From Candidatus Bathyarchaeia archaeon (lineage in GTDB: Archaea; Thermoproteota; Bathyarchaeia; Bathyarchaeales; Bathycorpusculaceae): a stretch of 64,000 nucleotides of DNA. The DNA lies in contig JBEKHN010000005.1 in the NCBI GenBank assembly GCA_050012255.1, forward strand, positions 32,001-96,000, given 5' to 3'. Position 1 is the stretch's first letter, and each line of letters begins with the position of its first letter. The notes below the pieces were generated by a model. That model was not told the origin of the DNA and made no database searches. It saw only the letters and a program-made list of their open reading frames with translations. The translations under genes and the position numbers were made by a program. This document shows positions 1 to 64,000 of this stretch, piece by piece.

Positions 1-1
1 G

Positions 2-1861
2 GTGGAGGAAACATTGTTAGGATACGCTGGTCGAATGCTTCATGTTGACTTAACCTCAGGAAAAACCCATGTTGAGCCTTTGAACGAAGAGTACGCTAAG
101 AAATACCTCGGCGGAATAGGCTTAGGCATGCGCCTGTGGTTAGACAACTCTAAACCCGGAGTGGAACCGTTCAGCCCGGAAAACCCGCTGATCTTGACGA
201 CTGGGTCGATAGCGGGCACAATGTGGCCCACGGGCGGAAACGGACACGCCTTCGTCTCAAAGTCGCCAGCAAGCTACGGCGTAGGCGAGTCCAAGGCCCA
301 CGGCACGTTCGGAACAGAGTTGAAAAGAGCCGGATACGACGGCGTAATAATCAAGGGCAAGGCTGAAAAACCAGTCTACATTTGGATTGACGATGACGCT
401 GTCCAGATTCTGGACGCTTCACGTCTGATGGGTAAGTCGCCGGCCGAGACAGAGGACGCGATAAGAGAAGAGTTGGGAGACTACTACATCCGCGTCGCCG
501 CGATAGGCGTCGCCGGCGAGAAACTCTCGCGCATCGCGTGCATCATCAACGACAAGACCAGAGCCTGTGGAAGAACTGGACTAGGCGCAATCATGGGGTC
601 AAAGAACCTGAAGGCAATCGCTGCCCGTGGCACGCATGACATCACGGTGGCTAAGCCTGATGAGTTTATGGAGATGGTCAAAGAGTTTCACGAGAGAATG
701 AAGGGCCCCGCGGCGCAGAAGTACCGCACTTTGGGCACTGCGGAGAATGTTCTGGTGCACAACTCCTTGGCTTGCATGCCTACGAGGAACTACAACAACG
801 CATCCTTCGAGGGTGCAGAGAAAGTCAGCGGAGAGTGCCTGAACGAGAAATACGTCGCGAAGATCATAGGATGCAGCTCCTGTGCGATGCGGTGTGAACA
901 CATGTGCGTCGTTGCAGAAGGTCCGTACAAGGGCACGATGACGCGGATGGAGTACGAGACCTTGTGGGCGCTAGGTCCGTACTGCGGTGTGGATCGCCTT
1001 GACGCGATAATAAAGGGCATGGAACTCTCAAACTACTACGGCGTAGACGCGATTAGCGCCGGCGTTATCGCAGGCTTCACCATGGACTGCTACGAGAAAG
1101 GCATACTGACTGAGAAGGACCTCGGTGGGATAGACGCTCACTTCGGTAACCATGAAGCGATGGTTCAGCTCGTCGAGAAGATTGGCAAACGCGAGGGCAT
1201 AGGTGAAGTGTTGGCCGACGGGGTCAAGGTCGCCTCAGAAAAGATCGGTCAGGGCTCAGAGAAGCTGGCTGCACACATTAAAGGCGTGGAAGTAACGGGT
1301 TACGACCTGAGATGCCTGAAGACGGCGGCGCTGGGTTTTGCAGTTTCGTTCCGTGGAGCAGACCACAATAGACACGGGGCCTACGCGTTCGATGTGAAGG
1401 GAAAAGTCAACCGCTTGATCGCTGAGAAGGGCAGGGGGAAGATGGTGATGGGCATGGAAGACTCGTACGCGGTCATCGACTCGCTGGTCGTGTGCAAGTT
1501 CTCAAGGGGCACTTACTACAAGGAGTGGGAGGACATGGCTAAACTCTACAGCGTCGTCACGGGTTACCCGATGACGCCGGAAGAACTCAGGCGTGCTGGT
1601 GAAAGGATAAACAACCTCGGCAGACTGTTCAACATAAGAGAAGGACTCGGCAGGAAGGACGACACGTTGCCGTACAAGGTTATGCACATGCCGATCCCCG
1701 ACGAGGGCCCGTCAAAAGGAGCCGTCTTTACTCAAGCGGAGCTGGACCTGCTTCTCGATGATTATTATGAAGCCCGCGGCTGGACAAAGCATGGAGTACC
1801 AACAGTGGAGAAGCTCAAGGAACTTGGGATGGAAGACCTAACCACGATAGTTGAGAAGTGA
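2..1861 (+). CDS. aor: Tungsten-containing aldehyde:ferredoxin oxidoreductase family protein
   Basis: 619 aa; N-term GYAGRMLHVDLT, GRTGLGAIMGSKNLKAI, CxxCxxxC (CSSCAMRC), EYET motif, C-term LDDYYEARGW..GVPT. Confidence 0.93.
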   Translation: MEETLLGYAGRMLHVDLTSGKTHVEPLNEEYAKKYLGGIGLGMRLWLDNSKPGVEPFSPENPLILTTGSIAGTMWPTGGNGHAFVSKSPASYGVGESKAHGTFGTELKRAGYDGVIIKGKAEKPVYIWIDDDAVQILDASRLMGKSPAETEDAIREELGDYYIRVAAIGVAGEKLSRIACIINDKTRACGRTGLGAIMGSKNLKAIAARGTHDITVAKPDEFMEMVKEFHERMKGPAAQKYRTLGTAENVLVHNSLACMPTRNYNNASFEGAEKVSGECLNEKYVAKIIGCSSCAMRCEHMCVVAEGPYKGTMTRMEYETLWALGPYCGVDRLDAIIKGMELSNYYGVDAISAGVIAGFTMDCYEKGILTEKDLGGIDAHFGNHEAMVQLVEKIGKREGIGEVLADGVKVASEKIGQGSEKLAAHIKGVEVTGYDLRCLKTAALGFAVSFRGADHNRHGAYAFDVKGKVNRLIAEKGRGKMVMGMEDSYAVIDSLVVCKFSRGTYYKEWEDMAKLYSVVTGYPMTPEELRRAGERINNLGRLFNIREGLGRKDDTLPYKVMHMPIPDEGPSKGAVFTQAELDLLLDDYYEARGWTKHGVPTVEKLKELGMEDLTTIVEK

Positions 1862-1875
1862 CCGGAGGAAAAACC

Positions 1876-2385
1876 ATGGTGAAGATTCATGATAGAAAAT
1901 TCGTTTCAGCAGACCCGGACAAGTGCGTAGGATGCCAAGTGTGCGAGTACATCTGCTCATGGACGAAGGAAAAAGCCTTCAACCCGTTGAAATCCAGAAT
2001 ACGCGTCGTGAGGATAAACCAGCTGATAAACATGGCAGTCACGTGCAGACTCTGCGAAGACCCGCCCTGCGTTGCCGCATGCCCAAGAGAGGCGCTGACC
2101 CAATCAGAAGAAACAGGACTCGTGTCCGTGGACAAAGACAAGTGCAACGGCTGCGGATGGTGCATCGAAGCATGCGACTACGGCGCAATCATGCTGCATC
2201 CAGACAGCAAAGTGGTCTACATTTGTGACTTGTGCAAAGAAAAAGGGGAGCCCCAATGCATCAAATGGTGCCCAGAAGAAGCCCTAGACCTCGTCACGAG
2301 CGACGTCCTGGCACAGAAGGCAAGAATCACAGCGGTGAAGAAACTCTTCCAAGAAGCCGTACAAGAAACAACAAAGAAGTCCTAG
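1876..2385 (+). CDS. 4Fe-4S dicluster electron-transfer subunit (DmsB/HycB-like) of the AOR operon
   Basis: Four Cys clusters CVGCQVCEYIC, CRLCEDPPCVAACP, CNGCGWCIEAC, CDLC..PQCIKWCP; GGAGG upstream of ATG 1876. Confidence 0.9.
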   Translation: MVKIHDRKFVSADPDKCVGCQVCEYICSWTKEKAFNPLKSRIRVVRINQLINMAVTCRLCEDPPCVAACPREALTQSEETGLVSVDKDKCNGCGWCIEACDYGAIMLHPDSKVVYICDLCKEKGEPQCIKWCPEEALDLVTSDVLAQKARITAVKKLFQEAVQETTKKS

Positions 2386-2409
2386 CACGCGCTAACTTAT
2401 TCAAAAGTA

Positions 2410-2633
2410 TCAAATCTCTTTTAAGAGTTTGAGGAATTCTTCCCTCGTCAGGCCTGCTTCACTTATGATTTCCATCAGTAAACCTCTTTTTATCTCTCTA
2501 TGTCTTGGAACTGGCACAATGCACTCGTTTTGATGAGCATTAGATGGCTTCCCTTTTTTCTAGCAACTCGGAAACCCAGTTTCGCAAGGACTTTAACAAC
2601 TTCACGCCAAGAGAGCAGAGGGAGCTTCGACAA
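2410..2633 (-). pseudogene. hicA: HicA-family toxin, frameshifted
   Basis: Manual translation: MSKLPLLSWREVVKVLAKLGFRVARKKGSHLMLIK, then after a frame change at the T4 run 2528-2531, IVPVPRHREIKRGLLMEIISEAGLTREEFLKLLKEI*; overlaps the hicB stop. Confidence 0.82.
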
Positions 2634-2832
2634 CTACCTCAACCTTTTCTCCTCTAATCTTGCCGTGAAGCTTTGCCTTAACTTCCAAATAGCCCTCAAT
2701 AGCTTCCCTGATGTTTTTTAGGGCTTCATCCCTTGTTTCGCCTTGAGTAGCTACTGGAAGCTCCAAGCACTTAACTACGAAGCCGCCCTCCTCAGCAGGC
2801 TCCAAAACAACCGTGAACCTACGGGTAACCAT
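2602..2832 (-). CDS. hicB: HicB-family antitoxin
   Basis: FTVVLEPAEEGGFVVKCLELPVATQGETRDEALKNIREAIEGYL is a typical HicB signature; directly upstream of hicA. Confidence 0.88.
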   Translation of the reverse strand: MVTRRFTVVLEPAEEGGFVVKCLELPVATQGETRDEALKNIREAIEGYLEVKAKLHGKIRGEKVEVVVEAPSALLA

Positions 2833-2996
2833 AAAACCGCCAGAAACACAATATTGCGGCATCTATATGAACCTATCTTTAATCTTAAATTGCACTACGA
2901 GAGCATCAGAATCAAATCGTGGTCTTCGCGATTTTCGAACCCTTCCTCTTTTCTCTGAGTCGGGTTCACTCCAGAAGCGCGCTCTATGCTGGCTTG

Positions 2997-3908
2997 CTAC
3001 CGGATGAATCGTGCTAATACCAAGGTCACGTCCTGAACTGGCTTACCGTCATCCGGGTACTGGGGATTCGTGGGGGTTACGGGCACCTGGCTGATAGGGC
3101 CCACGACGTCGTCCATGCCTGCTACCACCGTGCCAAAAACCGAGTAATTGCTGTCCAAACTGGCAGCGTTGGTATCATTCAAGTCTATGAAAAACTGGCT
3201 CGCAGCAGAGTTGGGTTGGCTTGTTTTAGCCATGGCCACTGCTCCGCGCACGTTGCTGTGCTTGTTAGGAAGTTCATCCTGAATCGGAGGCACCGTTATC
3301 CCCTTGGGCGTAGTGTCCCCGCCCTGGATCACAAAACCCTTAGCAACCCTGCTAAAGATGGTTCCATCGTACACTCCTGTGCTCACGAGGTTCTTGAAGT
3401 TAGCCGTTGTAATGGGCATGTCATCGTAGAGTTCGATCGTTATGTCTCCCATACTCGTCACAAGCAGAACTGTGTTTGTGTCAACAAAAAGGCTCTGCAT
3501 CGAAACCGCGTTCCACTTGTTACTGGTGTCGTTGCACCAGAACCTCCATTGAACAACGTCGCCGATCGCGTTGTCCAAGGTCTTCGTAGCCGTGGCATAG
3601 CTAGATGTTGGACCTACGAAATTGGAGAACGGTGTCCACGTGTCATTAACGAACGCGCCAGTGTTGTTGGATTCGAAAATGTAGCCGCTCACGTTCACGT
3701 CATCGGCCCACCGAGTACTGAAGGTACACGATGAACCTGCCACCGTTGAACTGCTTGAGACACTCGAATACGTGGGAAGGCTACTGCCCCCTGGTCCTCC
3801 GCCGTTCATTCGATAAGCCACCACGACTATGCTGAGGATAAACATCGAGGCTACGATGACGATCAACGTGTTTCTGAGCCTGTGAGACTTCCTGCGCCTG
3901 CGTGGCAT
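2997..3908 (-). CDS. Membrane-anchored cyclophilin-type peptidyl-prolyl isomerase with an extra beta-rich domain
   Basis: C-term TSMGDITIEL..PITTANF..FSRVAKGFVIQGGD..GAVAMAK..SQFFI..YSVFG; basic N-terminus + TM helix + Gly/Ser linker. Confidence 0.88.
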   Translation of the reverse strand: MPRRRRKSHRLRNTLIVIVASMFILSIVVVAYRMNGGGPGGSSLPTYSSVSSSSTVAGSSCTFSTRWADDVNVSGYIFESNNTGAFVNDTWTPFSNFVGPTSSYATATKTLDNAIGDVVQWRFWCNDTSNKWNAVSMQSLFVDTNTVLLVTSMGDITIELYDDMPITTANFKNLVSTGVYDGTIFSRVAKGFVIQGGDTTPKGITVPPIQDELPNKHSNVRGAVAMAKTSQPNSAASQFFIDLNDTNAASLDSNYSVFGTVVAGMDDVVGPISQVPVTPTNPQYPDDGKPVQDVTLVLARFIR

Positions 3909-4080
3909 GGTAGAACCTTCAGCAGAAGAGCATATAAACCTTGAACCTCAACGGCGAGTTGTCGAAACTAATGTATTTAGCTCCAAACAGAGGTGTCCAC
4001 CGCTGGTGCACGTACACTCTATGTTACGGACGTCTCGCATGCCTGTCGCCTGGCAGCAGTCTTCTGGCAGTGTTGGAGGT

Positions 4081-4208
4081 TGTATTCGCGTTTTTTCCAG
4101 TCTATTTTACTCTCACCATCCCCCTCGGGTGTTAGTACTGCAAGTAGGCGCTGGTGAAGGCCCTAGTGGATTTGCGCGGGTCTGAGGTCGTCCGCGCGCA
4201 TCGAGCTT
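4081..4208 (+). repeat. ~130-bp intergenic element, copy 1
   Basis: Aligns by eye (roughly three quarters identical) to the reverse complement of 12187-12315: TGTATTCGCGTTTT..TCTATTT..C-rich..GGGTG.TAGTACTGCA.GTAGGCG.TGG..AAGGCCCTA. Confidence 0.85.
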
Positions 4209-4303
4209 GGCGGAGAGTCTGTTGTAGACTTAAGAAACTGTTCATTGTGCTCAACTGTCACGCTGGTTTCTCGTTTCATCTGCTCTGTCGCCCTAGCGCG
4301 CGC

Positions 4304-4426
4304 CAGCTAAAACCGAGAATATCCTATCTTGATGAAAACGGCAAGTGCAGATCTTATGAGCCTGAGCCTGTGAGCGTCATAGTCAAGGAACTTGGGATGA
4401 AGGGTTGGCTCAAAGGAGAGAGATGA
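4304..4426 (+). pseudogene. 3'-terminal fragment of a paralog of the 27570-30860 TPR protein
   Basis: QLKPRISYLDENGKCRSYEPEPVSVIVKELGMKGWLKGER* vs SLKPTVLYLDENGKYKSHEPEPVLIVVRELGIKSWLKGER*; similarity starts immediately after GCGCGCGC (4296-4303). Confidence 0.88.
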
Positions 4427-4577
4427 TTTGCCAGCTAGTAGCGGGCGCTAGAGAACTCAACGACAAAGAGGCAATCGTGTCCTCGCTTGGACTCCGGCGG
4501 CAGATAATCCTTTGTATCCATGGCTAACAAACGCGGGGCTTTCCTGTGTTGTAGAACATAAAGCTATCACGGGGCGG

Positions 4578-5051
4578 TCAAACTATGAAGTATTTGGGGC
4601 AGAGCTCCATTTCTTTAGCCCAGAAAGACACCTGAAGGTCTTTGACGCCAGGTATTCTTGCGATGTCATCTCTCACCTTGATTAGGTGCTCGAAGCTCAT
4701 CACCACGCTGATAGCGAGCAAATCGTGGTCTCCGACACTTTTCGCAGCTACGATTATGTTAGGCATGCGAATCAGCCTGTCCAGGATCATTGATGAGTCA
4801 GGTGGATTGTTTTGACGCGGCAGGATGTGCGTAGGCGAGGTGTCGATCACAAACACGGCCATTGCTTGATATCCAATCTTCCTCGGGTCGATCACGATCG
4901 TGGACCCGCGAATCGCTCCCTCTCTCTGCAGCGTGGCGTATCTGTGCATCACCGTGTCAGGTGAGACACCGAGTTCCCTGGCAATCTTCCTGAAAGACAT
5001 GCGAGCATCCTCGGTGAGTTTATCAATTATGGCAAGGTCTGTTTTGTCCAA
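4578..5051 (-). CDS. Lrp/AsnC family transcriptional regulator
   Basis: MDKTDLAIIDKLTEDARMSFRKIARELGVSPDTV..R HTH plus a RAM-like C-terminal domain. Confidence 0.9.
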   Translation of the reverse strand: MDKTDLAIIDKLTEDARMSFRKIARELGVSPDTVMHRYATLQREGAIRGSTIVIDPRKIGYQAMAVFVIDTSPTHILPRQNNPPDSSMILDRLIRMPNIIVAAKSVGDHDLLAISVVMSFEHLIKVRDDIARIPGVKDLQVSFWAKEMELCPKYFIV

Positions 5052-5057
5052 TCCTTG

Positions 5058-5537
5058 TCACTTCTTCCTTAGCTGTTCGAATTCAAAGTTCTTTGGACAC
5101 AACAGTATCTCATCGACCCAGATGCTGGTGGCGACCTCCCTGACCATGGGATGTCCTTGTATCGACTCTTTGAGTTGCCCCAACCTGCCAACGTTTTCAA
5201 GTACTGCTATCGCGAATATGTTGTGTCTGCCCATAGATGGGCTGCAGAAAACTACTCCTGGCATCCTTTCGATAAAGTCCACGACATCCTCGACGTGAGG
5301 ATACTCGACGCGAATTCCAAAGCTCGCAACACAATCACAGCCAAAGCTCTTGGGGTTCAACAGTATCGTTGTCCCTCTGACAACACCGGCTCTCCTCAAC
5401 CTCCCAAACCTCTTGCTTATCGTATCCACAGACACCTTGCAACCCTTGGCAATGTCTGCAAAGTTCGTGCGCGCGTCTTCCTGCAAAGCTCGAATGATGT
5501 TAACGTCAATTTCGTCAATCTTCATTTTGGAAGCCAA
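5058..5537 (-). CDS. Lrp/AsnC family transcriptional regulator
   Basis: IDEIDVNIIRALQEDARTNFADIAKGCKVSVDTISKRF HTH; tandem with a paralog. Confidence 0.9.
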   Translation of the reverse strand: MASKMKIDEIDVNIIRALQEDARTNFADIAKGCKVSVDTISKRFGRLRRAGVVRGTTILLNPKSFGCDCVASFGIRVEYPHVEDVVDFIERMPGVVFCSPSMGRHNIFAIAVLENVGRLGQLKESIQGHPMVREVATSIWVDEILLCPKNFEFEQLRKK

Positions 5538-5578
5538 CTTACCTCCTCCTATCCGAAAAATACGCGTTCAAAGCTTTT

Positions 5579-5592
5579 AAATCATATGATTT
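5579..5592. promoter_or_regulatory. Perfect 14-bp palindrome in the divergent lrp/gdh intergenic region, candidate operator
   Basis: AAATCATATGATTT next to an AT-rich promoter-like stretch upstream of the first lrp. Confidence 0.4.
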
Positions 5593-5759
5593 GCCCCTTG
5601 AAATCTTACAGTGTCGAATGTCTCAAGAAGAAAAACGATTATCGCAGGCATTATCCGCAGGATATAACGAGATTATCTTACAATGCACGAATATTGAGCC
5701 TGAAATCGGACAAAATGTATAAATAGGGCCAAATGTGCTTAAAATATTGGGAGAGTAAA

Positions 5760-6083
5760 ATGAAACTAGAACAGATATTTCAAGAAATGAAAAGCAGAGA
5801 TTCAAGTGAGGAGCTGATAAAGAGAAGATACGCGTGCGCTAGCTGCGGAATAACTTGGACTGAGTTTGTAGGGATGGTCATCGGCCACAGAGACGGAAAG
5901 GAAGACCTGTGCCTTCGAATCGGAATGGAATCAGAAGCGTGCCAAGTGTGCAGATTGAAAGCCAGAGAGTGCCAAGAATGTGGTTCAAAAGATGTGTATG
6001 AGCTCAGGTTTGAAGAGGAAGTTTCCGAGGTCCCACTGAGCTTCAAAGGCATAAAAACGGTCGACAGAGGATCACGCGATTGA
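5760..6083 (+). CDS. Small Cys-rich (zinc-ribbon-like) hypothetical protein
   Basis: CASCG, CQVC, CQECGS motifs; co-oriented just upstream of gdh. Confidence 0.7.
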   Translation: MKLEQIFQEMKSRDSSEELIKRRYACASCGITWTEFVGMVIGHRDGKEDLCLRIGMESEACQVCRLKARECQECGSKDVYELRFEEEVSEVPLSFKGIKTVDRGSRD

Positions 6084-6122
6084 TGTGCTGTGAAATCGAG
6101 ATAATGTGGAGATGAAAAGAAT

Positions 6123-7907
6123 ATGTTAAGCTCGATACAGCTTTCAGGCCGAGAACTTGGAATGATAAAACTGATGGCAGAGTTTCTCTCTGAAAAACCT
6201 GAACTGACCGCAAAGATTGAAAGTTTCTCCACGGCTCATTATGCGTTGACAACGACGTATTCGGAGAACTTTGACGTCCCTGAAGCCGACGCTTGGAAGA
6301 TACTTGAGGAACTTGAGAGAAAAATCAATGAAGCGGAATACGTTCACGTAGAAGCACCTTATCCGGTTAAGAAATGGCATGCCATGTCTAGAGAAGAAAT
6401 CAACATGGTTCGCGTGCTCATCGACTACTTCTCTCCGAATCCCAGAATGACATCTGCGAGCGGTTTCGTCGCAAGCAGAACGGAATCAGTGATAGAGACT
6501 TACAAGTGGTTCTTTGGAACTTCTGAAGGAAACGGTGAAATGGCCAGAGAAAACTTCCGAAACCTCATTGAGAAAACTCAGACCGCTTTGTCGATCAGAA
6601 CGGAAACGCTTTCGCCCATAACGACGATGCCGAATCCCTACAAAGCCGTTCTGGAACTAATGCAAATCGCGGGAGAAAAACTGAAACTAGACCAGGGAAT
6701 CCACGAAATGCTCAAACGCCCAATGAGAACAATGATCGTCAATGTCCCAGTTGTGATGGACGACGGAAGCATGCGAGTGTTCACGGGCTACCGTGTACAG
6801 TACAACGACACCTTGGGTCCGACAAAAGGCGGCATAAGATATCACCCTGAACTGACACTTGAGGAGGTCATAGCGCTGTCTGCATGGATGACGCTGAAAA
6901 CTGCCGTCGTAGGACTGCCTCTTGGCGGCGGCAAAGGAGGAATACGCTGCAACCCGAAGGAAATGTCTTCCGGAGAGTTAGAAAGGCTAACGCGAGGTTA
7001 CACACGTGCATTGGCAAGATTCATCGGTCCATACTCTGACGTGCCCGCACCGGATGTTTACACGGACGCGCAAACGATGGCATGGATAATGGATGAGTAC
7101 AGTCAGATGATTGGGTGCAACGCTTTTGGCGTTGTGACAGGCAAACCGGTGTGCATAGGGGGCTCACTTGGAAGAATCGAAGCAACCTCCAGAGGAGTGA
7201 TGTACACTGTCGTCGAAGCTGCAAAGCATTTAGGTATGGAGCTCAAAGGAGCAACTGTTGCCGTTCAAGGGTTCGGAAACGTGGGCTACCATGCTGCAAA
7301 ATTGCTCCATGAACTTGGGTGCAGAATCGTGGCAATCTCTGATTCCAGAGGCGGGATTTACAGTCCAGATGGGTTAGACCCAACAAGAGTCTTAGAGCAC
7401 AAAAACGAAAGGGGATCCGTCATCGACTACGAGAACAGCAAAGGCCTGACCAATGGAGAACTTCTGGAATTGGAATGTGACATTCTTGTGCCGGCAGCAA
7501 TGGAAAACCAGATTACAGAGACGAATGCAGGCAAGATCAGATCGAAGATAGTGGCCGAAGGAGCAAATGGGCCCACAACACCTGAGGCGGACGAAATACT
7601 GTTCAGAAACGGCGTGTTCGTAATCCCAGACATCCTGGCAAATTCAGGCGGCGTAATTGTGAGCTACTTCGAACAGGTTCAGAACCAAATGAACTACTAC
7701 TGGTCGGAAGAAGAGGTACGCAGCAAACTGCAGAATATGATAGTCAACGCATTCAATGAAGTCTTAGCAGTTGCGGAGGAACACAAGGTCAACATGCGTA
7801 TTGCAGCCTACATGAACGCTCTGAAAAGAATCGCTGACGCAATGCTTGTCCGCAAGCAGAATCCCTTTTTACCGATCACGAGTCCACAGAGAATAAGTAC
7901 CAAATAA
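6123..7907 (+). CDS. gdhA: Glu/Leu/Phe/Val dehydrogenase (glutamate dehydrogenase-like) with a ~170-aa N-terminal extension
   Basis: GPTKGGIRYHP, WMTLK, LPLGGGKGG, VPAPDV, VQGFGNVG, EGANGP, PDILANSGGVIVSYFE; core starts near residue 170. Confidence 0.9.
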   Translation: MLSSIQLSGRELGMIKLMAEFLSEKPELTAKIESFSTAHYALTTTYSENFDVPEADAWKILEELERKINEAEYVHVEAPYPVKKWHAMSREEINMVRVLIDYFSPNPRMTSASGFVASRTESVIETYKWFFGTSEGNGEMARENFRNLIEKTQTALSIRTETLSPITTMPNPYKAVLELMQIAGEKLKLDQGIHEMLKRPMRTMIVNVPVVMDDGSMRVFTGYRVQYNDTLGPTKGGIRYHPELTLEEVIALSAWMTLKTAVVGLPLGGGKGGIRCNPKEMSSGELERLTRGYTRALARFIGPYSDVPAPDVYTDAQTMAWIMDEYSQMIGCNAFGVVTGKPVCIGGSLGRIEATSRGVMYTVVEAAKHLGMELKGATVAVQGFGNVGYHAAKLLHELGCRIVAISDSRGGIYSPDGLDPTRVLEHKNERGSVIDYENSKGLTNGELLELECDILVPAAMENQITETNAGKIRSKIVAEGANGPTTPEADEILFRNGVFVIPDILANSGGVIVSYFEQVQNQMNYYWSEEEVRSKLQNMIVNAFNEVLAVAEEHKVNMRIAAYMNALKRIADAMLVRKQNPFLPITSPQRISTK

Positions 7908-8009
7908 GTCAGCTCCCCCCCTTTTCCCTTTCCTTCTACGGAGCCAGTCAGAATGTTCGTAACGTATCCCAGACAAGACTTAAAACAGAAAGCACCCGTC
8001 TCAAAATGG

Positions 8010-8789
8010 TCAGCGCATCAGCTCTTCCACGAGTCTGGCCACGTTGTCCACGACGTAACTGTTTATCATCCGTCCCTTCCTCCGCGACGCCGCTGTCGGG
8101 TCGCCGATCACACCGCTCGGAAAATAGCGCTGCGCATCCGCGACTATCTCGAACCTCGGCAGCTCCGGAAAACTCTTCCTACCCCTCATCTTAACCAAAT
8201 CAGGCCTGATGGCCATAACCCTCGAAGTCTCAATCGCTCCAGCATGACCATCCTTCTCGCTGAAATACTTCCCCCTCAACTCATAAGCAAAGTCATAATC
8301 CGAACACACCATAATCCGACACCTCTTCTCCGCACTGTCGCCCTGATGACACCAAACAACCTCCTGCGCTGCAAGTCTGAGCGCAGCCATGTGAGCCTGA
8401 CCAGCGTGACCGCTCAAAACGAGAATCCTCCTGAAACCGTTGCGAACAAACTCCTCAAGAACGTCTCGAACAACCCTGTGCAACGACTCAAACCCAATCG
8501 AAATCGTCCCCGGAAAACCCCGCGTCGAATCGCAGACACCGTACCTCAAAGGCGGCGCAACCAGACACCGTGTCCTCTTGGCAACCTCCAACGCCACAAA
8601 CTCAGGCTGCACACTGTCAGTACACAGGGGCAAGTGAGCCCCATGCTCCTCAACACTTCCAACAGGAACAATGACCACCCCACGTTTCCGAGCACTCTTC
8701 TCAGCTTCTCTCATGCTCAACTCATCAAACCACAAACTCTGTCTCTCCTCTGACCGAGCACCACCAACGCCGCTTCCCATCACCTTCAA
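8010..8789 (-). CDS. Creatininase family amidohydrolase
   Basis: PVGSVEEHGAHLPLCTD, FPGTIS, SGHAG, DGHAGAIETS, SGVIGDP. Confidence 0.9.
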   Translation of the reverse strand: MKVMGSGVGGARSEERQSLWFDELSMREAEKSARKRGVVIVPVGSVEEHGAHLPLCTDSVQPEFVALEVAKRTRCLVAPPLRYGVCDSTRGFPGTISIGFESLHRVVRDVLEEFVRNGFRRILVLSGHAGQAHMAALRLAAQEVVWCHQGDSAEKRCRIMVCSDYDFAYELRGKYFSEKDGHAGAIETSRVMAIRPDLVKMRGRKSFPELPRFEIVADAQRYFPSGVIGDPTAASRRKGRMINSYVVDNVARLVEELMR

Positions 8790-9059
8790 ACGTCAACCCC
8801 CGCTTGGCCGTTCCAGAAACAAGTCAACAGCTGCGCTTATAAGCCTCTGAGCAGAGGCACTTCAACTCATGCACACTTTTTCTCAAAAAACAACAGGACG
8901 GCCAGAGCTGTTGGCCGACGCGCAGCTGAGCATACCAAGTCTCCACGTTTGACTTTGGCGAGCCTTCTCGAGCAACTGACTTACACGTGTATGTGTGTAG
9001 ATCAGGCAGGCAGAAAGGTTTATTACGACTCCAGATATGGGTAAAGCTCGGCGAAAAAA

Positions 9060-9503
9060 ATGGCAATGCAAAAAATGGTTGTCGGAACCGCTGTAGCAGT
9101 GGTCGTTGTGCTGATGATGACAAGCGTTCTAGCTCTTCTTCAGTCCAACCGGACTCTTCTGACCAGCGGAACAGTCAGAACGGTCAACGTTGGCGTGTAC
9201 AGTGACCCCGCCTGCACTCAACCAGCTTCTTCCATCGATTGGGGAACAATAAACCCTGGAACATCAACGGTGAAAACAGTCTATGTGAAAAACGAAGGAG
9301 CAGTGACCCTGAGCCTGAACATGACGAGCAACACTTGGACCCCGTCGAACTGTCCAACCTACATGACTTTGACTTGGAACGAGGAGAACGCGTCAGTCGC
9401 CGTCGGAAATCACGTTCAAGCTGACTTCAATCTCACCGTCTTACCGAACATCACCGGAATAGGCGCCTTCAGCTTCGACATAGTCGTAACCGGAACAGGA
9501 TAA
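9060..9503 (+). CDS. Secreted small beta-sandwich protein (possible fibre/surface subunit)
   Basis: Hydrophobic signal, then TSGTVRTVNVGVYSDPACT..SIDWGTINPG..VYVKNEG; Thr/Asn-rich; ends in a beta strand with no anchor. Confidence 0.7.
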   Translation: MAMQKMVVGTAVAVVVVLMMTSVLALLQSNRTLLTSGTVRTVNVGVYSDPACTQPASSIDWGTINPGTSTVKTVYVKNEGAVTLSLNMTSNTWTPSNCPTYMTLTWNEENASVAVGNHVQADFNLTVLPNITGIGAFSFDIVVTGTG

Positions 9504-9661
9504 GAAAACACGCACTCAACGAGCGCACCTGCAGGGCAAGCGTTCCAATTTCTCTTTTTCAAACTTACCAAACGCACACTGTGCAGTACTGAAGCTCCGC
9601 CGTGTCGGACAGCAGCCAAGCCTGTTTTGTTGGCAAAGTTGTCACCGGTTAGCGAGCATGG

Positions 9662-10366
9662 ATGGTGGCAAAGAATTTAAATACGGGCCCAGACAAACAC
9701 GGGTTCTCTGTTACGAGGAGAGAAGCCTTGGAGGCCAGGAAGAAAATATTCTTGATACTTTTTTCAACCATGTTTCTTCTGGGCACGTCTGCAACTCTGT
9801 TTCGGCCGATTTTCGCATCTGAAACGCTGATTTGGGAGGCATACGTGCCCTCCACAGGGTCAAACGTTACGACAAACGTTACGTTGCTTCAGGGAAATCA
9901 ATATCGCATCGTAGCGTCAGACAGGTGGTGGTACAGCATGCCGAACGAAAGCAACCTGGCGGCTGACGCGCAGTACTACACGACCGACTGGAACGACTCT
10001 TGGAACTGGGGAAACTACTTCAAAAATGACAGTCACTCGTTTCTGCAGATCAACGGGAATGACATGAACTGGGGGCCGTTTAGCAACGGGGACACAAACC
10101 ACACGTATACTATCCTCTACACCGGTCAGGGAGCACCAATCACATTCAGAATCTTCGACTGGATTGACGAAAACTACGCGAATAACCAGTGCAAACTACA
10201 CGTAAGAATCTATGAGGAGGTCACTGTCGGAGGACACATAGTGGACTTCAACCCGCTCGACACGATGCCCTTGTGGACATTAGGCTCCCTTGCCGTTGCC
10301 TTGTCTATCGTAGTTTCCCTCGTATATCGTAGCAAGGTCGGTCGCGGACGCTCCGCACTTTCATGA
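9662..10366 (+). CDS. Exported surface protein with C-terminal VGG motif + TM anchor
   Basis: N-terminal hydrophobic segment, many NxS/T sequons, VTVGGHIV..PLWTLGSLAVALSIVVSLVYRSK. Confidence 0.72.
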   Translation: MVAKNLNTGPDKHGFSVTRREALEARKKIFLILFSTMFLLGTSATLFRPIFASETLIWEAYVPSTGSNVTTNVTLLQGNQYRIVASDRWWYSMPNESNLAADAQYYTTDWNDSWNWGNYFKNDSHSFLQINGNDMNWGPFSNGDTNHTYTILYTGQGAPITFRIFDWIDENYANNQCKLHVRIYEEVTVGGHIVDFNPLDTMPLWTLGSLAVALSIVVSLVYRSKVGRGRSALS

Positions 10367-10399
10367 CAAGGACAAAGCGTTCAACACAACGTAGCGTGT

Positions 10400-10942
10400 C
10401 TAGTCAAGCTTGGGAGGCTTCACGTTCTTTCTTTTGACGAAAAAGAGTCCAAGCGCTAGGATGCCCAATGAGAGACCAACGAACGGTGCAGGCTCAGGAA
10501 CCTTGTTGCTGGGAATCGTGAACACTCCTGCTCGCTGCTGATTTGCTGGATACGTGCAGCCAGGCGAATCAAGGTTCTCTGCGCATGTCCACCTAAACTG
10601 GTAATACCCGACGTTTGACAAGACATATGACGCCTTGTTTGTGTAGCCATCGTTTACCACGCCGGTGAAGAGATTTCCAACGAACGTGAGCGAGCTGGGG
10701 TCTAGGCCATAGTATTCGTCGAGGGATGCAGATGCCCTCGCCTTCGTCGTTGGGTCTCCGTAACTGATGATGACGGTGACGACCGTGCCGACGGGTACAG
10801 CCTTGTTTACGATGCTGGTGCCGCCTGAGTCTTGCACGTCGATGGACTCTTGCAGGTTTGCTTTAACCACGCTTGCGGCGCCGAAGATTAGCATTAATGC
10901 AAAAACTGCGGCAAGAATGGCGACATGATTTTTTGCACTCAT
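10400..10942 (-). CDS. Exported protein with PEP-CTERM-like sorting signal
   Basis: Signal peptide; C-term VPEPAPFVGLSLGILALGLFFVKRK (motif-TM-basic). Confidence 0.78.
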   Translation of the reverse strand: MSAKNHVAILAAVFALMLIFGAASVVKANLQESIDVQDSGGTSIVNKAVPVGTVVTVIISYGDPTTKARASASLDEYYGLDPSSLTFVGNLFTGVVNDGYTNKASYVLSNVGYYQFRWTCAENLDSPGCTYPANQQRAGVFTIPSNKVPEPAPFVGLSLGILALGLFFVKRKNVKPPKLD

Positions 10943-11057
10943 CGTTCAGGCCTTCTCCATCTGTCTTTTTGGGCTTCCCGATTTATATGCATGTAAGGAA
11001 TAATCCTATAGAGGGTTTTTATAGAGTTGTCGGAAACGTGGCAGTCCAATATGAGGT

Positions 11058-11270
11058 TTATGATTGCATTGGCTGAACAACGCGCATGATGACGGTTGCC
11101 ATGAAGCCCATTCCGAGCGCTAACGCGACTAGTCTGAGACGTTTCTTTTCGATCGCAACGTTTCCCAGCTGGCCAGTCGAAGAGGAGAGCAGTTCAGAGG
11201 TGACTAAGAGTATGATCGCGGTGACGGCGAGCCACAGTCCGATGTCGGAGACTGACAGTGGAAACCTCAT
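11058..11270 (-). CDS. Small two-TM membrane protein
   Basis: 70 aa with two hydrophobic helices; GGTTAGGAAG upstream; coupled to the upstream gene. Confidence 0.75.
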   Translation of the reverse strand: MRFPLSVSDIGLWLAVTAIILLVTSELLSSSTGQLGNVAIEKKRLRLVALALGMGFMATVIMRVVQPMQS

Positions 11271-11274
11271 CTTC

Positions 11275-12018
11275 CTAACCTTCTTTGAAGTTGAAGGAGA
11301 CTTCGATAGTTTGAACGTCTGGCGAAGTGTTTATGGACTCGATCAGAGTCGGTTTGCCCGTGGCCTTTCCTAGTGCGGATGCTACGGCGCTGACGAGAGG
11401 GCATCCTAGAAGTCGCACGCTTCTTGGGCCTTCTTCAACGTAGAGATTCTTGAAGACCGAGTCTGATGTTTTCAGGATGACCCGGTGATCCTCTGTTTTC
11501 ATCTCGATTTCCTTTGCGAGCTGAAAGTTTTCCAGAATGATCTGTGGTAGGCTGGCGCACAAGTCTTCGAGGCTAATCTTCGTCAGGTCTGTTCTCAACA
11601 TCCTTTCAAACTGGTCCACAAGGCCTGATCCGGGCGCAGTTATGCATATTCCTCTGGGTTTTTTCGTCATAAACTTGCTGCTCGCAATCTCTTCAACCGA
11701 TGGCGGACCTGAGTTGACGTCGGCGGATATGAACACGATCGATTCTTTGAGGCCTTTTAAGTGTTCAGGCAGATAAACATCTTTTGGGTATGGCGGTACG
11801 TAGAGGCCCTTTCCTTCGTAGTTCAAGTCTTTGATTATTCTGTCGATCGTTGAATACAGCGTGACAGACGTTATGCCTAGGATGCTGCCTCTAACATAGG
11901 CGATGGGTCTGACCAAGAAGAAGAGGGCTCCCCACAGACAGGAATAATAGGACCGCCCTAAACACTCGCCAGCACAGGTCTGCTCTAATCCTCCACCCCA
12001 CCATTCTTCATAATCCAA
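11275..12018 (-). CDS. Hypothetical protein (V4R-like C-terminus), probably 5'-truncated or chimeric
   Basis: Plausible protein from WGALFFLVRP (~11935) onward, including LLGCPLVSAVASALGKATGKP; the first ~28 codons look non-native. Confidence 0.6.
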   Translation of the reverse strand: MDYEEWWGGGLEQTCAGECLGRSYYSCLWGALFFLVRPIAYVRGSILGITSVTLYSTIDRIIKDLNYEGKGLYVPPYPKDVYLPEHLKGLKESIVFISADVNSGPPSVEEIASSKFMTKKPRGICITAPGSGLVDQFERMLRTDLTKISLEDLCASLPQIILENFQLAKEIEMKTEDHRVILKTSDSVFKNLYVEEGPRSVRLLGCPLVSAVASALGKATGKPTLIESINTSPDVQTIEVSFNFKEG

Positions 12019-12186
12019 TATTTAAACAATTCAGTATGAAACATCTGTGCAAATTTTCTAGAACAATACTACACTGATTCTATATATCAATTATTCCCAA
12101 GATGTTCGATAACTTCAGAACAGATCCACCATACGAGTGAGGCTTCGTTAAACGTGAAACACGACCCCGCTCCAGACTCTACGTTG

Positions 12187-12315
12187 AGCCCTATGCACAC
12201 ACTCGGCCCCAGGCCTGCGGAAAGTCGGTAGGGCCTTGCCCAACGCCTACGTGCAGTACTAGCACCCTAGGGGGGAGGGGGAGGGTGAAATAGACGAGGT
12301 GAAAACGCGAATACA
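12187..12315 (-). repeat. ~130-bp intergenic element, copy 2
   Basis: Reverse complement aligns with 4081-4208; contains GGGGGGAGGGGGAGGG on the + strand. Confidence 0.85.
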
Positions 12316-12396
12316 GGGATGTAGCGCATCCAACTCGGGGATAACAAGCGTCCCCTGTTTCACAGCACACAGGAAGAGCTCTTTGAAACCGAGTTC

Positions 12397-13155
12397 TCAC
12401 CTGTACAAGTCTTTCTCCTTCGGCCTGACAAGCTCCGTGGCCTTCGCAGAATCAGACGCGGGGTAGTTGTACCCTCTGATTATGGCAACAGGAACGCCTT
12501 CGCTTGCTTGCCCAATCACCAGCTCAGCAGCCGAAGCAAGCTCGTCCACAATCGCCGTCTGCTTCACTCTCAGCACATACCCAAACAAATCCTTCTCCCC
12601 CCTCCTGTCTCTAATCGGCTTAATTCCCGCGACGCCTACGGCCACGTTTATCTCGCCAAGCCTAAGCGGACGACCATGAGTGTCAGAGACAATAACGGCC
12701 ACTTCACAGCCAGTCAACCTTCTCGTTTCTCGCCTAATCGTCTCAGCTGACCTGTCAGGGTCCACTGGCAACAAAGCCACGTTTCTCTCTCCAGGAACGT
12801 TAGACCTGTCAACACCAGAATTCGCGCAGACAAACCCCTGCTTCGTTTCCGTAACTAGGATACCCTCACCCATCCGGCTGATGCTCTTCGACTCACGAAG
12901 AACAACCTCCACCAAAGCAGGGTCCTTTCCAAACTGCTCCGCTATGCTCCTCGCAAAAGCTGACGGAACAACCTCATCAAGATTAACAACGTTGCCCTCG
13001 GCTCGCGAAACAAAAACATGCGTAACCACCAGTACGTCCCTGTCCTGAACGGGAGTACCCTGCTTCCGAGCCGCATCACAAACGAGCTTAGCAACACTGT
13101 CCCCTGTTTTTATGATGGGCAGCCCTTCTACCGCGATCACTTGAACCGCTTTCAA
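12397..13155 (-). CDS. cofE: Coenzyme F420-0:L-glutamate ligase
   Basis: GFVCANSGVDRSN, IVSDTHGRPLR, DLFGYVL, DELASAAELVIGQ..PVAIIRG; next to cofD. Confidence 0.93.
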   Translation of the reverse strand: MKAVQVIAVEGLPIIKTGDSVAKLVCDAARKQGTPVQDRDVLVVTHVFVSRAEGNVVNLDEVVPSAFARSIAEQFGKDPALVEVVLRESKSISRMGEGILVTETKQGFVCANSGVDRSNVPGERNVALLPVDPDRSAETIRRETRRLTGCEVAVIVSDTHGRPLRLGEINVAVGVAGIKPIRDRRGEKDLFGYVLRVKQTAIVDELASAAELVIGQASEGVPVAIIRGYNYPASDSAKATELVRPKEKDLYR

Positions 13156-13279
13156 CCGAAAGACCTCCGCCGATAAACACGTCGTATACTTGAAAGCAAC
13201 TTGAACTTATGCATTATACTGCCTATGACCAATCCGTACTGAAGACGTTCATGGCTAGGTTCAACAAAAAGAAGAGCCG

Positions 13280-14206
13280 TCATCTTCCCCCTTCTTTCAC
13301 AACAATCCTTGCTAATTCAACCCTGTCCCTCACCGTCTTCATTATTGTGTTCGCCGTGACTACTTTAATCCCGAGTTTTTCGATCTTCATCTTCGCCATT
13401 TCATCGGCAACGTCCAGCACAAAGACGTCAAGAAAGTCCTTGTAAAGACAAGCAACGGAATAGGCTGAGACCTCCAAGCCTAATCCTTTCATCAACCTGT
13501 CCGCAGGGCCTCTTATTGGGGCACCCGCAACTATCGGACTTATCCCGATCTTCCGAGCCTCACTCCGTCTTAAAGCCTCTCTCACGCCTCTTACAGACAG
13601 GATCGTGCCTATACTGACAATCGGATTACTCGGGCACACGATGACCAATTCGCTTCCAAGAATGGAGTCGATGACTCCTGGCGCAGCCTCGGCAGCCTCT
13701 GCTCCCACAAGTTTCACGCCTAACACAGCGTCTCTCCCACCTCGTCTCACTATATACTCTTGAAAATGCATGGAGCCTAACTCGGTTGTCACCCATGTTT
13801 CACACCTGTCGTCAGTCATCGGAAGAATCCTGACCTTCAGTCCCAAGGCCCGCGATATTTCAGCCGTCACCACAGACAGCTTGTACCCCCTCTTCAGCAG
13901 ACTGGTTCTGTACAGATGCGTTGCGAGGTCCTTATCGCCCAGGTTGAACCAAGTTTCAAACCCGTAACTTCTCAACATTTCGAGGCAACAAAACGTGTCT
14001 CCTCTTATCCCCCAACCCTTCTCCTCATCGACCATGCCTGCCAGAGTGTACGAGACTATGTCGAGGTCCGGTGAAACGTGCAGTCCGTAGAGCTCGATGT
14101 CATCACCCGTGTTCACAATCACGGACAGTTCCTTCTCCGGGATAACTCTGACCAGTCCAGAAAGGAATCTTGCAGCCCCAACCCCTCCAGCCAAGGCGGT
14201 TATCAA
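13280..14206 (-). CDS. cofD: 2-phospho-L-lactate transferase
   Basis: ALAGGVGAARFL, VNTGDD, SPDLD, WFNLGDKDLATH, MHFQEY, PSNPIVSI, GPADRLM. Confidence 0.94.
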   Translation of the reverse strand: MITALAGGVGAARFLSGLVRVIPEKELSVIVNTGDDIELYGLHVSPDLDIVSYTLAGMVDEEKGWGIRGDTFCCLEMLRSYGFETWFNLGDKDLATHLYRTSLLKRGYKLSVVTAEISRALGLKVRILPMTDDRCETWVTTELGSMHFQEYIVRRGGRDAVLGVKLVGAEAAEAAPGVIDSILGSELVIVCPSNPIVSIGTILSVRGVREALRRSEARKIGISPIVAGAPIRGPADRLMKGLGLEVSAYSVACLYKDFLDVFVLDVADEMAKMKIEKLGIKVVTANTIMKTVRDRVELARIVVKEGGR

Positions 14207-14461
14207 AAACTGGCACCCCAACGGTCTTTACCCGCTTTAGGGAGACATCCCTTAATATCACTGTCGCAACTTATGGGAAAAGTTTTCTCACAAGCCACAT
14301 GTGCGTTTTGTCATGGACAGCGAGCAACGTTTATATTAACAATTCGGACTCTGAAAGCTTTCCAAGAAGAAGGACTACTCATCCATGTCACACGTCAACT
14401 CCAGACCTGCAGCATTGTGCTTCGTTTCATGTTGGAGAGACGTTGAAGGATGTGACTTTTG

Positions 14462-15403
14462 ATGCCGTTGAAAGCGCTGAAGGAAGAAACGGCAGAATCA
14501 CTAACGTTAGAATGGGTTTTGCACGTGAAGAATTACAAGCTTACCCTTGATAAGAGCAAGTGTGTGGGTTGCCAGATTTGCACCTTAGCTTGTCCAAAAG
14601 AGGCTGTTAGACTTGAAAGACATCCGAAGATTCAGGGGGAAAAGGCGCAGAAAGCTAGGGTAGATATCGACTTGGCCAAGTGTAACTTCTGCGGGATATG
14701 TGACGTATCCTGTCCGTACGGTGCGATCAACGTTACTGTAGACGGAAAGCATTTACTCTCCGTTCTTGATAAGCAAAGTTTTCCTCAGCTCGTACGCGAT
14801 ATCAAGGTTGATGCACACAAGTTTCCGTTGGACCGCGAGAAGAGTGAAGATGTCTGCCCGCTGAAACTTATAAAAGTCTCCTTCTTGACTGCAGATGGAA
14901 AAAAGGTTGAAGATCTCTCTTCTTTAAGCGAGCCTGAGAGGCGACGGCTCAGCGTCAACGTTGAAATTGAAAAGGACCATTGCCCATGCTGCGGAGTATG
15001 CGAAGTGAAGCTTCCTGACGGGGCAATTCATGTGCGCAAGTTTCTTTCTGGAAAGCTCTCGATCAACGCCGAGAAGTGCCCAGACGGATGCACAGCCTGC
15101 ATGGATGTTTGTCCAATCACCGGAGCACTCTACGTTTCAGACAGCGACAAGAAGGTGCACGTAAACGAGATGTTCTGCGTCTACTGTGGAGCCTGTAAAC
15201 TCGCTTGCCCAGTGGACGATGCTCTTGAGCTCAAAAGGACCCGCATTAACCATACGCCCGTCCGCTCAGGCGCTTGGAACAAGGCTCTGGAACGCCTCAC
15301 CTCATCCACAGAGATGAGCAAGGAATTGAAGACCAGGGGTTCTCTGAAAGCGCGAGAATCTGTGAAGAAGAGGGTAGGATTGAAGGGGGAGAAATGTGCC
15401 TAG
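14462..15403 (+). CDS. Polyferredoxin (FwdF/MvhB-like)
   Basis: Multiple CxxCxxCxxxCP motifs; first gene of the hdrA operon. Confidence 0.85.
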   Translation: MPLKALKEETAESLTLEWVLHVKNYKLTLDKSKCVGCQICTLACPKEAVRLERHPKIQGEKAQKARVDIDLAKCNFCGICDVSCPYGAINVTVDGKHLLSVLDKQSFPQLVRDIKVDAHKFPLDREKSEDVCPLKLIKVSFLTADGKKVEDLSSLSEPERRRLSVNVEIEKDHCPCCGVCEVKLPDGAIHVRKFLSGKLSINAEKCPDGCTACMDVCPITGALYVSDSDKKVHVNEMFCVYCGACKLACPVDDALELKRTRINHTPVRSGAWNKALERLTSSTEMSKELKTRGSLKARESVKKRVGLKGEKCA

Positions 15404-17456
15404 AAGAACTGCCCTTAAGAAAGCTGAAACGCCTGAGAAAGAAAGAAGACCGAGACAGACGAAGCCGAAGGCAAAAGCCGAAGAGCCTCGGATAGGAGTC
15501 TTCGTCTGCCAATGCGGTTCAAACATAGCTTCAGTGATAGATGTTGATGCTCTAACAAGATATGCCAGGACTTTGCGGAACGTGGCTCACGCTGAGAACA
15601 TGAACTATCCCTGCAACCACCAGGGTCAGGACGCGATAATCGCAGCCATAAAGGACAAGAAGCTCAACCGCGTAGTCGTGGCCGGCTGCTCACCAAGGCT
15701 TTATGAACCGACCTTTCAAAGCTGTGTGTCTCAAGCAGAGCTTAATCCATGGCTTTTTGAGATGGCAAACATCCGAGAATTCGCATCCTACTGCCACCAG
15801 ACCACACCTGGAGAGGCAACGGAAAAAGCAAAAGACACAGTTAGAATGGCCGTTGCCAAAGCAAGACTCTTGGAACCGTTAAAACCGATAGAACTGCCCA
15901 TGACGAAAAGGGTTATGGTCATCGGCGGCGGAATCGCCGGAATCAACGCTGCCCTAGACTTGGCCGACATGGGTTTCAAAGTTTACATAGTTGAAAAAAC
16001 CGAAACCATAGGAGGCTACATGGCGCTGCTGGACAAGACGTTTCCAACTCTTGACTGCAGTATATGCATCGAAGGGCCCAAAATGGTTGACGTCGGCAGA
16101 CATCCTAACATTGAAATAATCTCTTACGCCGATGTCTTGAAAGTCGACGGGTATGCTGGCAACTTCAAGGTTAAAGTCCGTAAGAACCCCCGTTACGTCA
16201 TAGCTGCAAACTGCACCGGCTGCGGCGAGTGCAGAGACGCGTGTCCGATAGAATATCCAAACTATGCAGACATGTATCTTGGCGTGAGAAAGGCAATATC
16301 GATTCCGTTCGGTCAAGCTGTCCCACTTACGCACACGATCAACCGCGACTACTGCATCGAATGCTACAAGTGTGTTGACGCCTGTGGGGCCCGTCAAGCG
16401 ATAAACTTTGACCAGAAGCCCGAAGAGATTGACCTCAACGTTGGAGCCATAGTCGTCACCATTGGCTACGGAATGTACAACCCTAAGGACCTAGAGTGGA
16501 CCGGCTACGGCAAGTTCTCTAATGTTTTCACAGCGCTGGAGTTTGAAAGGCTTATACTCGCGGCAGGACCGACCGGCGGCAAAGTAGTCCGGGCCTCAGA
16601 TGGGCAAAAACCACATTCTGTAGCGTTCATCCAGTGCGTCGGATCGCGAGACGTCAACAGGTACGAATACTGCTCGAGCTTCTGCTGCATGTACACCCTT
16701 AAACATGCGGTCATGCTTAAAGAGAAGTACAGGGACGCCATCGAAGTCCACGTTTTTTACAACGACATGAGAAGCAACTTCAAAGGCTACGAGGAATTCT
16801 TCAACAGAGCCCAAAAATCCGGAGTCAGATTCCTGAGAGTCAAGCTTGAAAACCGGCGAATAACCGAGGACGCGCAGACCAAGAGCTTGACAGTTTACGG
16901 GGAAACAGAGGACTGCAAGCCTGTCTCAGCAGAGGCGGACATGGTAGTCTTGGCAAACGCGGCCGTTCCAGCCGAAACGGGGCCTGAGGTGGCAAGAATT
17001 CTGAACATCCCCCTTGGAAAAGACGGGTTCTTCAAGGAATGTCAACCCAAGATCAGGCCAACAGACACTGAAGTGCCTGGAATATTCTTGGCAGGCGCAT
17101 GCCAAGGCCTGAAGGATATTCCCTACAGCGTAGCCCAAGGAAGTGCCGCGGCAGCTCAAGCTGCATCTGTTCTCAGCAAAGATTCATGGACCGTTGAGCC
17201 GCTCGTTGCAAAAGTCAACGAGGAACTTTGCAGCGGCTGCAGAATATGCGAATCAGCCTGCAGTTACCGCGCCATCAACGTCGAGAAAGTTGACGAAAAA
17301 CCCGTCGCAAAGGTTGTTGAAGGCTTGTGCCGAGGCTGCGGCATCTGCAGTTCTGCTTGTCCGATGGACGCGATAACGATGCCGAACTATTCGGACAACC
17401 AGATCGTGACCCAGATTCAGGCAGTCATGGAAAAAAGGGTGAAAAAGCGTGAGTGA
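15396..17456 (+). CDS. hdrA: Heterodisulfide reductase subunit A-like flavoprotein
   Basis: RIGVFVCQCG, VVAGCSP, IGGGIAG, LDKTFPTLDCSICI, FIQCVGSRD, YCSSFCC, C-terminal ferredoxin. Confidence 0.94.
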   Translation: MPRRTALKKAETPEKERRPRQTKPKAKAEEPRIGVFVCQCGSNIASVIDVDALTRYARTLRNVAHAENMNYPCNHQGQDAIIAAIKDKKLNRVVVAGCSPRLYEPTFQSCVSQAELNPWLFEMANIREFASYCHQTTPGEATEKAKDTVRMAVAKARLLEPLKPIELPMTKRVMVIGGGIAGINAALDLADMGFKVYIVEKTETIGGYMALLDKTFPTLDCSICIEGPKMVDVGRHPNIEIISYADVLKVDGYAGNFKVKVRKNPRYVIAANCTGCGECRDACPIEYPNYADMYLGVRKAISIPFGQAVPLTHTINRDYCIECYKCVDACGARQAINFDQKPEEIDLNVGAIVVTIGYGMYNPKDLEWTGYGKFSNVFTALEFERLILAAGPTGGKVVRASDGQKPHSVAFIQCVGSRDVNRYEYCSSFCCMYTLKHAVMLKEKYRDAIEVHVFYNDMRSNFKGYEEFFNRAQKSGVRFLRVKLENRRITEDAQTKSLTVYGETEDCKPVSAEADMVVLANAAVPAETGPEVARILNIPLGKDGFFKECQPKIRPTDTEVPGIFLAGACQGLKDIPYSVAQGSAAAAQAASVLSKDSWTVEPLVAKVNEELCSGCRICESACSYRAINVEKVDEKPVAKVVEGLCRGCGICSSACPMDAITMPNYSDNQIVTQIQAVMEKRVKKRE

Positions 17457-19956
17457 GCAGTCGGCCCTGAAATCCCCGGCGAAAGTTGAGGAACCGCGCA
17501 TCGGCGTTTTCGTGTGCTACTGCGGTCTCAACATTGCTGGCACCGTGGACGTTGAGGATGTGGCCGAGTACGCCCGCAAACTGCCCAACGTGGTCTATGT
17601 TAAGACAAACCGTTACACGTGTGCCGACCCAGGTCAGGAGGAGATACGAAAGGGCGTAAGAGACCATAAGCTGAACCGCGTTGTGGTTGCAGCTTGTTCA
17701 CCCAGAATGCATGAGCCAACCTTTCGGAGAACTGTATCGGAGGCTGGGCTGAACCCCTTCCTGTACGAGATGGCAAACATCCGCGAGTTTTCGTCCTGGT
17801 GCCATCAAGGAACGCCTAAGGAGGCAACTGAAAAGGCAAAAGAACTCGTTAAGATGGCCGTTGCGAAAGTGAGACTTCTTGAACCGCTAGACGTGATCGA
17901 GGTCCCCGTTACTAACAGAGCGCTAGTCGTAGGTGCAGGCGTTGCAGGCGCAAGCGCCGCCGTTGACCTTGCAGAGATGGGTTACCAAGTGTACCTGGTT
18001 GACCGGGCCGAAATAATGGGCGGCCACATGGCTCAGCTCGGCAAAACCTTCCCCGTCTTTGAATGTTCAAACTGTCCACAGCAGATTCACTGTCCCAGGT
18101 TCTCATGCGTTGCCACAAGAATAGGCGCTGCGGCCGTAAATCCAAAGATTAGACTTCTTGCTTACACCGATGTGAAGCATGTTGAAGGTGTCATAGGAAG
18201 CTACAAAGCCAGCGTCGTAAGAAAACCGCGCTTCGTCGACGAAAACAAGTGCATAAGCTGCGGCAAGTGCTCTGAGGTCTGTCCTGTTGAATCATTGAAC
18301 AAGTTCGACGCGGGCATGAGGAAACGCAAAGCCATTTATTTGCCGTTCGCGAACGCGACGCCTAACACTTACACGATTGACAATGAGACCTGCCTTTACT
18401 TCAAGGACGGAAGCTGCAGGAAATGCCAAGAAATCTGTCCTGTGGATGCTGTGGATTTTGAGCAGAAACCTTCAGAGGAAAAGCTTGAAGTCGGCTGCAT
18501 GGTCGTAGCAACGGGCTACGACATCTACGAGCCATACGACCTCCCAAACTACAGCTTTGGAAAACACAAAGATGTCATCACGGCCCTGCAGCTTGAAAGA
18601 ATCATAGACACCGACACTCAGCTTCTCGGAGACCTTCGCAAACCTTCGGACGGTAAAATGCCTGAAAGCCTGACGTACATACAGTGCGTCGGCTCGAGGG
18701 ACATAAACAAGTTCGAGTACTGCTCAGGCTTCTGCTGCATGCTCACGCTCAAGAGCGCCGTTTTCCTCAAGGAGAAGTACGGTGACAAACTGGAAATCAA
18801 CGTGCTATACACTGACATGCGGGCAAACGGGAAAGGGTATGAAGAGCTTTACAGAAAGGGTCAACAGCTGGGCATAAACTTCATCCGTGTCGGCCTTACG
18901 AACAGAAACGTGAGTGAGAACGCGGAGACAAAGAAGCTCGTGGTGCGTGCTGAGAAGGAAAACGGTGAACCTGTTGCAGTTGAAACCGACCTGGTCGTGT
19001 TGGCAACGGCCGCGGTGCCGAGCCAGGGGTCGGAAGAAGTTGCAAGGGTCTTCAACATCAGCCGGGGAAGCGATGGGTTCTTTATGGAGAGCCATCCGAA
19101 GCTGAAGCCCATAGACACGCCGTCAGACGGTGTTTTCGTTGCAGGAGGTTGCCAGGGGCCGAAGGATGTTCCTTACAGCGTTTCTCAGGGCATGGGAACA
19201 GCTGCTAGGGCAGCAACTGTTCTTTCTAAGCCGACGTACAAGATTCAGCCCATAGTAGCCGTGGTTGACCCAGCAAAGTGCCGGAACACCAAAGTCAAGT
19301 GTGGCCTCTGCGCCAAGGCCTGTCCGTACGGCGCGATAAGAGCAGTTGAAGGCCAGGTTGCAGAGGCGATGAGTGCAATGTGCCACGGCTGCGGCACGTG
19401 TGTTGCCGAATGTCCAACAGACGCGATAACGCAGAAGCATTTCACAGACGTACAAATAGTGTCCCAGATAAGAGCTGCGTTGGAGACAGACGCAGAAGAT
19501 AAGATATTGGCGTTTCTGTGTAACTGGTGCAGCTACGCTGGCGCCGACTTGGCTGGCACAAGCAGGTTTGAGTATCCGCCGGTTATTAGGCCGATCAGGG
19601 TGATGTGTTCGGGCAGAGTTGACCGCGACTTTGTCCTTGAAGCTTTCAGGCTTGGAGCAGGCACGGTTATGGTGGGCGCCTGCCACCTTCCCTACGACTG
19701 CCACTACATCAGTGGAAACTATAAGATGAAGGCCAGAATGGACGCTTTGGCGCCGATGCTGCAGAAGCTCGGCATGAGCCCTGAGCGATTGCGTGTAGAA
19801 TACGTGTCGGCAGCTGAAGGTATCAAGTTCGCTGAGGTGGTCAAGGAAATAGCCGCGCAGATGAACGTGCTGGGCAGGGAAAAGATAATGGCGGAGAACG
19901 CGAAGATGCGGCCGATCTTGGAGAACATGCTGAAGAGAAAGGAACAGAAACAGTAA
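17449..19956 (+). CDS. hdrA: HdrA-MvhD fusion protein
   Basis: Full HdrA followed by MvhD motifs FLCNWCSYAGAD, RVMCSGRV, GACHLPYDCHYISGN. Confidence 0.94.
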   Translation: MSEQSALKSPAKVEEPRIGVFVCYCGLNIAGTVDVEDVAEYARKLPNVVYVKTNRYTCADPGQEEIRKGVRDHKLNRVVVAACSPRMHEPTFRRTVSEAGLNPFLYEMANIREFSSWCHQGTPKEATEKAKELVKMAVAKVRLLEPLDVIEVPVTNRALVVGAGVAGASAAVDLAEMGYQVYLVDRAEIMGGHMAQLGKTFPVFECSNCPQQIHCPRFSCVATRIGAAAVNPKIRLLAYTDVKHVEGVIGSYKASVVRKPRFVDENKCISCGKCSEVCPVESLNKFDAGMRKRKAIYLPFANATPNTYTIDNETCLYFKDGSCRKCQEICPVDAVDFEQKPSEEKLEVGCMVVATGYDIYEPYDLPNYSFGKHKDVITALQLERIIDTDTQLLGDLRKPSDGKMPESLTYIQCVGSRDINKFEYCSGFCCMLTLKSAVFLKEKYGDKLEINVLYTDMRANGKGYEELYRKGQQLGINFIRVGLTNRNVSENAETKKLVVRAEKENGEPVAVETDLVVLATAAVPSQGSEEVARVFNISRGSDGFFMESHPKLKPIDTPSDGVFVAGGCQGPKDVPYSVSQGMGTAARAATVLSKPTYKIQPIVAVVDPAKCRNTKVKCGLCAKACPYGAIRAVEGQVAEAMSAMCHGCGTCVAECPTDAITQKHFTDVQIVSQIRAALETDAEDKILAFLCNWCSYAGADLAGTSRFEYPPVIRPIRVMCSGRVDRDFVLEAFRLGAGTVMVGACHLPYDCHYISGNYKMKARMDALAPMLQKLGMSPERLRVEYVSAAEGIKFAEVVKEIAAQMNVLGREKIMAENAKMRPILENMLKRKEQKQ

Positions 19957-20065
19957 CGTGCTTCTGTGCTTGTGTGAGTTGAGTTTGTGTAGGCTCGGTG
20001 TTTCGCGTTTGACCCCCCTCGTGTTTTTTAGTAACGTCAGTTGTAATGTTGTGTGGTAACAAGTC

Positions 20066-20650
20066 TTGAAGAAGCAGACAGGTATGTGGGTCGATGCTCA
20101 AGTGTGGGGTGCCTACAGGATTCTTTGCAGCCGCGAGAAGCTGCGGCCGTCCGAGCCGTTAGAGGAGTTTCTTAAACTTGTGCTGCGGACCGGTTCGGCT
20201 TTATCGGTTTTGAACATGATGCAGGGTATGGCGAAGGCGAGGCTTCAAGGTTTGGAAGCTTATGCTCGCGTACTCCTCAACTGGTACAAAAATGGAAAGC
20301 AGTGGGTCTACGTCTCAGATGAGGGTGAGGCCCCTGTGGAAACGATGCTTTTGCACGCGTTGAAGGACGTTGCGGACCCGCAGCTGCGCAATGATATACA
20401 GGAAGCCCTAATGATGAAGCCCAGCAAACAGGCCGACGAGAAAGAAGGGAAGAGAAGAATAGATGCGAAAGAAGAGCCAGCGACAAAGCCAGAGGTGCCC
20501 GCAGAGCCTGCAGCAACCGCATTCTCGGAAAGAATCGGAATGATCGAAAAGCAAGTTGCGAATCATGAAATGGGCCCGGAACAGGCGATGAAAATGCTGG
20601 AGAAGATACGTCAAATGCGAAAAAAACTCAAGACTGATGAACAGGGTTGA
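20066..20650 (+). CDS. Hypothetical protein, possible ribbon-helix-helix-like N-terminus
   Basis: 194-aa ORF, TTG start; KQTGMWVDAQVWGAYRILCSREKLRPSEPLEEFLK has an RHH-like pattern; charged C-terminus. Confidence 0.6.
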   Translation: MKKQTGMWVDAQVWGAYRILCSREKLRPSEPLEEFLKLVLRTGSALSVLNMMQGMAKARLQGLEAYARVLLNWYKNGKQWVYVSDEGEAPVETMLLHALKDVADPQLRNDIQEALMMKPSKQADEKEGKRRIDAKEEPATKPEVPAEPAATAFSERIGMIEKQVANHEMGPEQAMKMLEKIRQMRKKLKTDEQG

Positions 20651-20830
20651 AGCTTGAACCGCGCAGAGTTCCAGGATCCCAAAAAACCATAAACCCTAGA
20701 CACGAGCAATTGTCCTTCCACCCCTAATAAAAGCGCACGCGGATTTGTGAACGTGCCAAGGGGCTCTCAACGCGGGCCGGCCGGGCGCGCGCGGTTCATG
20801 CGACCGATGGTCGTCTTCACTTGATAGTTA

Positions 20831-21049
20831 GTTACAAAACTGTACGCGGATTTTATTGAATTCGCGTTTATTCATAAACAAAGAAAATGATGGGGATTTG
20901 TGCGTTTGTAAGTGATTTTCCGTTCTCACTTCTTTACGGGCTTTTTCTTCTTTCCTTTTGCGGCTTTGGGCACTATTTTGGCCTCAAATACAATTATCGC
21001 GTTTTTTTATTTAAATTTATGGTTGGTTACAAAACTGTGCGCTGATTTT
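20831..21049 (+). repeat. 24-bp direct repeat pair
   Basis: GTTACAAAACTGTACGCGGATTTT (20831-20854) vs GTTACAAAACTGTGCGCTGATTTT (21026-21049), 2 mismatches. Confidence 0.8.
20926..20973 (-). CDS. Candidate 15-aa lysine-rich micropeptide
   Basis: GTG-start MPKAAKGKKKKPVKK*, GAGG and an AT-rich promoter-like tract upstream; lies between the 24-bp repeats. Confidence 0.4.
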   Translation of the reverse strand: MPKAAKGKKKKPVKK

Positions 21050-21411
21050 TGTTGGGTTGCGAGGTTTCTGGTATCTTGTCGAATAGTACTTGTTTGAAGT
21101 GTTCTATGTTGCGTTCTATCATGTTGAGGGATGCCTGAGCGTTTTCCTTTGAGTCTTTGCAGCTCTGAAGAAGCCATGTTTTGAAAAGGTCGTATAATCT
21201 GCTGGTAAATAGGTATTGTAGGCTGTTTTCGTAACTCTTTTTCGGTTCAAGGATACACTGAACTGCAAGCTTGAGTCCGTAGAGGTCGGCAAGTGTCAGG
21301 ATATTCGTTACGTACATTGTTTGTTCGTCTAAGGGAAAGGACTTGAAACGTTTTTTGTTTTCCAGAGTGTGCAAGAGCATCTGTCTAGTCTCGAGGCTTT
21401 GCTTAAGATTC
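21027..21411 (-). pseudogene. Probable C-terminal gene fragment, family unknown
   Basis: Frame is open (NLKQSLETRQMLLHT...) right up to the TAG inside the GCGCGCTAG motif at 21412-21419. Confidence 0.45.
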
Positions 21412-21729
21412 TAGCGCGCATGCCTGTTCCCAAATTCGTTTGCAGAGTATCTTGTGCTTCCGGCTTTACTCCGCCTATGGACAGTGATGGACGTCGGGAT
21501 ACGACGAGCATCGTTCAGAAGGCGCAAATCAACTCTATCACACTTAAAAATAGGAATTTAGGAACACGCTAGCGCGCGCTATGGCGATTGGGGGTGTTTC
21601 AGTCATTAACCACACTTTGAAGTCTTTCGATCAGAACCATTTCTATCCATTCGTGCGAAGGATTCCGTGCTATAACATTTCTTTCTGCGTAGCCTCTGCC
21701 AAGGCTTAGATTCAGCCAAGCTTGTAGTC

Positions 21730-24700
21730 TTATCTTCCGTCCGGTTTAGCCTTGGGTATGTTTATTGTGAATTGTGCTCCTTTGCCATGCGTGCCTGTTT
21801 CGCTGATCGTCCAGCCATAAACCTCCATCATCCTTCTAATCAGGTAAAGCCCGTAGCCTGAGCCTTTGCCAGTAGTGAAACCTTCAGTGAAAAGCTTGGA
21901 TTTTGCGTCTCGAGATATGCCAACGCCATCATCCTCATAGATCAGCTTCAGCTTGTCCTCGAATTCCTCATAGCGAACTCTGATTTGAGTTAACTTCTCG
22001 CCATACTTGAGCGAGTCATCAATCAAATTGTAGAAAAGCTGTCTCAGGAGCGAATCAGCCAACACGGTCAATCCTCCGCACTCGTTCGTTATTCTGATGC
22101 CCTTCAAGTCTGGGAAGAGCGACGCTGCCTCGTCAACAGCCTTGCCAACGTTCATGTTGACCAGTTGTTCGACGCCCAGCTTCTCGTATGTTCTGGCAAA
22201 CTCGAAAATGGCTTCCACGTTTCTGACCGCGTTTTCCATGTCGGCCAACTGCTCCAACGCTTCAGGGTTTCCAGCCAGCTTTCGCCTTAGCAGATAAGCG
22301 TTTCCAGTTACCGCGCAAAGCTTGTTTCGCACATCATGCCTCGTGAGGCTACCAACAACCCGCAGTTTTTCCTCCAGATTCTTCCTTTCCAAAATGTCGC
22401 GGAATACCACCAGATCCGCCGGTTTACCTTTATAATCGATTTTCGCCGCGTTTATTTCGTACACCAGTTTTCCCCCGTCCTTCTTCAGCATTTCGACTTC
22501 GTACGGTTCCACGTGCACTCCCATCATCCTTTCGGCCAAGTTCTTTATCATTACTGCTTTGGTCCTCGCCCCAAACATTTCTACTTTCAGCAAGTTCTTT
22601 CCGACAAGCTCTTCTTTCTTGAACCCAGTTATTTCTTCCACTTTTTGAGTGACTTCCAAGATTTTTCCTCTTCCATCCACGACAGCCACCGGGTCAGCCA
22701 TAAGGTCAAACAACATTTGGAAATGCTTTCTCGACTCTTCCGATTCTTCCTGCGCCCTTTTCAGCTCTGTGATGTCCTTGTACAAAACTATGTCACCTAA
22801 ATGCTGGCCTTGGAGCACGATTGGGGCAGAGGACAAGGCCACAGGAATTGGAGAGCCCTTTTTGTTCTTCCTAACAGTCTCATAGTAGACGTATCCTTCC
22901 TTGCCTCTCTGGGCTAACATCAACGCCTCTTTTCTCCTATCCTCTGGCACCACAAAGTCGTCGAGGAATTTTTCCTTGACTTCGTCAAAAGAGTATCCAA
23001 AAAGCTCGGTGAAACGCGGATTAACGTTCAAGACTCTTTCGTTTGGGTCTACGTACACTGCCGCCTCGGGATTACTCATGAATAGCTGTTCAAACTTCTC
23101 TTGATTCTCTTGAATCAGCTTTTCTGCGTTCTTTCGTTCAGAGACATCTCTCATGACTACTTGAACGCCTACAGGCTTGCCATCTTCAATCAATAATCCA
23201 GGATGCACTTCTGCCCATCGACTCGTTCCATCTTTCCGAACATAAAGGAATTCAACTGGTGAAAGTGGTTCTCCATTCATCAGTGAGCTGAGCATCTCTT
23301 GAAATTTTGGAATGTCCTCCACTGGAATAGTCTTCAACTCCGTGAATGGCTTGCCAACGATTCCTTCGTCAGAGTCATAGCCCACTAGCCTCAGGAAACT
23401 ACGGTTGGCCGATGTGACTATGCCTTCTGCATTCACAGCTACTATGCCGTCGGGAGCCAGCTCAATCAGATTTCTATATTTTTCCTCAGATTCCTTCAAC
23501 GTTTGTTCTGCTTTCTTGCGTTCGGTGATGTCTCTATGTATGACTTCTATACCGATGACCTTGCCTTTCTGTTTATACGTGCTAACACTGAGCTCAAGCG
23601 GAATGGATTCTCCTTTCTTGTTCATTCCCCTTATTTCGTATACGAGGGGAAGTTCCTCTTCTGAGTATTTTGTCTGATATTTTTCTAGAACCATGGCGCG
23701 ATCGTCAGGGTGGACAAAATCCAAGAACGCTTTGCCTTTCAGTTCTTCATCAGTGTATCCTGATGATTTCTTGAATGCTGCGTTGTAGTCTATGAGGCGA
23801 CCTTCTCTTCCAACGAAGATGCCCACAGGGTCTTGTATGCTTTCGAACAAGCCCCTAAACCTTTCCTCAGACTCTCTTAACAATTCCTCGCTTTTCTTGC
23901 GTTCAGTAATGTCTTCTATTGCACTCACAAAGCCTATTGGATTGCCAGAAATGTCTCTTAGAACGCTCGCACTAACTGACAGCGCCCGTCTGCTGCCATC
24001 ATTGGCGATAATTGTGTATTCTATGCTTCTCATTAGACCTTGCTTCAGGACTTTTTCCATGTTCTCCATTGCCCTTTGCCTGTCTTCCTCAGCGATGGGC
24101 TCAAGAGCACTTCTTCCGACAGACTCGCTTCTTGACGAATACCCAAAAATCTCCTGAGCCCGCCCATTGCACTCCACAATTTTCCCATTCAGATCAATAA
24201 CGAGAATGGCGTTAGGAGATGCATCGAACAAGCTCTGCAACCTCCTCTGCCTGTCAGATGACTCGCTTTCGTTTTTCTTGGTTTCAGTGATGTCCAGAAC
24301 TATGCCGACTGTGCCTGCAAATCGTCCATCGTGATCAAAAAAAGGGGCACCGGAAATCAGAGCATTCCGAACAGTGCCGTCGCTCCTGCGGAATACGGCT
24401 TCATAGCGGCTGGCCTCTCCTTGGCGGCGTCGTTGTGTCTCATTTTCTATTTTTGCCCAGTTCTCATCGTCGACTATTTTGTGCAGGTTCATGCCTGCAA
24501 GCTGGTCTTGTTCGTAACCAACGATGTCAGCGAATGCTTTGTTGGCATAAACAATGTTCTCTTCAGCATCCACATACGAGATTCCTTCAACCGCGTTCTG
24601 ATAAATTGTTCGGAGCTTCTGGACTGTCTCCTTCATCTGAGCTTCTGCGGAGTGTTTCTCCACAGTAGACCGCAGACAATGTGCCAGTTCACAATACACT

Positions 24701-25086
24701 GCTTCAGGATCGCCAGTCTTGTTAACATAGTGGTCAGCGCCCAGACTCCACGCCTTAACAGCAACTTCCTCTCTTCCTTTTCCAGTGAACATGATAAATG
24801 GGATAGTGTTTCCGTTCTTTCTCAGCATTTCCAGAAATTCAAGCCCATCTTTCCCAGGCATCTGATAGTCCGAAACGACCGCGTCATAATGCTCTTTCTG
24901 AAGCTTCGCTAACGCTTCTTCAACTGAACTCGCGGCGTCCACTTGGAATAGGCCCTGCAACTCCAAACATTGCTTCGCAACCTTCAGCAAAGCAGGCTCG
25001 TCGTCAACATGCAAGACACGAATCTTCGACTTCTCTGTGGAATCGACAACTATCTCGGCATGTGACTGAACAACAGATTCAACCAT
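21730..25086 (-). CDS. Hybrid sensor: receiver + six PAS domains + histidine kinase
   Basis: VLHVDDE..VSDYQMPGKDG..FTGKG (REC); six segments ending in xDITERK-like motifs; RHDVRN H-box; YEDDGVGI, GKGSGYGL. Confidence 0.94.
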   Translation of the reverse strand: MVESVVQSHAEIVVDSTEKSKIRVLHVDDEPALLKVAKQCLELQGLFQVDAASSVEEALAKLQKEHYDAVVSDYQMPGKDGLEFLEMLRKNGNTIPFIMFTGKGREEVAVKAWSLGADHYVNKTGDPEAVYCELAHCLRSTVEKHSAEAQMKETVQKLRTIYQNAVEGISYVDAEENIVYANKAFADIVGYEQDQLAGMNLHKIVDDENWAKIENETQRRRQGEASRYEAVFRRSDGTVRNALISGAPFFDHDGRFAGTVGIVLDITETKKNESESSDRQRRLQSLFDASPNAILVIDLNGKIVECNGRAQEIFGYSSRSESVGRSALEPIAEEDRQRAMENMEKVLKQGLMRSIEYTIIANDGSRRALSVSASVLRDISGNPIGFVSAIEDITERKKSEELLRESEERFRGLFESIQDPVGIFVGREGRLIDYNAAFKKSSGYTDEELKGKAFLDFVHPDDRAMVLEKYQTKYSEEELPLVYEIRGMNKKGESIPLELSVSTYKQKGKVIGIEVIHRDITERKKAEQTLKESEEKYRNLIELAPDGIVAVNAEGIVTSANRSFLRLVGYDSDEGIVGKPFTELKTIPVEDIPKFQEMLSSLMNGEPLSPVEFLYVRKDGTSRWAEVHPGLLIEDGKPVGVQVVMRDVSERKNAEKLIQENQEKFEQLFMSNPEAAVYVDPNERVLNVNPRFTELFGYSFDEVKEKFLDDFVVPEDRRKEALMLAQRGKEGYVYYETVRKNKKGSPIPVALSSAPIVLQGQHLGDIVLYKDITELKRAQEESEESRKHFQMLFDLMADPVAVVDGRGKILEVTQKVEEITGFKKEELVGKNLLKVEMFGARTKAVMIKNLAERMMGVHVEPYEVEMLKKDGGKLVYEINAAKIDYKGKPADLVVFRDILERKNLEEKLRVVGSLTRHDVRNKLCAVTGNAYLLRRKLAGNPEALEQLADMENAVRNVEAIFEFARTYEKLGVEQLVNMNVGKAVDEAASLFPDLKGIRITNECGGLTVLADSLLRQLFYNLIDDSLKYGEKLTQIRVRYEEFEDKLKLIYEDDGVGISRDAKSKLFTEGFTTGKGSGYGLYLIRRMMEVYGWTISETGTHGKGAQFTINIPKAKPDGR

Positions 25087-25278
25087 GCAAATCACACTTT
25101 ACACTAGTCCACTACACGCACGTGCACCTGTGACGTTGTTTTGAATGTCCTTCTCCTGATTAAACACTTATGAACACAAAATCAATACTCAATGGCAACC
25201 CCTCCAAAACCACACAAACACTCAACACAAGACCAACATTCAGCCGTAAAAGCGCGCGTGCAAAGCGTTCAAAACGAA

Positions 25279-25309
25279 GACGAGAGTTCGAATCTCTCCC
25301 GGGCTACCA
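25279..25309 (+). tRNA. tRNA 3'-half fragment (probably tRNA-Gln); att-like scar, not a complete gene
   Basis: GAC GAGAG TTCGAAT CTCTC CCGGGCT A CCA = T-arm + 3' acceptor strand + CCA; no 5' half upstream; CCGGGCT-A fits the A1-U72 pair of archaeal tRNA-Gln. Confidence 0.78.
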
Positions 25310-25719
25310 CTCTCGAGTTTGATTATACTAAATTCTGCTGAGAGGTTTCGCTCATTTCCCCTCTTTTTCTGTTTCTAGGAGACGATCATCCTTGAATGAG
25401 TGTAAAGTCGTTCTTGTTTTCAGAAGGTATGAAGAGTTTTGGAGGTTCTGTTTTTCAGAGTGCAGAGATTTCAAGCTCGGTTGTGCTAAGTCTTGCAAGT
25501 TTAGGAAGGCTCTTGTTATCTCCCATGCTGATCGATCCAGCTACTTCTTGCCGTTAATTCATAATACTTGTCGATGGAGAGATGAGCAGCGCGCGCTACC
25601 AAAAAAACAACCTGCAATAAATCTATTGCTATCCTGTGTTTCTCTGTTCTTTAGCTCTTTCAGCTTGACTAGAGCCTTTTCTTTGAGGGGCAATCTGGAT
25701 TTCTGCGATATTTGAAGAA

Positions 25720-25875
25720 CTAAGTTATACTTGTTCCTGTTTTCTCTCTACAATACCAACAATAGCCTTCTTCATCCATATTATAGTCTTTACATTTTGG
25801 ACAAAGTCTTCCTTGTCTTGATTCTTCAAGAAATCGTTTTCTTGGTTCTTTCGAAGTTTTTTTCTCTTCACTCAT
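25720..25875 (-). CDS. Small zinc-ribbon protein
   Basis: MSEEKK..LCPKCKDYNMDEEGYCWYCREK; GAGGT upstream of the ATG. Confidence 0.62.
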   Translation of the reverse strand: MSEEKKTSKEPRKRFLEESRQGRLCPKCKDYNMDEEGYCWYCREKTGTSIT

Positions 25876-25916
25876 TTTTAAACCTCTAGTTTGTCTTCTG
25901 TTTACGCGCAGATAAT

Positions 25917-26100
25917 GCGCGCGCCGTGAAAGACAATGATTCACCCGTCCTCTCCTTGTAATTATGCATATACTCACGGGCCTTAGTCACGTCAAGCTCA
26001 ATCAACCCGTAGACCCGATTCTTCACTGCCATGTTATCCAGCATCTCAATACCCCAACCGCGATTCTTCCTTACTTCCCGAAAAGTCCCTATGTAATCCA
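25917..26100 (-). pseudogene. N-terminal fragment of a 2-oxo-acid dehydrogenase E2 catalytic-domain-like protein
   Basis: Manual translation IEMLDNMAVKNRVYGLIELDVTKAREYMHNYKERTGESLSFTA; the E2-type ExDVT..LSFTA pattern stops exactly at GCGCGCGC. Confidence 0.68.
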
Positions 26101-26319
26101 GCTCTCATCCCAACCCAAGACTATTCGCAGATACTATTTGTCAACCTTGGCAGTAAAAGACCTTGCGCAACATAATCTAAGCGCGCGCTACAATGTTGAG
26201 ACAGCACTGCAGAATATCAGACATAATCAAGGGTGGCGTTGTCAGGTGGCTACCTCATGAAGAGGCTTGAGAGAACTAAGAGACTAAAGAGAGATAGACT
26301 ATTGCGCTAATCTCGCGCG

Positions 26320-26451
26320 CTATTTCTTACCTTTATCATATTCTGCAGGGAGTTCAACACTCCGTTTCTCTTTCCTTTTCAGTTCCTTCTCTCTCTGCAA
26401 TTTCATGTGGCGTTTATGATCCATAGCTTTCTCTTTCTTGCCTTTGGGCAC
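26320..26451 (-). CDS. Small basic protein (43 aa)
   Basis: MPKGKKEKAMDHKRHMKLQREKELKRKEKRSVELPAEYDKGKK*; SD GGAGGGTGA; the TAG stop overlaps TAGCGCGCG. Confidence 0.62.
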   Translation of the reverse strand: MPKGKKEKAMDHKRHMKLQREKELKRKEKRSVELPAEYDKGKK

Positions 26452-26667
26452 AATTCACCCTCCTTAAGATTAGACTATGCTCTCACGTCTATTAAAATTG
26501 CGCGTGCTTTGCCGTAGTAGAAACTGATGGATCGATCGATCAATGATAGTAGTGGTTGAACAATGATATCGTATCAGAGAGGTTTGCAAAGAACAAAGAG
26601 ATTGAAAAGAGATTAGTCGTAGTGTGCTCGATAGAGCACGTTAAGAATGAATGTGAGATAAATGGAA

Positions 26668-26754
26668 CTATTTCTTTAATCGCTTTTCCTTGTGTTTTTT
26701 CCTTTTCTCTTCTCGTTCTTTCTTAGTCATCGGTTTATTCTTGGCGCTTCCCAT
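26668..26754 (-). CDS. Small basic protein (28 aa)
   Basis: MGSAKNKPMTKKEREEKRKKHKEKRLKK*; GGTGA and AAAAACCTTATT promoter-like sequence upstream. Confidence 0.55.
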   Translation of the reverse strand: MGSAKNKPMTKKEREEKRKKHKEKRLKK

Positions 26755-26892
26755 ACTCAATGCAATCACCACTGAAGAATGGTTAGAACAATGAATAAGG
26801 TTTTTGCACATAAAGAACTAAGAGGTTAGAAAGAGGTAGGCAGTTTTGAGCTCGAAGAGCTCGCTGAGCCATCAAATAGTATGTTCATGAAG

Positions 26893-27471
26893 CTATGTTT
26901 CAGATTTCTGGGGCTGCGGAAAGTTTTGTCTCAGGTATTGACAATACTTGTCTTCTATGCGGTCATAATACCCAAGTTCCCAGTGTGTTGGGCTCATCAA
27001 CCCGTACTCAGTACAGCCAAGCATCCATGACATCACATGGGCAATTTCAACTCTCTCACTGGAACCAAAATAGTCGTCCTTCAGCATCTCTATGACCAAA
27101 CCACTCATCTTGCTGAGAAGACTACAGAATTCTGGAAACTTGTCGACACCCGACTTGGATATTCTTTTTTCGGTGCCCCAAGCAACATATTTGTTCAACG
27201 GGTTCTGTGAGTCAGGATTGACTGCGAACTTGTCGGGAACAAGAAGTCCGAGTTTGTAGTTCATCTTGCTCTGAACAACTTCGCGGCACTTCTTTTCTGT
27301 CAACACGCGAAAGCTGACAACAACCTCGTCTTCAACACGATCTCTGATCAAAAAGTGAACACTCTTAACCCCTACAAGGTCTACCACAAAACCGTAGAAT
27401 TCAAGAAGAACACTTCTGACATTCTCTGGTGCACATTTGAAAACTGCTACAGACCAATCATCATCTGGCAT
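26893..27471 (-). CDS. Hypothetical protein, distant resemblance to the lantibiotic-dehydratase C-terminal domain
   Basis: 192 aa; WSVAVF..HFLIRD..VSFRV and IAHVMSWMLG patterns. Confidence 0.65.
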   Translation of the reverse strand: MPDDDWSVAVFKCAPENVRSVLLEFYGFVVDLVGVKSVHFLIRDRVEDEVVVSFRVLTEKKCREVVQSKMNYKLGLLVPDKFAVNPDSQNPLNKYVAWGTEKRISKSGVDKFPEFCSLLSKMSGLVIEMLKDDYFGSSERVEIAHVMSWMLGCTEYGLMSPTHWELGYYDRIEDKYCQYLRQNFPQPQKSET

Positions 27472-27569
27472 AGCAACCACATTTTCGTGTATTCTTCTTC
27501 TGTTCCTCTTATATGAAACTCAAGTATGATGGCAAGCGCGGGCTACAAGGTTTCCGCAAAACTAGCAGA

Positions 27570-30500
27570 TCATCTTTCCCCTTTCAGCCAGCTCTTTATT
27601 CCAAGTTCTCTCACAACAATCAGTACAGGTTCAGGTTCGTGTGACTTGTACTTGCCATTCTCGTCCAAGTACAGCACTGTTGGCTTCAGTGAAAACATAC
27701 CTTGTACCGTCGGCTTAAGGGTAATTCTTATTTCTTCTGTCTTAAGTGGGTCAAGTCTCTTTCCTTTCAGGTTGATGTAGCTGTCCTCTACTCGACAGGT
27801 TTCGGGTTTTTCTGTCAGCTCGAAACCTTTTGGGATGATTTCCGTGATCTTTGTCAAGAGGGCAGCGCCCTTCCCGGAATTCACAAGTTCGATCTCTATC
27901 TCAAGGTTTTCGCCAACCTTCAGGTCCCTTTGACGGATTATCAGGTTTGCTTGTATGTCTGCATGCTCAAACCTTTCTAATCCAACTGCTTCTTCGTGCG
28001 AAGGCGTTGGAACTGACATGCTGGCGGTGCTGGAGGCAACAGCTGGCGCTACCAAAACTTTGTCAAGGGATAGTGCAAATTCACGTTTTTCCTTAACTCT
28101 CTCGAGGGTTCTGAGAACGTCGCTGGCTTTTTTGGTGTATCCTGCTTTATTGAACAGCTTGGCCGAACGATCTAAATACCCTTCAACCAGCCCATAGAAC
28201 TTCGTTTTGTCTTTGTGATCAGCTTCAGTTTCAGCTTTGCCCATGTAGAAGTAGGCGTCAAACAAAGCCTCAGTCGCGCTGACCCAGGTGGAGGCATTTC
28301 CGAATCCAGCATCCATGTAATAGTCGGAGGCGCTCTCCATGTAGTGTTTGGCTTCATAATAGAGGATCACATTTCTTGTCGACTTGTAATTCGCGCCCAG
28401 CTCAAGTGCTTTGCATATGCTGGAGTTGCCGGCCGCGAACATGGCAGTCCTCTTTTTCACGCTGCTTTCTTTGGCCTTTGCAAACAGTAGAGATGCTTCC
28501 GCATAAAGGCTCGCGTCGGCCATTTCATCAGCAACGCTCATCTTTTGCCAAGCTTGACACATATAAATCATTGAATAAAGCTCCTTAACTTCAGCTTCAA
28601 TTTCCATCGTTTGGACAATCTTCTCCAGCTCTCTTGCTGCAAGCGCATATTTTTCTCCGCTCAATGCGCAGTCTCCGGAGGCGTAAAGGTTCTTGGCCTC
28701 CTCGATGAGGACTCTCGTAAGACAATAGTCTTCTCTCAGATTGGAAGCCTTAATCAGTTTGAATGCCAATTCTTTTTCATCCAAGCCTGCAATCTCATTG
28801 CGTTTTGTTTCAATAGATTTTCTGGCTTGACGGAAAAGTCTAGCTGCTTCTTCGAAAGCATGAATGCATTCTTGGCTTTGATCGTTCCTACTCAGGCCTT
28901 CCGCTTGTTCAAGACAAGCCCACGCTGAGTAGTTCGGAGCTATGTAGATCCATGATTTCGATGAGTTGAGATATGCAGCTGCTCTCTCGTAGTTGTCTTT
29001 GGACTTACCAAACTCCTCTCTTTCGTGGTTGTATTTTGCTCTCTCAATGCAACTCCAAGCCTGCATGTACGTCACATAATCCGCGTAAAAACTACTAAGT
29101 TGAGGAGTGTTGTGAGCGCCAAGCGTGAACTGCTTTGAGGCAGACTCAAAGTTGTTTGCAGATTCCAAGTATTCACCAAGACGATCATAGATCACAGCAG
29201 TCTGCCAGTAAGCTTCAGCGACCCTAGTAGGGAGATCTGCATTCTTGTTAAGCTGAACAGCGCTTTGATAGGTTTCTACTAGTTTCTTCAGGATTTCTTT
29301 TTCCGCGGTGGTCTGGTAGAGTTGGTTCAATATGCTTCCCAATTCCGTCTCAAAACTTCCCAGTAGTGCGAAGAGTTCTCTACGTGAAGGATAGGAAGCT
29401 ACGTGCTTTTCGAAGAGTCCTATGCAAGTTTCCATGTTAGAAACCGCCTTTTCAAGGAGCTCTTTTCTGTTCTCTTTTGTTTCCTCTAATCTGCTAAGTT
29501 CAAGCAGGATAAGTGCAAGTGCTTCGTAAGGAAGAGATCGGGGCAACGCATACTGAGGACGCAGTTGCTCTGTATAGTGAACGGCTTTCTCTCCAAGTGT
29601 CATAGCCTCAACCAGTAGCTCTCTTTTCTCAGCCCCCGTTCTTAGAGTTGACAAGTCATAGAGGGCATGCGACAGTTCAGATGAACTGTGAAAAATCGCA
29701 TGTGTTGAACCTATGCGTTGTGCATATTCAAGGCCATTCTTCCCTAGATTTACGGCTTTCTTAAGTAATTCATGTCTTGCTTCCAATTCCGTCTCTATAC
29801 TTGCTAGTTCTCTAAGATTCGCGACGTATCCATACCCATAAGAATGAAAGATCCCGGGACTGTAATTAGCAGGAACACTGTAGGCGATGGCTTTGCCAGC
29901 ATACTCCTCACATTTCGCTGATGTTTCTTTTATTTCCTCTAGGTTTTCTTTCCAGGTCAGACTCCATGCCGTTGAAAATGCCAAACCGTCAAACGCCCCA
30001 GACATAATACGGTAATCGTTTACTTTGCTGCAATATTGGAGTGCTTTGTTGAAGAGGCTTGATCCCACTTCCACTCCAGCGCCAAGATCATTCTCAGCAA
30101 ATCCTAAACAAACAGTTGATTTGGCTAGAAGGTAGGTGTCACCGATTTTTTCCGAGATTCTGATTGCTTCTTTCACATATTCGAATGCCCTCTGCTCGCA
30201 TTCCTTTCTTTTCGTTTCCAACCGTAGAGACATGGCGGCGTCAACGCAGTTAATGCTTGTTACGTGATATGCTCTCGCGAGTTCGTGCTCATCATCCGCC
30301 TCAGAGAATATTCGTATCGCTCTCTCCCCGAGGCTTATTGCCTCGTCCAGTATGTTCTCCCTCATCTGCATGTCCAGTTCTAGGTCCAATCGATCAGATA
30401 GGATGCAAGCTAGTCTGGTGCAGGTCTTCCCCAACTCGAGTTGGTCTCTTTTTTCATGATAGACTTTCAAGACTTCCCTCTCAATCCTGCAGCCTTCATC

Positions 30501-30860
30501 AAGTAGCGTTTTCTTTTCAGACCCTTCTGATGCAAGCCAATAGCCCATGTAAGCAATCATTGCATCGCAACGCAAAATACGAGGTGTCTTTTCTGACTCA
30601 TTCAGTCTTCCATGAAGTTCCTTAGCCTTCTCATAGCTTAGAATAGCCTGACGCAATCTTTCTCTAAACTCATCATTACTTTCAGCCTGAAATGCAGAGC
30701 GGTAAGAAGCATGACCTGACCGCTCATAAATCTCCGCTATCTTCGAGAAATCATCTTGGGGCAGCAGATTCAGTGCTTTCTCATACGACTCGGCAGCTCC
30801 AGACCAATCATATTCCCTCTCTAGTCGTTCTGCCTGATGCAGAATTTCCTCCACACTCAA
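27570..30860 (-). CDS. Large TPR-like helical-repeat protein with a C-terminal Ig-like domain
   Basis: 1096 aa of Ala/Glu/Tyr-rich helical repeats (AAESYEKAL..); C-term LVNSGKGAALL..IIPKGF..YLDENG. Confidence 0.85.
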   Translation of the reverse strand: MSVEEILHQAERLEREYDWSGAAESYEKALNLLPQDDFSKIAEIYERSGHASYRSAFQAESNDEFRERLRQAILSYEKAKELHGRLNESEKTPRILRCDAMIAYMGYWLASEGSEKKTLLDEGCRIEREVLKVYHEKRDQLELGKTCTRLACILSDRLDLELDMQMRENILDEAISLGERAIRIFSEADDEHELARAYHVTSINCVDAAMSLRLETKRKECEQRAFEYVKEAIRISEKIGDTYLLAKSTVCLGFAENDLGAGVEVGSSLFNKALQYCSKVNDYRIMSGAFDGLAFSTAWSLTWKENLEEIKETSAKCEEYAGKAIAYSVPANYSPGIFHSYGYGYVANLRELASIETELEARHELLKKAVNLGKNGLEYAQRIGSTHAIFHSSSELSHALYDLSTLRTGAEKRELLVEAMTLGEKAVHYTEQLRPQYALPRSLPYEALALILLELSRLEETKENRKELLEKAVSNMETCIGLFEKHVASYPSRRELFALLGSFETELGSILNQLYQTTAEKEILKKLVETYQSAVQLNKNADLPTRVAEAYWQTAVIYDRLGEYLESANNFESASKQFTLGAHNTPQLSSFYADYVTYMQAWSCIERAKYNHEREEFGKSKDNYERAAAYLNSSKSWIYIAPNYSAWACLEQAEGLSRNDQSQECIHAFEEAARLFRQARKSIETKRNEIAGLDEKELAFKLIKASNLREDYCLTRVLIEEAKNLYASGDCALSGEKYALAARELEKIVQTMEIEAEVKELYSMIYMCQAWQKMSVADEMADASLYAEASLLFAKAKESSVKKRTAMFAAGNSSICKALELGANYKSTRNVILYYEAKHYMESASDYYMDAGFGNASTWVSATEALFDAYFYMGKAETEADHKDKTKFYGLVEGYLDRSAKLFNKAGYTKKASDVLRTLERVKEKREFALSLDKVLVAPAVASSTASMSVPTPSHEEAVGLERFEHADIQANLIIRQRDLKVGENLEIEIELVNSGKGAALLTKITEIIPKGFELTEKPETCRVEDSYINLKGKRLDPLKTEEIRITLKPTVQGMFSLKPTVLYLDENGKYKSHEPEPVLIVVRELGIKSWLKGER

Positions 30861-31144
30861 CGCCTCTGATAACAGTAAACCATTAGAAGTTTAAGAACAA
30901 GTATCTGAAAAGTCTTTTCATGAATGAAGCACTCGATGGATACGGAGCGATTTTCAGTTTTGCGGATGGTTTTGCGACGTAGATTTCCGCGCGCGCTACA
31001 GACAGACACAGAAAACCAACAAAAAACAAAACAAGAGATGAAGGCTGTTCAATGGAGAAATATCTGACAATGAGTTTCAGAGATTACGTTTGAAAGTATG
31101 CCTATTATTCTTGGACTGTTGCACGCTTTTTTTGTGTGGCGCGC

Positions 31145-31249
31145 GCTACGGTTCGAGAAGTGGTTCTGATACCATGCTCATACTGCGGCGGGCTCATGCC
31201 CCAAACTTCCCTCTTCTGTCCAAACTGTGGAGCAAGAAGAAGAGCCTGA
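31145..31249 (+). pseudogene. C-terminal zinc-ribbon fragment
   Basis: ATVREVVLIPCSYCGGLMPQTSLFCPNCGARRRA* starts within GCGCGCGCTA (31139-31148); no convincing N-terminal part upstream. Confidence 0.7.
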
Positions 31250-31530
31250 CGAACTGTATCAACATTCCATGAACATTTTCAAAACCCTGAAAACCCCATA
31301 TACAGCATACTGCGCTGACCAGCACCTGAACGGGTTTAGGCTTCTAGGGAATTGAACCCAAAAGGAGGCGGGCTCAAATCTCGTATAATCCTACGGCTTT
31401 GGATTTGGGCAAAAATCTGTACGCGCGCTTTCACATATATTCAGATTGTCCAACACGGGTTCTATGCCGATCCAGCCAAGAATTCATAAGGAATTGGCAA
31501 TTGAAGGGTTACATGAAACAAGGCATCTTG

Positions 31531-31681
31531 GCGCGCGCACAGGCATCTTGAGAACACCGACGTAATCGGTCTTTCCATAATGCAAATCGCGGAGCCCATC
31601 AAGATTCGAAATGCCTACGGCTTTGAAACTTGTTTTCCTTGCTTCTTCTTTCACGTTCTCGGTCAATGTCACGATTGGCAC
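31531..31681 (-). pseudogene. N-terminal fragment of an epoxyqueuosine-reductase-like Fe-S protein
   Basis: LTENVKEEARKTSFKAVGIS..P resembles LTGKVKDFVKKKGATLVGVA..P of the intact 39603-40364 protein; resemblance ends at GCGCGCGC 31531-31538. Confidence 0.62.
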
Positions 31682-31693
31682 TTCCTACCGGTT

Positions 31694-32035
31694 TCAGAGT
31701 ACATTACGGATCTTTCGAAGATTCTCTGTCGCCACTGGTTCATTCGACAGAAATTCCTTCAACTTTCCGCAAGGATAATCATCACAGTGGACACATGTCT
31801 CGGCTTTCCTCTGTTCGGCACAGGGTCGTATCTCGCAGATTTTCCGACACCAACCAGAAAGCACGTCAGATTTGCAGCCCCGGCAGTCAATGTCTTCAGG
31901 TTTGAACTGGACTTTCATTCCTTCGGTCCACTGCTCAGCCAACTGTCTCTTTCGCTCAGCATCTTTCGCTTGGGTTGCCTTGAACGCCTTGCACTGACTG
32001 CAGTCTAATCCACAAAAGGCGATCATTTCAGGCAT
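31694..32035 (-). CDS. DUF3795-family Cys-rich protein, copy 2
   Basis: IAFCGLDCSQC..DCRGCKS..CEIRPC..TCVHCDDYPCGKL. Confidence 0.87.
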   Translation of the reverse strand: MPEMIAFCGLDCSQCKAFKATQAKDAERKRQLAEQWTEGMKVQFKPEDIDCRGCKSDVLSGWCRKICEIRPCAEQRKAETCVHCDDYPCGKLKEFLSNEPVATENLRKIRNVL

Positions 32036-32241
32036 GATTCTATCCAGCCTCCTTTTGGCAATATTATGATCTGAACAATGGAAGCCCGCAACATAAGCGT
32101 TCTACGGTCATATGACGCTACAGGTACCATATGCCACCTTCAAACCAGAAGCAGACTCGAAAGACTGGAGAAGTGAGCAAGTTGGCGAGAAGTCGTGAAG
32201 TTGCGCATCAAGGCCGAGTCTAACGGGGTTCAAGCAAGAGG

Positions 32242-32694
32242 CTACATTTCTAAACCAATCAGTATCTCAACAGCTTTTTTCACGAAACCGCAGCATTTTT
32301 CATCACGTACATTTGACTTTCGCATTTTTTCGAGTTCTTCGGGATTAGTCAGATCATAACCAATGAGTTCTCTGCAAAACGGGCTGCCACATTCTTTGGC
32401 GAATTGATCGTAGAATTCTAGAGCTATCTCGTATGCCTTCTCTTTTTCTATCAAGACTGTCTTGTTGGTTCCATGCTTTAGCCCGATGGCCATTATGGCA
32501 CCCGTTAAGGCTCCGCACAGTGAACCGCGTCTCCCGATTCCCCCTCCGAAAGCTGTGGCGATTCTGGGGACTAACCTGCTCCTGCCAATGCCATAGTATT
32601 CCTGCATGGCCAACAAGACGCTTTGAGCACAGTTGTAGTCCCGGCTGAAGTAGTCTGCTGTTTTTCCTGCGAACTGGCTTGTTTGTCGTTTCAT
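32242..32694 (-). CDS. C_GCAxxG_C_C family redox-active protein
   Basis: YNCAQSV, AFGGGIG, LCGALTG, FCRELIG, EKC; likely start ATG 32694. Confidence 0.9.
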   Translation of the reverse strand: MKRQTSQFAGKTADYFSRDYNCAQSVLLAMQEYYGIGRSRLVPRIATAFGGGIGRRGSLCGALTGAIMAIGLKHGTNKTVLIEKEKAYEIALEFYDQFAKECGSPFCRELIGYDLTNPEELEKMRKSNVRDEKCCGFVKKAVEILIGLEM

Positions 32695-32887
32695 GGTTGG
32701 CGTTTCCTTCTCTTGAGCACTATGATTGCCATGTTGTATGTGTGCTGGCTGCATTTTAATCAGCTCCTTTGCATGAGCGGAAAAGGCAACTCGCGCAGTA
32801 TACTGAGATTTGAGACGCTTGCGGCCGCGAAACCAGCTTTGCTCCATTCCTGACGTTTTGGGCAAACGCCATGTCTTGTACTTCCTC

Positions 32888-33235
32888 CTAGACCCGGAGT
32901 GTTTTCCGAATCTTTTCAAGATTCTCTGCGGCGCCGGGGTCGCCCGACAAATACTCTATCAGTTTTTCGCAAAGATAATCGTCACAGTGGGCACAGGTCC
33001 TGACTTTCTTCTCTTCCGCGCACGGTCTTATCATGCAGAGTTTTCGGCAAAAACCAGAAATAAGATCAGACTTACAACCGTGACAATCAACGTCTTCTGG
33101 TTTGAACTTGATCTCGCCTTGATCAGACCAGTGTTTGGCTATCTGCTTTTTCCATTCAACGGCTTTCTCTTGAGTCGCTTTGAACGCTTTACACTCGCTG
33201 CAGTCCAGTCCACAATAAGCAATCATTTCAGACAT
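32888..33235 (-). CDS. DUF3795-family Cys-rich protein, copy 1
   Basis: IAYCGLDCSEC..DCHGCKS..CMIRPC..TCAHCDDY; close paralog of 31694-32035. Confidence 0.87.
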   Translation of the reverse strand: MSEMIAYCGLDCSECKAFKATQEKAVEWKKQIAKHWSDQGEIKFKPEDVDCHGCKSDLISGFCRKLCMIRPCAEEKKVRTCAHCDDYLCEKLIEYLSGDPGAAENLEKIRKTLRV

Positions 33236-33788
33236 CTTTTCTACCTACCTACCTACTTTTTAAAGGCATCGCGTATTGAATGATTGCAGTCAACGGGATA
33301 AGCGTTCTACAGGCATGTGATGGTTAGATCAGTGCTTCGAAGAAGCCTTAGCTATGGCCTGGCGCGCGTAGCACGCCTGGGGGATTTGAGCCCAAACGGT
33401 TGAGCCGCAGTTGTCGGAACAGAGATTTAACCTTGGAACTGGGAGTCAAGCCCAATCCAAAAGCGATTGCAATTGTCTTCGGGAATCGATTCCAGCGGGG
33501 CGCACCTAAAATGGGGTGGGCCCAGACTACGTTGAGCACTTCTGTACCCATCAAAGTTTGTTTTAGGACTACTAAAAAACGCTTAACGGCATACCATTTA
33601 ACAGAGATCCTTCTGCTGAAGCCAAGCGCGTTATGGAGCATCAAATACAGATTCTGCTTTCATACATCTTATATCCGATTTTGAAAAACCTCTATTCTGA
33701 TTCAGATGCATATGAATCAAAAGTCAACGTCGAAATTGCTAGACTCCATCAGCGATAACCTTCAACTGGGAAAAGTGGAAAAAACCTT

Positions 33789-35567
33789 ATGAACGCATTC
33801 GATTGGCTTTCGCTTGCTGCAAGTGTCGTTTGCATTTCTTTGGGCGTTGTGGTTTACTCTTTCAACAGAAGAGCTTTGTTGAACAAGCTTTTCGTAATGA
33901 CCAGTTTTTTTGCGTTTTTTTATGCGTTCACTGAGGTTATGATGTGGCAGGCAAGTAGTTTTGAAAGCGCTTATTTCTGGAATAAGATGGGTTCTGTATG
34001 GCCTTTCTTCGTGGTTTCAGTTGCTCATTTTGCCCTAGCCTTTACCGGTAGTAAATGGCTAAGAAACAAGCTAGCCTATCTGCTTCTGTACTTGCCCGCC
34101 GTGCTGTTTTGCATTATCGAAGTGTTTACCGACATGATAAACGGGCCCCCAATTATGAAGTATTGGGGGTACAATGATACTGCATCAAACACATTGGTTT
34201 ACGGCATAAGCACTCTTTGGTCCGCAGCTTTGCCGATTTTGGCGTTTGTTTTGTGCTTTAGATCCTACCGCAGGACAGACGAAGAAGCCTTGAAACAGCA
34301 GAGAAAGTCTGTGACAATCGGCTTCGCTGTTCCTATTGCCGCTTTCGTGGTTACTAACATGCTGTTTCGGTCAGTCGGTATTGACATTCCAAATTTGGGG
34401 ATTGTTGCTGTCTTGTTTTTTGGCGGTTTTGTTGGGTATGGAATCTTGAAATATGAGTTGTTTTCTTTTGACGCTGCTGTTGCCGCAGAGAACATCGTTT
34501 CCACGATGCCAGACTCGCTTGTCTTGGCGGATATGAAGGGAAAAATGTTTAGGGTCAATAATCGTTTGGTGGAATTCTTGAGCTATGGCAAAGATGAATT
34601 GATTGGAGAGTCGATTTCCAAATTATTTGTGGAAGAGATGCGATGTGCAAGTGTTTTGAAGGAGTTGGCGGAAAAGAGAGTCATCCGTAATTATGAACTA
34701 GCGTACAAGACTAAATTTGGTGAGGAGAAGCATGTTCTGTTTTCGGGTTCAGTTGTTCGGAGCAAAACAGGTCGAGATATTGGAATTACATGCGTTATTC
34801 GCGATATTACAGAGCGCAAGGAGATGGAACAAAGACTTGTTAAGGCAGAAAGGCTTGCCTCGATTGGAGAATTGGCAGGACAAATTGGGCACGACCTTCG
34901 AAACCCCTTAACAGGCATCAAAGGTGGTGTTTACTTCCTGAGAACGAAAGGTGACAAAGTCAATAATGCAGACAGGGAAATGATTTTGGAAACGATGGAT
35001 AGAGCGATTGAGGATTCCAACAGGATCATTAACAGCCTTGTAGATTACTCAAGCGAACTGCGTCTGCAACTCGCCAAGTGCACGCCCAAGTCGCTTCTTC
35101 TAAATTGTCTGTCTAAGATTCATGTCCCAGAGCGCATAAGCATTTTAGACCACACCTTAGATGACCTCGAAATGTTTTTAGATGCTCCCAGAATGGAAAA
35201 AGTCTTCGCCAGCATGATACAAAATGCAATTGATGCCACTCCTGAAAAAGGCACCATAGAAATACGAAGTGCCCAGGTGGGTTCCGATGTGGAAATCACC
35301 TTTGCTGATTCGGGAACGGGCATACCCGAGAATGTTCTGCCAAAGATTTTCTCGCCTCTAATAACCACCAAGGCGAAAGGAATGGGCATGAGCCTGGCAA
35401 TTTGCAAACGGATCGTAGACGCGCACGGCGGCAAAGTCGCAGTCGAAAGTACGGTGGGGAAAGGAACAACGTTTACCATTACCTTGCCAATTAAGCCGAA
35501 AACCGAATTCGCCGTCGAAAATACTTGGATGATAACTATGAAACCCACTATCATTGGAGAAAGTTAG
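33789..35567 (+). CDS. Membrane (7TM) PAS sensor histidine kinase
   Basis: Seven hydrophobic helices, PAS, ERLASIGELAGQIGHDLRNPL, QNAIDA, DSGTGI, TTKAKGMGMSL. Confidence 0.93.
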   Translation: MNAFDWLSLAASVVCISLGVVVYSFNRRALLNKLFVMTSFFAFFYAFTEVMMWQASSFESAYFWNKMGSVWPFFVVSVAHFALAFTGSKWLRNKLAYLLLYLPAVLFCIIEVFTDMINGPPIMKYWGYNDTASNTLVYGISTLWSAALPILAFVLCFRSYRRTDEEALKQQRKSVTIGFAVPIAAFVVTNMLFRSVGIDIPNLGIVAVLFFGGFVGYGILKYELFSFDAAVAAENIVSTMPDSLVLADMKGKMFRVNNRLVEFLSYGKDELIGESISKLFVEEMRCASVLKELAEKRVIRNYELAYKTKFGEEKHVLFSGSVVRSKTGRDIGITCVIRDITERKEMEQRLVKAERLASIGELAGQIGHDLRNPLTGIKGGVYFLRTKGDKVNNADREMILETMDRAIEDSNRIINSLVDYSSELRLQLAKCTPKSLLLNCLSKIHVPERISILDHTLDDLEMFLDAPRMEKVFASMIQNAIDATPEKGTIEIRSAQVGSDVEITFADSGTGIPENVLPKIFSPLITTKAKGMGMSLAICKRIVDAHGGKVAVESTVGKGTTFTITLPIKPKTEFAVENTWMITMKPTIIGES

Positions 35568-35684
35568 CCGATCCTCTTGCGAATTTACCGGTAAGAAAGC
35601 GTTGCAGAATCCGGATTTCTCACAGACAAAAGAAAATTATAACCATCTGAAAGCTTAACGCGCGCTGAAGGATTTTCGTTTTCT

Positions 35685-35769
35685 TGCTCAACCACCTTTG
35701 TAAGCGCTCAACACCGTTGAGCAAGTTTTCTGCTCAATACTATTGAGCATTTATATAGGGCATTGAGCA
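35685..35769. promoter_or_regulatory. Array of TGCTCAA/TTGAGCA palindromic operator-like sites around a TATA box
   Basis: Half-site 35685, GCTCAAC-ACC-GTTGAGC 35706-35722, TGCTCAATA-C-TATTGAGCA 35731-35749, TTTATATA 35750-35757, half-site 35763. Confidence 0.7.
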
Positions 35770-35948
35770 AGATTCCACTACAGCCTTCTCCAAAAAAACA
35801 ATTCTCTTTTGATTTTCGTATTTCTCTCAAGCAGATATTTCATCAGAGTTCGGTCTGATTGGCGCGCGCGCAGAGTTTGAGAAAGAAACATAAGATACTA
35901 GCGTGTTTTGAGGAGAGAGGAACAAGCGCCTTACGGTGAGATGTCAAA

Positions 35949-36401
35949 ATGGCACAGACTACAGATGGATCATCCGCGCAGGATGAAGTCAGGAGTGTTA
36001 TAGTTAATCGGCTCGACGCCATGAAGAACAAGAACGAGGGTGCGGTTAAAGCACTTGTTGATGAGCACTACAACAAGTTTGACGACTGGCCCCCCTTTGA
36101 GAGGCAGGAAGGCCTGAAAGCCTTGGAGAACGAGTTCGGGGCGTTCAAGGTGATGTCCAGCTACAGTTACGAGTTGAGGGATTTTCAAGCGAACATTCTC
36201 GGGAACACGGCGATTGCCACGTTCATCATACATTATCAGGCAGTGATGAGAAACAGGGCGTTCGACGTGACTTCACGCGTCACATCCGTCCTCAACAAAC
36301 AAGATTCAGGATGGAAGGTGGTCCACGAACACTACTCCAGGTTTCCTGACCCGACAACGCAACAACAACGATTCATGCCCCGCCGAACGATGCAACCCTA
36401 A
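35949..36401 (+). CDS. SnoaL/NTF2-like protein
   Basis: C-term RVTSVLNKQDSGWKVVHEHYS; GGTGAG upstream. Confidence 0.85.
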   Translation: MAQTTDGSSAQDEVRSVIVNRLDAMKNKNEGAVKALVDEHYNKFDDWPPFERQEGLKALENEFGAFKVMSSYSYELRDFQANILGNTAIATFIIHYQAVMRNRAFDVTSRVTSVLNKQDSGWKVVHEHYSRFPDPTTQQQRFMPRRTMQP

Positions 36402-36473
36402 CCAGCGCGTGCGTCGATCAATGACTGAGGAATTGACTATTTTTTAATTTTCCGATTATCTTTTTTAGTTTGT

Positions 36474-39400
36474 TCAAGAAGAACCATTGTGACTTTCGAT
36501 AAGCTGCCTTTCTTCAGCTCCCACCGCGTACAACTCGTAGACGAGTTCATCAATTTTTTCTTCGTAAACTGCTGCCTCACGTTTAAGCAATTCAATACGC
36601 GACGAATCTGAAATCGTATTTATGGCTTGGTTTAACCTCATAATTTTCAAGGAAAGTGCAGCTATTTGATCTTTCAAACCATTTTGGCTATCGTCTCTAG
36701 GGCGTATTATGGGCAAAGATTGAATGTATTGCTTGTTGTACGCGAAGAACCCACCACTGAAACGAGTGCTAATCTTCTTCGTCAAATAATCCAGTAACTT
36801 GCTGTTCAGCAAACCAACTAAATAGAACGGATCTATATTCGATTTTTCATTAATTGAAAGCCCGTAACCCCCACCACCTCCTCCTCCACTACCGAGGAAA
36901 TAGTACGAACCATTTTCATCGTAAGCAAACGCGGCTTTCTTAGCAATAGATGGTGTCAGTATCTTTTCTTTGCTACATTGCACCAAGTTCTGATTTCTTG
37001 AATATGCATACCATTCAGAGCATTTCCATTTCCCATGCTCACGTTCTTCCAAGATTCTCTTATTTAGCTGAAGATAACTTGCACAATTTGGAAACTTATC
37101 TTCAAGTTCACGGAATAGAATTAGCTTTGCTGTTGCGCCCTTAACATAATATGGAAAAATAACGTATTTTTGGGGACTAACAATTCTGTAGCGACGAATG
37201 TCAAGGGAACCTTTCAACAGAGGTCGCAATAATTTTCTTTCAATTTTGACGTTCCGTTCAATTGTCTTTGAATACAGCTCAACTATTTCTTTTCCAATTC
37301 CGCCCTTGAGTTCTAGAACAAATACCTTATCTGCTCCTGTGATTATTCCCTGAAAGATTTTATCACAAACATCTGATAAGACTGGCTTGATCAAAGACAG
37401 TTTGTTCAGTAACTTTGACTCATCGCCAAAACTAAATTGCCAAGGCTGTTCGCAAATATTACTTAAGGGCAATGTAGTTACGAAAAGTGAAGAGTTGCGG
37501 TATTCAATATTCTTCGCTACAAAAGATAGTTGACTCGCGGGATTTTCAATTCTCTTAATCTCAGTATACTTGAACGTCTTCCTCTCAGATTTGCTTAGAA
37601 ATAATAGGTTAGTGTATGTGGTAACTTTTTCGAAAACCTGTTGGTCTCCGAAGTTGACTATTTCTCGCAAGTACTTGTTGCTGGATATTAACTGGCGCAG
37701 GTTCTTGCCATATTCAGCTTGGAAGAATTTGTTGGGAAGAATAAATCCAAATAATCCATTTTCGTCCAACAGTTGCATTGCTTTTTCTACGAAAACAACG
37801 TAAATGTCATAGTTGCCACTTTCAGCTGTTTTGTACTTATGAGAAAAATATTCGACTTCTTTGGAAGCCCATTCCTTCATTGTTTGAATGCGGATATAGG
37901 GTGGATTGCCGATAATCGCGTCGAATCCGCGTGTCTGATTGATTATGTTCCCGAATCCAGTCTTTTTTGAATACCAGTCAAAACAATTTACCTTTTCTTT
38001 TTCAACGTCTTCGATAAGTGTCTTTTGTTCAAGAAAATCGAACCCAACTAGCGAGTTTCCACAACGGATGTTTTTTGAAAGCGATGGCAAAAGTTCCTTA
38101 TTATGGGGTAGGGCTCGTTCGCCCTCAAGAATTTTGATGTATAAACTCATCATGGTTATTTCTACGGCTTGTGGGTCTAAGTCAATGCCAAAGATGTTGT
38201 TTTTCAGCATCTCGCCTTTCTTGTAAATACTCAAACGAGGAATCGGGTTTCCATCTTCATCGTAAGAAACGATAACATTAGGGAACAACTCACCGCGTTT
38301 TGCTTCTTTGGGATATGATTCATAATACTTCAAATGATATTCGAATAGACGGTTAATCGCCTCAATGAGAAAACTGCCACTTCCACACGCAGGATCAAGT
38401 ATGTGAATGCTTTCGATTTGTTTAGGAGATTTGCCTTCAATAAGTTTGCCAACAGTGTTTTCAACTATGTAACTGACGACCCATCTAGGCGTGTAAAAAA
38501 CTCCGCCTGCCTTGCGCACTTCTGGTTTTTCTTCTACCTTAACTCTTTTCTCAGTTAACCGTATTGTCTTGCCCAAATATTTTTCATAGATTGTTCCAAG
38601 AAGTTCTACGCCGATTACTGCAAAGTTATAAGGGCTCTTAGGGGAATATAATCCGTCGATTATTTCAGCCACTATAGGCGATCCATAAGAGATTTTCTCA
38701 CAAGAATGATCTTTGAAAATCTCACCGTTAAAATCATTGTTGAGTTGCTTAAATAGCAGATTTAATTGGGCTTGAATGTCTCTATGTCTTCCTTCTTTCC
38801 AAGTGTCAGCGATTTCCTTCAAGGTCTTGAAATCAATTATTTTCCTGTCTTCAAGAAGACGTATGAAGATAAGCCTGTCTAATAGCCGCTGGACAACGTC
38901 GTTGAGCTCCCTGACTGTTATTGCGGGATTGCGCTTGTGAACCTCTTTCGCCAACTCTTCGCGCCATAGAGTCATCTGGTCAATTAACGCTGCGTCAACA
39001 GGTATGCGTAGGCGTTTTGCTGAAGGGTCTTTAGAACTCAATTGATCAAGCGAACCACTGACTACTTTCTCTTTAGAGAAAAGCCAAAGCCGATCAAAAT
39101 CAGTAGTTCCAAACTCTTCAAACTTCAGTTCAAAAATCAAACCAAGCTGTGGTTGCTTTAGATCTGGTTTTATTGTTGTGTCAAAAACCTTGAACGACTT
39201 AAAATCAGTTAAGACTGCGATGTTCACGCTGGTTGTGTTCCAGCCGTAACGCTTAGCTTGAAAGATATCTTCTGACTTATCAGTGCCTTTGGCTGGTGCT
39301 TTAGTTTCAACAAAAAACCTGTCTTGACCATTTATGCGAAATGAGTAGTCTGGGCGACCTGTTGTATCGCCCTTCTCTACGAGGACTTCCCGTTGAAGCC

Positions 39401-39581
39401 TAGAAAGCTTGTTCTTGTTAACGATGTCCCAGCCGAGTGCTTTAAACAGCTCGTCAACAAAATCAGTGCGGAGTTGACTCTCTAAGTATCCGCTGGATTC
39501 GTATTCAGGTTGGTTGGACGTAAATCGGTCTATGAGTTCCTGAATTGTTCCTTTCGCATATTTGGCGTCTGGATCCGTCAA
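36474..39581 (-). CDS. Type IIG (Eco57I/TaqI_C-like) fused restriction endonuclease-methyltransferase
   Basis: N-term PD..ETK nuclease + QAKRY, GVFYTP, ILDPACGSGSFL, IIGNPPY, C-terminal TRD (YLVGLLNSKL); visibly AT-rich. Confidence 0.92.
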   Translation of the reverse strand: MTDPDAKYAKGTIQELIDRFTSNQPEYESSGYLESQLRTDFVDELFKALGWDIVNKNKLSRLQREVLVEKGDTTGRPDYSFRINGQDRFFVETKAPAKGTDKSEDIFQAKRYGWNTTSVNIAVLTDFKSFKVFDTTIKPDLKQPQLGLIFELKFEEFGTTDFDRLWLFSKEKVVSGSLDQLSSKDPSAKRLRIPVDAALIDQMTLWREELAKEVHKRNPAITVRELNDVVQRLLDRLIFIRLLEDRKIIDFKTLKEIADTWKEGRHRDIQAQLNLLFKQLNNDFNGEIFKDHSCEKISYGSPIVAEIIDGLYSPKSPYNFAVIGVELLGTIYEKYLGKTIRLTEKRVKVEEKPEVRKAGGVFYTPRWVVSYIVENTVGKLIEGKSPKQIESIHILDPACGSGSFLIEAINRLFEYHLKYYESYPKEAKRGELFPNVIVSYDEDGNPIPRLSIYKKGEMLKNNIFGIDLDPQAVEITMMSLYIKILEGERALPHNKELLPSLSKNIRCGNSLVGFDFLEQKTLIEDVEKEKVNCFDWYSKKTGFGNIINQTRGFDAIIGNPPYIRIQTMKEWASKEVEYFSHKYKTAESGNYDIYVVFVEKAMQLLDENGLFGFILPNKFFQAEYGKNLRQLISSNKYLREIVNFGDQQVFEKVTTYTNLLFLSKSERKTFKYTEIKRIENPASQLSFVAKNIEYRNSSLFVTTLPLSNICEQPWQFSFGDESKLLNKLSLIKPVLSDVCDKIFQGIITGADKVFVLELKGGIGKEIVELYSKTIERNVKIERKLLRPLLKGSLDIRRYRIVSPQKYVIFPYYVKGATAKLILFRELEDKFPNCASYLQLNKRILEEREHGKWKCSEWYAYSRNQNLVQCSKEKILTPSIAKKAAFAYDENGSYYFLGSGGGGGGGYGLSINEKSNIDPFYLVGLLNSKLLDYLTKKISTRFSGGFFAYNKQYIQSLPIIRPRDDSQNGLKDQIAALSLKIMRLNQAINTISDSSRIELLKREAAVYEEKIDELVYELYAVGAEERQLIESHNGSS

Positions 39582-39602
39582 GGTAATCTGCTAAGCATAT
39601 GT

Positions 39603-40364
39603 TTAATAGCATTTAATATTTTGTTGTTCCCCAGCGTTTGTCTTGCGCGCGCGCTTTTGTATTCTCGTTATTAGGCACGCTTTGATGCAGAGGCCGCATA
39701 CGTCCCCGCCGAACACGATTTGAATGTATTCGTGACATTTCTCCTTGTTTATCAGCCATCCTTCAGAAGCATCGTAGACTGGGTTTTCCAAGGCTCCGGC
39801 AGGACATGCCTTGACGCATTTTAGGCACTTCTCCATGAGGCAAATGTCCTCGGTCAAGGGTCTATCAGGTCTAAGCGCGGCGCTTGTTATGACTGTGACA
39901 AAACGTACGTAAGGCCCGTAATCTGGTGTCAAGACCAGATTGTTCATTCCAAATCTGCCTAGGCCAGCTGCGACGGCCGCGTGCTTGTGCGACATATCCC
40001 CGAAATTCTTCTTCTTATCGTACGGTGAGCTGGCTGGAATCGCTAAAGCTTCGTATCCAAGGTCTTCGAGAAATCTGGCTGTCTCCCATGCCAGGCTGTT
40101 AAGCTTGAGGTTTGCCACGTCATAGTTTATCTTGTACTCTCTCATGGTTTTTGGAAGTTGAAGAATTGAAGACCTGTTTATTCTTAGACCTATGGAGATG
40201 ACACTTTTGGCGTTCGGCAAGAGGTCTCTCGGACGATGGCCTTTCGGCGCTCTTGAGAATCTTTTGGTGGTTGCAACTCCTACGAGTGTTGCTCCCTTCT
40301 TTTTGACGAAATCTTTGACCTTCCCCGTGAGACCAGCCAAGTTTTCACCTTGGGAACTGCTCAT
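39603..40364 (-). CDS. Epoxyqueuosine reductase (QueG)/reductive-dehalogenase-like Fe-S protein
   Basis: LLPNAKSVIS, SHKHAAVAAGLGRFG.NNLVLTPDYGP, CxxCxxxCP and CGLCIKAC. Confidence 0.85.
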   Translation of the reverse strand: MSSSQGENLAGLTGKVKDFVKKKGATLVGVATTKRFSRAPKGHRPRDLLPNAKSVISIGLRINRSSILQLPKTMREYKINYDVANLKLNSLAWETARFLEDLGYEALAIPASSPYDKKKNFGDMSHKHAAVAAGLGRFGMNNLVLTPDYGPYVRFVTVITSAALRPDRPLTEDICLMEKCLKCVKACPAGALENPVYDASEGWLINKEKCHEYIQIVFGGDVCGLCIKACLITRIQKRARKTNAGEQQNIKCY

Positions 40365-40368
40365 TTTG

Positions 40369-43296
40369 TTATGAGCTATCAAAACTGCGGAATTCTTTGC
40401 GATTTTCTTTTTCTTCCCAGAATTCGCGGGTTCGCAGGTACTGGATCTTCGCCTTGAGAAGGTCCATGAAGAACTCTTCTTCTTTCGGATGCATTTTTCC
40501 AAGAATTCTTGAGGCAGTTTCAGGGCCTACGCCCTTGACTTCAAGGGCTATGAGCGCTTTTCTTCCGTAGCTCAGCACCAGGTCCGCGGCTCGTCTTGCC
40601 TGAGTTAACTCCTTCAGCTCTTCCTCCGTCAGCGAGCTGCCTTCGCGTCTTCTTCTAAGCAGTTCGCCCAAATGGCTTGCGTCTTGGCTTCTGTACAGAA
40701 CCGTCAGAAGCTTCGATCCGCATTTCCTGCAAGAAGGTTGTTCAGGCACATCTCTGATTTTTTCATCCCCTGCGAATTCGCCGCAGGATATGCAGAGCAT
40801 CCTTGCTGTTCTGGCCTCTATCGCCATTTTCATCCTGTCTATGTTGCTTACCAAGACCTGTTCTGGTGCCATCAGCTCTGACATGTCTGAAAACTTTGCG
40901 AGTATGTGATAAGCCAACGGTGTTGGTTTCTCCAAGCTGCGCACAGTGCTGACCTTTATGATGCCGCTCTTAACTCGTCGCATGATCTCTTTGGCTCTCT
41001 TTTTGTCGACTTTCTCTATCATCGCCTCTCGCAGTGTTTCATCATAAATCGGGGTATCGCCGAATCTACTCGGAAGCTGGCTCAACCTTTCATAGCTCAT
41101 GGTTTTTCCACGTGGCAAGACACCGAACCTTTCAGCAACAAACTTCATCTTGTAAGAGAAGGGAAACTTTGCCTCCAAATAATCCTCGAAAGCCTTGTCA
41201 ACCTCTTTGCTTGTTAATGCAAACAGTGTTTCAGACAGTTTTTCAGTCTCTATCGGGTTCAGTTTTCGGGGCGTCTCGATGAGTATTCGGTAACCGTCGT
41301 TCCACCAGCCGACTATCACTTCCCGCTCAGAGAGCACAGAGTCAAAAACGCAGCCCAAAGTGCGATTCACCAGTTCACCGAAGCAAGCGTGAATTATCAA
41401 GTACTTGTCGAAAGATTCGAGAACGATATGATTATGCGTGGGCAGTGGCGCTCCCCTTTTCACGTGCTCATCAACCTCTCTGATTGTTGCAAGCAACGCA
41501 GACCTGTCGGTTGAGAGTCTTGATGCAAGTGTTTCCGCTGCGGCCTCCGCGTTTTTCGTCTTCTTCAGTTGATCTGCAATTTCTTCTCGAAGTTTGCCCG
41601 TTGCCTGTGCGAGGTCAAAAGGGACGGGAAGCATCTCGCCGTCCCATCCTGGGATCGCGGCCAGAGGGTCTTCCGAGGGAACAACGTAGACAATCCCGGT
41701 TTCCTGCTCGATCTGGACAATTCGCCACACTCTGCCCTTGACGATGATGTTCAAGCCTACTCTGGCTTTCAAGGCCATGAACTCGTCGCCCAAGGTTCCG
41801 ATTTTTCTATCAGAAATCACGTTCACGATCGGATAACGTCTCTCGTCCGGAATCATGGATAAGTTCTCATAATAGTAGCTTCTAGTCTTCCGAGCCTTTC
41901 GCAAAACCTTGCCTTCTTCCCCTATTCTTATGTTGCCCAAGCGCTCTAAAAAGTATACCACTTCATAAAAAGTGCTTTGAGAAATCTTCCTGTACGGATA
42001 AGCTCGCCGGAAAATTGACAATATATCCTTCGACTCTACCATCCCTTTATCCATCACTGCTCCAACGATTTGATGAGCCAAAACGTCCAAGGCACCTTCA
42101 TGGATCACGACGGGTTCAAGCTTGTTCTTACAAGCGTTCCTTACCGCTGCAATCGACTCCAAAGTGTCGTCTGGAAACGCGGTTACAATGACGCCTTCTG
42201 ACAGCATGTCCAATCGGTGGCCACTTCTTCCAACCCTCTGAATCAAGCTGCTGACCTGTCTGGGCGAAAGATACTGAATAACCAAGTCAATGCTTCCAAT
42301 GTCTATGCCCAGCTCCAAGGTGCTCGTGCAGATTATCGCTTTCAAGACACCTGCTTTAAACTCGTCTTCAACTTGGGCTCGCTCTTCCTTGGACAAAGAC
42401 CCATGATGAACAGCAACGTCACTGCGCCCGAGCTGATTAAACCTGTAGCCCAGCATCTCAGCAATCGTTCGAGCGTTTACAAAAATCAGGGTTGACTTGT
42501 GACTGTCAACAAGCTCAGTTACGCGTCTTATTCTTGCGGCCGCTTCAGGTGCCGTGTTGAGCTTCGCGGCTAGGTCGAAGTCTGACTCGATTGGGCTCGG
42601 GTTTTCAACATGATACATGTAGCCCTTGAGAAACGAGGCTTCTACCACCTTGATGCTTCTGCCTGTTCCAGCGATGAACTGGGCCACTTCGTCGGAGTTG
42701 CCAACAGTGGCTGACAAGCCTATCCTTTGAAACTCTTTTCCAACGATTTCGTGAAGCCTTTCTAAGGAAACCGCAAGCTGAACACCACGCTTGCTTGACG
42801 CAAGTTCGTGCACCTCGTCAACGACAACGTACCTTACGTTGGCCAAGTGCTGTTTCATGCGTGAGCCCGGCAGAATGGCCTGAAGCGTTTCGGGGGTTGT
42901 CACAAGCACTTCAGGCGGAAAAATGGCTTGTCTTCTTCGAAGCTTCAGTTCGGTGTCTCCGTGTCTCACCTCGATTGAAATGCCCAATCTTGATGACCAG
43001 AATGATAGGCGCTTCAGTAGGTCACGATTCAACGCCCTCAAAGGTGTGATGTAAATCACGGCTATGCCCTTCCTTGTTTCCTGTTGAATCAAGTTTGAGA
43101 AGATCGGGAGCAGAACGGCCTCTGTTTTGCCGCTTCCCGTGGGAGCAATCAGGAGGACGTTTTCGCCTTTTGCTACGTGAGGAATGGCCATTTTCTGGGG
43201 TAAAGTGGGCTCAGTGAAGCCTAGCTCGGACAAGGAGTCACGAATGGGTTTCGCAAGCTGGTTGAACACCTCTGAGTTCTCTTGGCGTTTAGGCAT
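40369..43296 (-). CDS. lhr: Lhr-family DEAD/H-box helicase
   Basis: APTGSGKT, YITPLRALNRD, TTPETL, DEVH, SAT, HHGSLS, TSTLELGIDIG, QRVGRSGH; C-terminal Zn finger + HhH. Confidence 0.94.
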   Translation of the reverse strand: MPKRQENSEVFNQLAKPIRDSLSELGFTEPTLPQKMAIPHVAKGENVLLIAPTGSGKTEAVLLPIFSNLIQQETRKGIAVIYITPLRALNRDLLKRLSFWSSRLGISIEVRHGDTELKLRRRQAIFPPEVLVTTPETLQAILPGSRMKQHLANVRYVVVDEVHELASSKRGVQLAVSLERLHEIVGKEFQRIGLSATVGNSDEVAQFIAGTGRSIKVVEASFLKGYMYHVENPSPIESDFDLAAKLNTAPEAAARIRRVTELVDSHKSTLIFVNARTIAEMLGYRFNQLGRSDVAVHHGSLSKEERAQVEDEFKAGVLKAIICTSTLELGIDIGSIDLVIQYLSPRQVSSLIQRVGRSGHRLDMLSEGVIVTAFPDDTLESIAAVRNACKNKLEPVVIHEGALDVLAHQIVGAVMDKGMVESKDILSIFRRAYPYRKISQSTFYEVVYFLERLGNIRIGEEGKVLRKARKTRSYYYENLSMIPDERRYPIVNVISDRKIGTLGDEFMALKARVGLNIIVKGRVWRIVQIEQETGIVYVVPSEDPLAAIPGWDGEMLPVPFDLAQATGKLREEIADQLKKTKNAEAAAETLASRLSTDRSALLATIREVDEHVKRGAPLPTHNHIVLESFDKYLIIHACFGELVNRTLGCVFDSVLSEREVIVGWWNDGYRILIETPRKLNPIETEKLSETLFALTSKEVDKAFEDYLEAKFPFSYKMKFVAERFGVLPRGKTMSYERLSQLPSRFGDTPIYDETLREAMIEKVDKKRAKEIMRRVKSGIIKVSTVRSLEKPTPLAYHILAKFSDMSELMAPEQVLVSNIDRMKMAIEARTARMLCISCGEFAGDEKIRDVPEQPSCRKCGSKLLTVLYRSQDASHLGELLRRRREGSSLTEEELKELTQARRAADLVLSYGRKALIALEVKGVGPETASRILGKMHPKEEEFFMDLLKAKIQYLRTREFWEEKENRKEFRSFDSS

Positions 43297-43337
43297 TCTC
43301 ACAAGCTGAAACGATGGGTGATCGAAAGTTTTATTCT

Positions 43338-44123
43338 TTATCTTTGCGGCAACGGGTAGGATAGTATTAGCCCAACGCTTTCGCGGTACGGTATTGATAC
43401 TGTCTCTCTGAACTTTCCCGTTTCAAGTGTTTTCCCGAATTCCTCTACTAACGGTGGTTTCCTTGAGCAGAAGATTACCTCGCCTTTTTCGCTGGTCCAG
43501 ACCGTTAGTCCCCTCGTTTTTCCTTTGTGAACAATGTGCAGGAATGAGTTCTCTTCTCCCAGTTGCAGCATGGCCACCGCGTTTGAGCCCTGCAAAGCAC
43601 AGAAAAACCCGTAAAGGGCTTCAGTAACGTCTCCTTTTTCGCTGAGCATCTCTTCGAAAAAATGCGGAATGACCTCTGAATCGATGAGTTCAAACTTCTC
43701 GGATTCGAAAACGTGTCCGGCACCGAACTTTTTTCTGATCTCTTCATAATTTTCCATTTTCCCGTTGTGGACTGAGGCTACTGTTAACCCTGGGTCGCGT
43801 TCAACGACGTAGGGCTGTGCAGTCTCTTTGAACTTGGCTGTGCTCATGAACTCTGGGCTCGGCATCCTTACATGTCCAAGCAAGACGGAGGCGTTCTTGA
43901 CATTGACGATTTCAGGCAGGTGGCAAGCAGGAGATCCATCGATCTTTCCAACTTTTTCGAGTAGGAGGTTGCCATCTTCCAGGAGCACGGCGACGCCGGC
44001 ACCGTAACCGCCGACGGGCCGTGGCTCTTGCGGAAGCTGATGGATCTCCAGTTTTTGAAGAACTTTGAAGACTTTGTTCATGGACACAGGTTTTCTGAGT
44101 GAAAAACCGAATATTCCACACAT
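43338..44123 (-). CDS. Stand-alone class II (Ntn) glutamine amidotransferase-like protein
   Basis: MCGIFG, GHVR, VHNG, IDSEV. Confidence 0.85.
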   Translation of the reverse strand: MCGIFGFSLRKPVSMNKVFKVLQKLEIHQLPQEPRPVGGYGAGVAVLLEDGNLLLEKVGKIDGSPACHLPEIVNVKNASVLLGHVRMPSPEFMSTAKFKETAQPYVVERDPGLTVASVHNGKMENYEEIRKKFGAGHVFESEKFELIDSEVIPHFFEEMLSEKGDVTEALYGFFCALQGSNAVAMLQLGEENSFLHIVHKGKTRGLTVWTSEKGEVIFCSRKPPLVEEFGKTLETGKFRETVSIPYRESVGLILSYPLPQR

Positions 44124-44345
44124 TTTTCTACCATCCCTCAATCGGAGCTTTGGATCAGTGCCAGTTGATCTGGAGAATCAACCTGTTTCACTGATTTGCC
44201 TACTTGCTTCTTAAATCTCTTTTTATCTTCGGTTCTGTCAACTCTTCGGTTGATACGGGCCCTTGTCAAAAATCGGTTGATGCAACTTCTAAGGGATTTA
44301 GTCTGAGTTTTCGTTGACAGTCGTTCTGAGAGCCCGTTTCTTGGC

Positions 44346-44567
44346 CTACTCTGTCTCAATCTTATAAAGAACTTTTAGACCTTTCAACGTGTGATGAATC
44401 TTGTCGGTGAGTTGAAGTATATCCCCGAGGTCAACATTCCTCTTCCAATCGTAAACGTGGTCATGAACCCCTCTTAAGGGTTCAAAGCCTAAAGAACGAA
44501 GTCTTTCAACAATCTCAACAGGGCCAGAGCCCTCACTGTTAAACCATATCGTCAAGTACGTCTTCAC
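44346..44567 (-). CDS. Small archaeal hypothetical protein
   Basis: MKTYLTIWFNSEG..LRSLGFEPLRGVHDHVYDW..LKGLKVLYKIET; GGGGGTG upstream. Confidence 0.75.
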   Translation of the reverse strand: MKTYLTIWFNSEGSGPVEIVERLRSLGFEPLRGVHDHVYDWKRNVDLGDILQLTDKIHHTLKGLKVLYKIETE

Positions 44568-44788
44568 AACGTAACACCCCAAACTTCTCTAAGAAATGAC
44601 GCACATCAATTAATCCTTTTCCATTGCAGGATAACTGTAAACTTATTTGTCATGGCTAAAAGGGGCCCATGTGAACTTTCGAGTTTTTGAAACGGGTCCT
44701 AGCTGCCAAAAGCATAGACTTCAACTCTGAATCGTCGCTTCATAACTCTTTTCTAGCATAAGCGTTCTGATTATGCACAAGTGAGAAA

Positions 44789-44872
44789 ATGAAAGTACAC
44801 TCTTACAGACGAGCCAAACCAGGCAACAAGCACAAGACAGTACACGTTAAGGGTTACGTAAGAAGAAAGTAG
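44789..44872 (+). CDS. Candidate 27-aa basic micropeptide with two VxxYxR motifs
   Basis: MKVHSYRRAKPGNKHKTVHVKGYVRRK*. Confidence 0.5.
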   Translation: MKVHSYRRAKPGNKHKTVHVKGYVRRK

Positions 44873-45298
44873 GAAAAGCCAATTCTTCCTGCAGTGCCCA
44901 GCGCAACTCGCTATTCTCGAAGACCAAAGGCTTATCGTAGACTAGCACATTTGCAGCAGTAAACATTCATAGCATCAAATGGTTTGACCCTTAAACCGAA
45001 GCCGTTGGACTCGGCCTTCTAGGAAGCCAGGTACTCGGCGGATTCTTTCTTTTCCCATTTCGTTAGCTCATCCTGCGACTTCAAGTTGAATCTGAGCAGG
45101 TCTATCACGTCACTTTTCCACTGATCTGGCGAAGCGTGTATCGCTCTTCCAATTTACAGGCTTCTGAGCAATTGTAGCGTCGCGCGCGCTCCAGAGAATA
45201 GTAGAAAAAGAGCACCCGCGATTCTGGCAGATTACATCCTGTCGTTTCTTGCCAAATAGCGCACTATCGTTAAATAAGCATGCAACGAAGATTCTCAT

Positions 45299-46372
45299 GT
45301 GAGGAGAGATACAGGTTTGGTCGATGAGGTTTATGATCAACTTGCGGAAGCTTTGGACCATCTTCCGAACGGTTTTCCGAGAACACCCTCAAACGTTGAG
45401 ATTCGAGTCCTGAAGAAGATATTCTCACCTGAAGAAGCAACGATCGCAGGTCAGCTAAGCGGTTCCCAAGAACCAGTCGAATCGATCGCCAAGAGAGTCG
45501 GGCTCTCGGTTAAAGAGGCTGGAGAAAAGTTGACCAAAATGACCAGGAAGGGTCTCGTGTGGCGTGATGACGAAGAGGGAAGACCAACCTTCAGACTTGC
45601 GCCCTTCGTCGTTGGAATCTACGAGTCACAACTGGAAACCATGGACCATGAACTAGCTCACCTCGTCGAAGAATACTTCGCGAATGGAGGTGCAGTCGGC
45701 ATAATGAAGCCTCAGCCGGCCCTTCACCGTGTTATTCCCGCGCAGAAAGCCATGAAATCCGAACTTATTCTTCCATACGACGATGTCAAATCAATACTGT
45801 TAAAGTCCAAATCGTTCGGCCTGCGTGATTGCGTCTGCAGGGTACAGCAGAAACAACTCGGCCACGAATGCACGTTTCCACTAACGACCTGTCTGTTCTT
45901 CTCGTCCTACGAGCGCCCTCCACACAGATACACCATCTCCAAAGAAAAGGCATTGGCTTTCCTCGACAAGGCCGAGGAAATAGGCTTGGTTCACACCGTT
46001 AGCAACGTGATGAAGGGTGTGGGTTACGTGTGCAACTGTTGCGGCTGCTGCTGCGGCATACTCAGAGGCATCAACGAGTGGGGCATAGAAAACTCCGTTG
46101 CTCATGCTAACTACTACGCCGCAATAGACCCAAACGAATGCCTAAACTGCGGAACATGCAGAACCAGATGCCAAGTACACGCAATTACTGAACAAGACGG
46201 CGTATCCGTTGTGGATAAGAAAAGATGCATCGGCTGCGGACTATGCGCAACCGGCTGCCCAAACAACGCAGCACAACTCAAACGCAAACCCGACAACCAG
46301 ATCATCAGCCCACCACAAGACTTTGGAACATGGGAACACGAACGCCTACATAGCCGAGGACTAACGGAATAG
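45299..46372 (+). CDS. Fe-S protein with N-terminal HTH-like region and C-terminal 2x[4Fe-4S] ferredoxin
   Basis: DCVCR, GLVH, VCNCCGCCCG, CLNCGTCRTRC, CIGCGLCATGCP. Confidence 0.87.
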   Translation: MRRDTGLVDEVYDQLAEALDHLPNGFPRTPSNVEIRVLKKIFSPEEATIAGQLSGSQEPVESIAKRVGLSVKEAGEKLTKMTRKGLVWRDDEEGRPTFRLAPFVVGIYESQLETMDHELAHLVEEYFANGGAVGIMKPQPALHRVIPAQKAMKSELILPYDDVKSILLKSKSFGLRDCVCRVQQKQLGHECTFPLTTCLFFSSYERPPHRYTISKEKALAFLDKAEEIGLVHTVSNVMKGVGYVCNCCGCCCGILRGINEWGIENSVAHANYYAAIDPNECLNCGTCRTRCQVHAITEQDGVSVVDKKRCIGCGLCATGCPNNAAQLKRKPDNQIISPPQDFGTWEHERLHSRGLTE

Positions 46373-46532
46373 AGCTCATGCAACCACTATTCAGGAGTAG
46401 ATAGGAAAAGAGAATTCGCGGGGGACATCTCCACTTCTAATGCGGTTACGACCAACATGCCAGCCTTTTGGAATGTCACGCATGCCTCTTTTTTGCGAGC
46501 TGCTACAATTGCATCTAAACAACAGACTATGA

Positions 46533-47093
46533 TTAGCCAATGTGGCAGCAGGGATTACTCTTTGGGGTCTCGTAGTTTATAATCGAGAATACTTCATACT
46601 TGTCTCCAAGGGATTCCCTCCCGTGAAGATACGCTAGTTCAATTAGAAAGCCCATGCCAACGATCTTTCCGCCCAGTTCTTCAACTAATTCAGCGTTTGC
46701 CTTGATGGTGCCACCTGTCGCCAGCAAATCATCAACAAGCAGAACGTTCTGACCAGGTTCGACAGCATCTTCATGAATCTCGACGGTGTCGGACTCATAT
46801 TCCTTCTGGTAAGTGAGGCTCACGGTTTTTGAAGGCAGTTTTCCTTTCTTTCTGATAGGAACAAAACCAGCTTCAAGTTCATAGGCTAACGCTGCTCCCA
46901 ATATGAAACCTCTGGCCTCACTTGATACTACAACGTCCACTTCTTTGTCCCGAAAATGGTCAGCCAACTGTTTGACGCATTCTCGAAAAGCGTGCTTATC
47001 TTTCAAAAGCGGGGTTATGTCCCAGAAAACTACGCCCTTGAATTCGGGTATTCGCCTTATCTTCGACCTGAGATCCATGTTTTCAATCTTCAT
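46533..47093 (-). CDS. apt: Adenine phosphoribosyltransferase
   Basis: GVVFWDITPLL, EARGFILG, IRKKGKLP, VLLVDDLLATGGT. Confidence 0.93.
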   Translation of the reverse strand: MKIENMDLRSKIRRIPEFKGVVFWDITPLLKDKHAFRECVKQLADHFRDKEVDVVVSSEARGFILGAALAYELEAGFVPIRKKGKLPSKTVSLTYQKEYESDTVEIHEDAVEPGQNVLLVDDLLATGGTIKANAELVEELGGKIVGMGFLIELAYLHGRESLGDKYEVFSIINYETPKSNPCCHIG

Positions 47094-47113
47094 TCCTTTG
47101 TTGCGAGGCCCAT

Positions 47114-47899
47114 TCAGATCAGAGCACTTTTCAACGCGCTCTTGCACTCGCATCGTCTTTCTCTCGGTATGTTTGGAATTGCCTCAGCAATTATGCTCTT
47201 GACTTTTTCCACGTTCGCCCTCATAGTCTTCAAAACTTCATTCGCCGTGACAGGCTGGTCTTTCCACGCGTCGTAGTCAGTTACAGTCGCAATTGAAGAA
47301 TAGCATATCTCCGCTTCTCGAGCAAGAACGCACTCTGGAACAAGAGTCATACCAACGACGTCTGCTCCCCACGTCCTGAACAATCTGGATTCCGCTCTCG
47401 TCGAGAATCTCGGCCCTTCTATACAAACATACGTGCCAACGTTATGAGTGCTGACGTTCATGTCCTCAGCCGCTTCTATCAAAGTTCGCCTTAACTCCGG
47501 ACACATAGGTTCGGCCACTGATATATGGCACACGCGCCTTCGCGTATAAAATGACTGTTCTCGTTTGGTCGTTCTATCTATAAACTGGTCGATGAACACC
47601 ACGTCTCCAGGCTTGCACTCTTCCCTCAGAGAGCCGACCGTTGAAGGCGCAAGTATCCTTTGAACACCGAGTTTTTTCAAAGCAAAAATGTTTGCTCTCG
47701 AATTCACGTCAGTTGGCCTTATCGTATGTTTCCTTGAGTGCCTCGGCAAAAATGCCACGCGTCTACCTCTCAACTCTCCAACCGCAATCGAATCAGAAGG
47801 CGCCCCATAGGGCGTGCGCACCCTTATTTCCTCAACGTTCCTGAGGAGTTTCGGATCGTAGAAACCCGTTCCGCCGATGATTCCGATCTCTGCCCGCAT
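47114..47899 (-). CDS. mtnP: S-methyl-5'-thioadenosine phosphorylase
   Basis: [41 protein letters not shown]. Confidence 0.94.
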
Positions 47900-47999
47900 G
47901 AGAATTCATTTTCATTCTCAATTTATAAGAATAGCGACGGCAACATCAACAGTTCCCTATTAGACACCGATGTGCCTGAACAGACTAAGAATATAGACA

Positions 48000-48380
48000 C
48001 TACAATCGAGGCGAGAGTGATCTCGAAAACTCTTTGGCGACAATGAACACGATGCTGCAAACAACGTCACAGTCAAGGTCGTTCTCCTTGACAATGTCCT
48101 CCGAACTCTTTCTCACAGAAAAAACTACCCTTATAGCCGCGCTTTCGCAAGCAGGATCATTCGTCAACTGATGCACAAGGGTACTCATTCGTTTTGAAGC
48201 GTTCTGCAATTGCTTCTTGGTCACCAGATTACATTTCATCTCAAGGCGCTTCATCAAGTATTCTTGGATTTCCGCTTCTCTTGTCTTCCGCATATAATCC
48301 CCGAACACTCTCACTAAGGAACGCCATTCTGCACTAGTACATCCCACGCATTTCGACGTGTGTGGCGCGTTCCAAAGCAT
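48000..48380 (-). pseudogene. Hypothetical ORF or possible C-terminal gene fragment
   Basis: 126-aa helical-looking ORF starting 5 nt from a GCGCGC motif (48386-48391); family not recognised. Confidence 0.35.
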
Positions 48381-48800
48381 TGTTAGCGCGCATGCTTGTT
48401 CCTAAATTCCGTTCAAGAGGGAGGCATGGCGTTTTCCAATGGTCGATGGTTACTGTCACGGTTCGAGTGGGTGCTTGCGTGCTCACACCCTCCCCCCGGG
48501 GATCCTATATGACCCAAATATGATTGAAGAGCAAAATGAGCAGCACAAGGTACTTCCCGAAAGAATTCAGGAATACGCTAGCGCGCCAGCTTTTGGATTG
48601 TGCACGCCAACTGAACAGAAAAATGGGGTTTGCGGGAGAACACGGAAATTGAATTTCCGAAATCTCGACTCGGAATATGGATTCTGGGTTCTGAAATGCC
48701 TTATCCAGAAGGTGAAAATGTATGAATATGGCAAAAGTGAAAGACTGGCTTTCTGCAATTCGGCGCGCGCCATATTGGTATACTACAAGAGGTGATATCG

Positions 48801-51332
48801 ATGCGGCGGCTTGATCGATTGCGATCCTCTTACTTCGTAATAGTTATCTTGATCTTTGGCTCCCTTTCAGCAAGCTCATCTTCGTACCAAACCTCCCCAC
48901 TCGCATTGGCACAGCCACCTCAACCCCCCTCTATTGGCGTGAACCTCGTGAACACTACGTACAGAATAGCTCCGTCCAACCGTAGTGGATGGCTGTCTAC
49001 AGGTCAGTCAGCGGAGATAATGCTGTCAGGAATCGATTTCAACAATACAGGGGGACCCCTGCTCTTCAACCATCCTGCCGGGATAGCCACCGACGGACAG
49101 CACTTGTTAGTTGTTGACAGGAACAACAACAGAATACTCATGTGGAACACGATCCCCGCGTCCAACTCCCCGCCAGACCTAGTCCTCGGCCAGAAAAACT
49201 TCTACGCCAACAACCCGGGGCACGGGCTGGACGGGCTGAACTGGCCCAGCCAAGTCTCAACCGGCGGGGGAAAGGTGGTTGTGGCCGATTCCTACAACAG
49301 CCGCATCCTGATCTGGAACACCTTTCCTACCGAGAACGGCCAGCCGGCGGACCTGGAGCTGGTCGGCCAAGGCGACCAAAACAAACTTGCCGACATTAAC
49401 TGGCCGTGGGGCGCTTGGACTGACGGGACGAAGCTGGTCGTGTCCAGCACGGGCAGGAGCCTCGTCCTGATCTGGAACGCCTTTCCCACCCGGAACAACC
49501 AATCCGCCGACATCTACCTCACGGCGTTGGGAAAGTTTGGGACGCCCAGAATGATAACCAGCGACGGCGAGCACTTGATGGTCGGCGATCACAACGCCAA
49601 GGTTTCATCGCCAGATGTTGGCGGGACATTCGTCTGGAACACTTTCCCAACCGAGAACGACCAACCCTACGATTACTTTGCAGCCGCCTCTTCCGCGTGG
49701 GGGGCAATGAACGGGTTCAGTTTTGCACGTGGTGTCATCCTCCCCGACGGGCGGACTATTCTGCTCGGGGAGGTCCTTTACATCTTCAACTCGTTCCCGC
49801 AGAATGACAGCGTCACGCCGGATGTGATGATTAGCGGGGCGGCGGACACAAGTTTCAGCGGGGGGGATGGCTCCGATGTTGCCGTCGTGGGCACGAGCCT
49901 CTTCCTTTCACTGTACAACCCTAACAAGATAGTCGTGTTCAACAGCATCCCAACAAGCGCAGATGCGTCACCAGATTTCGTGATCGGCGCCCCCGACCTT
50001 TCCGTCAACACCCTCGCCGCCAACTACTTCTTCACGAATCCGGAACCGGCAACGGACGGCAGAAGCCTGTTCGTCGCATCGGATTTCGACAGCAAACTGT
50101 ACGTGTACAGGCACCTGCCAGACCAGTCCAACGCCTACCCCGACGTTGTCTACGATTTCAGGGGCGTTAACTTCCCGCCTTGGGCCATCTGCCTTTACAA
50201 TGGGACGTTGGCGCTCGCAGGAAGGCAGGACGTGTACATCTGGACCGAAACACCCTTGGACGGACAACTTCCCAACATTCACTTCTCAGGGGGCATCGGC
50301 AACGCGACCTTCCAAGACCTGAGAGGCGTGGCGCTAGACTCAGAGCATTTCTACCTAGCCGACAAAGGAGCTGGGAAAATCTATGTCTGGAACAGCATCC
50401 CATCGAACGATAGCGTAAGCCCAGCCATCACACTGTCCACCGACGGACCAACGAGGCTTTCGAGCGATGGAGAGTACTTGGCAGTCGCTGCGACGGAGAG
50501 CGGGCCCAGGGGATCAGTCAGGATATACAACCTCTCAACCTTCGGCACCGACTCGCAACCAGTGAACCTAGGGGGAATAAACCAGCCGCAGCTGGCCACG
50601 TTCAACCTTCCACAGGAGGCAGTCGTCGCTCAGGGGCATCTTTTCGTTGCGGACACGGGCTTCAACCGGGTTCTGGTGTGGAGCAACATCACAAGCGCGC
50701 TCGGCGGCGCCGGCGCTGACATCGTCCTGGGCTGCACTGGGGACACCTCAACCTGCAGAAACGACCCGGAGATCGGGAGGGACAGGTTGTTCTGGCCCGC
50801 GGGCATCACGTTTGACGGCAACTATCTTTGGATAGGCGAGTTCAAGTTCTCGGGCAGATTGCTGAGGTTGGGCGTTGGTGCCACCCCGTCGTCCGTGCCG
50901 AGAACCGAGCTCTACAACATTCAAACGGGAGCCCAATCTTTCATTGCGAGCTTGGAAACGAACTCAAGTACCTCTGCGTTGGAGTTCTCGTTTTCGACCA
51001 AAAGCATTAACGTGAACAGTTCGTCCCCGGCGGTCTCTTACGTTAACGCAACGTTCCCATCAAGCCTCTTGGGTGGAACGCTTGCCGCGTACGTGGATGG
51101 ATCTTCCGTAACCCCCGCTATTTGTCAAGGTAGCACTGACACATCCGTATACCTAACCGTCCCATCCGGGGATCACACTATGCGAATCACCGGTACTGAG
51201 GCTGTTCCCGAGTTCACGGGGCCCGTCCTGGTTTGCATACTGCTCGTGTCAACCGTCTTGGGGGCGATTTTTTCAATATTATTCAAGACGAAATCGGTTC
51301 AGAAAGATAGAAGAAGACACGAAAAAGACTGA
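48801..51332 (+). CDS. Surface NHL-repeat (beta-propeller) protein with PEF-CTERM-like anchor
   Basis: Signal peptide; repeats such as P.GIATDG..LLVVDRNNNRILMWN, VADSYNSRILIWN, VADTGFNRVLVW; C-term AVPEF-TM-basic. Confidence 0.88.
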   Translation: MRRLDRLRSSYFVIVILIFGSLSASSSSYQTSPLALAQPPQPPSIGVNLVNTTYRIAPSNRSGWLSTGQSAEIMLSGIDFNNTGGPLLFNHPAGIATDGQHLLVVDRNNNRILMWNTIPASNSPPDLVLGQKNFYANNPGHGLDGLNWPSQVSTGGGKVVVADSYNSRILIWNTFPTENGQPADLELVGQGDQNKLADINWPWGAWTDGTKLVVSSTGRSLVLIWNAFPTRNNQSADIYLTALGKFGTPRMITSDGEHLMVGDHNAKVSSPDVGGTFVWNTFPTENDQPYDYFAAASSAWGAMNGFSFARGVILPDGRTILLGEVLYIFNSFPQNDSVTPDVMISGAADTSFSGGDGSDVAVVGTSLFLSLYNPNKIVVFNSIPTSADASPDFVIGAPDLSVNTLAANYFFTNPEPATDGRSLFVASDFDSKLYVYRHLPDQSNAYPDVVYDFRGVNFPPWAICLYNGTLALAGRQDVYIWTETPLDGQLPNIHFSGGIGNATFQDLRGVALDSEHFYLADKGAGKIYVWNSIPSNDSVSPAITLSTDGPTRLSSDGEYLAVAATESGPRGSVRIYNLSTFGTDSQPVNLGGINQPQLATFNLPQEAVVAQGHLFVADTGFNRVLVWSNITSALGGAGADIVLGCTGDTSTCRNDPEIGRDRLFWPAGITFDGNYLWIGEFKFSGRLLRLGVGATPSSVPRTELYNIQTGAQSFIASLETNSSTSALEFSFSTKSINVNSSSPAVSYVNATFPSSLLGGTLAAYVDGSSVTPAICQGSTDTSVYLTVPSGDHTMRITGTEAVPEFTGPVLVCILLVSTVLGAIFSILFKTKSVQKDRRRHEKD

Positions 51333-51505
51333 TGCTGAGACTGATAACCTTGGACCAGAGAAAAAGAACTCAGCAATCCAATTTCGTTGTTCGGGAGATA
51401 TCTCCACTGCTTGCGGGGTTACGACCAACACATCAGCCTGCCAGAAGGACGAGCGCGTTCTTGTTTGTTCTTCTCGAATTCGGTGGGATTCGTTCGAATC
51501 GATGG

Positions 51506-52273
51506 TTAAGGTTTGACTCGTCTGAAGGCGACTGTCGCGGCTGCGAAGGCGATGAGACTCTCAACTATGAGTGCTGCTATCTCGATGGGCAGAAGGGGGA
51601 CGTAAACCTGCAGAAGTCCGGCTCTGAGCATGTCTGCAGCGTAGGTTAGAGGATTAGCCAATGAAACGGCTTGAATCGCGAGCGGCGCTTTTTCCAGAGG
51701 GTAGTAGACTGAACTCAGAAACATCAGAGGAGTGAACAACACGTTGAGAATCGCGTTGAACGCCTCGTTGGATTTTATGAACACAGAAATGGCCAGCGTC
51801 AGAGAACCGAAGAAGAGAGCCCCCAACAGAAGCGAGCCGGCAATGTAGAGCACACCCTCGAATGAGATTTTTAGCCCTGCAAGCAACGGAGAGGCGATGA
51901 GAAAAACCAAGAACGCGTTCAGCATTCCCTGAAGCATGATAGAAACCAGCTTGCTGAGTATGTACTGCCACCTGCTGAACGGCCCCACAACTATCTGCGA
52001 GAACATCGCCAGCCTTTTGTCAACCCAAAGCATCGCTCCGGCCATAGACGCGGCAAACATTATCTGCATGACCACCACTCCTGGGGCAAGAAAGAGGACG
52101 TAGCTGATCGCTCCGCTGGCAGCAATCGTTTTTGGATCGATGATAGCTCCATAGACAAACCCGGCGACGAAGATGTAGAACAATGGGGTTACAAGCTGGA
52201 CGGCCATGATGGATTTGGTTGACCAAAGGCCAGCCCTCAGGTCCCTGTACAACAGTCTAAGAAAACTGTTCAT
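51506..52273 (-). CDS. ABC-2 type transporter permease
   Basis: Six TM segments, FLAPGVV, FLSSVYYPL, NPLTYAADMLR. Confidence 0.92.
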   Translation of the reverse strand: MNSFLRLLYRDLRAGLWSTKSIMAVQLVTPLFYIFVAGFVYGAIIDPKTIAASGAISYVLFLAPGVVVMQIMFAASMAGAMLWVDKRLAMFSQIVVGPFSRWQYILSKLVSIMLQGMLNAFLVFLIASPLLAGLKISFEGVLYIAGSLLLGALFFGSLTLAISVFIKSNEAFNAILNVLFTPLMFLSSVYYPLEKAPLAIQAVSLANPLTYAADMLRAGLLQVYVPLLPIEIAALIVESLIAFAAATVAFRRVKP

Positions 52274-53225
52274 TGCGTTTCACTCCCTTCGAATTCACCA
52301 TCTGAACGAACACGTCATCCAGTGATGGTTCCTCTATCCTGAGTTCTGTTATACGCGCTCCGAGGGTCGTTGCAGCATCGATTATTCTGGGCATCACCAC
52401 GTTCGCATCTTCTGCATACAACTTCAACGGCTCGTCCCTCTGCTGCGGAGGGACAATTTTCTGAACGCCAGGCAAACTCTGCAGTTTTCGGTCCAAATCG
52501 CTAGTGTACTCAGCGAAACGCAGATGAATAACGCTTACCGCTCCAAATCTGTGCTTAACATTCTTTATCGTGTCCAAGGCCAGGATCTGTCCGTGGTTGA
52601 TTATGGCGATTCTGTCACAAACGTACTCGGCTTCCTCCATTATGTGCGTCGTGAAGAAAACGGTCACACCGTTTCTCACCTTCTCGCGCACGAATTCCAA
52701 GGTTACTCTTCTGGCCTGAGGGTCCAAGCCGGTCGTGGGTTCGTCTAGAAACATGAGCCCAGAATCGTGCATGAACTCTCTCGCAACCTGCAGACGCCTT
52801 CTCTGCCCAATTGACAGTTCAGGCGCATGCGTCTTCCGCGCCTCCTCCAAACCAAACTTGTCGAGAAGAAGCTCGATCCTCTCCTTTCTCTCCTTCTTGG
52901 GCACGTTCCACAAAAGCCCGTACAGGTCAAGATTTCCTTCCACACTCAGCGCATGCTCGTAGCTCGGCTCCTGCTGCACGACGCCTATCCTAGGCCTAAT
53001 CTTGCCTCCTTCAGAAACAACGTCAAACCCAAGGACAGTGGCCTTACCGCTCGTGGGTCGCAAGAGCGTGGTCAACATCTTTATAGTCGTTGATTTGCCC
53101 GCGCCGTTTGGGCCCAGAAAACCGAAAACCTCACCCTTCTCAACGTTGAAAGAAACGTGGTCAACAGCCACAAGGCTACCATAACGCATCGTCAGTTCGC
53201 TTGTTTCAATGCAAACCTGTGGCAA
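52257..53225 (-). CDS. ABC transporter ATP-binding protein (DrrA-like)
   Basis: GPNGAGKST, LSIGQRRR, FLDEPTTGLDP, TTH, EPSLDDVF. Confidence 0.94.
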   Translation of the reverse strand: MPQVCIETSELTMRYGSLVAVDHVSFNVEKGEVFGFLGPNGAGKSTTIKMLTTLLRPTSGKATVLGFDVVSEGGKIRPRIGVVQQEPSYEHALSVEGNLDLYGLLWNVPKKERKERIELLLDKFGLEEARKTHAPELSIGQRRRLQVAREFMHDSGLMFLDEPTTGLDPQARRVTLEFVREKVRNGVTVFFTTHIMEEAEYVCDRIAIINHGQILALDTIKNVKHRFGAVSVIHLRFAEYTSDLDRKLQSLPGVQKIVPPQQRDEPLKLYAEDANVVMPRIIDAATTLGARITELRIEEPSLDDVFVQMVNSKGVKRNEQFS

Positions 53226-53521
53226 TCTACTCCACCGATGAAATCAGACTGTGGTCAGTGCTCAATAGCGTTGTGGAAAGAAGTGGTCACCGCCCATGAG
53301 GAATCGGACGAGATGTGGTCACTGGAACTACTCCAGCGTTGACTCTGCTTTGTGCCCGGAATCTAGCAGGTTGCACGTGATGATGGCCAGGTTTTTCGAT
53401 GGGGCTGGTTTTGAGCTGCCGAAGGGCGGAATATTCCACTTTTTGATACATATCGGGATTTGAAAGAAATGTTATCTTGAGATTCGCGATATAAGTCCAT
53501 GATGACACAGGTGTCGACGGC

Positions 53522-53758
53522 ATGAAGAAACAGAAAAAGGCCACACTGCGCAACGTTGAAACCATCGATAGTATGAAGCTCGGCTGGAAAGTCGAAAGAC
53601 AAGTCCAACAGGAAATTCTACAAAAGAAGCTAATGCAATGTTTCTTAGAGCCAAGCGAGGGGCACGCGTGCATCGCCCGATACCCAGAAGCTATGCAGCC
53701 GATGATTGAGGATTTCATGCGAAAGGCAGAGAAGCAAACCAGACTCAACGGAACATAG
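53522..53758 (+). CDS. Small hypothetical protein
   Basis: 78-aa ORF, AGGTG upstream, followed by a GCGCGC motif at 53772. Confidence 0.5.
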   Translation: MKKQKKATLRNVETIDSMKLGWKVERQVQQEILQKKLMQCFLEPSEGHACIARYPEAMQPMIEDFMRKAEKQTRLNGT

Positions 53759-53961
53759 CGTAGTCTAGCAAGCGCGCACAACTCCTTGGCAAAACTAGTT
53801 CCTGAAGTTTTCAGATTTTTGACAGACTGCTAGGTCTTTGCTGGTTGTCGTTCTCTCTTCTTCATCTTATTGTAGAGGTGTTCAAACGACCCGTGGAGTT
53901 GTAGCCCACGACGAGTGAAAACGCGACACAGGAAACATTAACACGCGCGCTTTCAGTGCTT

Positions 53962-54918
53962 CTAAAGCCCTAAGGAACGGACAACGTTCTTCACGATCGT
54001 GGCGGATTCTCGGAATTCTGTCTTCTCCTTCTCGTCTAAGGGGAGTTCTATGACCTCCTTCACGCCTTCTCGGCTCAGGACCACTGGGACGCTTAGGCAG
54101 ACGTCGCTGACACCGTGATAGTCTTCCAAGAGACAGGACACCGTCACCACCGCGTTCTCGTTTCGAAGTATGCTTTCCACGATCTTCGTCATTCCCAGGG
54201 CGACCGCGTAGAACGTTCTGCCCTTCCGCCTTATGATCTCGACCCCGGCGCTTCTCACCTTCAAGAAAAGGCTGTTGAAATCTTCCATGTTGTACGGAAC
54301 TTTACATATCGGGCAATAGTCTTTCAGCCTGATTCCCGCAACGTTTGCCAGGCTCCACACTGGCACTTCGCTGTCGCCGTGTTCACCGATGATGTAAGCG
54401 TGCACGTTCCTAGGGTCGACTTGAAGGTACTCGCCGAGCAGGTAGCGAAGCCGCGCCGTGTCCAAGATCGTCCCAGACCCGATCACCCTGTTCTTGGGCA
54501 GCCCGGACAGTTTGAGAGCCGCGTAAGTCATAACGTCCAGCGGGTTGGTCACCACGAGCAGGATGCACTCCTTGTTGTACCTCGTGATGCTTGGAACTAT
54601 CTGCTTCAAAACCTGAAAGTTGCCGTCGGCCAGCTCTAGCCTTGACTGTTCAATCTTCTGTCCCTTGTCCACTGCGATGACCACTATGTCAGCGCCCTCA
54701 CAGTCAGAATAGTCGCCTGCCCAAATCCTAGTCGGGTACGCGAAGGGTAGACCATGGTTCAGATCCATAACCTCCCCCTCAGCTCGCTCCCTGTTAACGT
54801 CTATGACCGCGATCTGAGAAGCCAACCCTCGAATCAACAGGGAGTAGGCAAACGTCGACCCCACGAAACCCGCGCCAACAACCACGATTTTCGGACCATC
54901 AACATGCTGGGTTACCAA
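53962..54918 (-). CDS. ldh: L-lactate dehydrogenase
   Basis: VGAGFVG, GEVMDLNHG, Q..SRLEL substrate loop, TNPLD, GSGTILDTARLR, GEHGDS; GGAGG upstream of TTG 54918. Confidence 0.88.
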   Translation of the reverse strand: MVTQHVDGPKIVVVGAGFVGSTFAYSLLIRGLASQIAVIDVNRERAEGEVMDLNHGLPFAYPTRIWAGDYSDCEGADIVVIAVDKGQKIEQSRLELADGNFQVLKQIVPSITRYNKECILLVVTNPLDVMTYAALKLSGLPKNRVIGSGTILDTARLRYLLGEYLQVDPRNVHAYIIGEHGDSEVPVWSLANVAGIRLKDYCPICKVPYNMEDFNSLFLKVRSAGVEIIRRKGRTFYAVALGMTKIVESILRNENAVVTVSCLLEDYHGVSDVCLSVPVVLSREGVKEVIELPLDEKEKTEFRESATIVKNVVRSLGL

Positions 54919-55001
54919 CCTCAACTCCTCCACTTTTCTTAAACCATCTGTCACTCTAACAGGATATCGTTGGCTGCACCTTATAAATCGACGCAAAACT
55001 C

Positions 55002-55667
55002 TCAAGCGAAGGTGAAGGCAGATCTACACAGCTTGTTTAAAACGCACAATTCACACTTAGGCTTCTTCGCATTGCAGACTCTTCTTCCAAGAAAGATAAG
55101 CAGGTCCGTTATCCTCATCCACTTCTCCCTCGGCACAATGGTCATCAAGTCCTGTTCTATCTTCTCCGGGTCCTCATTGGCCGTAAGTCCAAGTCTTGCT
55201 GCAACTCTTCGCACGTGAGTGTCAACGGCTATTCCTTCAACAACACCGTACGCGTTCTGAAGAACTATGTTAGCCGTTTTCCTAGCAACACCGGGCAACT
55301 CAAGAATCTCCTCCATCGTCTTCGGAACGTGAGAGTTGAACATTTGAACCAGCATTTCCCCAGCGTTCTTGATGTTTCTCGCCTTGTTCCTGTAGAAGCC
55401 CGTCGACCTTATCTCCCTTTCAAGCTCAGCTAAGTCGGCTTTTGCATAGTCCTCTGCTTTCCTGTACTTCTTGAAAAGCGACTCTGTCACAATGTTAACC
55501 CTTTCATCTGTGCATTGCGCGGAAAGAATGGTAGCGACCAGAAGCTCAATAGGGTTAGTGTAGTTCAGAGCTATCTTGGCGTCGGGAAACTCCTTCTCCA
55601 GAAGACCGATTATCCTCAACGCTCTGCGCTTGTTTTCCTTCTCCGTAAACTTTGTCTTATCCTTCAT
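55002..55667 (-). CDS. nth: Endonuclease III
   Basis: LSAQCTDERVN, LPGVARKTAN, AVDTHV, C-x6-C-x2-C-x5-C. Confidence 0.95.
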   Translation of the reverse strand: MKDKTKFTEKENKRRALRIIGLLEKEFPDAKIALNYTNPIELLVATILSAQCTDERVNIVTESLFKKYRKAEDYAKADLAELEREIRSTGFYRNKARNIKNAGEMLVQMFNSHVPKTMEEILELPGVARKTANIVLQNAYGVVEGIAVDTHVRRVAARLGLTANEDPEKIEQDLMTIVPREKWMRITDLLIFLGRRVCNAKKPKCELCVLNKLCRSAFTFA

Positions 55668-55760
55668 CTTCTTGCCACTTTTCAGTGGTCTGCCTTGCCT
55701 AAAAGGTTTACAGAAAACTTTTACACTTAACTCGCTAACCTAGCTTAGAGGTGATGGCCC

Positions 55761-55910
55761 ATGGAAACCAAGCTCTCGGTTGACGGTGAAGAGATCGCCC
55801 TGAACGAATTCGTCAGCAAGATTCTCGGCGGAACCGTTGTGGGCGCAGTGACGTCCCTGCGAGGGATAAACAAAGCCTGGAAAAGAATCGAAATAAGAGT
55901 CACAAAGTGA
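55761..55910 (+). CDS. Small protein resembling the C-terminal domain of MobB
   Basis: METKLSVDGEEIALNEFVSKILGGTVVGAVTSLRGINKAWKRIEIRVTK*; SD GAGGTGA; missed by the ORF track. Confidence 0.72.
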   Translation: METKLSVDGEEIALNEFVSKILGGTVVGAVTSLRGINKAWKRIEIRVTK

Positions 55911-55930
55911 ACGATGATTCCTGTTTTGTC

Positions 55931-56485
55931 CTACCCGCTTGGGCTGATCTCTATTCTTGCAAACATCTCTCTCTTGGCCTTGCATATCGGGCAAACGTAG
56001 GGCGGGTCTTCGCGAAACACCACGTAACCGCACTGCCTGCAATACCATAGTTTCTTCTTCACCTCAACAGACTGGCCCTCAGCCTTCACCACAGGCGTCT
56101 TTTCAGCCGCCGTTCCCGTAGCTGCCTCTCCAGTTGCAGTTGCAGCATAGGCTCTGGCCTGCTTGTCCGCGGGTCTGCGTTCTGGAATCGGAAGGATGGG
56201 GGTCTTGCCTTCGTACAAATCCTTTCGGACGTAGAGGGCGCAGTAGCAGCATCCGTGTTCTGCAACGTCGGGGTCTCGATAGTCGCATGGACAGATTATG
56301 TCTCTGTCCAACTCGAACTTTCCCGAGGCGCGCCTGCAGGGACACGATGGGTAACCGTATCTCTCCTCGTTTCGCTTCAACCCTTCCAGCAGATCTTTGA
56401 GGAACTCAGGGTCAGGGTTTAGGTAGTAGCCGTATGTCTTGGCGTCAGCCTCGGCTCTCTGCCGGACTTTCTCAACGGTGATCAA
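55931..56485 (-). CDS. Ferredoxin:thioredoxin reductase catalytic subunit fused to a rubredoxin-like domain
   Basis: YGYPSCPCR, DIICPCDY, CYCALY; C-term WYCRQCGY..PPYVCPICKA. Confidence 0.92.
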   Translation of the reverse strand: MITVEKVRQRAEADAKTYGYYLNPDPEFLKDLLEGLKRNEERYGYPSCPCRRASGKFELDRDIICPCDYRDPDVAEHGCCYCALYVRKDLYEGKTPILPIPERRPADKQARAYAATATGEAATGTAAEKTPVVKAEGQSVEVKKKLWYCRQCGYVVFREDPPYVCPICKAKREMFARIEISPSG

Positions 56486-56781
56486 AGATCCAAGGCCTCT
56501 TTTATTTTGTCTTTGCGAAAACCAGTGATCACAGTTTTATCATCAACGATCAGCGTCGGATAGCTAGGTTCTCCTCCTTTGCTGACGATGTCTTTTCTGA
56601 TCTTCTCGTGGTCCTCGTCACTGGTCAGGTCAACGTCAACGTACTCGTACTCCACGTTGTTTTCATTCAGGAATCTCTTCGTCATCTTACACCAGGCACA
56701 CGTGCTTATCGCGTACATCAACACCTTGTGCGTGTTGTTCTTGCCTGCGACTTTGACCTTGCTCACGTTATCACCTACCAT
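56482..56781 (-). CDS. Glutaredoxin/NrdH-like protein
   Basis: STCAWCK, SYPTL, ITGF; coupled to FTR. Confidence 0.9.
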   Translation of the reverse strand: MVGDNVSKVKVAGKNNTHKVLMYAISTCAWCKMTKRFLNENNVEYEYVDVDLTSDEDHEKIRKDIVSKGGEPSYPTLIVDDKTVITGFRKDKIKEALDL

Positions 56782-56939
56782 TTTGCATTGAGCGTTATCA
56801 TTGCCCTAGATATAACAATTTAGCTTCCTTGAATGAAGCATCGTAGATGCATACAAGATTCTCGGAAGCTTGTTTTCAGAACGCGGATGCTATCGCAGAC
56901 CTTGAGAGTCTTTTCTGCCTCGAAACAATAGTTATCTTG

Positions 56940-58313
56940 CTAGGGCTGTTTCAGGTTGCTGAACGCGTTTTGAACGACTTCAGTCATTGAGGGATGAATG
57001 TGTAATCCTCTGAAGATCGGAACGAAAGTCCCGTCTCCTGAAGCCATCGCGTTGATGACTTCCTGAATCAGCATAGAAGCAAAGGGGCCGATTATGTGTG
57101 CGCCGAGGATTCTTCCAGTTTTCTGTTCAACGATGACTTTCACGAACCCTCTTGTTTCAGCCATTGCAGCTCCCTGTGCTGTGTCTTTGTAAAAGGCTCT
57201 TCCAACCAAAATCTTGTATCCTGACTGCGAAGCCTCGGCCTCCTTCATGCCTACTGAAGCGACTTGCGGATGCGTGAAAACAGCGTGAGGCGCTGCGCCG
57301 TAATCGACCTTCACCTTGTGATTGTGCACGGAGTTGTGCCAAGCAACTTGGGCTTCATAGTTTGCAACGTGTTTGAACATTTGCTTGCCGATGGCGTCGC
57401 CGAACGCAAATATGTTCTTCTTGCGGGTTTCGAGAAACTCGTTCACTCTCACAAATCCCATCTTGTCCAGTTCGACTCCTGTTCTTTCTGGCTTCAGCAT
57501 GTCGGAGTTGGGAACTCGTCCAGCGGCTATCAGTATAGCGTCTCCAGAAAATTCCTTGATCTGCCCACTGACTAGGCTTTTAGCTACCACTGCCTTGGTG
57601 CTGCCTTTTTCCATAACTTCAACGGCCTCGTAGTTCGTGAAAATCTCCATCCTTTTTCCCATCTCCTCTGTGAATAGCTGTGAGACCTCCGGTTCTTCGT
57701 CAGGCAAAATTCTCGAGTTTCTCTGAATCATTATTACCTTGGTTCCTAAGCTGGAGAAGAAGTGCCCGTACTCTGCGGCGATGTACCCTCCTCCGATGAC
57801 AACCATGCTCTTGGGCAGCGCCTCAAGGCTCAGCACCGTATCGCTTGTCAAAAAGCTCACATTCTCTATTCCTTTGAGCGGAGGAACATCCGGCCTGGCC
57901 CCTGAAACGATGAAGACCTTGTCTGCTTTCACCACGTCTTCTCCCGTTTTCACCGTGTAATCCGAAACAAACTCGCCATCGCCTTTGAACCACCTGATCC
58001 TAGGGTCTTCCTCTACGGCTCTTGTCTGCCGTTCAACATCTTCTTCAACAAGCTTGTGCATTCTCTTCATAATTCCATCAAAGTCGATGGTGTCGATCAT
58101 CGCTCTTATCCCCAGTTTTTCCGCTTCATGAATCACGCTCGCAACATCTGCAGGATAGATCAGCATCTTCGAAGGTACGCACCCACGGTTCATGCATGTT
58201 CCCCCGATCGGTCCAGACTCAACCAACGCTGTTTTCAGACCGTTTGCAACCGCGTTCGCGGCCACTATCATTCCAGAGCCTGCACCAATTACGAGAACGT
58301 CAAACTTTTCCAT
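56940..58313 (-). CDS. Pyridine nucleotide-disulfide oxidoreductase (dihydrolipoamide dehydrogenase / mycothione reductase-like)
   Basis: GAGSG, GGTCMNRGCVPSK, GGGYIAAE, FKHVANYEA, HIHPSMTE. Confidence 0.9.
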   Translation of the reverse strand: MEKFDVLVIGAGSGMIVAANAVANGLKTALVESGPIGGTCMNRGCVPSKMLIYPADVASVIHEAEKLGIRAMIDTIDFDGIMKRMHKLVEEDVERQTRAVEEDPRIRWFKGDGEFVSDYTVKTGEDVVKADKVFIVSGARPDVPPLKGIENVSFLTSDTVLSLEALPKSMVVIGGGYIAAEYGHFFSSLGTKVIMIQRNSRILPDEEPEVSQLFTEEMGKRMEIFTNYEAVEVMEKGSTKAVVAKSLVSGQIKEFSGDAILIAAGRVPNSDMLKPERTGVELDKMGFVRVNEFLETRKKNIFAFGDAIGKQMFKHVANYEAQVAWHNSVHNHKVKVDYGAAPHAVFTHPQVASVGMKEAEASQSGYKILVGRAFYKDTAQGAAMAETRGFVKVIVEQKTGRILGAHIIGPFASMLIQEVINAMASGDGTFVPIFRGLHIHPSMTEVVQNAFSNLKQP

Positions 58314-58517
58314 AAAAAATCCTCAGACCACGCGTGAAAACTATCAGTGTGATGGGGCGCAGTCGTTTTTAAGGTTTCTCCGAGTCCAAACGGCGATTGA
58401 CGACGCCAAAGAAAAGACGCATAGGAACAGTGTTCGCTGCAACCAGTGAAAGGCCAGCGTTTCCGAAAAGACTTTATAAAGCGTTGAACACTAGACAGAA
58501 ACGCAGGTTGAAGGCGT

Positions 58518-59474
58518 ATGGAACGTGAACAGGTTTTCAAGAAGATTCTGTTTCTAACAGACGGTTCGGATCGAGCGCGCTCTGCTCAGGAACTGGCGAT
58601 TCTGCTAGCTAAGAAGCTGGGTTCAGAAGTAACGGTTTTTCACGTCGTTACTCATGAACTGATGAGACCTCGCTTTAGAAACTTCTTGATGCAGGGCCGT
58701 GGCCTTTCAGACTCTGCCGACTCAGAGCCTGCTATTGTGGCTGAGAGAGAGATGCTTCATGCGCAGGGACCATCGTCTGCTGGTGCACACTATTCGGAAA
58801 GAATAGAAGATGAGCTTACCAGTATTTATCGCCAGCAGGGAGAAGATATCGTTGCTGACGCTGCGCTTGCGTTCAAAGAGGATGGTGTACATGCTGAACG
58901 GAAGGTTGTTGAACATAAGAGCGTGGCCGAAGCGGTGATAGAGGAAGTTAACAGAGAAGATTATGACTTGATAGTGATGGGACGGAACGAGCAAGAAGGG
59001 AAGGAAGCGCACTTGGGAAGTGTAGCTTATAAGGTGTCACGCCAAGCGGATATACCTGTGCTGGTCGGGGGAGAAAAACAGTCAATTTCAACGGTGCTTG
59101 TGCCACTCGACGGCTCAAAGGGTTCCGAAAACGCGCTAATGTGTGCTGCTGCTTTGTCCAAGAAACTCAACGCGAAGCTAACGTTACTTCACGTCCAAGA
59201 ATCGCACCTGTTCGGCGTGCGGCCTGAAGTTTCCAAGGCTATTGGAAGAGGCATTCTAGCCGACGCTGCTGGAAAGCTTAGTGGGATGAGTTTTGAACAG
59301 AAACTAGAGTCTGGAGACCCTGCTAGAAAAATCTCAGAGATCGCCGAGAAAGAAGACTTTGATATCATAGTCATGGGGGGCAAAGGTCATAGCGATGCAA
59401 GCGGATCACTGCTTGGCAGTGTAAGCAACCATGTTTTGCATTATACGAAGCACCCAGTCCTCATCGTAAAATGA
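58518..59474 (+). CDS. Tandem-domain universal stress protein
   Basis: ILFLTDGS..DLIVMG..LGSVAYKV; VLVPLDGS..DIIVMG..LGSVSNHVL..PVLIV. Confidence 0.92.
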   Translation: MEREQVFKKILFLTDGSDRARSAQELAILLAKKLGSEVTVFHVVTHELMRPRFRNFLMQGRGLSDSADSEPAIVAEREMLHAQGPSSAGAHYSERIEDELTSIYRQQGEDIVADAALAFKEDGVHAERKVVEHKSVAEAVIEEVNREDYDLIVMGRNEQEGKEAHLGSVAYKVSRQADIPVLVGGEKQSISTVLVPLDGSKGSENALMCAAALSKKLNAKLTLLHVQESHLFGVRPEVSKAIGRGILADAAGKLSGMSFEQKLESGDPARKISEIAEKEDFDIIVMGGKGHSDASGSLLGSVSNHVLHYTKHPVLIVK

Positions 59475-59653
59475 GCTTAGAGTGGCGAGTAGATTAGAAC
59501 TAAATAACGCTTCGCACATCAGCGCTGCATTTTGCTACAACCAGAATATTCCGGCTGTAGAATGAGTTCGCAAAAAGTGAAATTGACAAGGGGACGACCA
59601 TTAATAAACGGTTTCAGAGCAATTGTTTCGGTGCCAAGAGCCTAGAGGCGTGA

Positions 59654-60025
59654 TCAGCCTCCGTAACGCCCCAGGATGTAGAAGAGCACAAGTACCCCAG
59701 CCGCGTACGCGGTTATGAACCCAATGAACACGCCTAATTGCGGCGCCACGTAATCTTGTGCGTACCAAGCTATCACTCCGAGGCCCGTTAGAGCTATGAT
59801 GCCTGCGAGGTACTTCAAGTTCGTTTTGATTCTGAATTTGAGCCTGCTCAGAACAAGAATAGCGGCGGCGTATCCTATCATGCAATAAAAGAACCCACCC
59901 ACCTGCTGGACGCCGATCATATCCTGAAGGACATATTGCTGTGTCCACCACACTAATACTCCTAGGCCCGCCAGAACTATGATGCCTGCGAGGTACTTCA
60001 AGTTCGCTCCAAATCCAGTACTCAT
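59654..60025 (-). CDS. Four-TM membrane protein built from an internal tandem duplication
   Basis: NLKYLAGII.L.GLGV..W..Q.YV twice; identical 30-bp DNA at 59794-59823 and 59977-60006. Confidence 0.75.
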   Translation of the reverse strand: MSTGFGANLKYLAGIIVLAGLGVLVWWTQQYVLQDMIGVQQVGGFFYCMIGYAAAILVLSRLKFRIKTNLKYLAGIIALTGLGVIAWYAQDYVAPQLGVFIGFITAYAAGVLVLFYILGRYGG

Positions 60026-60153
60026 CTTCCAACCCCTTTTCATGGTATATCCATTCGCTTTCAACTAATATTTTTGACGGTTCGATCTCTGTTCCACGAT
60101 TGAACCACCAAGTTCAGTGTTCTTACCGAGACAATGAAAGCGCAACGGTCGTT

Positions 60154-60768
60154 TCACTTCAGCACTGCTTCCAGTCTCTTGCTTACTTCGTTCCAGTTCA
60201 CGATGCTCCAGAATGCCTCTACGAACTTCGTTCTGTCGTTTTTGTAGTCGATGTAGTACGCGTGCTCGAACACGTCGAGAACCATGAGAACCTTGTACGT
60301 GGGATAAACGTTCGTGTTGTGTTTCTCTATCTGCATGATTAGCGGCCTGCTCGTCTGAGTGCACCTTGAAAGAGCCGCCCATCCGGAGCCTTCCACGCTG
60401 GTCGCCGTCTGCGTGAACTCCTTCTTGAATCGGTCGAAGCTTCCGAACTCTTTCTCCAACCAATCGCTTAATTTGCCCCCCGGTTTTCCTCCTGCCTTGC
60501 TCGGTGGCGCTAGGTTGCCCCAGAACAGGGAATGCAACAGGTGTCCGCCTATGTTCCATGACAACTCTTTCAAAGTGGACTTGACGTCCAAGTCGGCGTT
60601 CTCTTTCCTCGCCTTGTCAAGCTTCTGAAGTATCGCGTTTGCGCCGTTTACGTATGCTTGATGATGTTTGTCGTGGTGTATCGTTAACTGTTCCTTGGAC
60701 ATGTGCGGTTCAAGGTCTGCGTAATCGTAAGGCAGTTTTGGCAAAGCGTAAAACTTGTCCTGTTCCAT
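60154..60768 (-). CDS. sod: Fe/Mn superoxide dismutase
   Basis: [38 protein letters not shown]. Confidence 0.96.
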
Positions 60769-60908
60769 GTCTGTTTCGCCTTTGTTACAACACTTGCTTT
60801 CCTGCAAATCTTAAATCTTTCGCCTGTTGAGCCAACGCCAACTGCTCACTTGATGGCAGCAAAAGGGTTATATTTTCACCAGTTATCCTGTTGAATGGTG
60901 AAAAAGTT

Positions 60909-61220
60909 TTGCCGATAGACCCAGATTTTCAGAAAAATCGCAAGGTCGTCAGTCAGCATCAGGGTCACAACGTTTGGGGGCCTGTTGAACCTCCCAAGAA
61001 GCTCGGTGTGCATGGAACAACTGTTGCAGTTGATTGGGACGTTTGCACTGGAGACGGCGTCTGCTTGGAAGTCTGCCCCGTGACAGTGTTCGATTGGGGG
61101 GACGCGTCTGGACACCCTGTTTCTGAAAAGAAGTCTGACCCTGCGAGAGAACAAGACTGCATAAAATGCATGGCATGCGAAACTCAATGCCCTACTCAAG
61201 CGATAAAGATAACTGAGTGA
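60909..61220 (+). CDS. zfx: Zinc-containing (7Fe, Sulfolobus-type) ferredoxin
   Basis: IDPDF..HQGHNVWGPVEPPKKLGVHGT N-terminal His extension; CTGDGVC..CP and CIKCMAC..CP. Confidence 0.9.
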   Translation: MPIDPDFQKNRKVVSQHQGHNVWGPVEPPKKLGVHGTTVAVDWDVCTGDGVCLEVCPVTVFDWGDASGHPVSEKKSDPAREQDCIKCMACETQCPTQAIKITE

Positions 61221-61344
61221 ACATGGAACAACAGCAAACACTCGTTGCATTTCCTTTTTTTGGACCAAGGCCGCGGTTAACGCTGATGGTTGTACGAAAG
61301 GCTTTTTACTTTTCTCTTTAAGCTGTAGTGCATGAGGGGAAGTC

Positions 61345-61581
61345 ATGAAAGAAAAGGCTGACAGAACGTTGGATTGCTTAGGTTTGTACTGTCCTGAACC
61401 TGTTTTCAAGACGAGAATGGAACTGGATGAGTTGAAGGTCGGCGAGACGCTGGAGGTCTTGGCAGATGACCCGGCCGCAGAGTCAGACATTAGGAGCCTC
61501 GTGAAAAACTTGGAGCAAAAACTTGTAAGCGTGACCAAGAAAGGAAACGAAGTTCAAATAGTGATTAGAAAGGTTAAGTAA
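61345..61581 (+). CDS. tusA: TusA/SirA-family sulfur carrier
   Basis: LDCLGLYCPEP, LEVLADDP. Confidence 0.92.
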   Translation: MKEKADRTLDCLGLYCPEPVFKTRMELDELKVGETLEVLADDPAAESDIRSLVKNLEQKLVSVTKKGNEVQIVIRKVK

Positions 61582-61614
61582 GTAGCAGCTAAACGCGTGT
61601 CAAGTGAAAAATGC

Positions 61615-62799
61615 ATGTCGACGACGCAGCGAGTTTACATGGACCATGCGGCTGGAAAACCTGTAGAGCCTCGGGTCACAGAGGCCATGCTGCCTTATAT
61701 GGAATCGTCTTTCGGCAACGCTTCATCCTTGCACGTGTTCGGCCAAGAGGCTAAGCGCGCACTTGAAGACGCGCGGGCAAAAGTTGCTGCGTTGATTAAC
61801 GCTGAAAAAAGGGAGTCTATAATTTTCACTTCAGGAGCCACCGAGAGCAACAACATGGCAATAAAAGGAGTTGCAAACCGGAACAAGGACCATGGAACAC
61901 GAATAATAACGTCAGCGATTGAGCACATGTCAGTGGTCAACTCGTTCAAGTTCTTGACCACAAGAGGATTCGAATCCGTCTTCGTTCCAGTTGACAAGTA
62001 CGGTTTTGTGATTCTCGAGAACCTGGAAAAAGTATTGACCGATAAGACAATCTTCGTTTCTATTGTATACGCAAACGGCGAAATAGGAACAGTTGAACAC
62101 ATAAGGGAAATCAGCAAAATTGTGCACAGCAAGAATGCTTACTTCCATGTAGATGCCACAGCCGCTTGTGGGCAGGTTCCGATAGACGTGAAAAACGAGA
62201 ACATAGACCTGCTCACGATCTCCTCCAACGACATGTATGGCCCTAAGGGTGTCGGTGCCCTGTACATCAAGGCAGGAGTGCCGGTGGAACCATTGTTACA
62301 TGGCGGTGGACAGGAACGTGGGTTAAGGTCGGGAACAGAAAACCTGCCCGGCATAGTTGGTTTCGGAAAGGCTGCTGAAATAGCCAAGAGGGAAATGCAG
62401 ACTAATAGTGTCCAGCTGACAAAGTTGAGAGACAGATTCATTGATGGTTTGTTGAAGCCAATTCCATATTCATTCTTGAATGGGCATCCGACAGAACGAC
62501 TGCCTGACAACGTTTCCGTTAGGTACAGTTTCATAGAGGGTGAATCGATGCTGCTGAGCCTTGACATGATCGGCGTTTATGCGTCGTCAGGTTCAGCCTG
62601 CACAGCAAAAACCTTGGAACCCTCGCACGTGCTGTTAGCAATTGGACTTAAACATGAGGAAGCACATGGTTCCCTGATGTTCACTCTGGGGAAGGAGAAC
62701 ACTGCGGAACAGGTTGACTACGTAATAGGCTTGATGCCTGCCATAGTAAAAAGGTTAAGAGCGATATCGCCGTTAACTCCGAAGGAGCTGAACGTTTGA
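61615..62799 (+). CDS. iscS: Cysteine desulfurase (IscS/NifS type)
   Basis: FTSGATESNN, IEH, HVDA, GGGQERGLRSGTEN, SSGSACT. Confidence 0.92.
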   Translation: MSTTQRVYMDHAAGKPVEPRVTEAMLPYMESSFGNASSLHVFGQEAKRALEDARAKVAALINAEKRESIIFTSGATESNNMAIKGVANRNKDHGTRIITSAIEHMSVVNSFKFLTTRGFESVFVPVDKYGFVILENLEKVLTDKTIFVSIVYANGEIGTVEHIREISKIVHSKNAYFHVDATAACGQVPIDVKNENIDLLTISSNDMYGPKGVGALYIKAGVPVEPLLHGGGQERGLRSGTENLPGIVGFGKAAEIAKREMQTNSVQLTKLRDRFIDGLLKPIPYSFLNGHPTERLPDNVSVRYSFIEGESMLLSLDMIGVYASSGSACTAKTLEPSHVLLAIGLKHEEAHGSLMFTLGKENTAEQVDYVIGLMPAIVKRLRAISPLTPKELNV

Positions 62800-63185
62800 T
62801 GTACACCGAGAAAGTGATGGAGCATTTCAGAAACCCACGGAACATGGGCGAGATCCCGGATGCGGATGGTATAGGCACGGTGGGTAACCCTGTTTGCGGA
62901 GACCTCATGACCATCTACATCAAGGTCAAGGACGGTCGTCTCGAAGACATCAAGTTCAAGACTTTCGGCTGCGGGTCAGCGATCGCGACGAGCAGCATGA
63001 TCACGGAGCTGGCCAAGGGGAAAACGTTGGAGGAAGGAATGAAGATCACCCGCGCAAACGTCGCAGACTCTCTCGGCGGCTTGCCACCTGTCAAGATGCA
63101 CTGTTCAAACCTCGCGGCTGACGCGCTGCACGCTGCCATAGAGGACTATTTTAAGAGACAGAAGGCCAAAGAGGTGAAAGGATGA
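62799..63185 (+). CDS. iscU: Fe-S cluster scaffold IscU/NifU
   Basis: GNPVCGD, FGCGSAIA, LPPVKMHCS. Confidence 0.95.
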   Translation: MYTEKVMEHFRNPRNMGEIPDADGIGTVGNPVCGDLMTIYIKVKDGRLEDIKFKTFGCGSAIATSSMITELAKGKTLEEGMKITRANVADSLGGLPPVKMHCSNLAADALHAAIEDYFKRQKAKEVKG

Positions 63186-63343
63186 AGCCCAAATTCGTCA
63201 GATGCGAATACTGCAAGGCTGAGATACAGCAAGAAACGTGCAGACTCGCGGCCTACACGACCACGATAGACGGAAAAGAGTACGCCTTCTGCTGCGTCAG
63301 ATGCGCCGAGCGGTACGAGCAAAAGAAAGCAAAGGCAAAATAG
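63182..63343 (+). CDS. TRASH/YHS-like small metal-binding protein
   Basis: MKPKFVRCEYCKAEI..TIDGKEYAFCCVRCAERY; ATGA overlap with the iscU stop; missed by the ORF track. Confidence 0.8.
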   Translation: MKPKFVRCEYCKAEIQQETCRLAAYTTTIDGKEYAFCCVRCAERYEQKKAKAK

Positions 63344-63401
63344 CTGAGAACAAAGTTTTAAGCATTGAACGCGTGACTTCTGTGTTGAAAGGTGATGTGC
63401 G

Positions 63402-63620
63402 TTGGCTTGCTGGAAATGGTTTAACGACGTGCTGAAGGAGGCAGGTGTCAAGGTGACCGACAAGAACAAGGGCAAGGTTGACGAGGTTATTCACAAGTAC
63501 ATCGGTGAGCAGTCGAGCTACGGAAGTTGCTCCGCAGACTGGCGAAAGGCCAGAACGCAGATTCAGGGAAACGAAAAGATGAAGAAGGAACTGATCGCAA
63601 AGCTCAAAGCCTTGACTTAA
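63402..63620 (+). CDS. Small hypothetical protein
   Basis: 72 aa, AGGTGA upstream of TTG; two Cys-Trp-containing motifs. Confidence 0.72.
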   Translation: MACWKWFNDVLKEAGVKVTDKNKGKVDEVIHKYIGEQSSYGSCSADWRKARTQIQGNEKMKKELIAKLKALT

Positions 63621-63771
63621 GATTTTTTCAACCACATTCCAATTCTAGACAAACTTCCATTTTTGTTTGATCCTGGCGGTAGTTGAGTGCGGCCTCTCCT
63701 GCAGAGGCCTCGCGGCGTTTTTCACAGGTTTCCAACGCATGATGCTGAAGACCCGTCTTGGTCAACGGTTT

Positions 63772-64000
63772 TCACTTTGTCCGCAGGGACACATCTCCGG
63801 CGAAAACATGTTTGAGGGCTCCGTTCTCAAGCATGAGAATCAGGACTCCGTCCCTGTCCACGTCATAGGCCAACCCTGTGATCTTTTCGTTTCTGTCTGT
63901 CACTTCGACCTGTTGGCCGAGGAAGCCAGCGTACCTTTTCCATTGCTTAAGAATCGAGCTGAAGCCTCTTCTGGTGTAGAGTACATACGTTGCTTCCAGC
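63772..64000 (-). CDS. birA: Biotin-protein ligase C-terminus (partial, runs off window)
   Basis: Manual translation ..ILKQWKRYAGFLGQQVEV..GLAYDVDRDGVLIL..VFAGDVSLRTK*. Confidence 0.82.
   Translation of the reverse strand, partial: LEATYVLYTRRGFSSILKQWKRYAGFLGQQVEVTDRNEKITGLAYDVDRDGVLILMLENGALKHVFAGDVSLRTK

Follow-up and report, generated by a model that had tools for sequence, protein, structure and literature searches.

Introduction

Filler letters at joined DNA ends are known from eukaryotic NHEJ and alt-EJ, from the N-nucleotides of V(D)J recombination and as single additions by the bacterial LigD polymerase. These fillers are variable in sequence or copied from nearby DNA. Short repeated sites are also known from mobile elements. 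Integron cassettes carry attC-type imperfect hairpins of tens of nucleotides that recombine between pre-existing sites only, and the integrase, with attI and a promoter, lies beside an array of cassettes in one orientation. DDE transposons such as IS5/PIF-Harbinger and Tc1/mariner, together with their MITEs, leave footprints that are short palindromic remnants, and REP elements are imperfect palindromes of about 20–40 nt whose head is conserved and which spread by means of a RAYT gene. The HIP1 palindrome of cyanobacteria is reported to be frequent within genes and linked to a cognate methyltransferase. The GC clusters of yeast mitochondria other than the best-studied one are, like that one, far longer than 8–12 nt.

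In two papers HIP1 is given as the highly iterated palindrome GCGATCGC (PMC6604393, PMC6105098). The yeast mitochondrial GC clusters are described, in part of one account, as short GC-rich palindromes in non-coding DNA that occur sporadically, change in copy number and are exchanged between species; they are held to be mobile without an enzyme of their own, fall into sequence families and show putative target duplications, the best-studied cluster being 42 nt long (PMC4478555). Optional palindromic elements made of (A)n/(T)n microsatellites lie in spacers of Fusarium mitochondria, with indels and SNPs nearby, according to sections of another study (PMC7218506).

The DNA analysed here is a stretch of 64,000 nucleotides from a Bathyarchaeia archaeon (the window), in which an initial annotation had noticed a GCGCGC palindrome lying mostly between genes.

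Abundance and shape of the motif

The enrichment of the palindrome is real. Overlapping GCGCGC matches number 45 in the window, where 15.08 +/- 4.55 are expected (100 dinucleotide-preserving shuffles; largest 31); the 45 merge into 30 alternating GC runs, among them TAGCGCGCGCTA at 21570–21581. Sixteen of the 30 runs lie outside a greedy ORF mask, eight in doubtful ORFs of 85–118 aa and six in convincing genes (5469, 50695, 53772, 56328, 58575 and 61755), matching the split of about 25 versus about 5 that the initial annotation had made by eye. It had also seen no motif between the genes of the 54–64 kb block, and indeed the three runs there are all within ORFs. The same bias holds genome-wide, with 593 GCGCGC sites inside and 760 outside an ORF mask that is crude, being built from greedy longest ORFs without a gene finder (0.29 versus 2.24 per kb, 7.6-fold denser in non-coding DNA). 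When all 4096 hexamers are ranked by non-coding/coding density, CGCGCG comes first and GCGCGC second, with TATA-like words below them, and the ratios of other GC palindromes are 0.6–2.1.

The motif is short, of the form (T)A(GC)3-5T(A). Runs in the GC phase dominate (137, 114 and 38 of 6, 8 and 10 nt, compared with 46, 19 and 7 in the CG phase), and only one non-coding run exceeds 10 nt. An A precedes the run in 59–72% and a T follows it in 56–67% of cases at every run length, and about a third to a half of the runs have both. The bias next to the run is limited to positions +/-1–2 (T 59%, A 35%). No sequence conservation was seen beyond +/-2 nt, and comparison of the flanks of the GC runs revealed no attC-like context. 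The place of the motif relative to genes is not fixed; its density in tandem, divergent and convergent spacers is 1.26, 1.30 and 1.58 per kb, respectively, and no preferred distance to gene starts or stops was seen. Spacers bearing the motif are long (median 396 bp versus 105 bp), and motif-to-motif spacings of 0–80 nt are 2 to 3.5 times commoner than expected.

The motif at break points

Whole-genome comparison of the archaeon (G000) with a closed congener (G001), the sole pair compared in full, places the motif at break points. Of 2104 HSP ends, 334 lie within 5 nt of a motif where 22.6 are expected. Among unique homology blocks of at least 400 bp this is the case for 86 of 788 ends, against 12.0 +/- 3.5 (largest 21 in 200 draws), in agreement with the earlier proposal that the motif marks break points of gene gain and loss. 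The words TTTAAA, TTAAAT and TATATA show no excess at HSP ends. In-place inversions were absent among the 473 unique blocks, and of 287 G000 sites whose two flanks could both be placed in G001, 138 are conserved in that genome. In other lineages the observations cover the motif with its bias towards intergenic DNA, not a placement at joints.

Within the window, ends of shared blocks adjoin the motifs at 20785, 26181, 35862, 39645, 45181 and 53772/53944. Near the left edge a solitary GCGCGC lies between ORFs (2977–2982), with a decayed partner, GCACGCGC, at 2385, and at least one of its 120-nt flanks has no homolog in G001. A flank without a G001 homolog is likewise found at the two runs in a doubtful 90-aa ORF (4193–4199 and 4296–4303). 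The run at 5469–5475, in a conserved gene, is an ordinary coding occurrence, as are those at 50695, 56328, 58575 and 61755; in G001 all five are conserved or point-variant, with both flanks aligned. Some of the sites that the initial annotation had listed as flanking genes were near-matches: those at 2385, at 27536 (GCGCGGGC) and at 36405 (GCGCGTGC) are one-letter variants, and the one at 33626 is a weak match, just GCGCG. Of its gene names, Pfam supports PAS kinase, 7TM kinase, SnoaL, NHL and R-M, and does not confirm hicBA, TPR and DUF3795.

The run GCGCGCGCG (20785–20793) ends a block shared with G001. Homology covers 20001–20781, ending 3 nt before the run, and beyond this point G001 has unrelated DNA without a motif. 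A MITE-like element follows at 21412–21581, with motifs at its tips (21414 and 21572), terminal inverted repeats GCGCGC-ATGC-CTGTTCC-AAATTC and a 96% identical copy at another place in G001. The gene-poor stretch 25252–26320 holds five runs (25252, 25589, 25917, 26181 and 26314). Blocks shared with genomes G007, G008 and G009 start at 26190, directly after the run at 26181–26188, and contigs from sequencing run X3 part from the window at exactly this position. Four more motifs (30988, 31139, 31422 and 31531, spanning 30988–31538) lie between a 1096-aa ORF and the next genes, and their flanks have no G001 homolog.

Three modules lie side by side between 33 and 40 kb. The 7TM-kinase gene (33789–35567) has its left motif at 33362–33368, a run just downstream at 35659–35665, and its right motif, GCGCGCGCGC, at 35862–35871, which doubles as left motif of the adjoining SnoaL module. 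The SnoaL block of G001 has motifs on both sides too; it starts 5 nt further in and has different outer neighbours. A decayed motif, GCGCGTGC, separates the SnoaL gene from the R-M gene (36405–36412), and the orthologous place of G001 reads CGCGCGC. The R-M gene, type IIG and Eco57I-like (36474–39581, minus strand; Pfam matches Eco57I, N6_Mtase and TaqI_C), is a strain-specific module between the motifs at 36405 and 39645. It is missing at the syntenic places of G001 and G007, and read depth over 36.7–39.3 kb is about 0 in sequencing runs X2, X3 and X5. Its right joint is again GCGCGCGCGC (39645–39654); homology with G001 and G007 resumes at 39657, and G001 has no motif at this joint.

At 45181–45189, CGCGCGCGC occupies the place of kilobases of DNA in relatives, namely 1480 nt with ACGCGC-type words at both ends in G001 and about 2.4 kb between the same flanks in G007. 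A second MITE-like copy (48384–48588; motifs at 48386 and 48581) has about 10 related copies in G007. The motif GCGCGCGC at 48763–48770 lies just upstream of the NHL-repeat gene (48792–51332), and neither G007 nor G001 has an equivalent of the stretch 48071–51469 at the syntenic place. Finally, two runs at 53772 and 53944 (53772–53950) bracket a stretch of 166 nt. The G007 blocks stop at 53763 and restart at 53952, and the 53772 run is a point variant in G001.

Origin and re-use of the motif

The short allele carries a motif in 30 of the 96 simple indels between G000 and G001, where 1–2 would be expected by chance, given 0.39 runs per kb in the genome. In 21 of these 30, neither junction of the long allele bears a motif, so that the motif was newly made at the joint; in three, both junctions bear one. 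De novo origin at deletion joints is thereby shown. Typical fillers are GCGCGC, GCGCGCGC, AGCGCGC and AGCGCGCGCT; those with extra letters are each unique in the genome, which leaves a copied template without support. The replaced DNA was found in further congeners for three of the four events tested, so that the long allele is ancestral and these three events are deletions. In the UbiA event of this polarity test G001 and G007 carry the motif allele, and the gene is present in G000 only, a pattern compatible with either polarity. Many joints are made without the motif, since 57 of the 96 simple indels have none and G003, with an independent deletion of its own at the DUF996 locus, shows no filler; at this locus the DUF996 domain (aa 2–141) runs across one junction at aa 120. 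Over 62 events, the replaced DNA amounts to 0–3 nt in nine, which are pure or near-pure insertions of 4–13 nt, and to 36 nt to 54 kb in 53. None of the 62 showed a target duplication.

After its origin the motif is re-used. A contig of the public run X5 joins 33364 to 35874, motif to motif, so that the 7TM-kinase module is skipped (2509 nt); this is an alternative join of the kind that the initial annotation had proposed to look for in reads. The 35862 run, the landing place of this joint, is 2 nt shorter in X5. At 39 boundaries a motif is common to both genomes and the DNA beyond it differs, with offset 0 in 29. In the event C8, G007 and G001 have the right deletion boundary in common and left boundaries 104 bp apart; both alleles contain filler, and in G001 two fillers enclose a retained 27-bp island. 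Fresh filling and recombination between sites already present would account equally well for the X5 joint and for the motifs that both genomes share beside unlike DNA.

Candidate enzymes and the IS5-type MITE family

The distribution of candidate enzymes was followed in 401 genomes of the class, 16 other motif-rich genomes among them. Ku is found in 113 of the 401 and in two of the 16, and in genus g33 Ku is present in 31 of 40 genomes and the motif in three of 40. Strain G000 itself encodes Ku/LigD (contig C10, 11524–14557: ligD_pol 263.8 bits, Ku 139 bits, a ligase with LigD_N, then DUF72), but Ku does not co-occur with the motif across genomes, and Ku/LigD non-homologous end joining was rejected as the source of the motif. 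The C5-methyltransferase family PF00145, for which co-occurrence with the motif had been suggested, is found in 48 of 401 genomes, in none of ten in the motif-rich family f31, in two of 16 in f26 and, as a weak match, in one of the 16 motif-rich genomes. PF00145 does not track the motif, and a HIP-like palindrome kept up by a cognate methyltransferase of this C5 family was likewise rejected. A single IS5-type transposase query matched in four of the 16 motif-rich genomes, none of ten in f31 and 32 of 71 in the motif-poor family f24. Reverse transcriptase, PolX palm and Prim-Pol domains were absent from all five motif-rich genomes searched. The motif with its intergenic bias also occurs in distant lineages. 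If an undescribed joining activity lies behind the motif and is independent of all these candidates, its enzyme would come from an unrecognised family, or the activity would be an unexpected property of a core replication or repair enzyme.

Repeated flanks are found at 196 of 1838 motif half-sites, and an IS5-type MITE family accounts, with its tips, for about 10% of half-sites; the tip GCGCGC-ATGC-NTGTTCC unites 98 of them in a single family. Paired copies number about 46 in G000 (158–349 bp) and about 26 in G001. Both window elements share their terminal inverted repeats with many short non-coding copies, and a longer partner of about 1.1 kb has the same ends and encodes DUF772 and DDE_Tnp_1. 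The transposase partners at G001:389082–390157 and G000 C24:15250–16330 are frameshifted at the same place, the coding region of a second G001 copy is likewise split over two ORFs, and intact relatives have 329–342 aa. Three empty sites have an 8-nt motif where the filled sites have 6 + 6 nt, which fits a 4-bp GCGC duplication; four other empty sites have neither motif nor duplication. No TA or GCGC target was seen at the junctions of long alleles, and motif flanks in sampled DNA of the motif-bearing genomes G125 and G386 are not repeated.

Explanations of the motif

Our best reading, held tentatively and with close to an even chance of being right, is that A(GC)3-5T is a junction scar, a filler that is later re-used. 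Illegitimate joining, whether by deletion, insertion or swap of neighbours, would often write a short palindromic GC filler of 6–10 nt at the joint. We infer that each broken end might gain an identical short tail, (A)GCGC..., which is self-complementary, so that any two ends could anneal over 2–6 nt and be sealed; such annealing would yield runs of 6, 8 or 10 nt, with longer ones hardly ever formed. A scar could then break or recombine again, with adjacent DNA lost or replaced and the motif kept, recombination between neighbouring scars could drop the module between them, and members of an IS5-type MITE family with motif tips lie inside a motif at three sites, with the apparent 4-bp GCGC duplication.

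The initial annotation had instead proposed the motif as pre-existing crossover core of a cassette-like site-specific system, by which modules are exchanged between two copies with a recombinase encoded elsewhere. The X5 contig, the SnoaL-type modules that are motif-flanked in G000 and G001 with differing outer neighbours, the 39 one-sided boundaries (29 at offset 0) and the three long alleles with motifs at both junctions would all suit such a system. With 21 of 30 motifs newly made at the joint, however, this is only partly right: the motif does sit at break points, but not solely as a pre-existing site. A palindromic core should also have given some in-place inversions where none are found among 473 blocks, the lack of conservation beyond +/-2 nt leaves no arm for a recombinase to bind, module ends shift by 5 nt (SnoaL) and 104 nt (C8) between motif-bearing alleles, and cargo genes lie on both strands. 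We regard this explanation as improbable, and an integron-like cassette system in particular was rejected, as attC hairpins are absent and those 21 long alleles had no pre-existing motif. Slightly better placed, though still unlikely, is the view that solitary motifs are excision footprints of a cut-and-paste IS5-type element and its MITEs, paired copies of which would delete a gene on excising together. It draws on the 98 half-sites with the common tip, the MITEs of both genomes, the partners encoding DUF772 and DDE_Tnp_1 and the three empty sites with 8 versus 6 + 6 nt. Yet repeated flanks are confined to 196 of 1838 half-sites and are lacking in the sampled DNA of G125 and G386, and the pure small insertion that a footprint predicts is seen in nine of 62 events, the other 53 replacing 36 nt to 54 kb. 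Long-allele junctions show no TA or GCGC target, the transposase family is missing from all ten genomes of f31 and present in 32 of 71 of motif-poor f24, the single G000 copy and one of two G001 copies are frameshifted, and the other G001 copy is also in two ORFs.

A tiny palindrome might also be inserted at random, its fragile (GC)n tract then breaking repeatedly while the flanks are nibbled. The motif would survive on one end, and old insertions would mimic deletions with a motif at the joint. The nine insertions of 4–13 nt without target duplication, the C8 alleles, the boundaries at offset 0 where a common motif adjoins differing DNA, and the clustering at 0–80 nt are what this sequence of events would leave. 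The same insertion step would still have to be explained, runs of 6–10 nt are short for cruciform or Z-DNA breakage, and one-sided nibbling should erase the two-sided A/T that about a third to a half of the runs retain; we consider it about as doubtful as the footprints. Far less probable, and close to refuted, is a functional intergenic signal (a protein-binding site, terminator or promoter element) that coincides with block ends merely through the fast divergence of spacers. The strong intergenic bias, extending to distant lineages, and the conservation of 138 of 287 sites are in its favour. However, the intergenic words TTTAAA, TTAAAT and TATATA are not in excess at block ends, density is equal in the three spacer types with no preferred distance to starts or stops, motif-bearing spacers are long (median 396 bp against 105 bp), and whole genes are replaced by the motif.

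Returning to the junction scar, it is possible, though we put it a little further below an even chance, that several lineages of the class possess an undescribed joining activity, independent of Ku/LigD, with one defined self-complementary filler, A(GC)3-5T, and re-used scars. If so, the scars would be re-usable break or recombination points that drive gene loss and the shuffling of single-gene modules.

Comparison with known systems

The Fusarium elements resemble the motif as optional short palindromes in spacers with indels in the neighbourhood. They differ in their AT homopolymer arms and organelle setting, and the sections describing them give no evidence of writing at deletion joints (PMC7218506). 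Like the yeast mitochondrial GC clusters, the motif is a short GC-rich palindrome scattered over non-coding DNA, but its unit is 8–12 nt, without duplication and with an origin at deletion joints. With HIP1, itself of 8 nt, it shares a GC-rich palindrome far above expectation in one lineage, whereas here it is non-coding DNA that holds the excess (7.6-fold), the sites fall on indel joints, and C5-methyltransferase does not track them. A REP element with RAYT transposase was rejected on account of the 8–12 nt unit with unique flanks.

As in integrons, single-gene modules are bounded by a recurring site and gained or lost between strains; unlike in integrons, there is no attC-type hairpin and no conserved arm, the modules occur on either strand, and the motif originates at places where both parents lacked it. 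The GCGCGC-tipped inverted-repeat family and its partner with DUF772 and DDE_Tnp_1 recall the MITEs of DDE transposons, but in contrast to excision footprints most motifs have unique flanks, large stretches are replaced, and the motif occurs in lineages without that transposase family. The fillers of end joining share with the motif joint letters that come from neither partner, variable deletion sizes and the absence of target duplication. They differ in being variable or copied, where one defined palindrome, A(GC)3-5T, is found here at hundreds of sites and does not track Ku (two of the 16 motif-rich genomes).

Abundance and placement of the GC motif

In the window, GCGCGC has 45 overlapping matches, against 15.08 ± 4.55 in shuffled sequence (largest value 31). 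These merge into 30 alternating GC runs. A greedy ORF mask leaves 16 of them outside; 8 fall in doubtful ORFs of 85–118 aa and 6 in convincing genes, a tally that matches the split between coding and non-coding DNA made by eye in the initial annotation. The near-matches it had placed at 2385, 27536 and 36405 are each one letter off the motif, and at the place orthologous to 36405 in G001, a closed congener, CGCGCGC is still there. Its gene names were recovered with Pfam for the PAS kinase, the 7TM kinase, SnoaL and NHL, whereas ‘hicBA’, ‘TPR’ and ‘DUF3795’ found no confirmation. Pfam also supports the identity of the type IIG R-M gene.

The expected enrichment over background is present both in the window and genome-wide. 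The window spans C5:32001–96000 of the genome under study, G000, which measures 2,351,129 bp, and a crude ORF mask covers 85.6% of that genome. There are 593 GCGCGC matches inside this mask and 760 outside (0.29 vs 2.24 per kb). For other GC-only palindromes the outside/inside ratio is 0.6–2.1. When all 4096 hexamers are ranked by this ratio, CGCGCG is first (7.69) and GCGCGC second (7.61), with TATA-like words lower, exemplified by TTAAAT (7.01). A general microsatellite effect was rejected, as the non-coding/coding ratios of other dinucleotide repeats are 0.9–5.7 vs 7.6. Restriction avoidance or pressure was likewise rejected, since the observed/expected ratios in confident coding DNA (GCGC 0.90, CGCG 0.94 and GCGCGC 1.29) indicate no avoidance.

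A total of 919 alternating GC runs are found in G000, 484 of them outside the mask. The run flanks are biased at positions +1 (T, 59%) and +2 (A, 35%) only, and not further out. Non-coding runs of 6, 8 and 10 nt number 137, 114 and 38 when starting with G, and 46, 19 and 7 when starting with C; a single non-coding run exceeds 10 nt. Independent of run length, A precedes the run in 59–72% of cases and T follows in 56–67%. The GC phase, the A/T flanks and the length limit together define the unit as (T)A(GC)3-5T(A). Spacings below 300 nt between motifs mostly occur at about 1.4 to 4 times the frequency of random scatter, with those of 200–220 nt at expectation.

Spacers with the motif are long (median 396 bp vs 105 bp). 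Motif density is 1.26 per kb in tandem, 1.30 in divergent and 1.58 in convergent spacers, and no preferred distance to gene starts or stops was seen in the spacers of G000. A promoter, terminator, operator or other regulatory site was rejected as a poor fit to the equal densities among spacer types and the missing preferred distance.

Break points between two congeners

The full whole-genome comparison covers one pair, G000 and G001, the latter a single contig of 2,346,764 bp. The alignment consists of 2167 HSPs spanning 1.82 Mb at 85% mean identity. A GC run lies within 5 nt of 334 of 2104 HSP ends, against 22.6 expected from compartment-matched random positions, while the control words TTTAAA, TTAAAT and TATATA show no excess. 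When only the 405 unique blocks of 400 bp or longer were kept, which takes MITE copies out, 86 of 788 block ends lay within 5 nt of a run vs 12.0 ± 3.5 (largest 21 in 200 draws). Furthermore, exactly one flank is homologous to G001 at 36% of non-coding motif sites, vs 20% of random non-coding positions and 14–20% for control words. Break points independent of the motif are thus not what this pair displays, and the excess at block ends bears out the initial annotation in its view of the motif as punctuation of the accessory genome and a marker of shuffling break points. Motif-bounded inversions were rejected, on zero in-place cases among 473 unique blocks in a coarse triple-block test; the motif is found at an end of 28 of 91 strand switches.

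Structure of the joints

We examined 257 pairs of collinear neighbouring blocks. In 252 of them one genome has a gap of 60 nt or more, and 90 of these have the motif at one junction or more. Simple indels, in which one genome has no more than 20 nt between the blocks and the other 60 nt or more, number 96. The short allele bears the motif in 30 of these, where genome density would give 1–2 by chance, and the corresponding long alleles have it at neither junction in 21 cases, at one in 6 and at both in 3. Another 9 simple indels have the motif at long-allele junctions only, so that the insert is motif-flanked and the empty site plain. The remaining 57 are motif-free; among them are ordinary IS insertions that duplicated 9 bp, and elements lying between 13–17-bp direct repeats. 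One ordinary IS without the GC motif is a 1.5-kb insertion in G001 beside the place syntenic to window 40139–40147, with a 9-bp duplication and ends containing ACTGTTAAGTTAT; similar insertions occur in G000 at C1:40477 and C4:98083. A 38-kb stretch of G000 (C6:4368–42749) that is absent from G001 has ends overlapping by 17 nt, including GTAGCCCGGGAGA, and has the appearance of an integrated element.

When every motif was mapped by its two flanks between the genomes, 62 events emerged where one genome has a filler of 0–16 nt and the other has, in its place, a stretch here called X. Typical fillers are GCGCGC, GCGCGCGC, AGCGCGC and AGCGCGCGCT. Of these events, 9 have an X of 0–3 nt and 53 one of 36 nt to 54 kb, and no target duplications were seen in the 62. 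Fifteen fillers are 11–16 nt long, and the six longest with extra non-GC letters (13–16 nt) are all unique in their own genome. Copying of the filler from another locus was rejected on this uniqueness, which leaves a copied template without support.

The X of the long alleles is occupied or crossed by genuine genes. A DUF996 domain (aa 2–141) straddles one junction, at aa 120; the motif allele costs a cohesin protein 342 of its 394 residues; and filler replaces nearly all of a UbiA gene and of a GNAT gene. Polarity was assessed for four events against five more congeners. The DUF996 event has its full-length long allele in G007 and partial ones in G008 and G004, and the same locus in G003 carries a deletion of its own that lacks filler. 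For the event at C5:12605, G007, G003 and G009 all contain X, as do G003, G009 and G004 for that at C8:12774. Since X is present in these congeners, the motif allele is the derived deletion in three of the four events. The UbiA event is ambiguous, the motif allele being common to G001 and G007 and the gene found in G000 only.

Re-use of joints and population data

At the C8 locus, G007 reads CTTC-TAGCGCGCGC-CCCTTGAG and G001 reads GGAC-CGCGCGCGC-CCCCTTGAG. The two alleles agree to within 1 nt in their right boundary and differ by 104 bp in their left one. A second filler in G001 lies 27 bp further left, leaving a 27-bp island of homology. The SnoaL block has the motif on both sides in G000 and G001 with differing outer neighbours, and starts 5 nt further in in G001. 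Among 199 unique one-flank sites, homology ends more than 8 nt before the motif in 79 and the G001 boundary is without motif in 81; the motif is present at that boundary in 39, at offset 0 in 29 of these, and about 16 are MITE ends.

Part of window 25001–35000 is found in 24 public sequencing runs, one of which covers 93% of the sampled words; the runs with this strain (X1–X11) come from peat and sediment. Contigs of four runs (X1, X2, X3 and X5) were compared with window 20001–40000, and such contigs report presence and joints rather than frequencies. The initial annotation had proposed a search for alternative joins at the motif, and an X5 contig (depth 156, shorter side 73 nt) holds one, joining 33364 to 35874 and skipping the 7TM-kinase module. 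By its coordinates alone, this joint runs from within one motif to just beyond another. The run at 35862 is 2 nt shorter in X5. An X1 contig departs from the window at 21026, after which come CGCGCGCG and then other DNA, and X3 contigs part from it exactly at 26190.

The type IIG (Eco57I/MmeI-like) R-M gene at window 36474–39581 is strain-specific: it has no copy in the X2, X3 and X5 contigs, and G001 and G007 lack it at the syntenic position. Depth over its region is about 0 in these three runs, both flanks are covered in X5, and other parts of the window also go without contig cover in the three.

Some further repeats were noted in the window. A 26-nt unit (AGAACTAAGAG followed by AGAGAG) occurs at 26272–26297, 26590–26615 and 26814–26839, with spacings of 318 and 224 nt, in a gene-poor stretch, and a similar word adjoins the G001 copy of the 26864–27522 block. 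The arms of a 102-nt inverted repeat (75% complementary) lie 7.9 kb apart at 4120–4221 and 12173–12274, the left arm overlapping the motif at 4193. Just beyond the point where homology with the window stops, at 20781, G001 has the tRNA-like T-arm word GGTTCGAGTCC; ARAGORN calls no tRNA in that stretch of G001 or in the window.

A MITE family and its IS5-type partner

Clustering of the 60 nt beside every run (1838 half-sites) placed 196 in 27 families, which rules out one repeat family behind every site. The largest family comprises 98 half-sites with the tip GCGCGC-ATGC-NTGTTCC-AAATTC. G000 holds 46 paired MITE copies of 158–349 bp, including two in the window (21412–21581 and 48384–48588). 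Partner elements of about 1.1 kb encode DUF772 and DDE_Tnp_1, and the transposase of G000 and that of one G001 copy share the position of a frameshift. This IS5-type transposase lies in two frames with the same offset at G001:389151–390135 and G000 C24:15321–16308, its relatives in other genomes being single ORFs of 329–342 aa; it is either a shared pseudogene or a case of programmed frameshifting. Three empty MITE sites consist of an 8-nt motif where the filled counterparts have 6 + 6 nt, as a 4-bp GCGC duplication would produce; another four empty sites are without motif.

Distribution and search for the agent

The 12-mer TAGCGCGCGCTA was searched for in 41 relatives. G000 has 7 copies of it, 8 of the 10 other members of the genus have 1–29, and 3 of the 30 remaining genomes have 1–3; its backwards control gave 0 throughout. 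Across 401 genomes sampled evenly from the class, its distribution is patchy. Apart from G001, G117 and a few others, the genomes used here are draft bins. Sixteen genomes besides G000 have 9–40 copies and belong to families f1, f26, f27, f31 and f37. At least one copy is present in 10 of 16 genomes of f26, 7 of 10 of f31 and 3 of 40 of genus g33. A(GC)nT units of this kind, their flanks unique, are also seen in sampled DNA of G125, G386 and G117, and the density of these units outside ORFs of at least 100 aa is 13-fold higher in G125 and 8.5-fold higher in G386.

Outside the window, G000 encodes a complete Ku-type end-joining operon, here in an archaeon (C10:11524–15305), in the order LigD polymerase, Ku, ligase fused to LigD phosphoesterase, and a DUF72 gene. 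Ku and the motif go together within the genus. Of the 401 genomes of the class sample, 113 have Ku, yet the 16 motif-rich ones include just 2 of these, against 31 of 40 in the motif-poor genus g33; class-wide, Ku thus fails to track the motif. The IS5-type transposase (66 of 401 genomes, 32 of 71 in f24) does not track the motif either, with 4 of 16 motif-rich genomes and 0 of 10 in f31. The initial annotation had named a C5-methyltransferase as one candidate for co-occurrence with the motif; PF00145 is found in 48 of 401 genomes, with one weak match among the 16 motif-rich genomes, and does not track the motif. RVT_1, PolX palm and Prim-Pol were each not found in five motif-rich genomes, two of which are less than 90% complete, and none of the three tracks the motif.

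A scar at illegitimate joints?

The facts fit a junction scar, a palindromic filler written at many but not all illegitimate joints and later re-used, and we put the chance of this explanation being right a little below even. A defined palindromic filler would be placed at the joint, and the scar may then serve again as a break or recombination point. We infer that two identical self-complementary tails might anneal over 6, 4 or 2 nt, which would give run lengths of 6, 8 and 10, the limit at 10 and the symmetric A and T flanks.

Three other explanations are each held to be less probable than the junction scar. Site-specific recombination at the motif would suit the motif-to-motif joint in X5. 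The initial annotation had cast the motif as a possible crossover core, which must pre-exist, and the predominance of long alleles free of it at both junctions speaks against this. Footprints of IS or MITE elements would suit the MITE family, which accounts for a minority of the motif sites. Insertion followed by erosion would match the events with an X of only 0–3 nt and the shifted left boundary at the C8 locus.

If a junction scar is indeed what the motif represents, a sequence-defined mark logs hundreds of deletions, insertions and neighbour swaps per genome, and would give a direct, datable read-out of gene loss and shuffling in uncultured archaeal genomes. It would also imply a DNA-end chemistry without described counterpart, as identical self-complementary tails make any two ends cohesive, of interest to DNA-repair research and possibly as a tool. 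Even if the agent is a transposon-like element, the scale would be unusual for a prokaryote, given this many runs in 2.35 Mb, with whole genes replaced by 6–10 nt.

Among the matches listed for literature on the motif itself, archaeal intergenic GCGCGC, iterated palindromes, filler DNA in end joining and Bathyarchaeia, there was no description of such a motif at indel joints. End-joining junctions carry variable filler DNA, which is among the closest known things and differs from the motif in defined ways. The scar would further offer a handle on the old puzzle of why short GC palindromes punctuate some genomes, as mitochondrial GC clusters and HIP1 do. Mitochondrial GC clusters (PMC4478555), HIP1 and the palindromic microsatellites of Fusarium (PMC7218506) are also among the closest known things, each different from the motif in defined ways.

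Follow-up and report, generated by a model that had tools for sequence, protein, structure and literature searches.

HIP1 (GCGATCGC), found in cyanobacteria, occurs both in genes and between genes and is kept between relatives, and the attC sites of integrons are structured sequences of about 60–140 bp that need the IntI integrase. The palindrome GCGCGCGC that recurs in the 64-kb window analyzed here (the whole stretch of Bathyarchaeia DNA under study, belonging to genome G000) resembles HIP1 in that it is GC-rich, 8 bp long, found hundreds of times above chance, confined to a single lineage and perhaps connected with cytosine methylation; it differs from HIP1 in that 87% of its tracts lie outside genes, a single tract out of 78 is conserved in a sister genome and the tracts stand at the edges of homology. 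The likeness to integrons consists in the presence of units of one or a few genes between repeated sites, in the occupation of the same place by differing cassettes and in the loss of a unit leaving one site behind. In the present case, however, nothing is conserved beyond 10 bp, truncated genes are found among the units and the sites are spread over the entire genome.

Further parallels can be drawn with three other systems. In CRISPR and casposon integration arbitrary DNA enters a palindromic site that is subsequently found on both sides of the insert, and local site–insert–site arrays arise; the tracts considered here are nevertheless only 8–10 bp long and have neither period nor uniform spacing, the inserts measuring 25 bp to several kb, as opposed to the regular CRISPR repeats of at least 23 bp. 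Joining by Ku/LigD unites unrelated ends, captures fragments, deletes flanks and duplicates 5′ overhangs, and the additions known from Ku/LigD junctions are short and do not amount to one fixed word. Finally, the insertion of IS1397 into REP/BIME has its counterpart in an IS5-like element and its MITEs, which here also insert into a palindrome; REP units, on the other hand, are 20–40 bp long with a conserved sequence, whereas GCGCGCGC is conserved for one base beyond each side, and the analogy with IS targeting accounts for the MITEs but not for the motif.

Full-text literature searches, judged from titles and the openings of abstracts, yielded nothing on GCGCGCGC or on junctions of this type. 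The data presented below point to a so far undescribed way of cutting and pasting DNA, in which GCGCGCGC would be a lineage-specific, re-usable seam at which DNA segments are gained, exchanged and lost; we assign to this reading a probability of roughly 0.4.

Form, abundance and placement of the motif

GCGCGCGC has 15 matches in the window (13 tracts, two of which are 10-mers) against 0.99 expected, and 100 shuffles of the window never produced more than four. G000 contains 434 copies of it, as compared to 8–20 copies of four other 8-mers made of G and C only, and 393 alternating-GC tracts of at least 8 nt, whose lengths are sharply distributed (201 of 8 nt, 123 of 9 nt, 63 of 10 nt and 6 of at least 11 nt) and whose spacing ranges from 25 bp to more than 10 kb with no mode. 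According to an in-house caller based on ORFs and codon usage, which is crude and is not a standard gene finder, 343 of the 393 tracts lie outside gene calls and 50 within genes. Tract density is equal across tandem, divergent and convergent spacers and, as scored against the same gene calls, no preferred distance to gene starts or stops was found.

The tract consensus is A-GCGCGCGC-T. A larger hidden repeat around the motif could be ruled out since conservation ends one base out on each side and only 14 of the 393 tracts have flanks in common with another tract, those of the remaining 379 being unique. Target-site duplication outside the motif was likewise rejected as a general feature because the direct repeats flanking the tracts, save five cases of 8–10 bp, are distributed as at 4000 random positions. 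The decayed motifs present in noncoding DNA comprise 209 internal transition variants versus 105 transversion variants, a surplus that GCGC methylation, if it occurs, would account for. A search of Rfam over the window gave no match at the gathering score, that over positions 3950–4500 gave none up to E = 1, and a search for tRNAs found none.

Gene fragments that end at the motif

The original prediction had singled out four gene fragments breaking exactly at the motif. All four proved to be truncated genes, and in every case similarity to the intact relatives stops 0–5 nt from GCGCGCGC.

Fragment 1 (4304–4426, plus strand) corresponds to the last ~40 codons of a family of large paralogous proteins and displays, by tblastn, 61–69% identity to the C-terminal 39–40 residues of four of these, including that encoded at 27573–27689 within an intact paralog of the window (27570–30860, minus strand). 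Its homology begins at nt 4304–4307 and the motif tract (4296–4303), which ends at 4303, forms the seam between the fragment and a 24-copy repeat (4081–4287). The fragment is the C-terminus of a paralog as had been proposed, while the “TPR-protein” label attached to it finds no support in Pfam. A decayed motif, GCGGGCGCTA, is located at 4441–4450, within a window-specific mosaic of 2.07 kb (2394–4463) and 12 nt from its right edge; the mosaic stands in place of 111 bp of genomes G001 and G007 and has its left edge at CACGCGCTA (2386–2394).

Fragment 2 (25925–26098, minus strand) comes from a 2-oxoacid_dh (E2 catalytic domain) gene, of which it retains the 5′ region and the initial 58 codons, and is separated by the motif tract at 25917–25924 from a small zinc-ribbon gene module whose homology ends at 25913. 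The E2-like N-terminus foreseen at 25917–26100 is confirmed by an intact 265-aa 2-oxoacid_dh protein of the same genome (G000:C13:59166–59963), to whose residues 4–59 the fragment is 71% identical over 56 residues; its nucleotide homology begins 1 nt from the motif, a copy of which is present on both sides of the 256-bp segment (25925–26180) holding the fragment. Fragment 3 (31147–31252, plus strand) follows the motif tract at 31139–31146, its homology beginning 1–5 nt past it, and covers ~30 residues at the C-terminus of an Arrestin_N/Spo0M-like plus zinc-ribbon protein of 212 aa that is intact in the sister genome G001, in agreement with the C-terminal zinc ribbon anticipated at 31145–31249.

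Fragment 4 (31541–31681, minus strand) derives from the gene of a QueG-like iron–sulfur protein (Fer4_16), of which it keeps the ~47 codons at the start. G007 encodes an intact Fer4_16 protein of 262 aa whose N-terminus is 56% identical to the fragment, and the nucleotide identity to G009 is 74%. The homology of the fragment ends 2–3 nt before the motif tract (31531–31538), on both sides of which is found the 10-bp direct repeat AGGCATCTTG (31521–31530 and 31541–31550). Intact homologs within the window had been expected for fragments 1 and 4; this holds for the former but not for the latter, which bears no similarity to 45299–46372, so that the 357-aa iron–sulfur protein of the window was rejected as its homolog. 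Fragments 2 and 4 were identified through their intact relatives; Pfam searches with the bare fragments gave no match.

It had also been suggested that partial GCG matches inside genes serve as secondary sites. This finds no support as a general rule: GCGC is absent from the break point in the intact counterparts of fragments 2 and 3, and in that of fragment 4 only GC is present. CGC and GCGC do, on the other hand, border the 1057-bp deletion described below on its two sides. Joining or deletion at the motif is otherwise upheld by the fragments, by the homology ends mapped genome-wide, by the comparison with G001 and by the 1057-bp locus. Two further ORF pieces (21027–21411 and 48000–48380), thought to break at the 8-mer, were each found to adjoin instead the GCGCGC terminus of a MITE; the former, to judge from a paralog 40% identical across 119 of its residues, may be an intact small gene.

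Other seams in the window

A homology edge lies at most 5 nt away from 11 of the 13 tracts of the window. Synteny with G001 ends at 20784–20785, next to the tract at 20785–20792; a 650-bp module common to G007, G008 and G009 begins at 26190, following the tract at 26181–26188; homology upstream of a 1096-aa gene ends at 30985–30990, by the tract at 30989–30996; and a block common to G001 and G007 begins at 35864/35874, by the 10-mer at 35862–35871. A decayed motif, AGCGCGTGC (36404–36412), marks the end of this block and the left edge of a G000-specific cassette (36413–39644, minus strand) carrying a type IIG restriction-modification gene (36474–39581), which is bounded on the other side by the 10-mer at 39645–39654, with G001/G007 synteny beginning at 39657. 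At the tract 48763–48770 homology to the paralogous C20 locus ends at 48754, 8 nt short, and that at 25589–25596 has no homology edge within 10 nt, the nearest being 74 nt off.

Contigs derived from the runs of three other studies bridge five of these junctions, namely 25589 (run X11), 25917 (X2 and X3), and 30989, 31139 and 31531 (X3); run X1 was excluded as a possible source and stretches left uncovered were not interpreted. A ±GC length variant was seen in run X3.

Edges of homology in the genome and in a sister genome

The association is not confined to the window. Indeed, among 320 noncoding tracts examined genome-wide, 68 have a non-self homology ending within 8 nt and 9 are spanned, as compared to 62 and 104, respectively, of 960 random noncoding controls; MITE ends account for 4 of the 68 edge-associated tracts.

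The first 400 kb of G001, a genome assembled as a single contig, were compared with G000, the aligned blocks being 92–97% identical. Of the 78 tracts in this portion of G001 one is conserved and 16 are at breaks, and only 3 of 63 noncoding tracts fall in aligned blocks, though these contain 40% of the non-ORF bases; the motif resides almost exclusively in lineage-specific noncoding DNA. A block edge is found within 12 nt of 14 of the 78 tracts (2.8 expected, maximum 9). The exact motif occurs at 11 of the 140 edges of G001/G000 indels (7.9% vs 2.0%) and a sequence within one mismatch of it at 23 (16.4% vs 4.6%); a motif-like edge is present in 18 of the 35 indels and lacking in 17. The flanking A is found on the segment-facing side in 52 of 84 cases and on the outward side in 51 of 84, a near-equal preference that fits the prediction of a symmetric process.

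Bracketed segments, re-use of seams and deletions

The motif is present on both sides of segments at G001 201836–202455 and 339440–341087, and in a 13-kb island found only in G001 its copies separate almost every gene from the next. The same seam can be occupied differently: between the edges of blocks A and B, where G000 has a single motif (window 45182–45189), G001 has ACGCGCAT, 1471 bp and GCACGCGC, the two words being decayed copies, and G007 has an unrelated stretch of 2396 bp. Likewise, at a locus at 378.6 kb of G001 the motif is kept at one edge in both G001 and G007, with different neighboring DNA.

At one locus the 9-mer CGCGCGCGC has taken the place of 1057 bp belonging to a cohesin-domain gene, which G000 retains intact, and another palindrome, GGCGCGCC (cgGGCGCGCCa), replaces 795 bp at a locus where neither edge carries a motif in the intact genome. 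Insertions are accompanied by the loss of 5 bp to 2 kb of target DNA, and at several motif-bracketed insertions the other genome lacks the motif at the same place; these motif-less sites and the GGCGCGCC seam imply that not every event began at a pre-existing site. An outgroup was used to check the polarity of events at only two loci.

The IS5-like element and the MITEs

Two MITE copies lie in the window. The one at 21409–21580, whose terminal inverted repeats read AGCGCGC[AT][TA]GCnTGTTCCyAAATTC, includes the 8-mer tract 21572–21579 at its right end, and the other (48384–48586) has about 30 relatives in the genome. These elements are short, noncoding, multi-copy and share their ends with an autonomous element, 48 inverted end pairs being found 118–327 bp apart. 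The parent is an IS5/IS1182-type DDE element at G000 C24:15247–16332 (PF01609, DDE_Tnp_1, 8.4e-12; PF05598, DUF772, N-terminal, 1.1e-09) having its terminal inverted repeats in common with the MITEs; its transposase frame is broken and, by tblastn, it is the sole copy in G000. One MITE lies within a motif, with 6 alternating-GC bases on one side of it and 7 on the other, the palindromic nature of the target masking any duplication, and one element with MITE ends carries a methyltransferase passenger. The IS5-like element and the MITEs target the motif but do not explain it.

Distribution in the genus and the Ku–LigD operon

Enrichment of the motif is restricted to the genus, in which 10 out of 10 genomes display it, plus one other genome. 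Contig C10 of G000 encodes an operon (PF21686; PF02735; PF01068 + PF04679 + PF13298) for Ku, a LigD primase-polymerase and an ATP-dependent ligase-phosphoesterase. Ku is present in 8 of 11 genomes of the genus and in 1 of 20 other relatives, a correlation that follows the clade, the relatives not being independent; in addition, the two traits are mismatched in G016, which has Ku and 7 motif matches, and in G024, which has no Ku and 53 matches. Three Cas1 matches were found. Two C5 cytosine methyltransferases were considered for their site specificity; M.HhaI is the closest protein of solved structure for one of them, but the match spans only the catalytic half, so that no recognition site can be inferred.

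Possible mechanism and alternatives

The results above show that the motif lies at edges of homology, is re-used, brackets segments, turns over quickly and is targeted by the IS5-like element and its MITEs. If GCGCGCGC is a re-usable seam, the chromosomal DNA of the genus would be repeatedly broken and rejoined at this short palindromic site. Segments, whatever their origin, would be inserted or exchanged in sizes from about 50 bp to several kb, gene pieces among them, leaving a copy of the motif on each side; neighboring DNA could be deleted up to the motif, and loss of the segment between two copies would leave one copy. The palindrome might undergo a symmetric, staggered break, or both ends might receive an identical short tail; fill-in and ligation by the Ku, LigD-polymerase and ligase-phosphoesterase operon would follow, so that the motif would be duplicated or created at each junction. 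Considering the presence of the operon, the seams are probably sealed by end joining. A bolder version, which we regard as tentative and on balance doubtful, invokes a dedicated self-propagating stitching system in which Ku/LigD and an activity that breaks or tails DNA specifically at the palindrome would jointly paste arbitrary fragments into the chromosome, setting a GCGCGCGC seam on each side and making each new seam a site for the next event. Such a process would resemble an unprogrammed, genome-wide counterpart of repeat–spacer acquisition and would drive a fast, cassette-like turnover of accessory genes between sister genomes.

The motif could instead be only the product and never the target, if breaks occurred anywhere and end joining wrote a short self-complementary GC filler (e.g., 4 nt per end). 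The absence of GCGC at the break point in the intact counterparts of fragments 2 and 3, seams standing in place of gene-internal DNA, the variant palindrome replacing 795 bp where the intact genome has no motif, the symmetric motif flanks and a Ku/LigD primase-polymerase operon nearly genus-specific in our sample would all suit a scar written de novo; yet the identical A and B edges enclosing three contents in three genomes and the motif kept at one edge while its neighbor changes are hard to reconcile with it, the sharp distribution of tract lengths is not the obvious outcome of untemplated tailing, and no polymerase is known that writes GCGCGCGC, so that this explanation appears unlikely. 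Decidedly improbable is that the segments between two motifs are cassettes mobilized in trans by a transposase reading the 8–10-bp palindrome as both ends, the fragments being units that landed in genes and whose ends were later re-paired: motif–segment–motif units where the sister genome has no motif, the 13-kb island and the methyltransferase passenger would be accommodated, but the units are not multi-copy (unique flanks in 379 of 393 tracts), have no flanking duplications and bring target deletions with them, and the sole candidate transposase found is IS5-like, its ends reaching ~25 bp further out than the motif.

That the motifs are footprints left on excision by the IS5-like element and the MITEs, whose termini start with (TA)GCGCGC, is suggested by GCGCGC at MITE and IS ends and by one G001 MITE allelic with tGCGCACGCta in G000. 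This possibility is largely refuted and retains a very small probability, given that the counts of motifs and MITE ends are decoupled (359/2 in G009, 254/1 in G008, 128/1 in G004 and 434/92 in G000), that a MITE lies within a motif and that 75 of 78 G001 tracts are outside contiguous conserved DNA, unlike the marks of simple visits. No more credible, in spite of the near-confinement to noncoding DNA, is a site maintained by selection for regulation or protein binding (promoter, terminator or nucleoid element) and only coincidentally related to the break points, in view of the equal density in all spacer types with no start or stop preference, of one conserved tract out of 78 at 92–97% identity, of decay by transitions and of homologies ending a few nucleotides away. 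That the junctions are assembly chimeras joined at a low-complexity word, as 38 contigs, several ending in MITEs, might insinuate, is next to excluded by the bridging contigs of three other studies, by the same pattern in the one-contig sister genome and by the enrichment throughout the genus.

Should the seam reading be correct, about half of the structural differences between two close archaeal genomes would bear the signature of one short word, and the way in which genes are gained, lost and fragmented could be read straight from the sequence. It would offer a possible origin for the gene fragments of these genomes and a marker of recently acquired DNA in the metagenome-assembled genomes of the group; a 10-bp site and a rare archaeal Ku–LigD operon would provide a handle on homology-free DNA integration in archaea, and an activity capable of writing or cutting a fixed palindrome of 8 bp and of ligating any DNA to it would be of practical interest.

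Truncated genes and homology edges in the window

Alternating-GC runs of at least 8 nt (tracts) number 13 in the window and contain 15 copies of the palindromic octamer GCGCGCGC (the motif), compared to 0.99 expected and to a maximum of ≤4 in 100 shuffles. In eleven of these tracts, namely those at positions 4296, 20785, 21572 (a MITE end), 25917, 26181, 30989, 31139, 31531, 35862, 39645 and 45182, one flank or both show a homology edge at a distance of no more than 5 nt. The tract at 48763 is 8 nt from its nearest edge, and none is found within 10 nt of that at 25589.

The original prediction that four gene fragments break at the motif is borne out, all of them being real and their homology breaking 0–5 nt from it. 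Fragment 1 corresponds to the last 39–40 residues of four large paralogs, the match beginning at nt 4304–4307, and its segment (4304–4440) has a decayed motif copy at 4441 on the far side. Fragment 2, contained in a segment (25925–26180) having the motif on both sides, displays 71% identity to residues 4–59 of an intact 265-aa 2-oxoacid_dh protein encoded elsewhere in the source genome, G000, its nucleotide homology ending 1 nt from the motif. Fragment 3 represents the zinc ribbon at the C-terminus of a 212-aa protein, intact in the sister genome G001, with homology beginning 1–5 nt past the motif. Fragment 4, which stops 2–3 nt ahead of the motif, represents the N-terminus of a 262-aa Fer4_16 protein whose intact form is found in another of the compared genomes, G007. 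Other details of the prediction fared less well. The partial GCG match envisaged at the break in the intact genes is missing in the case of fragment 2, where the sequence reads CACAGGGTGG, without GCGC; the iron-sulfur protein of the window (45299–46372) taken as a homolog of fragment 4 is unrelated; and two additional “ORF pieces” thought to end at the octamer both adjoin instead the termini of MITEs, short noncoding elements sharing their ends with an IS5-like element. A 10-bp direct repeat, AGGCATCTTG, surrounds the motif at 31531 (31521–31550, with “ac” interposed on one side); this is the longest flanking direct repeat among 393 tracts and does not represent a general feature.

The junctions are not assembly artefacts, since contigs from the runs of three other studies cross them: junction 25589 is bridged in run X11, 25917 in X2 and X3 (with one extra GC in X3) and 30989, 31139 and 31531 in X3. 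In one X2 contig the fragment-4 side is linked at the motif to other DNA.

Entire modules are likewise delimited. A 3.2-kb type IIG restriction-modification cassette (36413–39644) is bordered by AGCGCGTGC on one side and by a 10-mer on the other. The cassette is G000-specific, and its gene (36474–39581) encodes Eco57I, N6_Mtase and TaqI_C domains; further modules of one gene each, among them those for an Lhr-type helicase and PAS histidine kinases, also lie between motif copies at 20–49 kb of the window. In three sediment and peat runs the summed contig depth of the module at 26190–26841 amounts to hundreds to thousands, as opposed to ~5–10 for the neighbouring genes; since other sequence precedes it there, this module is probably a widespread multi-copy element.

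Abundance, form and placement of the motif

G000 comprises 2.35 Mb in 38 contigs, the window corresponding to C5:32001–96000, and holds 434 copies of the motif versus 8–20 copies of each of four other G/C-only octamers. The lengths of the 393 tracts (201 of 8 nt, 123 of 9 nt, 63 of 10 nt and 6 longer) form a bump and not a microsatellite tail. Where the tract consists of GCGCGCGC and nothing more (176 cases), compositional bias is limited to the core-adjacent bases, with A before and T after the motif in 64% of the cases each. By our own crude gene calling, which gave 2151 genes (80.7% coding), 50 of the 393 tracts are located inside genes, tandem, divergent and convergent spacers have similar tract densities (0.72, 0.61 and 0.85 per kb, respectively) and the distance of the tracts to gene starts or stops shows no preference. 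The tracts are clustered, 93 of the 360 gaps between neighbours being of 25–400 bp compared to ~22 expected, with no preferred spacing.

Homology ends throughout the genome

When 320 noncoding tracts, each at the centre of an 800-bp stretch, were compared with the rest of G000, a non-self match ending within 8 nt of the tract was found for 68 of them, versus 62 of 960 random noncoding positions, and a match spanning the central position for only 9, versus 104 of the 960 controls. A MITE end adjoins only 4 of the 68 tracts. The partner sequences, which comprise genes, two tRNA-like ends and repeat families, mostly continue without the motif.

As to tRNA-like sequences, at C15:35083 and C14:62527 of G000 the motif follows a CCA end at once in one case and cuts the T-arm in the other, and a tRNA-like GGTTCGAGTCC continues in G001 where position 20785 of the window has the motif. 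A repeat family of ~200–250 bp, found also in G001, G007 and G010 and having no match in Rfam, is present in 24 copies in G000 (e.g., C13:13200–13340, C22:20665–20866 and, lacking the first 11 nt, window 4081–4287); it has a sharp end (CGCTACATCCCTGTATTCGCG...), after which come a C-rich run and TAGGGTACTAGTACTGCAC.

Comparison with the sister genome

Most blocks syntenic between G001 (one contig of 2,346,764 bases) and G000 show 92–97% identity; of the first 400 kb of G001, the part compared, 57% aligns at ≥85% identity. One of the 78 G001 tracts found there is conserved in G000, while 2 are spanned without motif, 16 are at breaks, 32 have no match inside 300 bp and 27 have matches stopping short of the tract. 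The aligned blocks hold 3 of 63 noncoding tracts versus 40% of the non-ORF bases, and 14 of the 78 tracts are ≤12 nt from a block edge (2.8 expected, maximum of 9 in 200 draws). Among the 140 edges of 35 collinear indels of at least 50 bp, the exact motif occurs within 15 nt in 11 cases (7.9%, versus 2.0% at noncoding controls) and the motif with at most one mismatch in 23 (16.4% versus 4.6%); 18 indels have at least one motif-like edge and 17 have none. The G001 synteny leaps at 11934/11935 of the window, inside or beside the ORF at 11275–12018, from ~32,168 to 2,323,665, positions ~55 kb apart on the circular map.

A proposed seam for joining, exchange and loss of DNA

In the best reading of these data, the motif is a re-used seam where pieces of DNA are joined, swapped and lost. 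A 13-kb island present only in G001 has 12 tracts, placed between almost all its genes (radical-SAM/B12 genes, an ABC transporter gene and an IS remnant). In the portions of the literature covered by our search, no motif of this kind was found to be described.

The seam could originate from duplication of an existing palindromic target, whereby a staggered break would be followed by fill-in and by ligation to any fragment. This account is favored by two loci. At window position 45182, the order A-GCGCGCGC-B of G000 becomes A-ACGCGCAT-1471 bp-GCACGCGC-B in G001, the 1471 bp containing two genes, while in G007 an unrelated 2396 bp without motif separates the same two edges; of the three genomes, G007 is the most divergent (identities of 89.7% and 89.2%, versus 91.9% between G000 and G001). 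At 378.6 kb G001 displays GCGCGC-MITE-aCGCGCGC-390 bp-GCGCGCGCG, nothing of which is present in G000; the same right edge carries a decayed AGCACGTGCG in G007, where the DNA to the left differs. Alternatively, the motif might be written at new breaks, and other loci indicate that this, or a two-step path, also occurs. At 370828 of G001, CGCGCGCGC takes the place of 1057 bp, corresponding to most of a 394-aa cohesin-domain gene. G000 has the intact gene at this position, with CGC and GCGC at the two edges of the 1057 bp, and G001 is left with the C-terminal part, which ends at the motif. At 332091 of G001, cgGGCGCGCCa replaces 795 bp whose G000 edges have no motif, and G001 segments of 618 bp (201836–202455) and 1646 bp (339440–341087) have the motif on both sides, G000 having other, motif-free DNA at these places. 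The nearly equal frequency of the flanking A on the inner (52/84) and outer (51/84) faces of the tracts fits a symmetric process under either account.

A mobile element was also considered as the source of the motif. G000 has ~48 short elements (118–327 bp) with the common ends (T)AGCGCGC[AT][TA]GCnTGTTCCTAAATTC, which are shared by one frameshifted DUF772 + DDE_Tnp_1 element. Motif hits and MITE/IS ends are decoupled across the genus (434 vs 92 in G000, 464 vs 61 in G001, 417 vs 29 in G007, 277 vs 21 in G003, 359 vs 2 in G009, 254 vs 1 in G008 and 128 vs 1 in G004) and at 378.6 kb of G001 a MITE lies inside a motif; the element therefore takes the motif as its target and is not its source.

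At C10:59505–60751 of G000 the MITE/IS ends surround a Methyltransf_11 passenger gene in place of the transposase. A second MITE-like family (C2:95435, C1:159575, C3:116593, C12:11218, C34:2790 and other G000 sites) has the ends AGCGCGCTGGCTTGTCCCTAAATTCGC and contains a 9-mer motif followed by tandem GTATATGCAAAAC repeats.

Distribution, decay and end-joining genes

The motif occurs 29–464 times in each of 10 other genomes of the genus and 0–14 times in eight genomes from other genera of the family; among 12 additional genomes of the order, 53 hits are found in one and 0–6 in each of the others. Internal one-base variants in noncoding DNA comprise 209 transitions and 105 transversions, an excess that fits fast decay at CpG. 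G000 has two C5 methyltransferase genes, one at C7:4847–5941, for which M.HhaI is the best match of solved structure (E 1.5e-57, catalytic half only), and one on C6; either could be relevant to this decay.

Of 11 genomes of the genus, 8 give a Ku match and the three without one are 65–89% complete; among 20 other relatives, Ku is found in 1. Its co-occurrence with the motif is a correlation with clade and not a test. At C10:11503–14467 of G000, Ku, the LigD primase-polymerase, and the ligase and phosphoesterase are encoded side by side, representing a complete bacterial-type end-joining operon in an archaeon.
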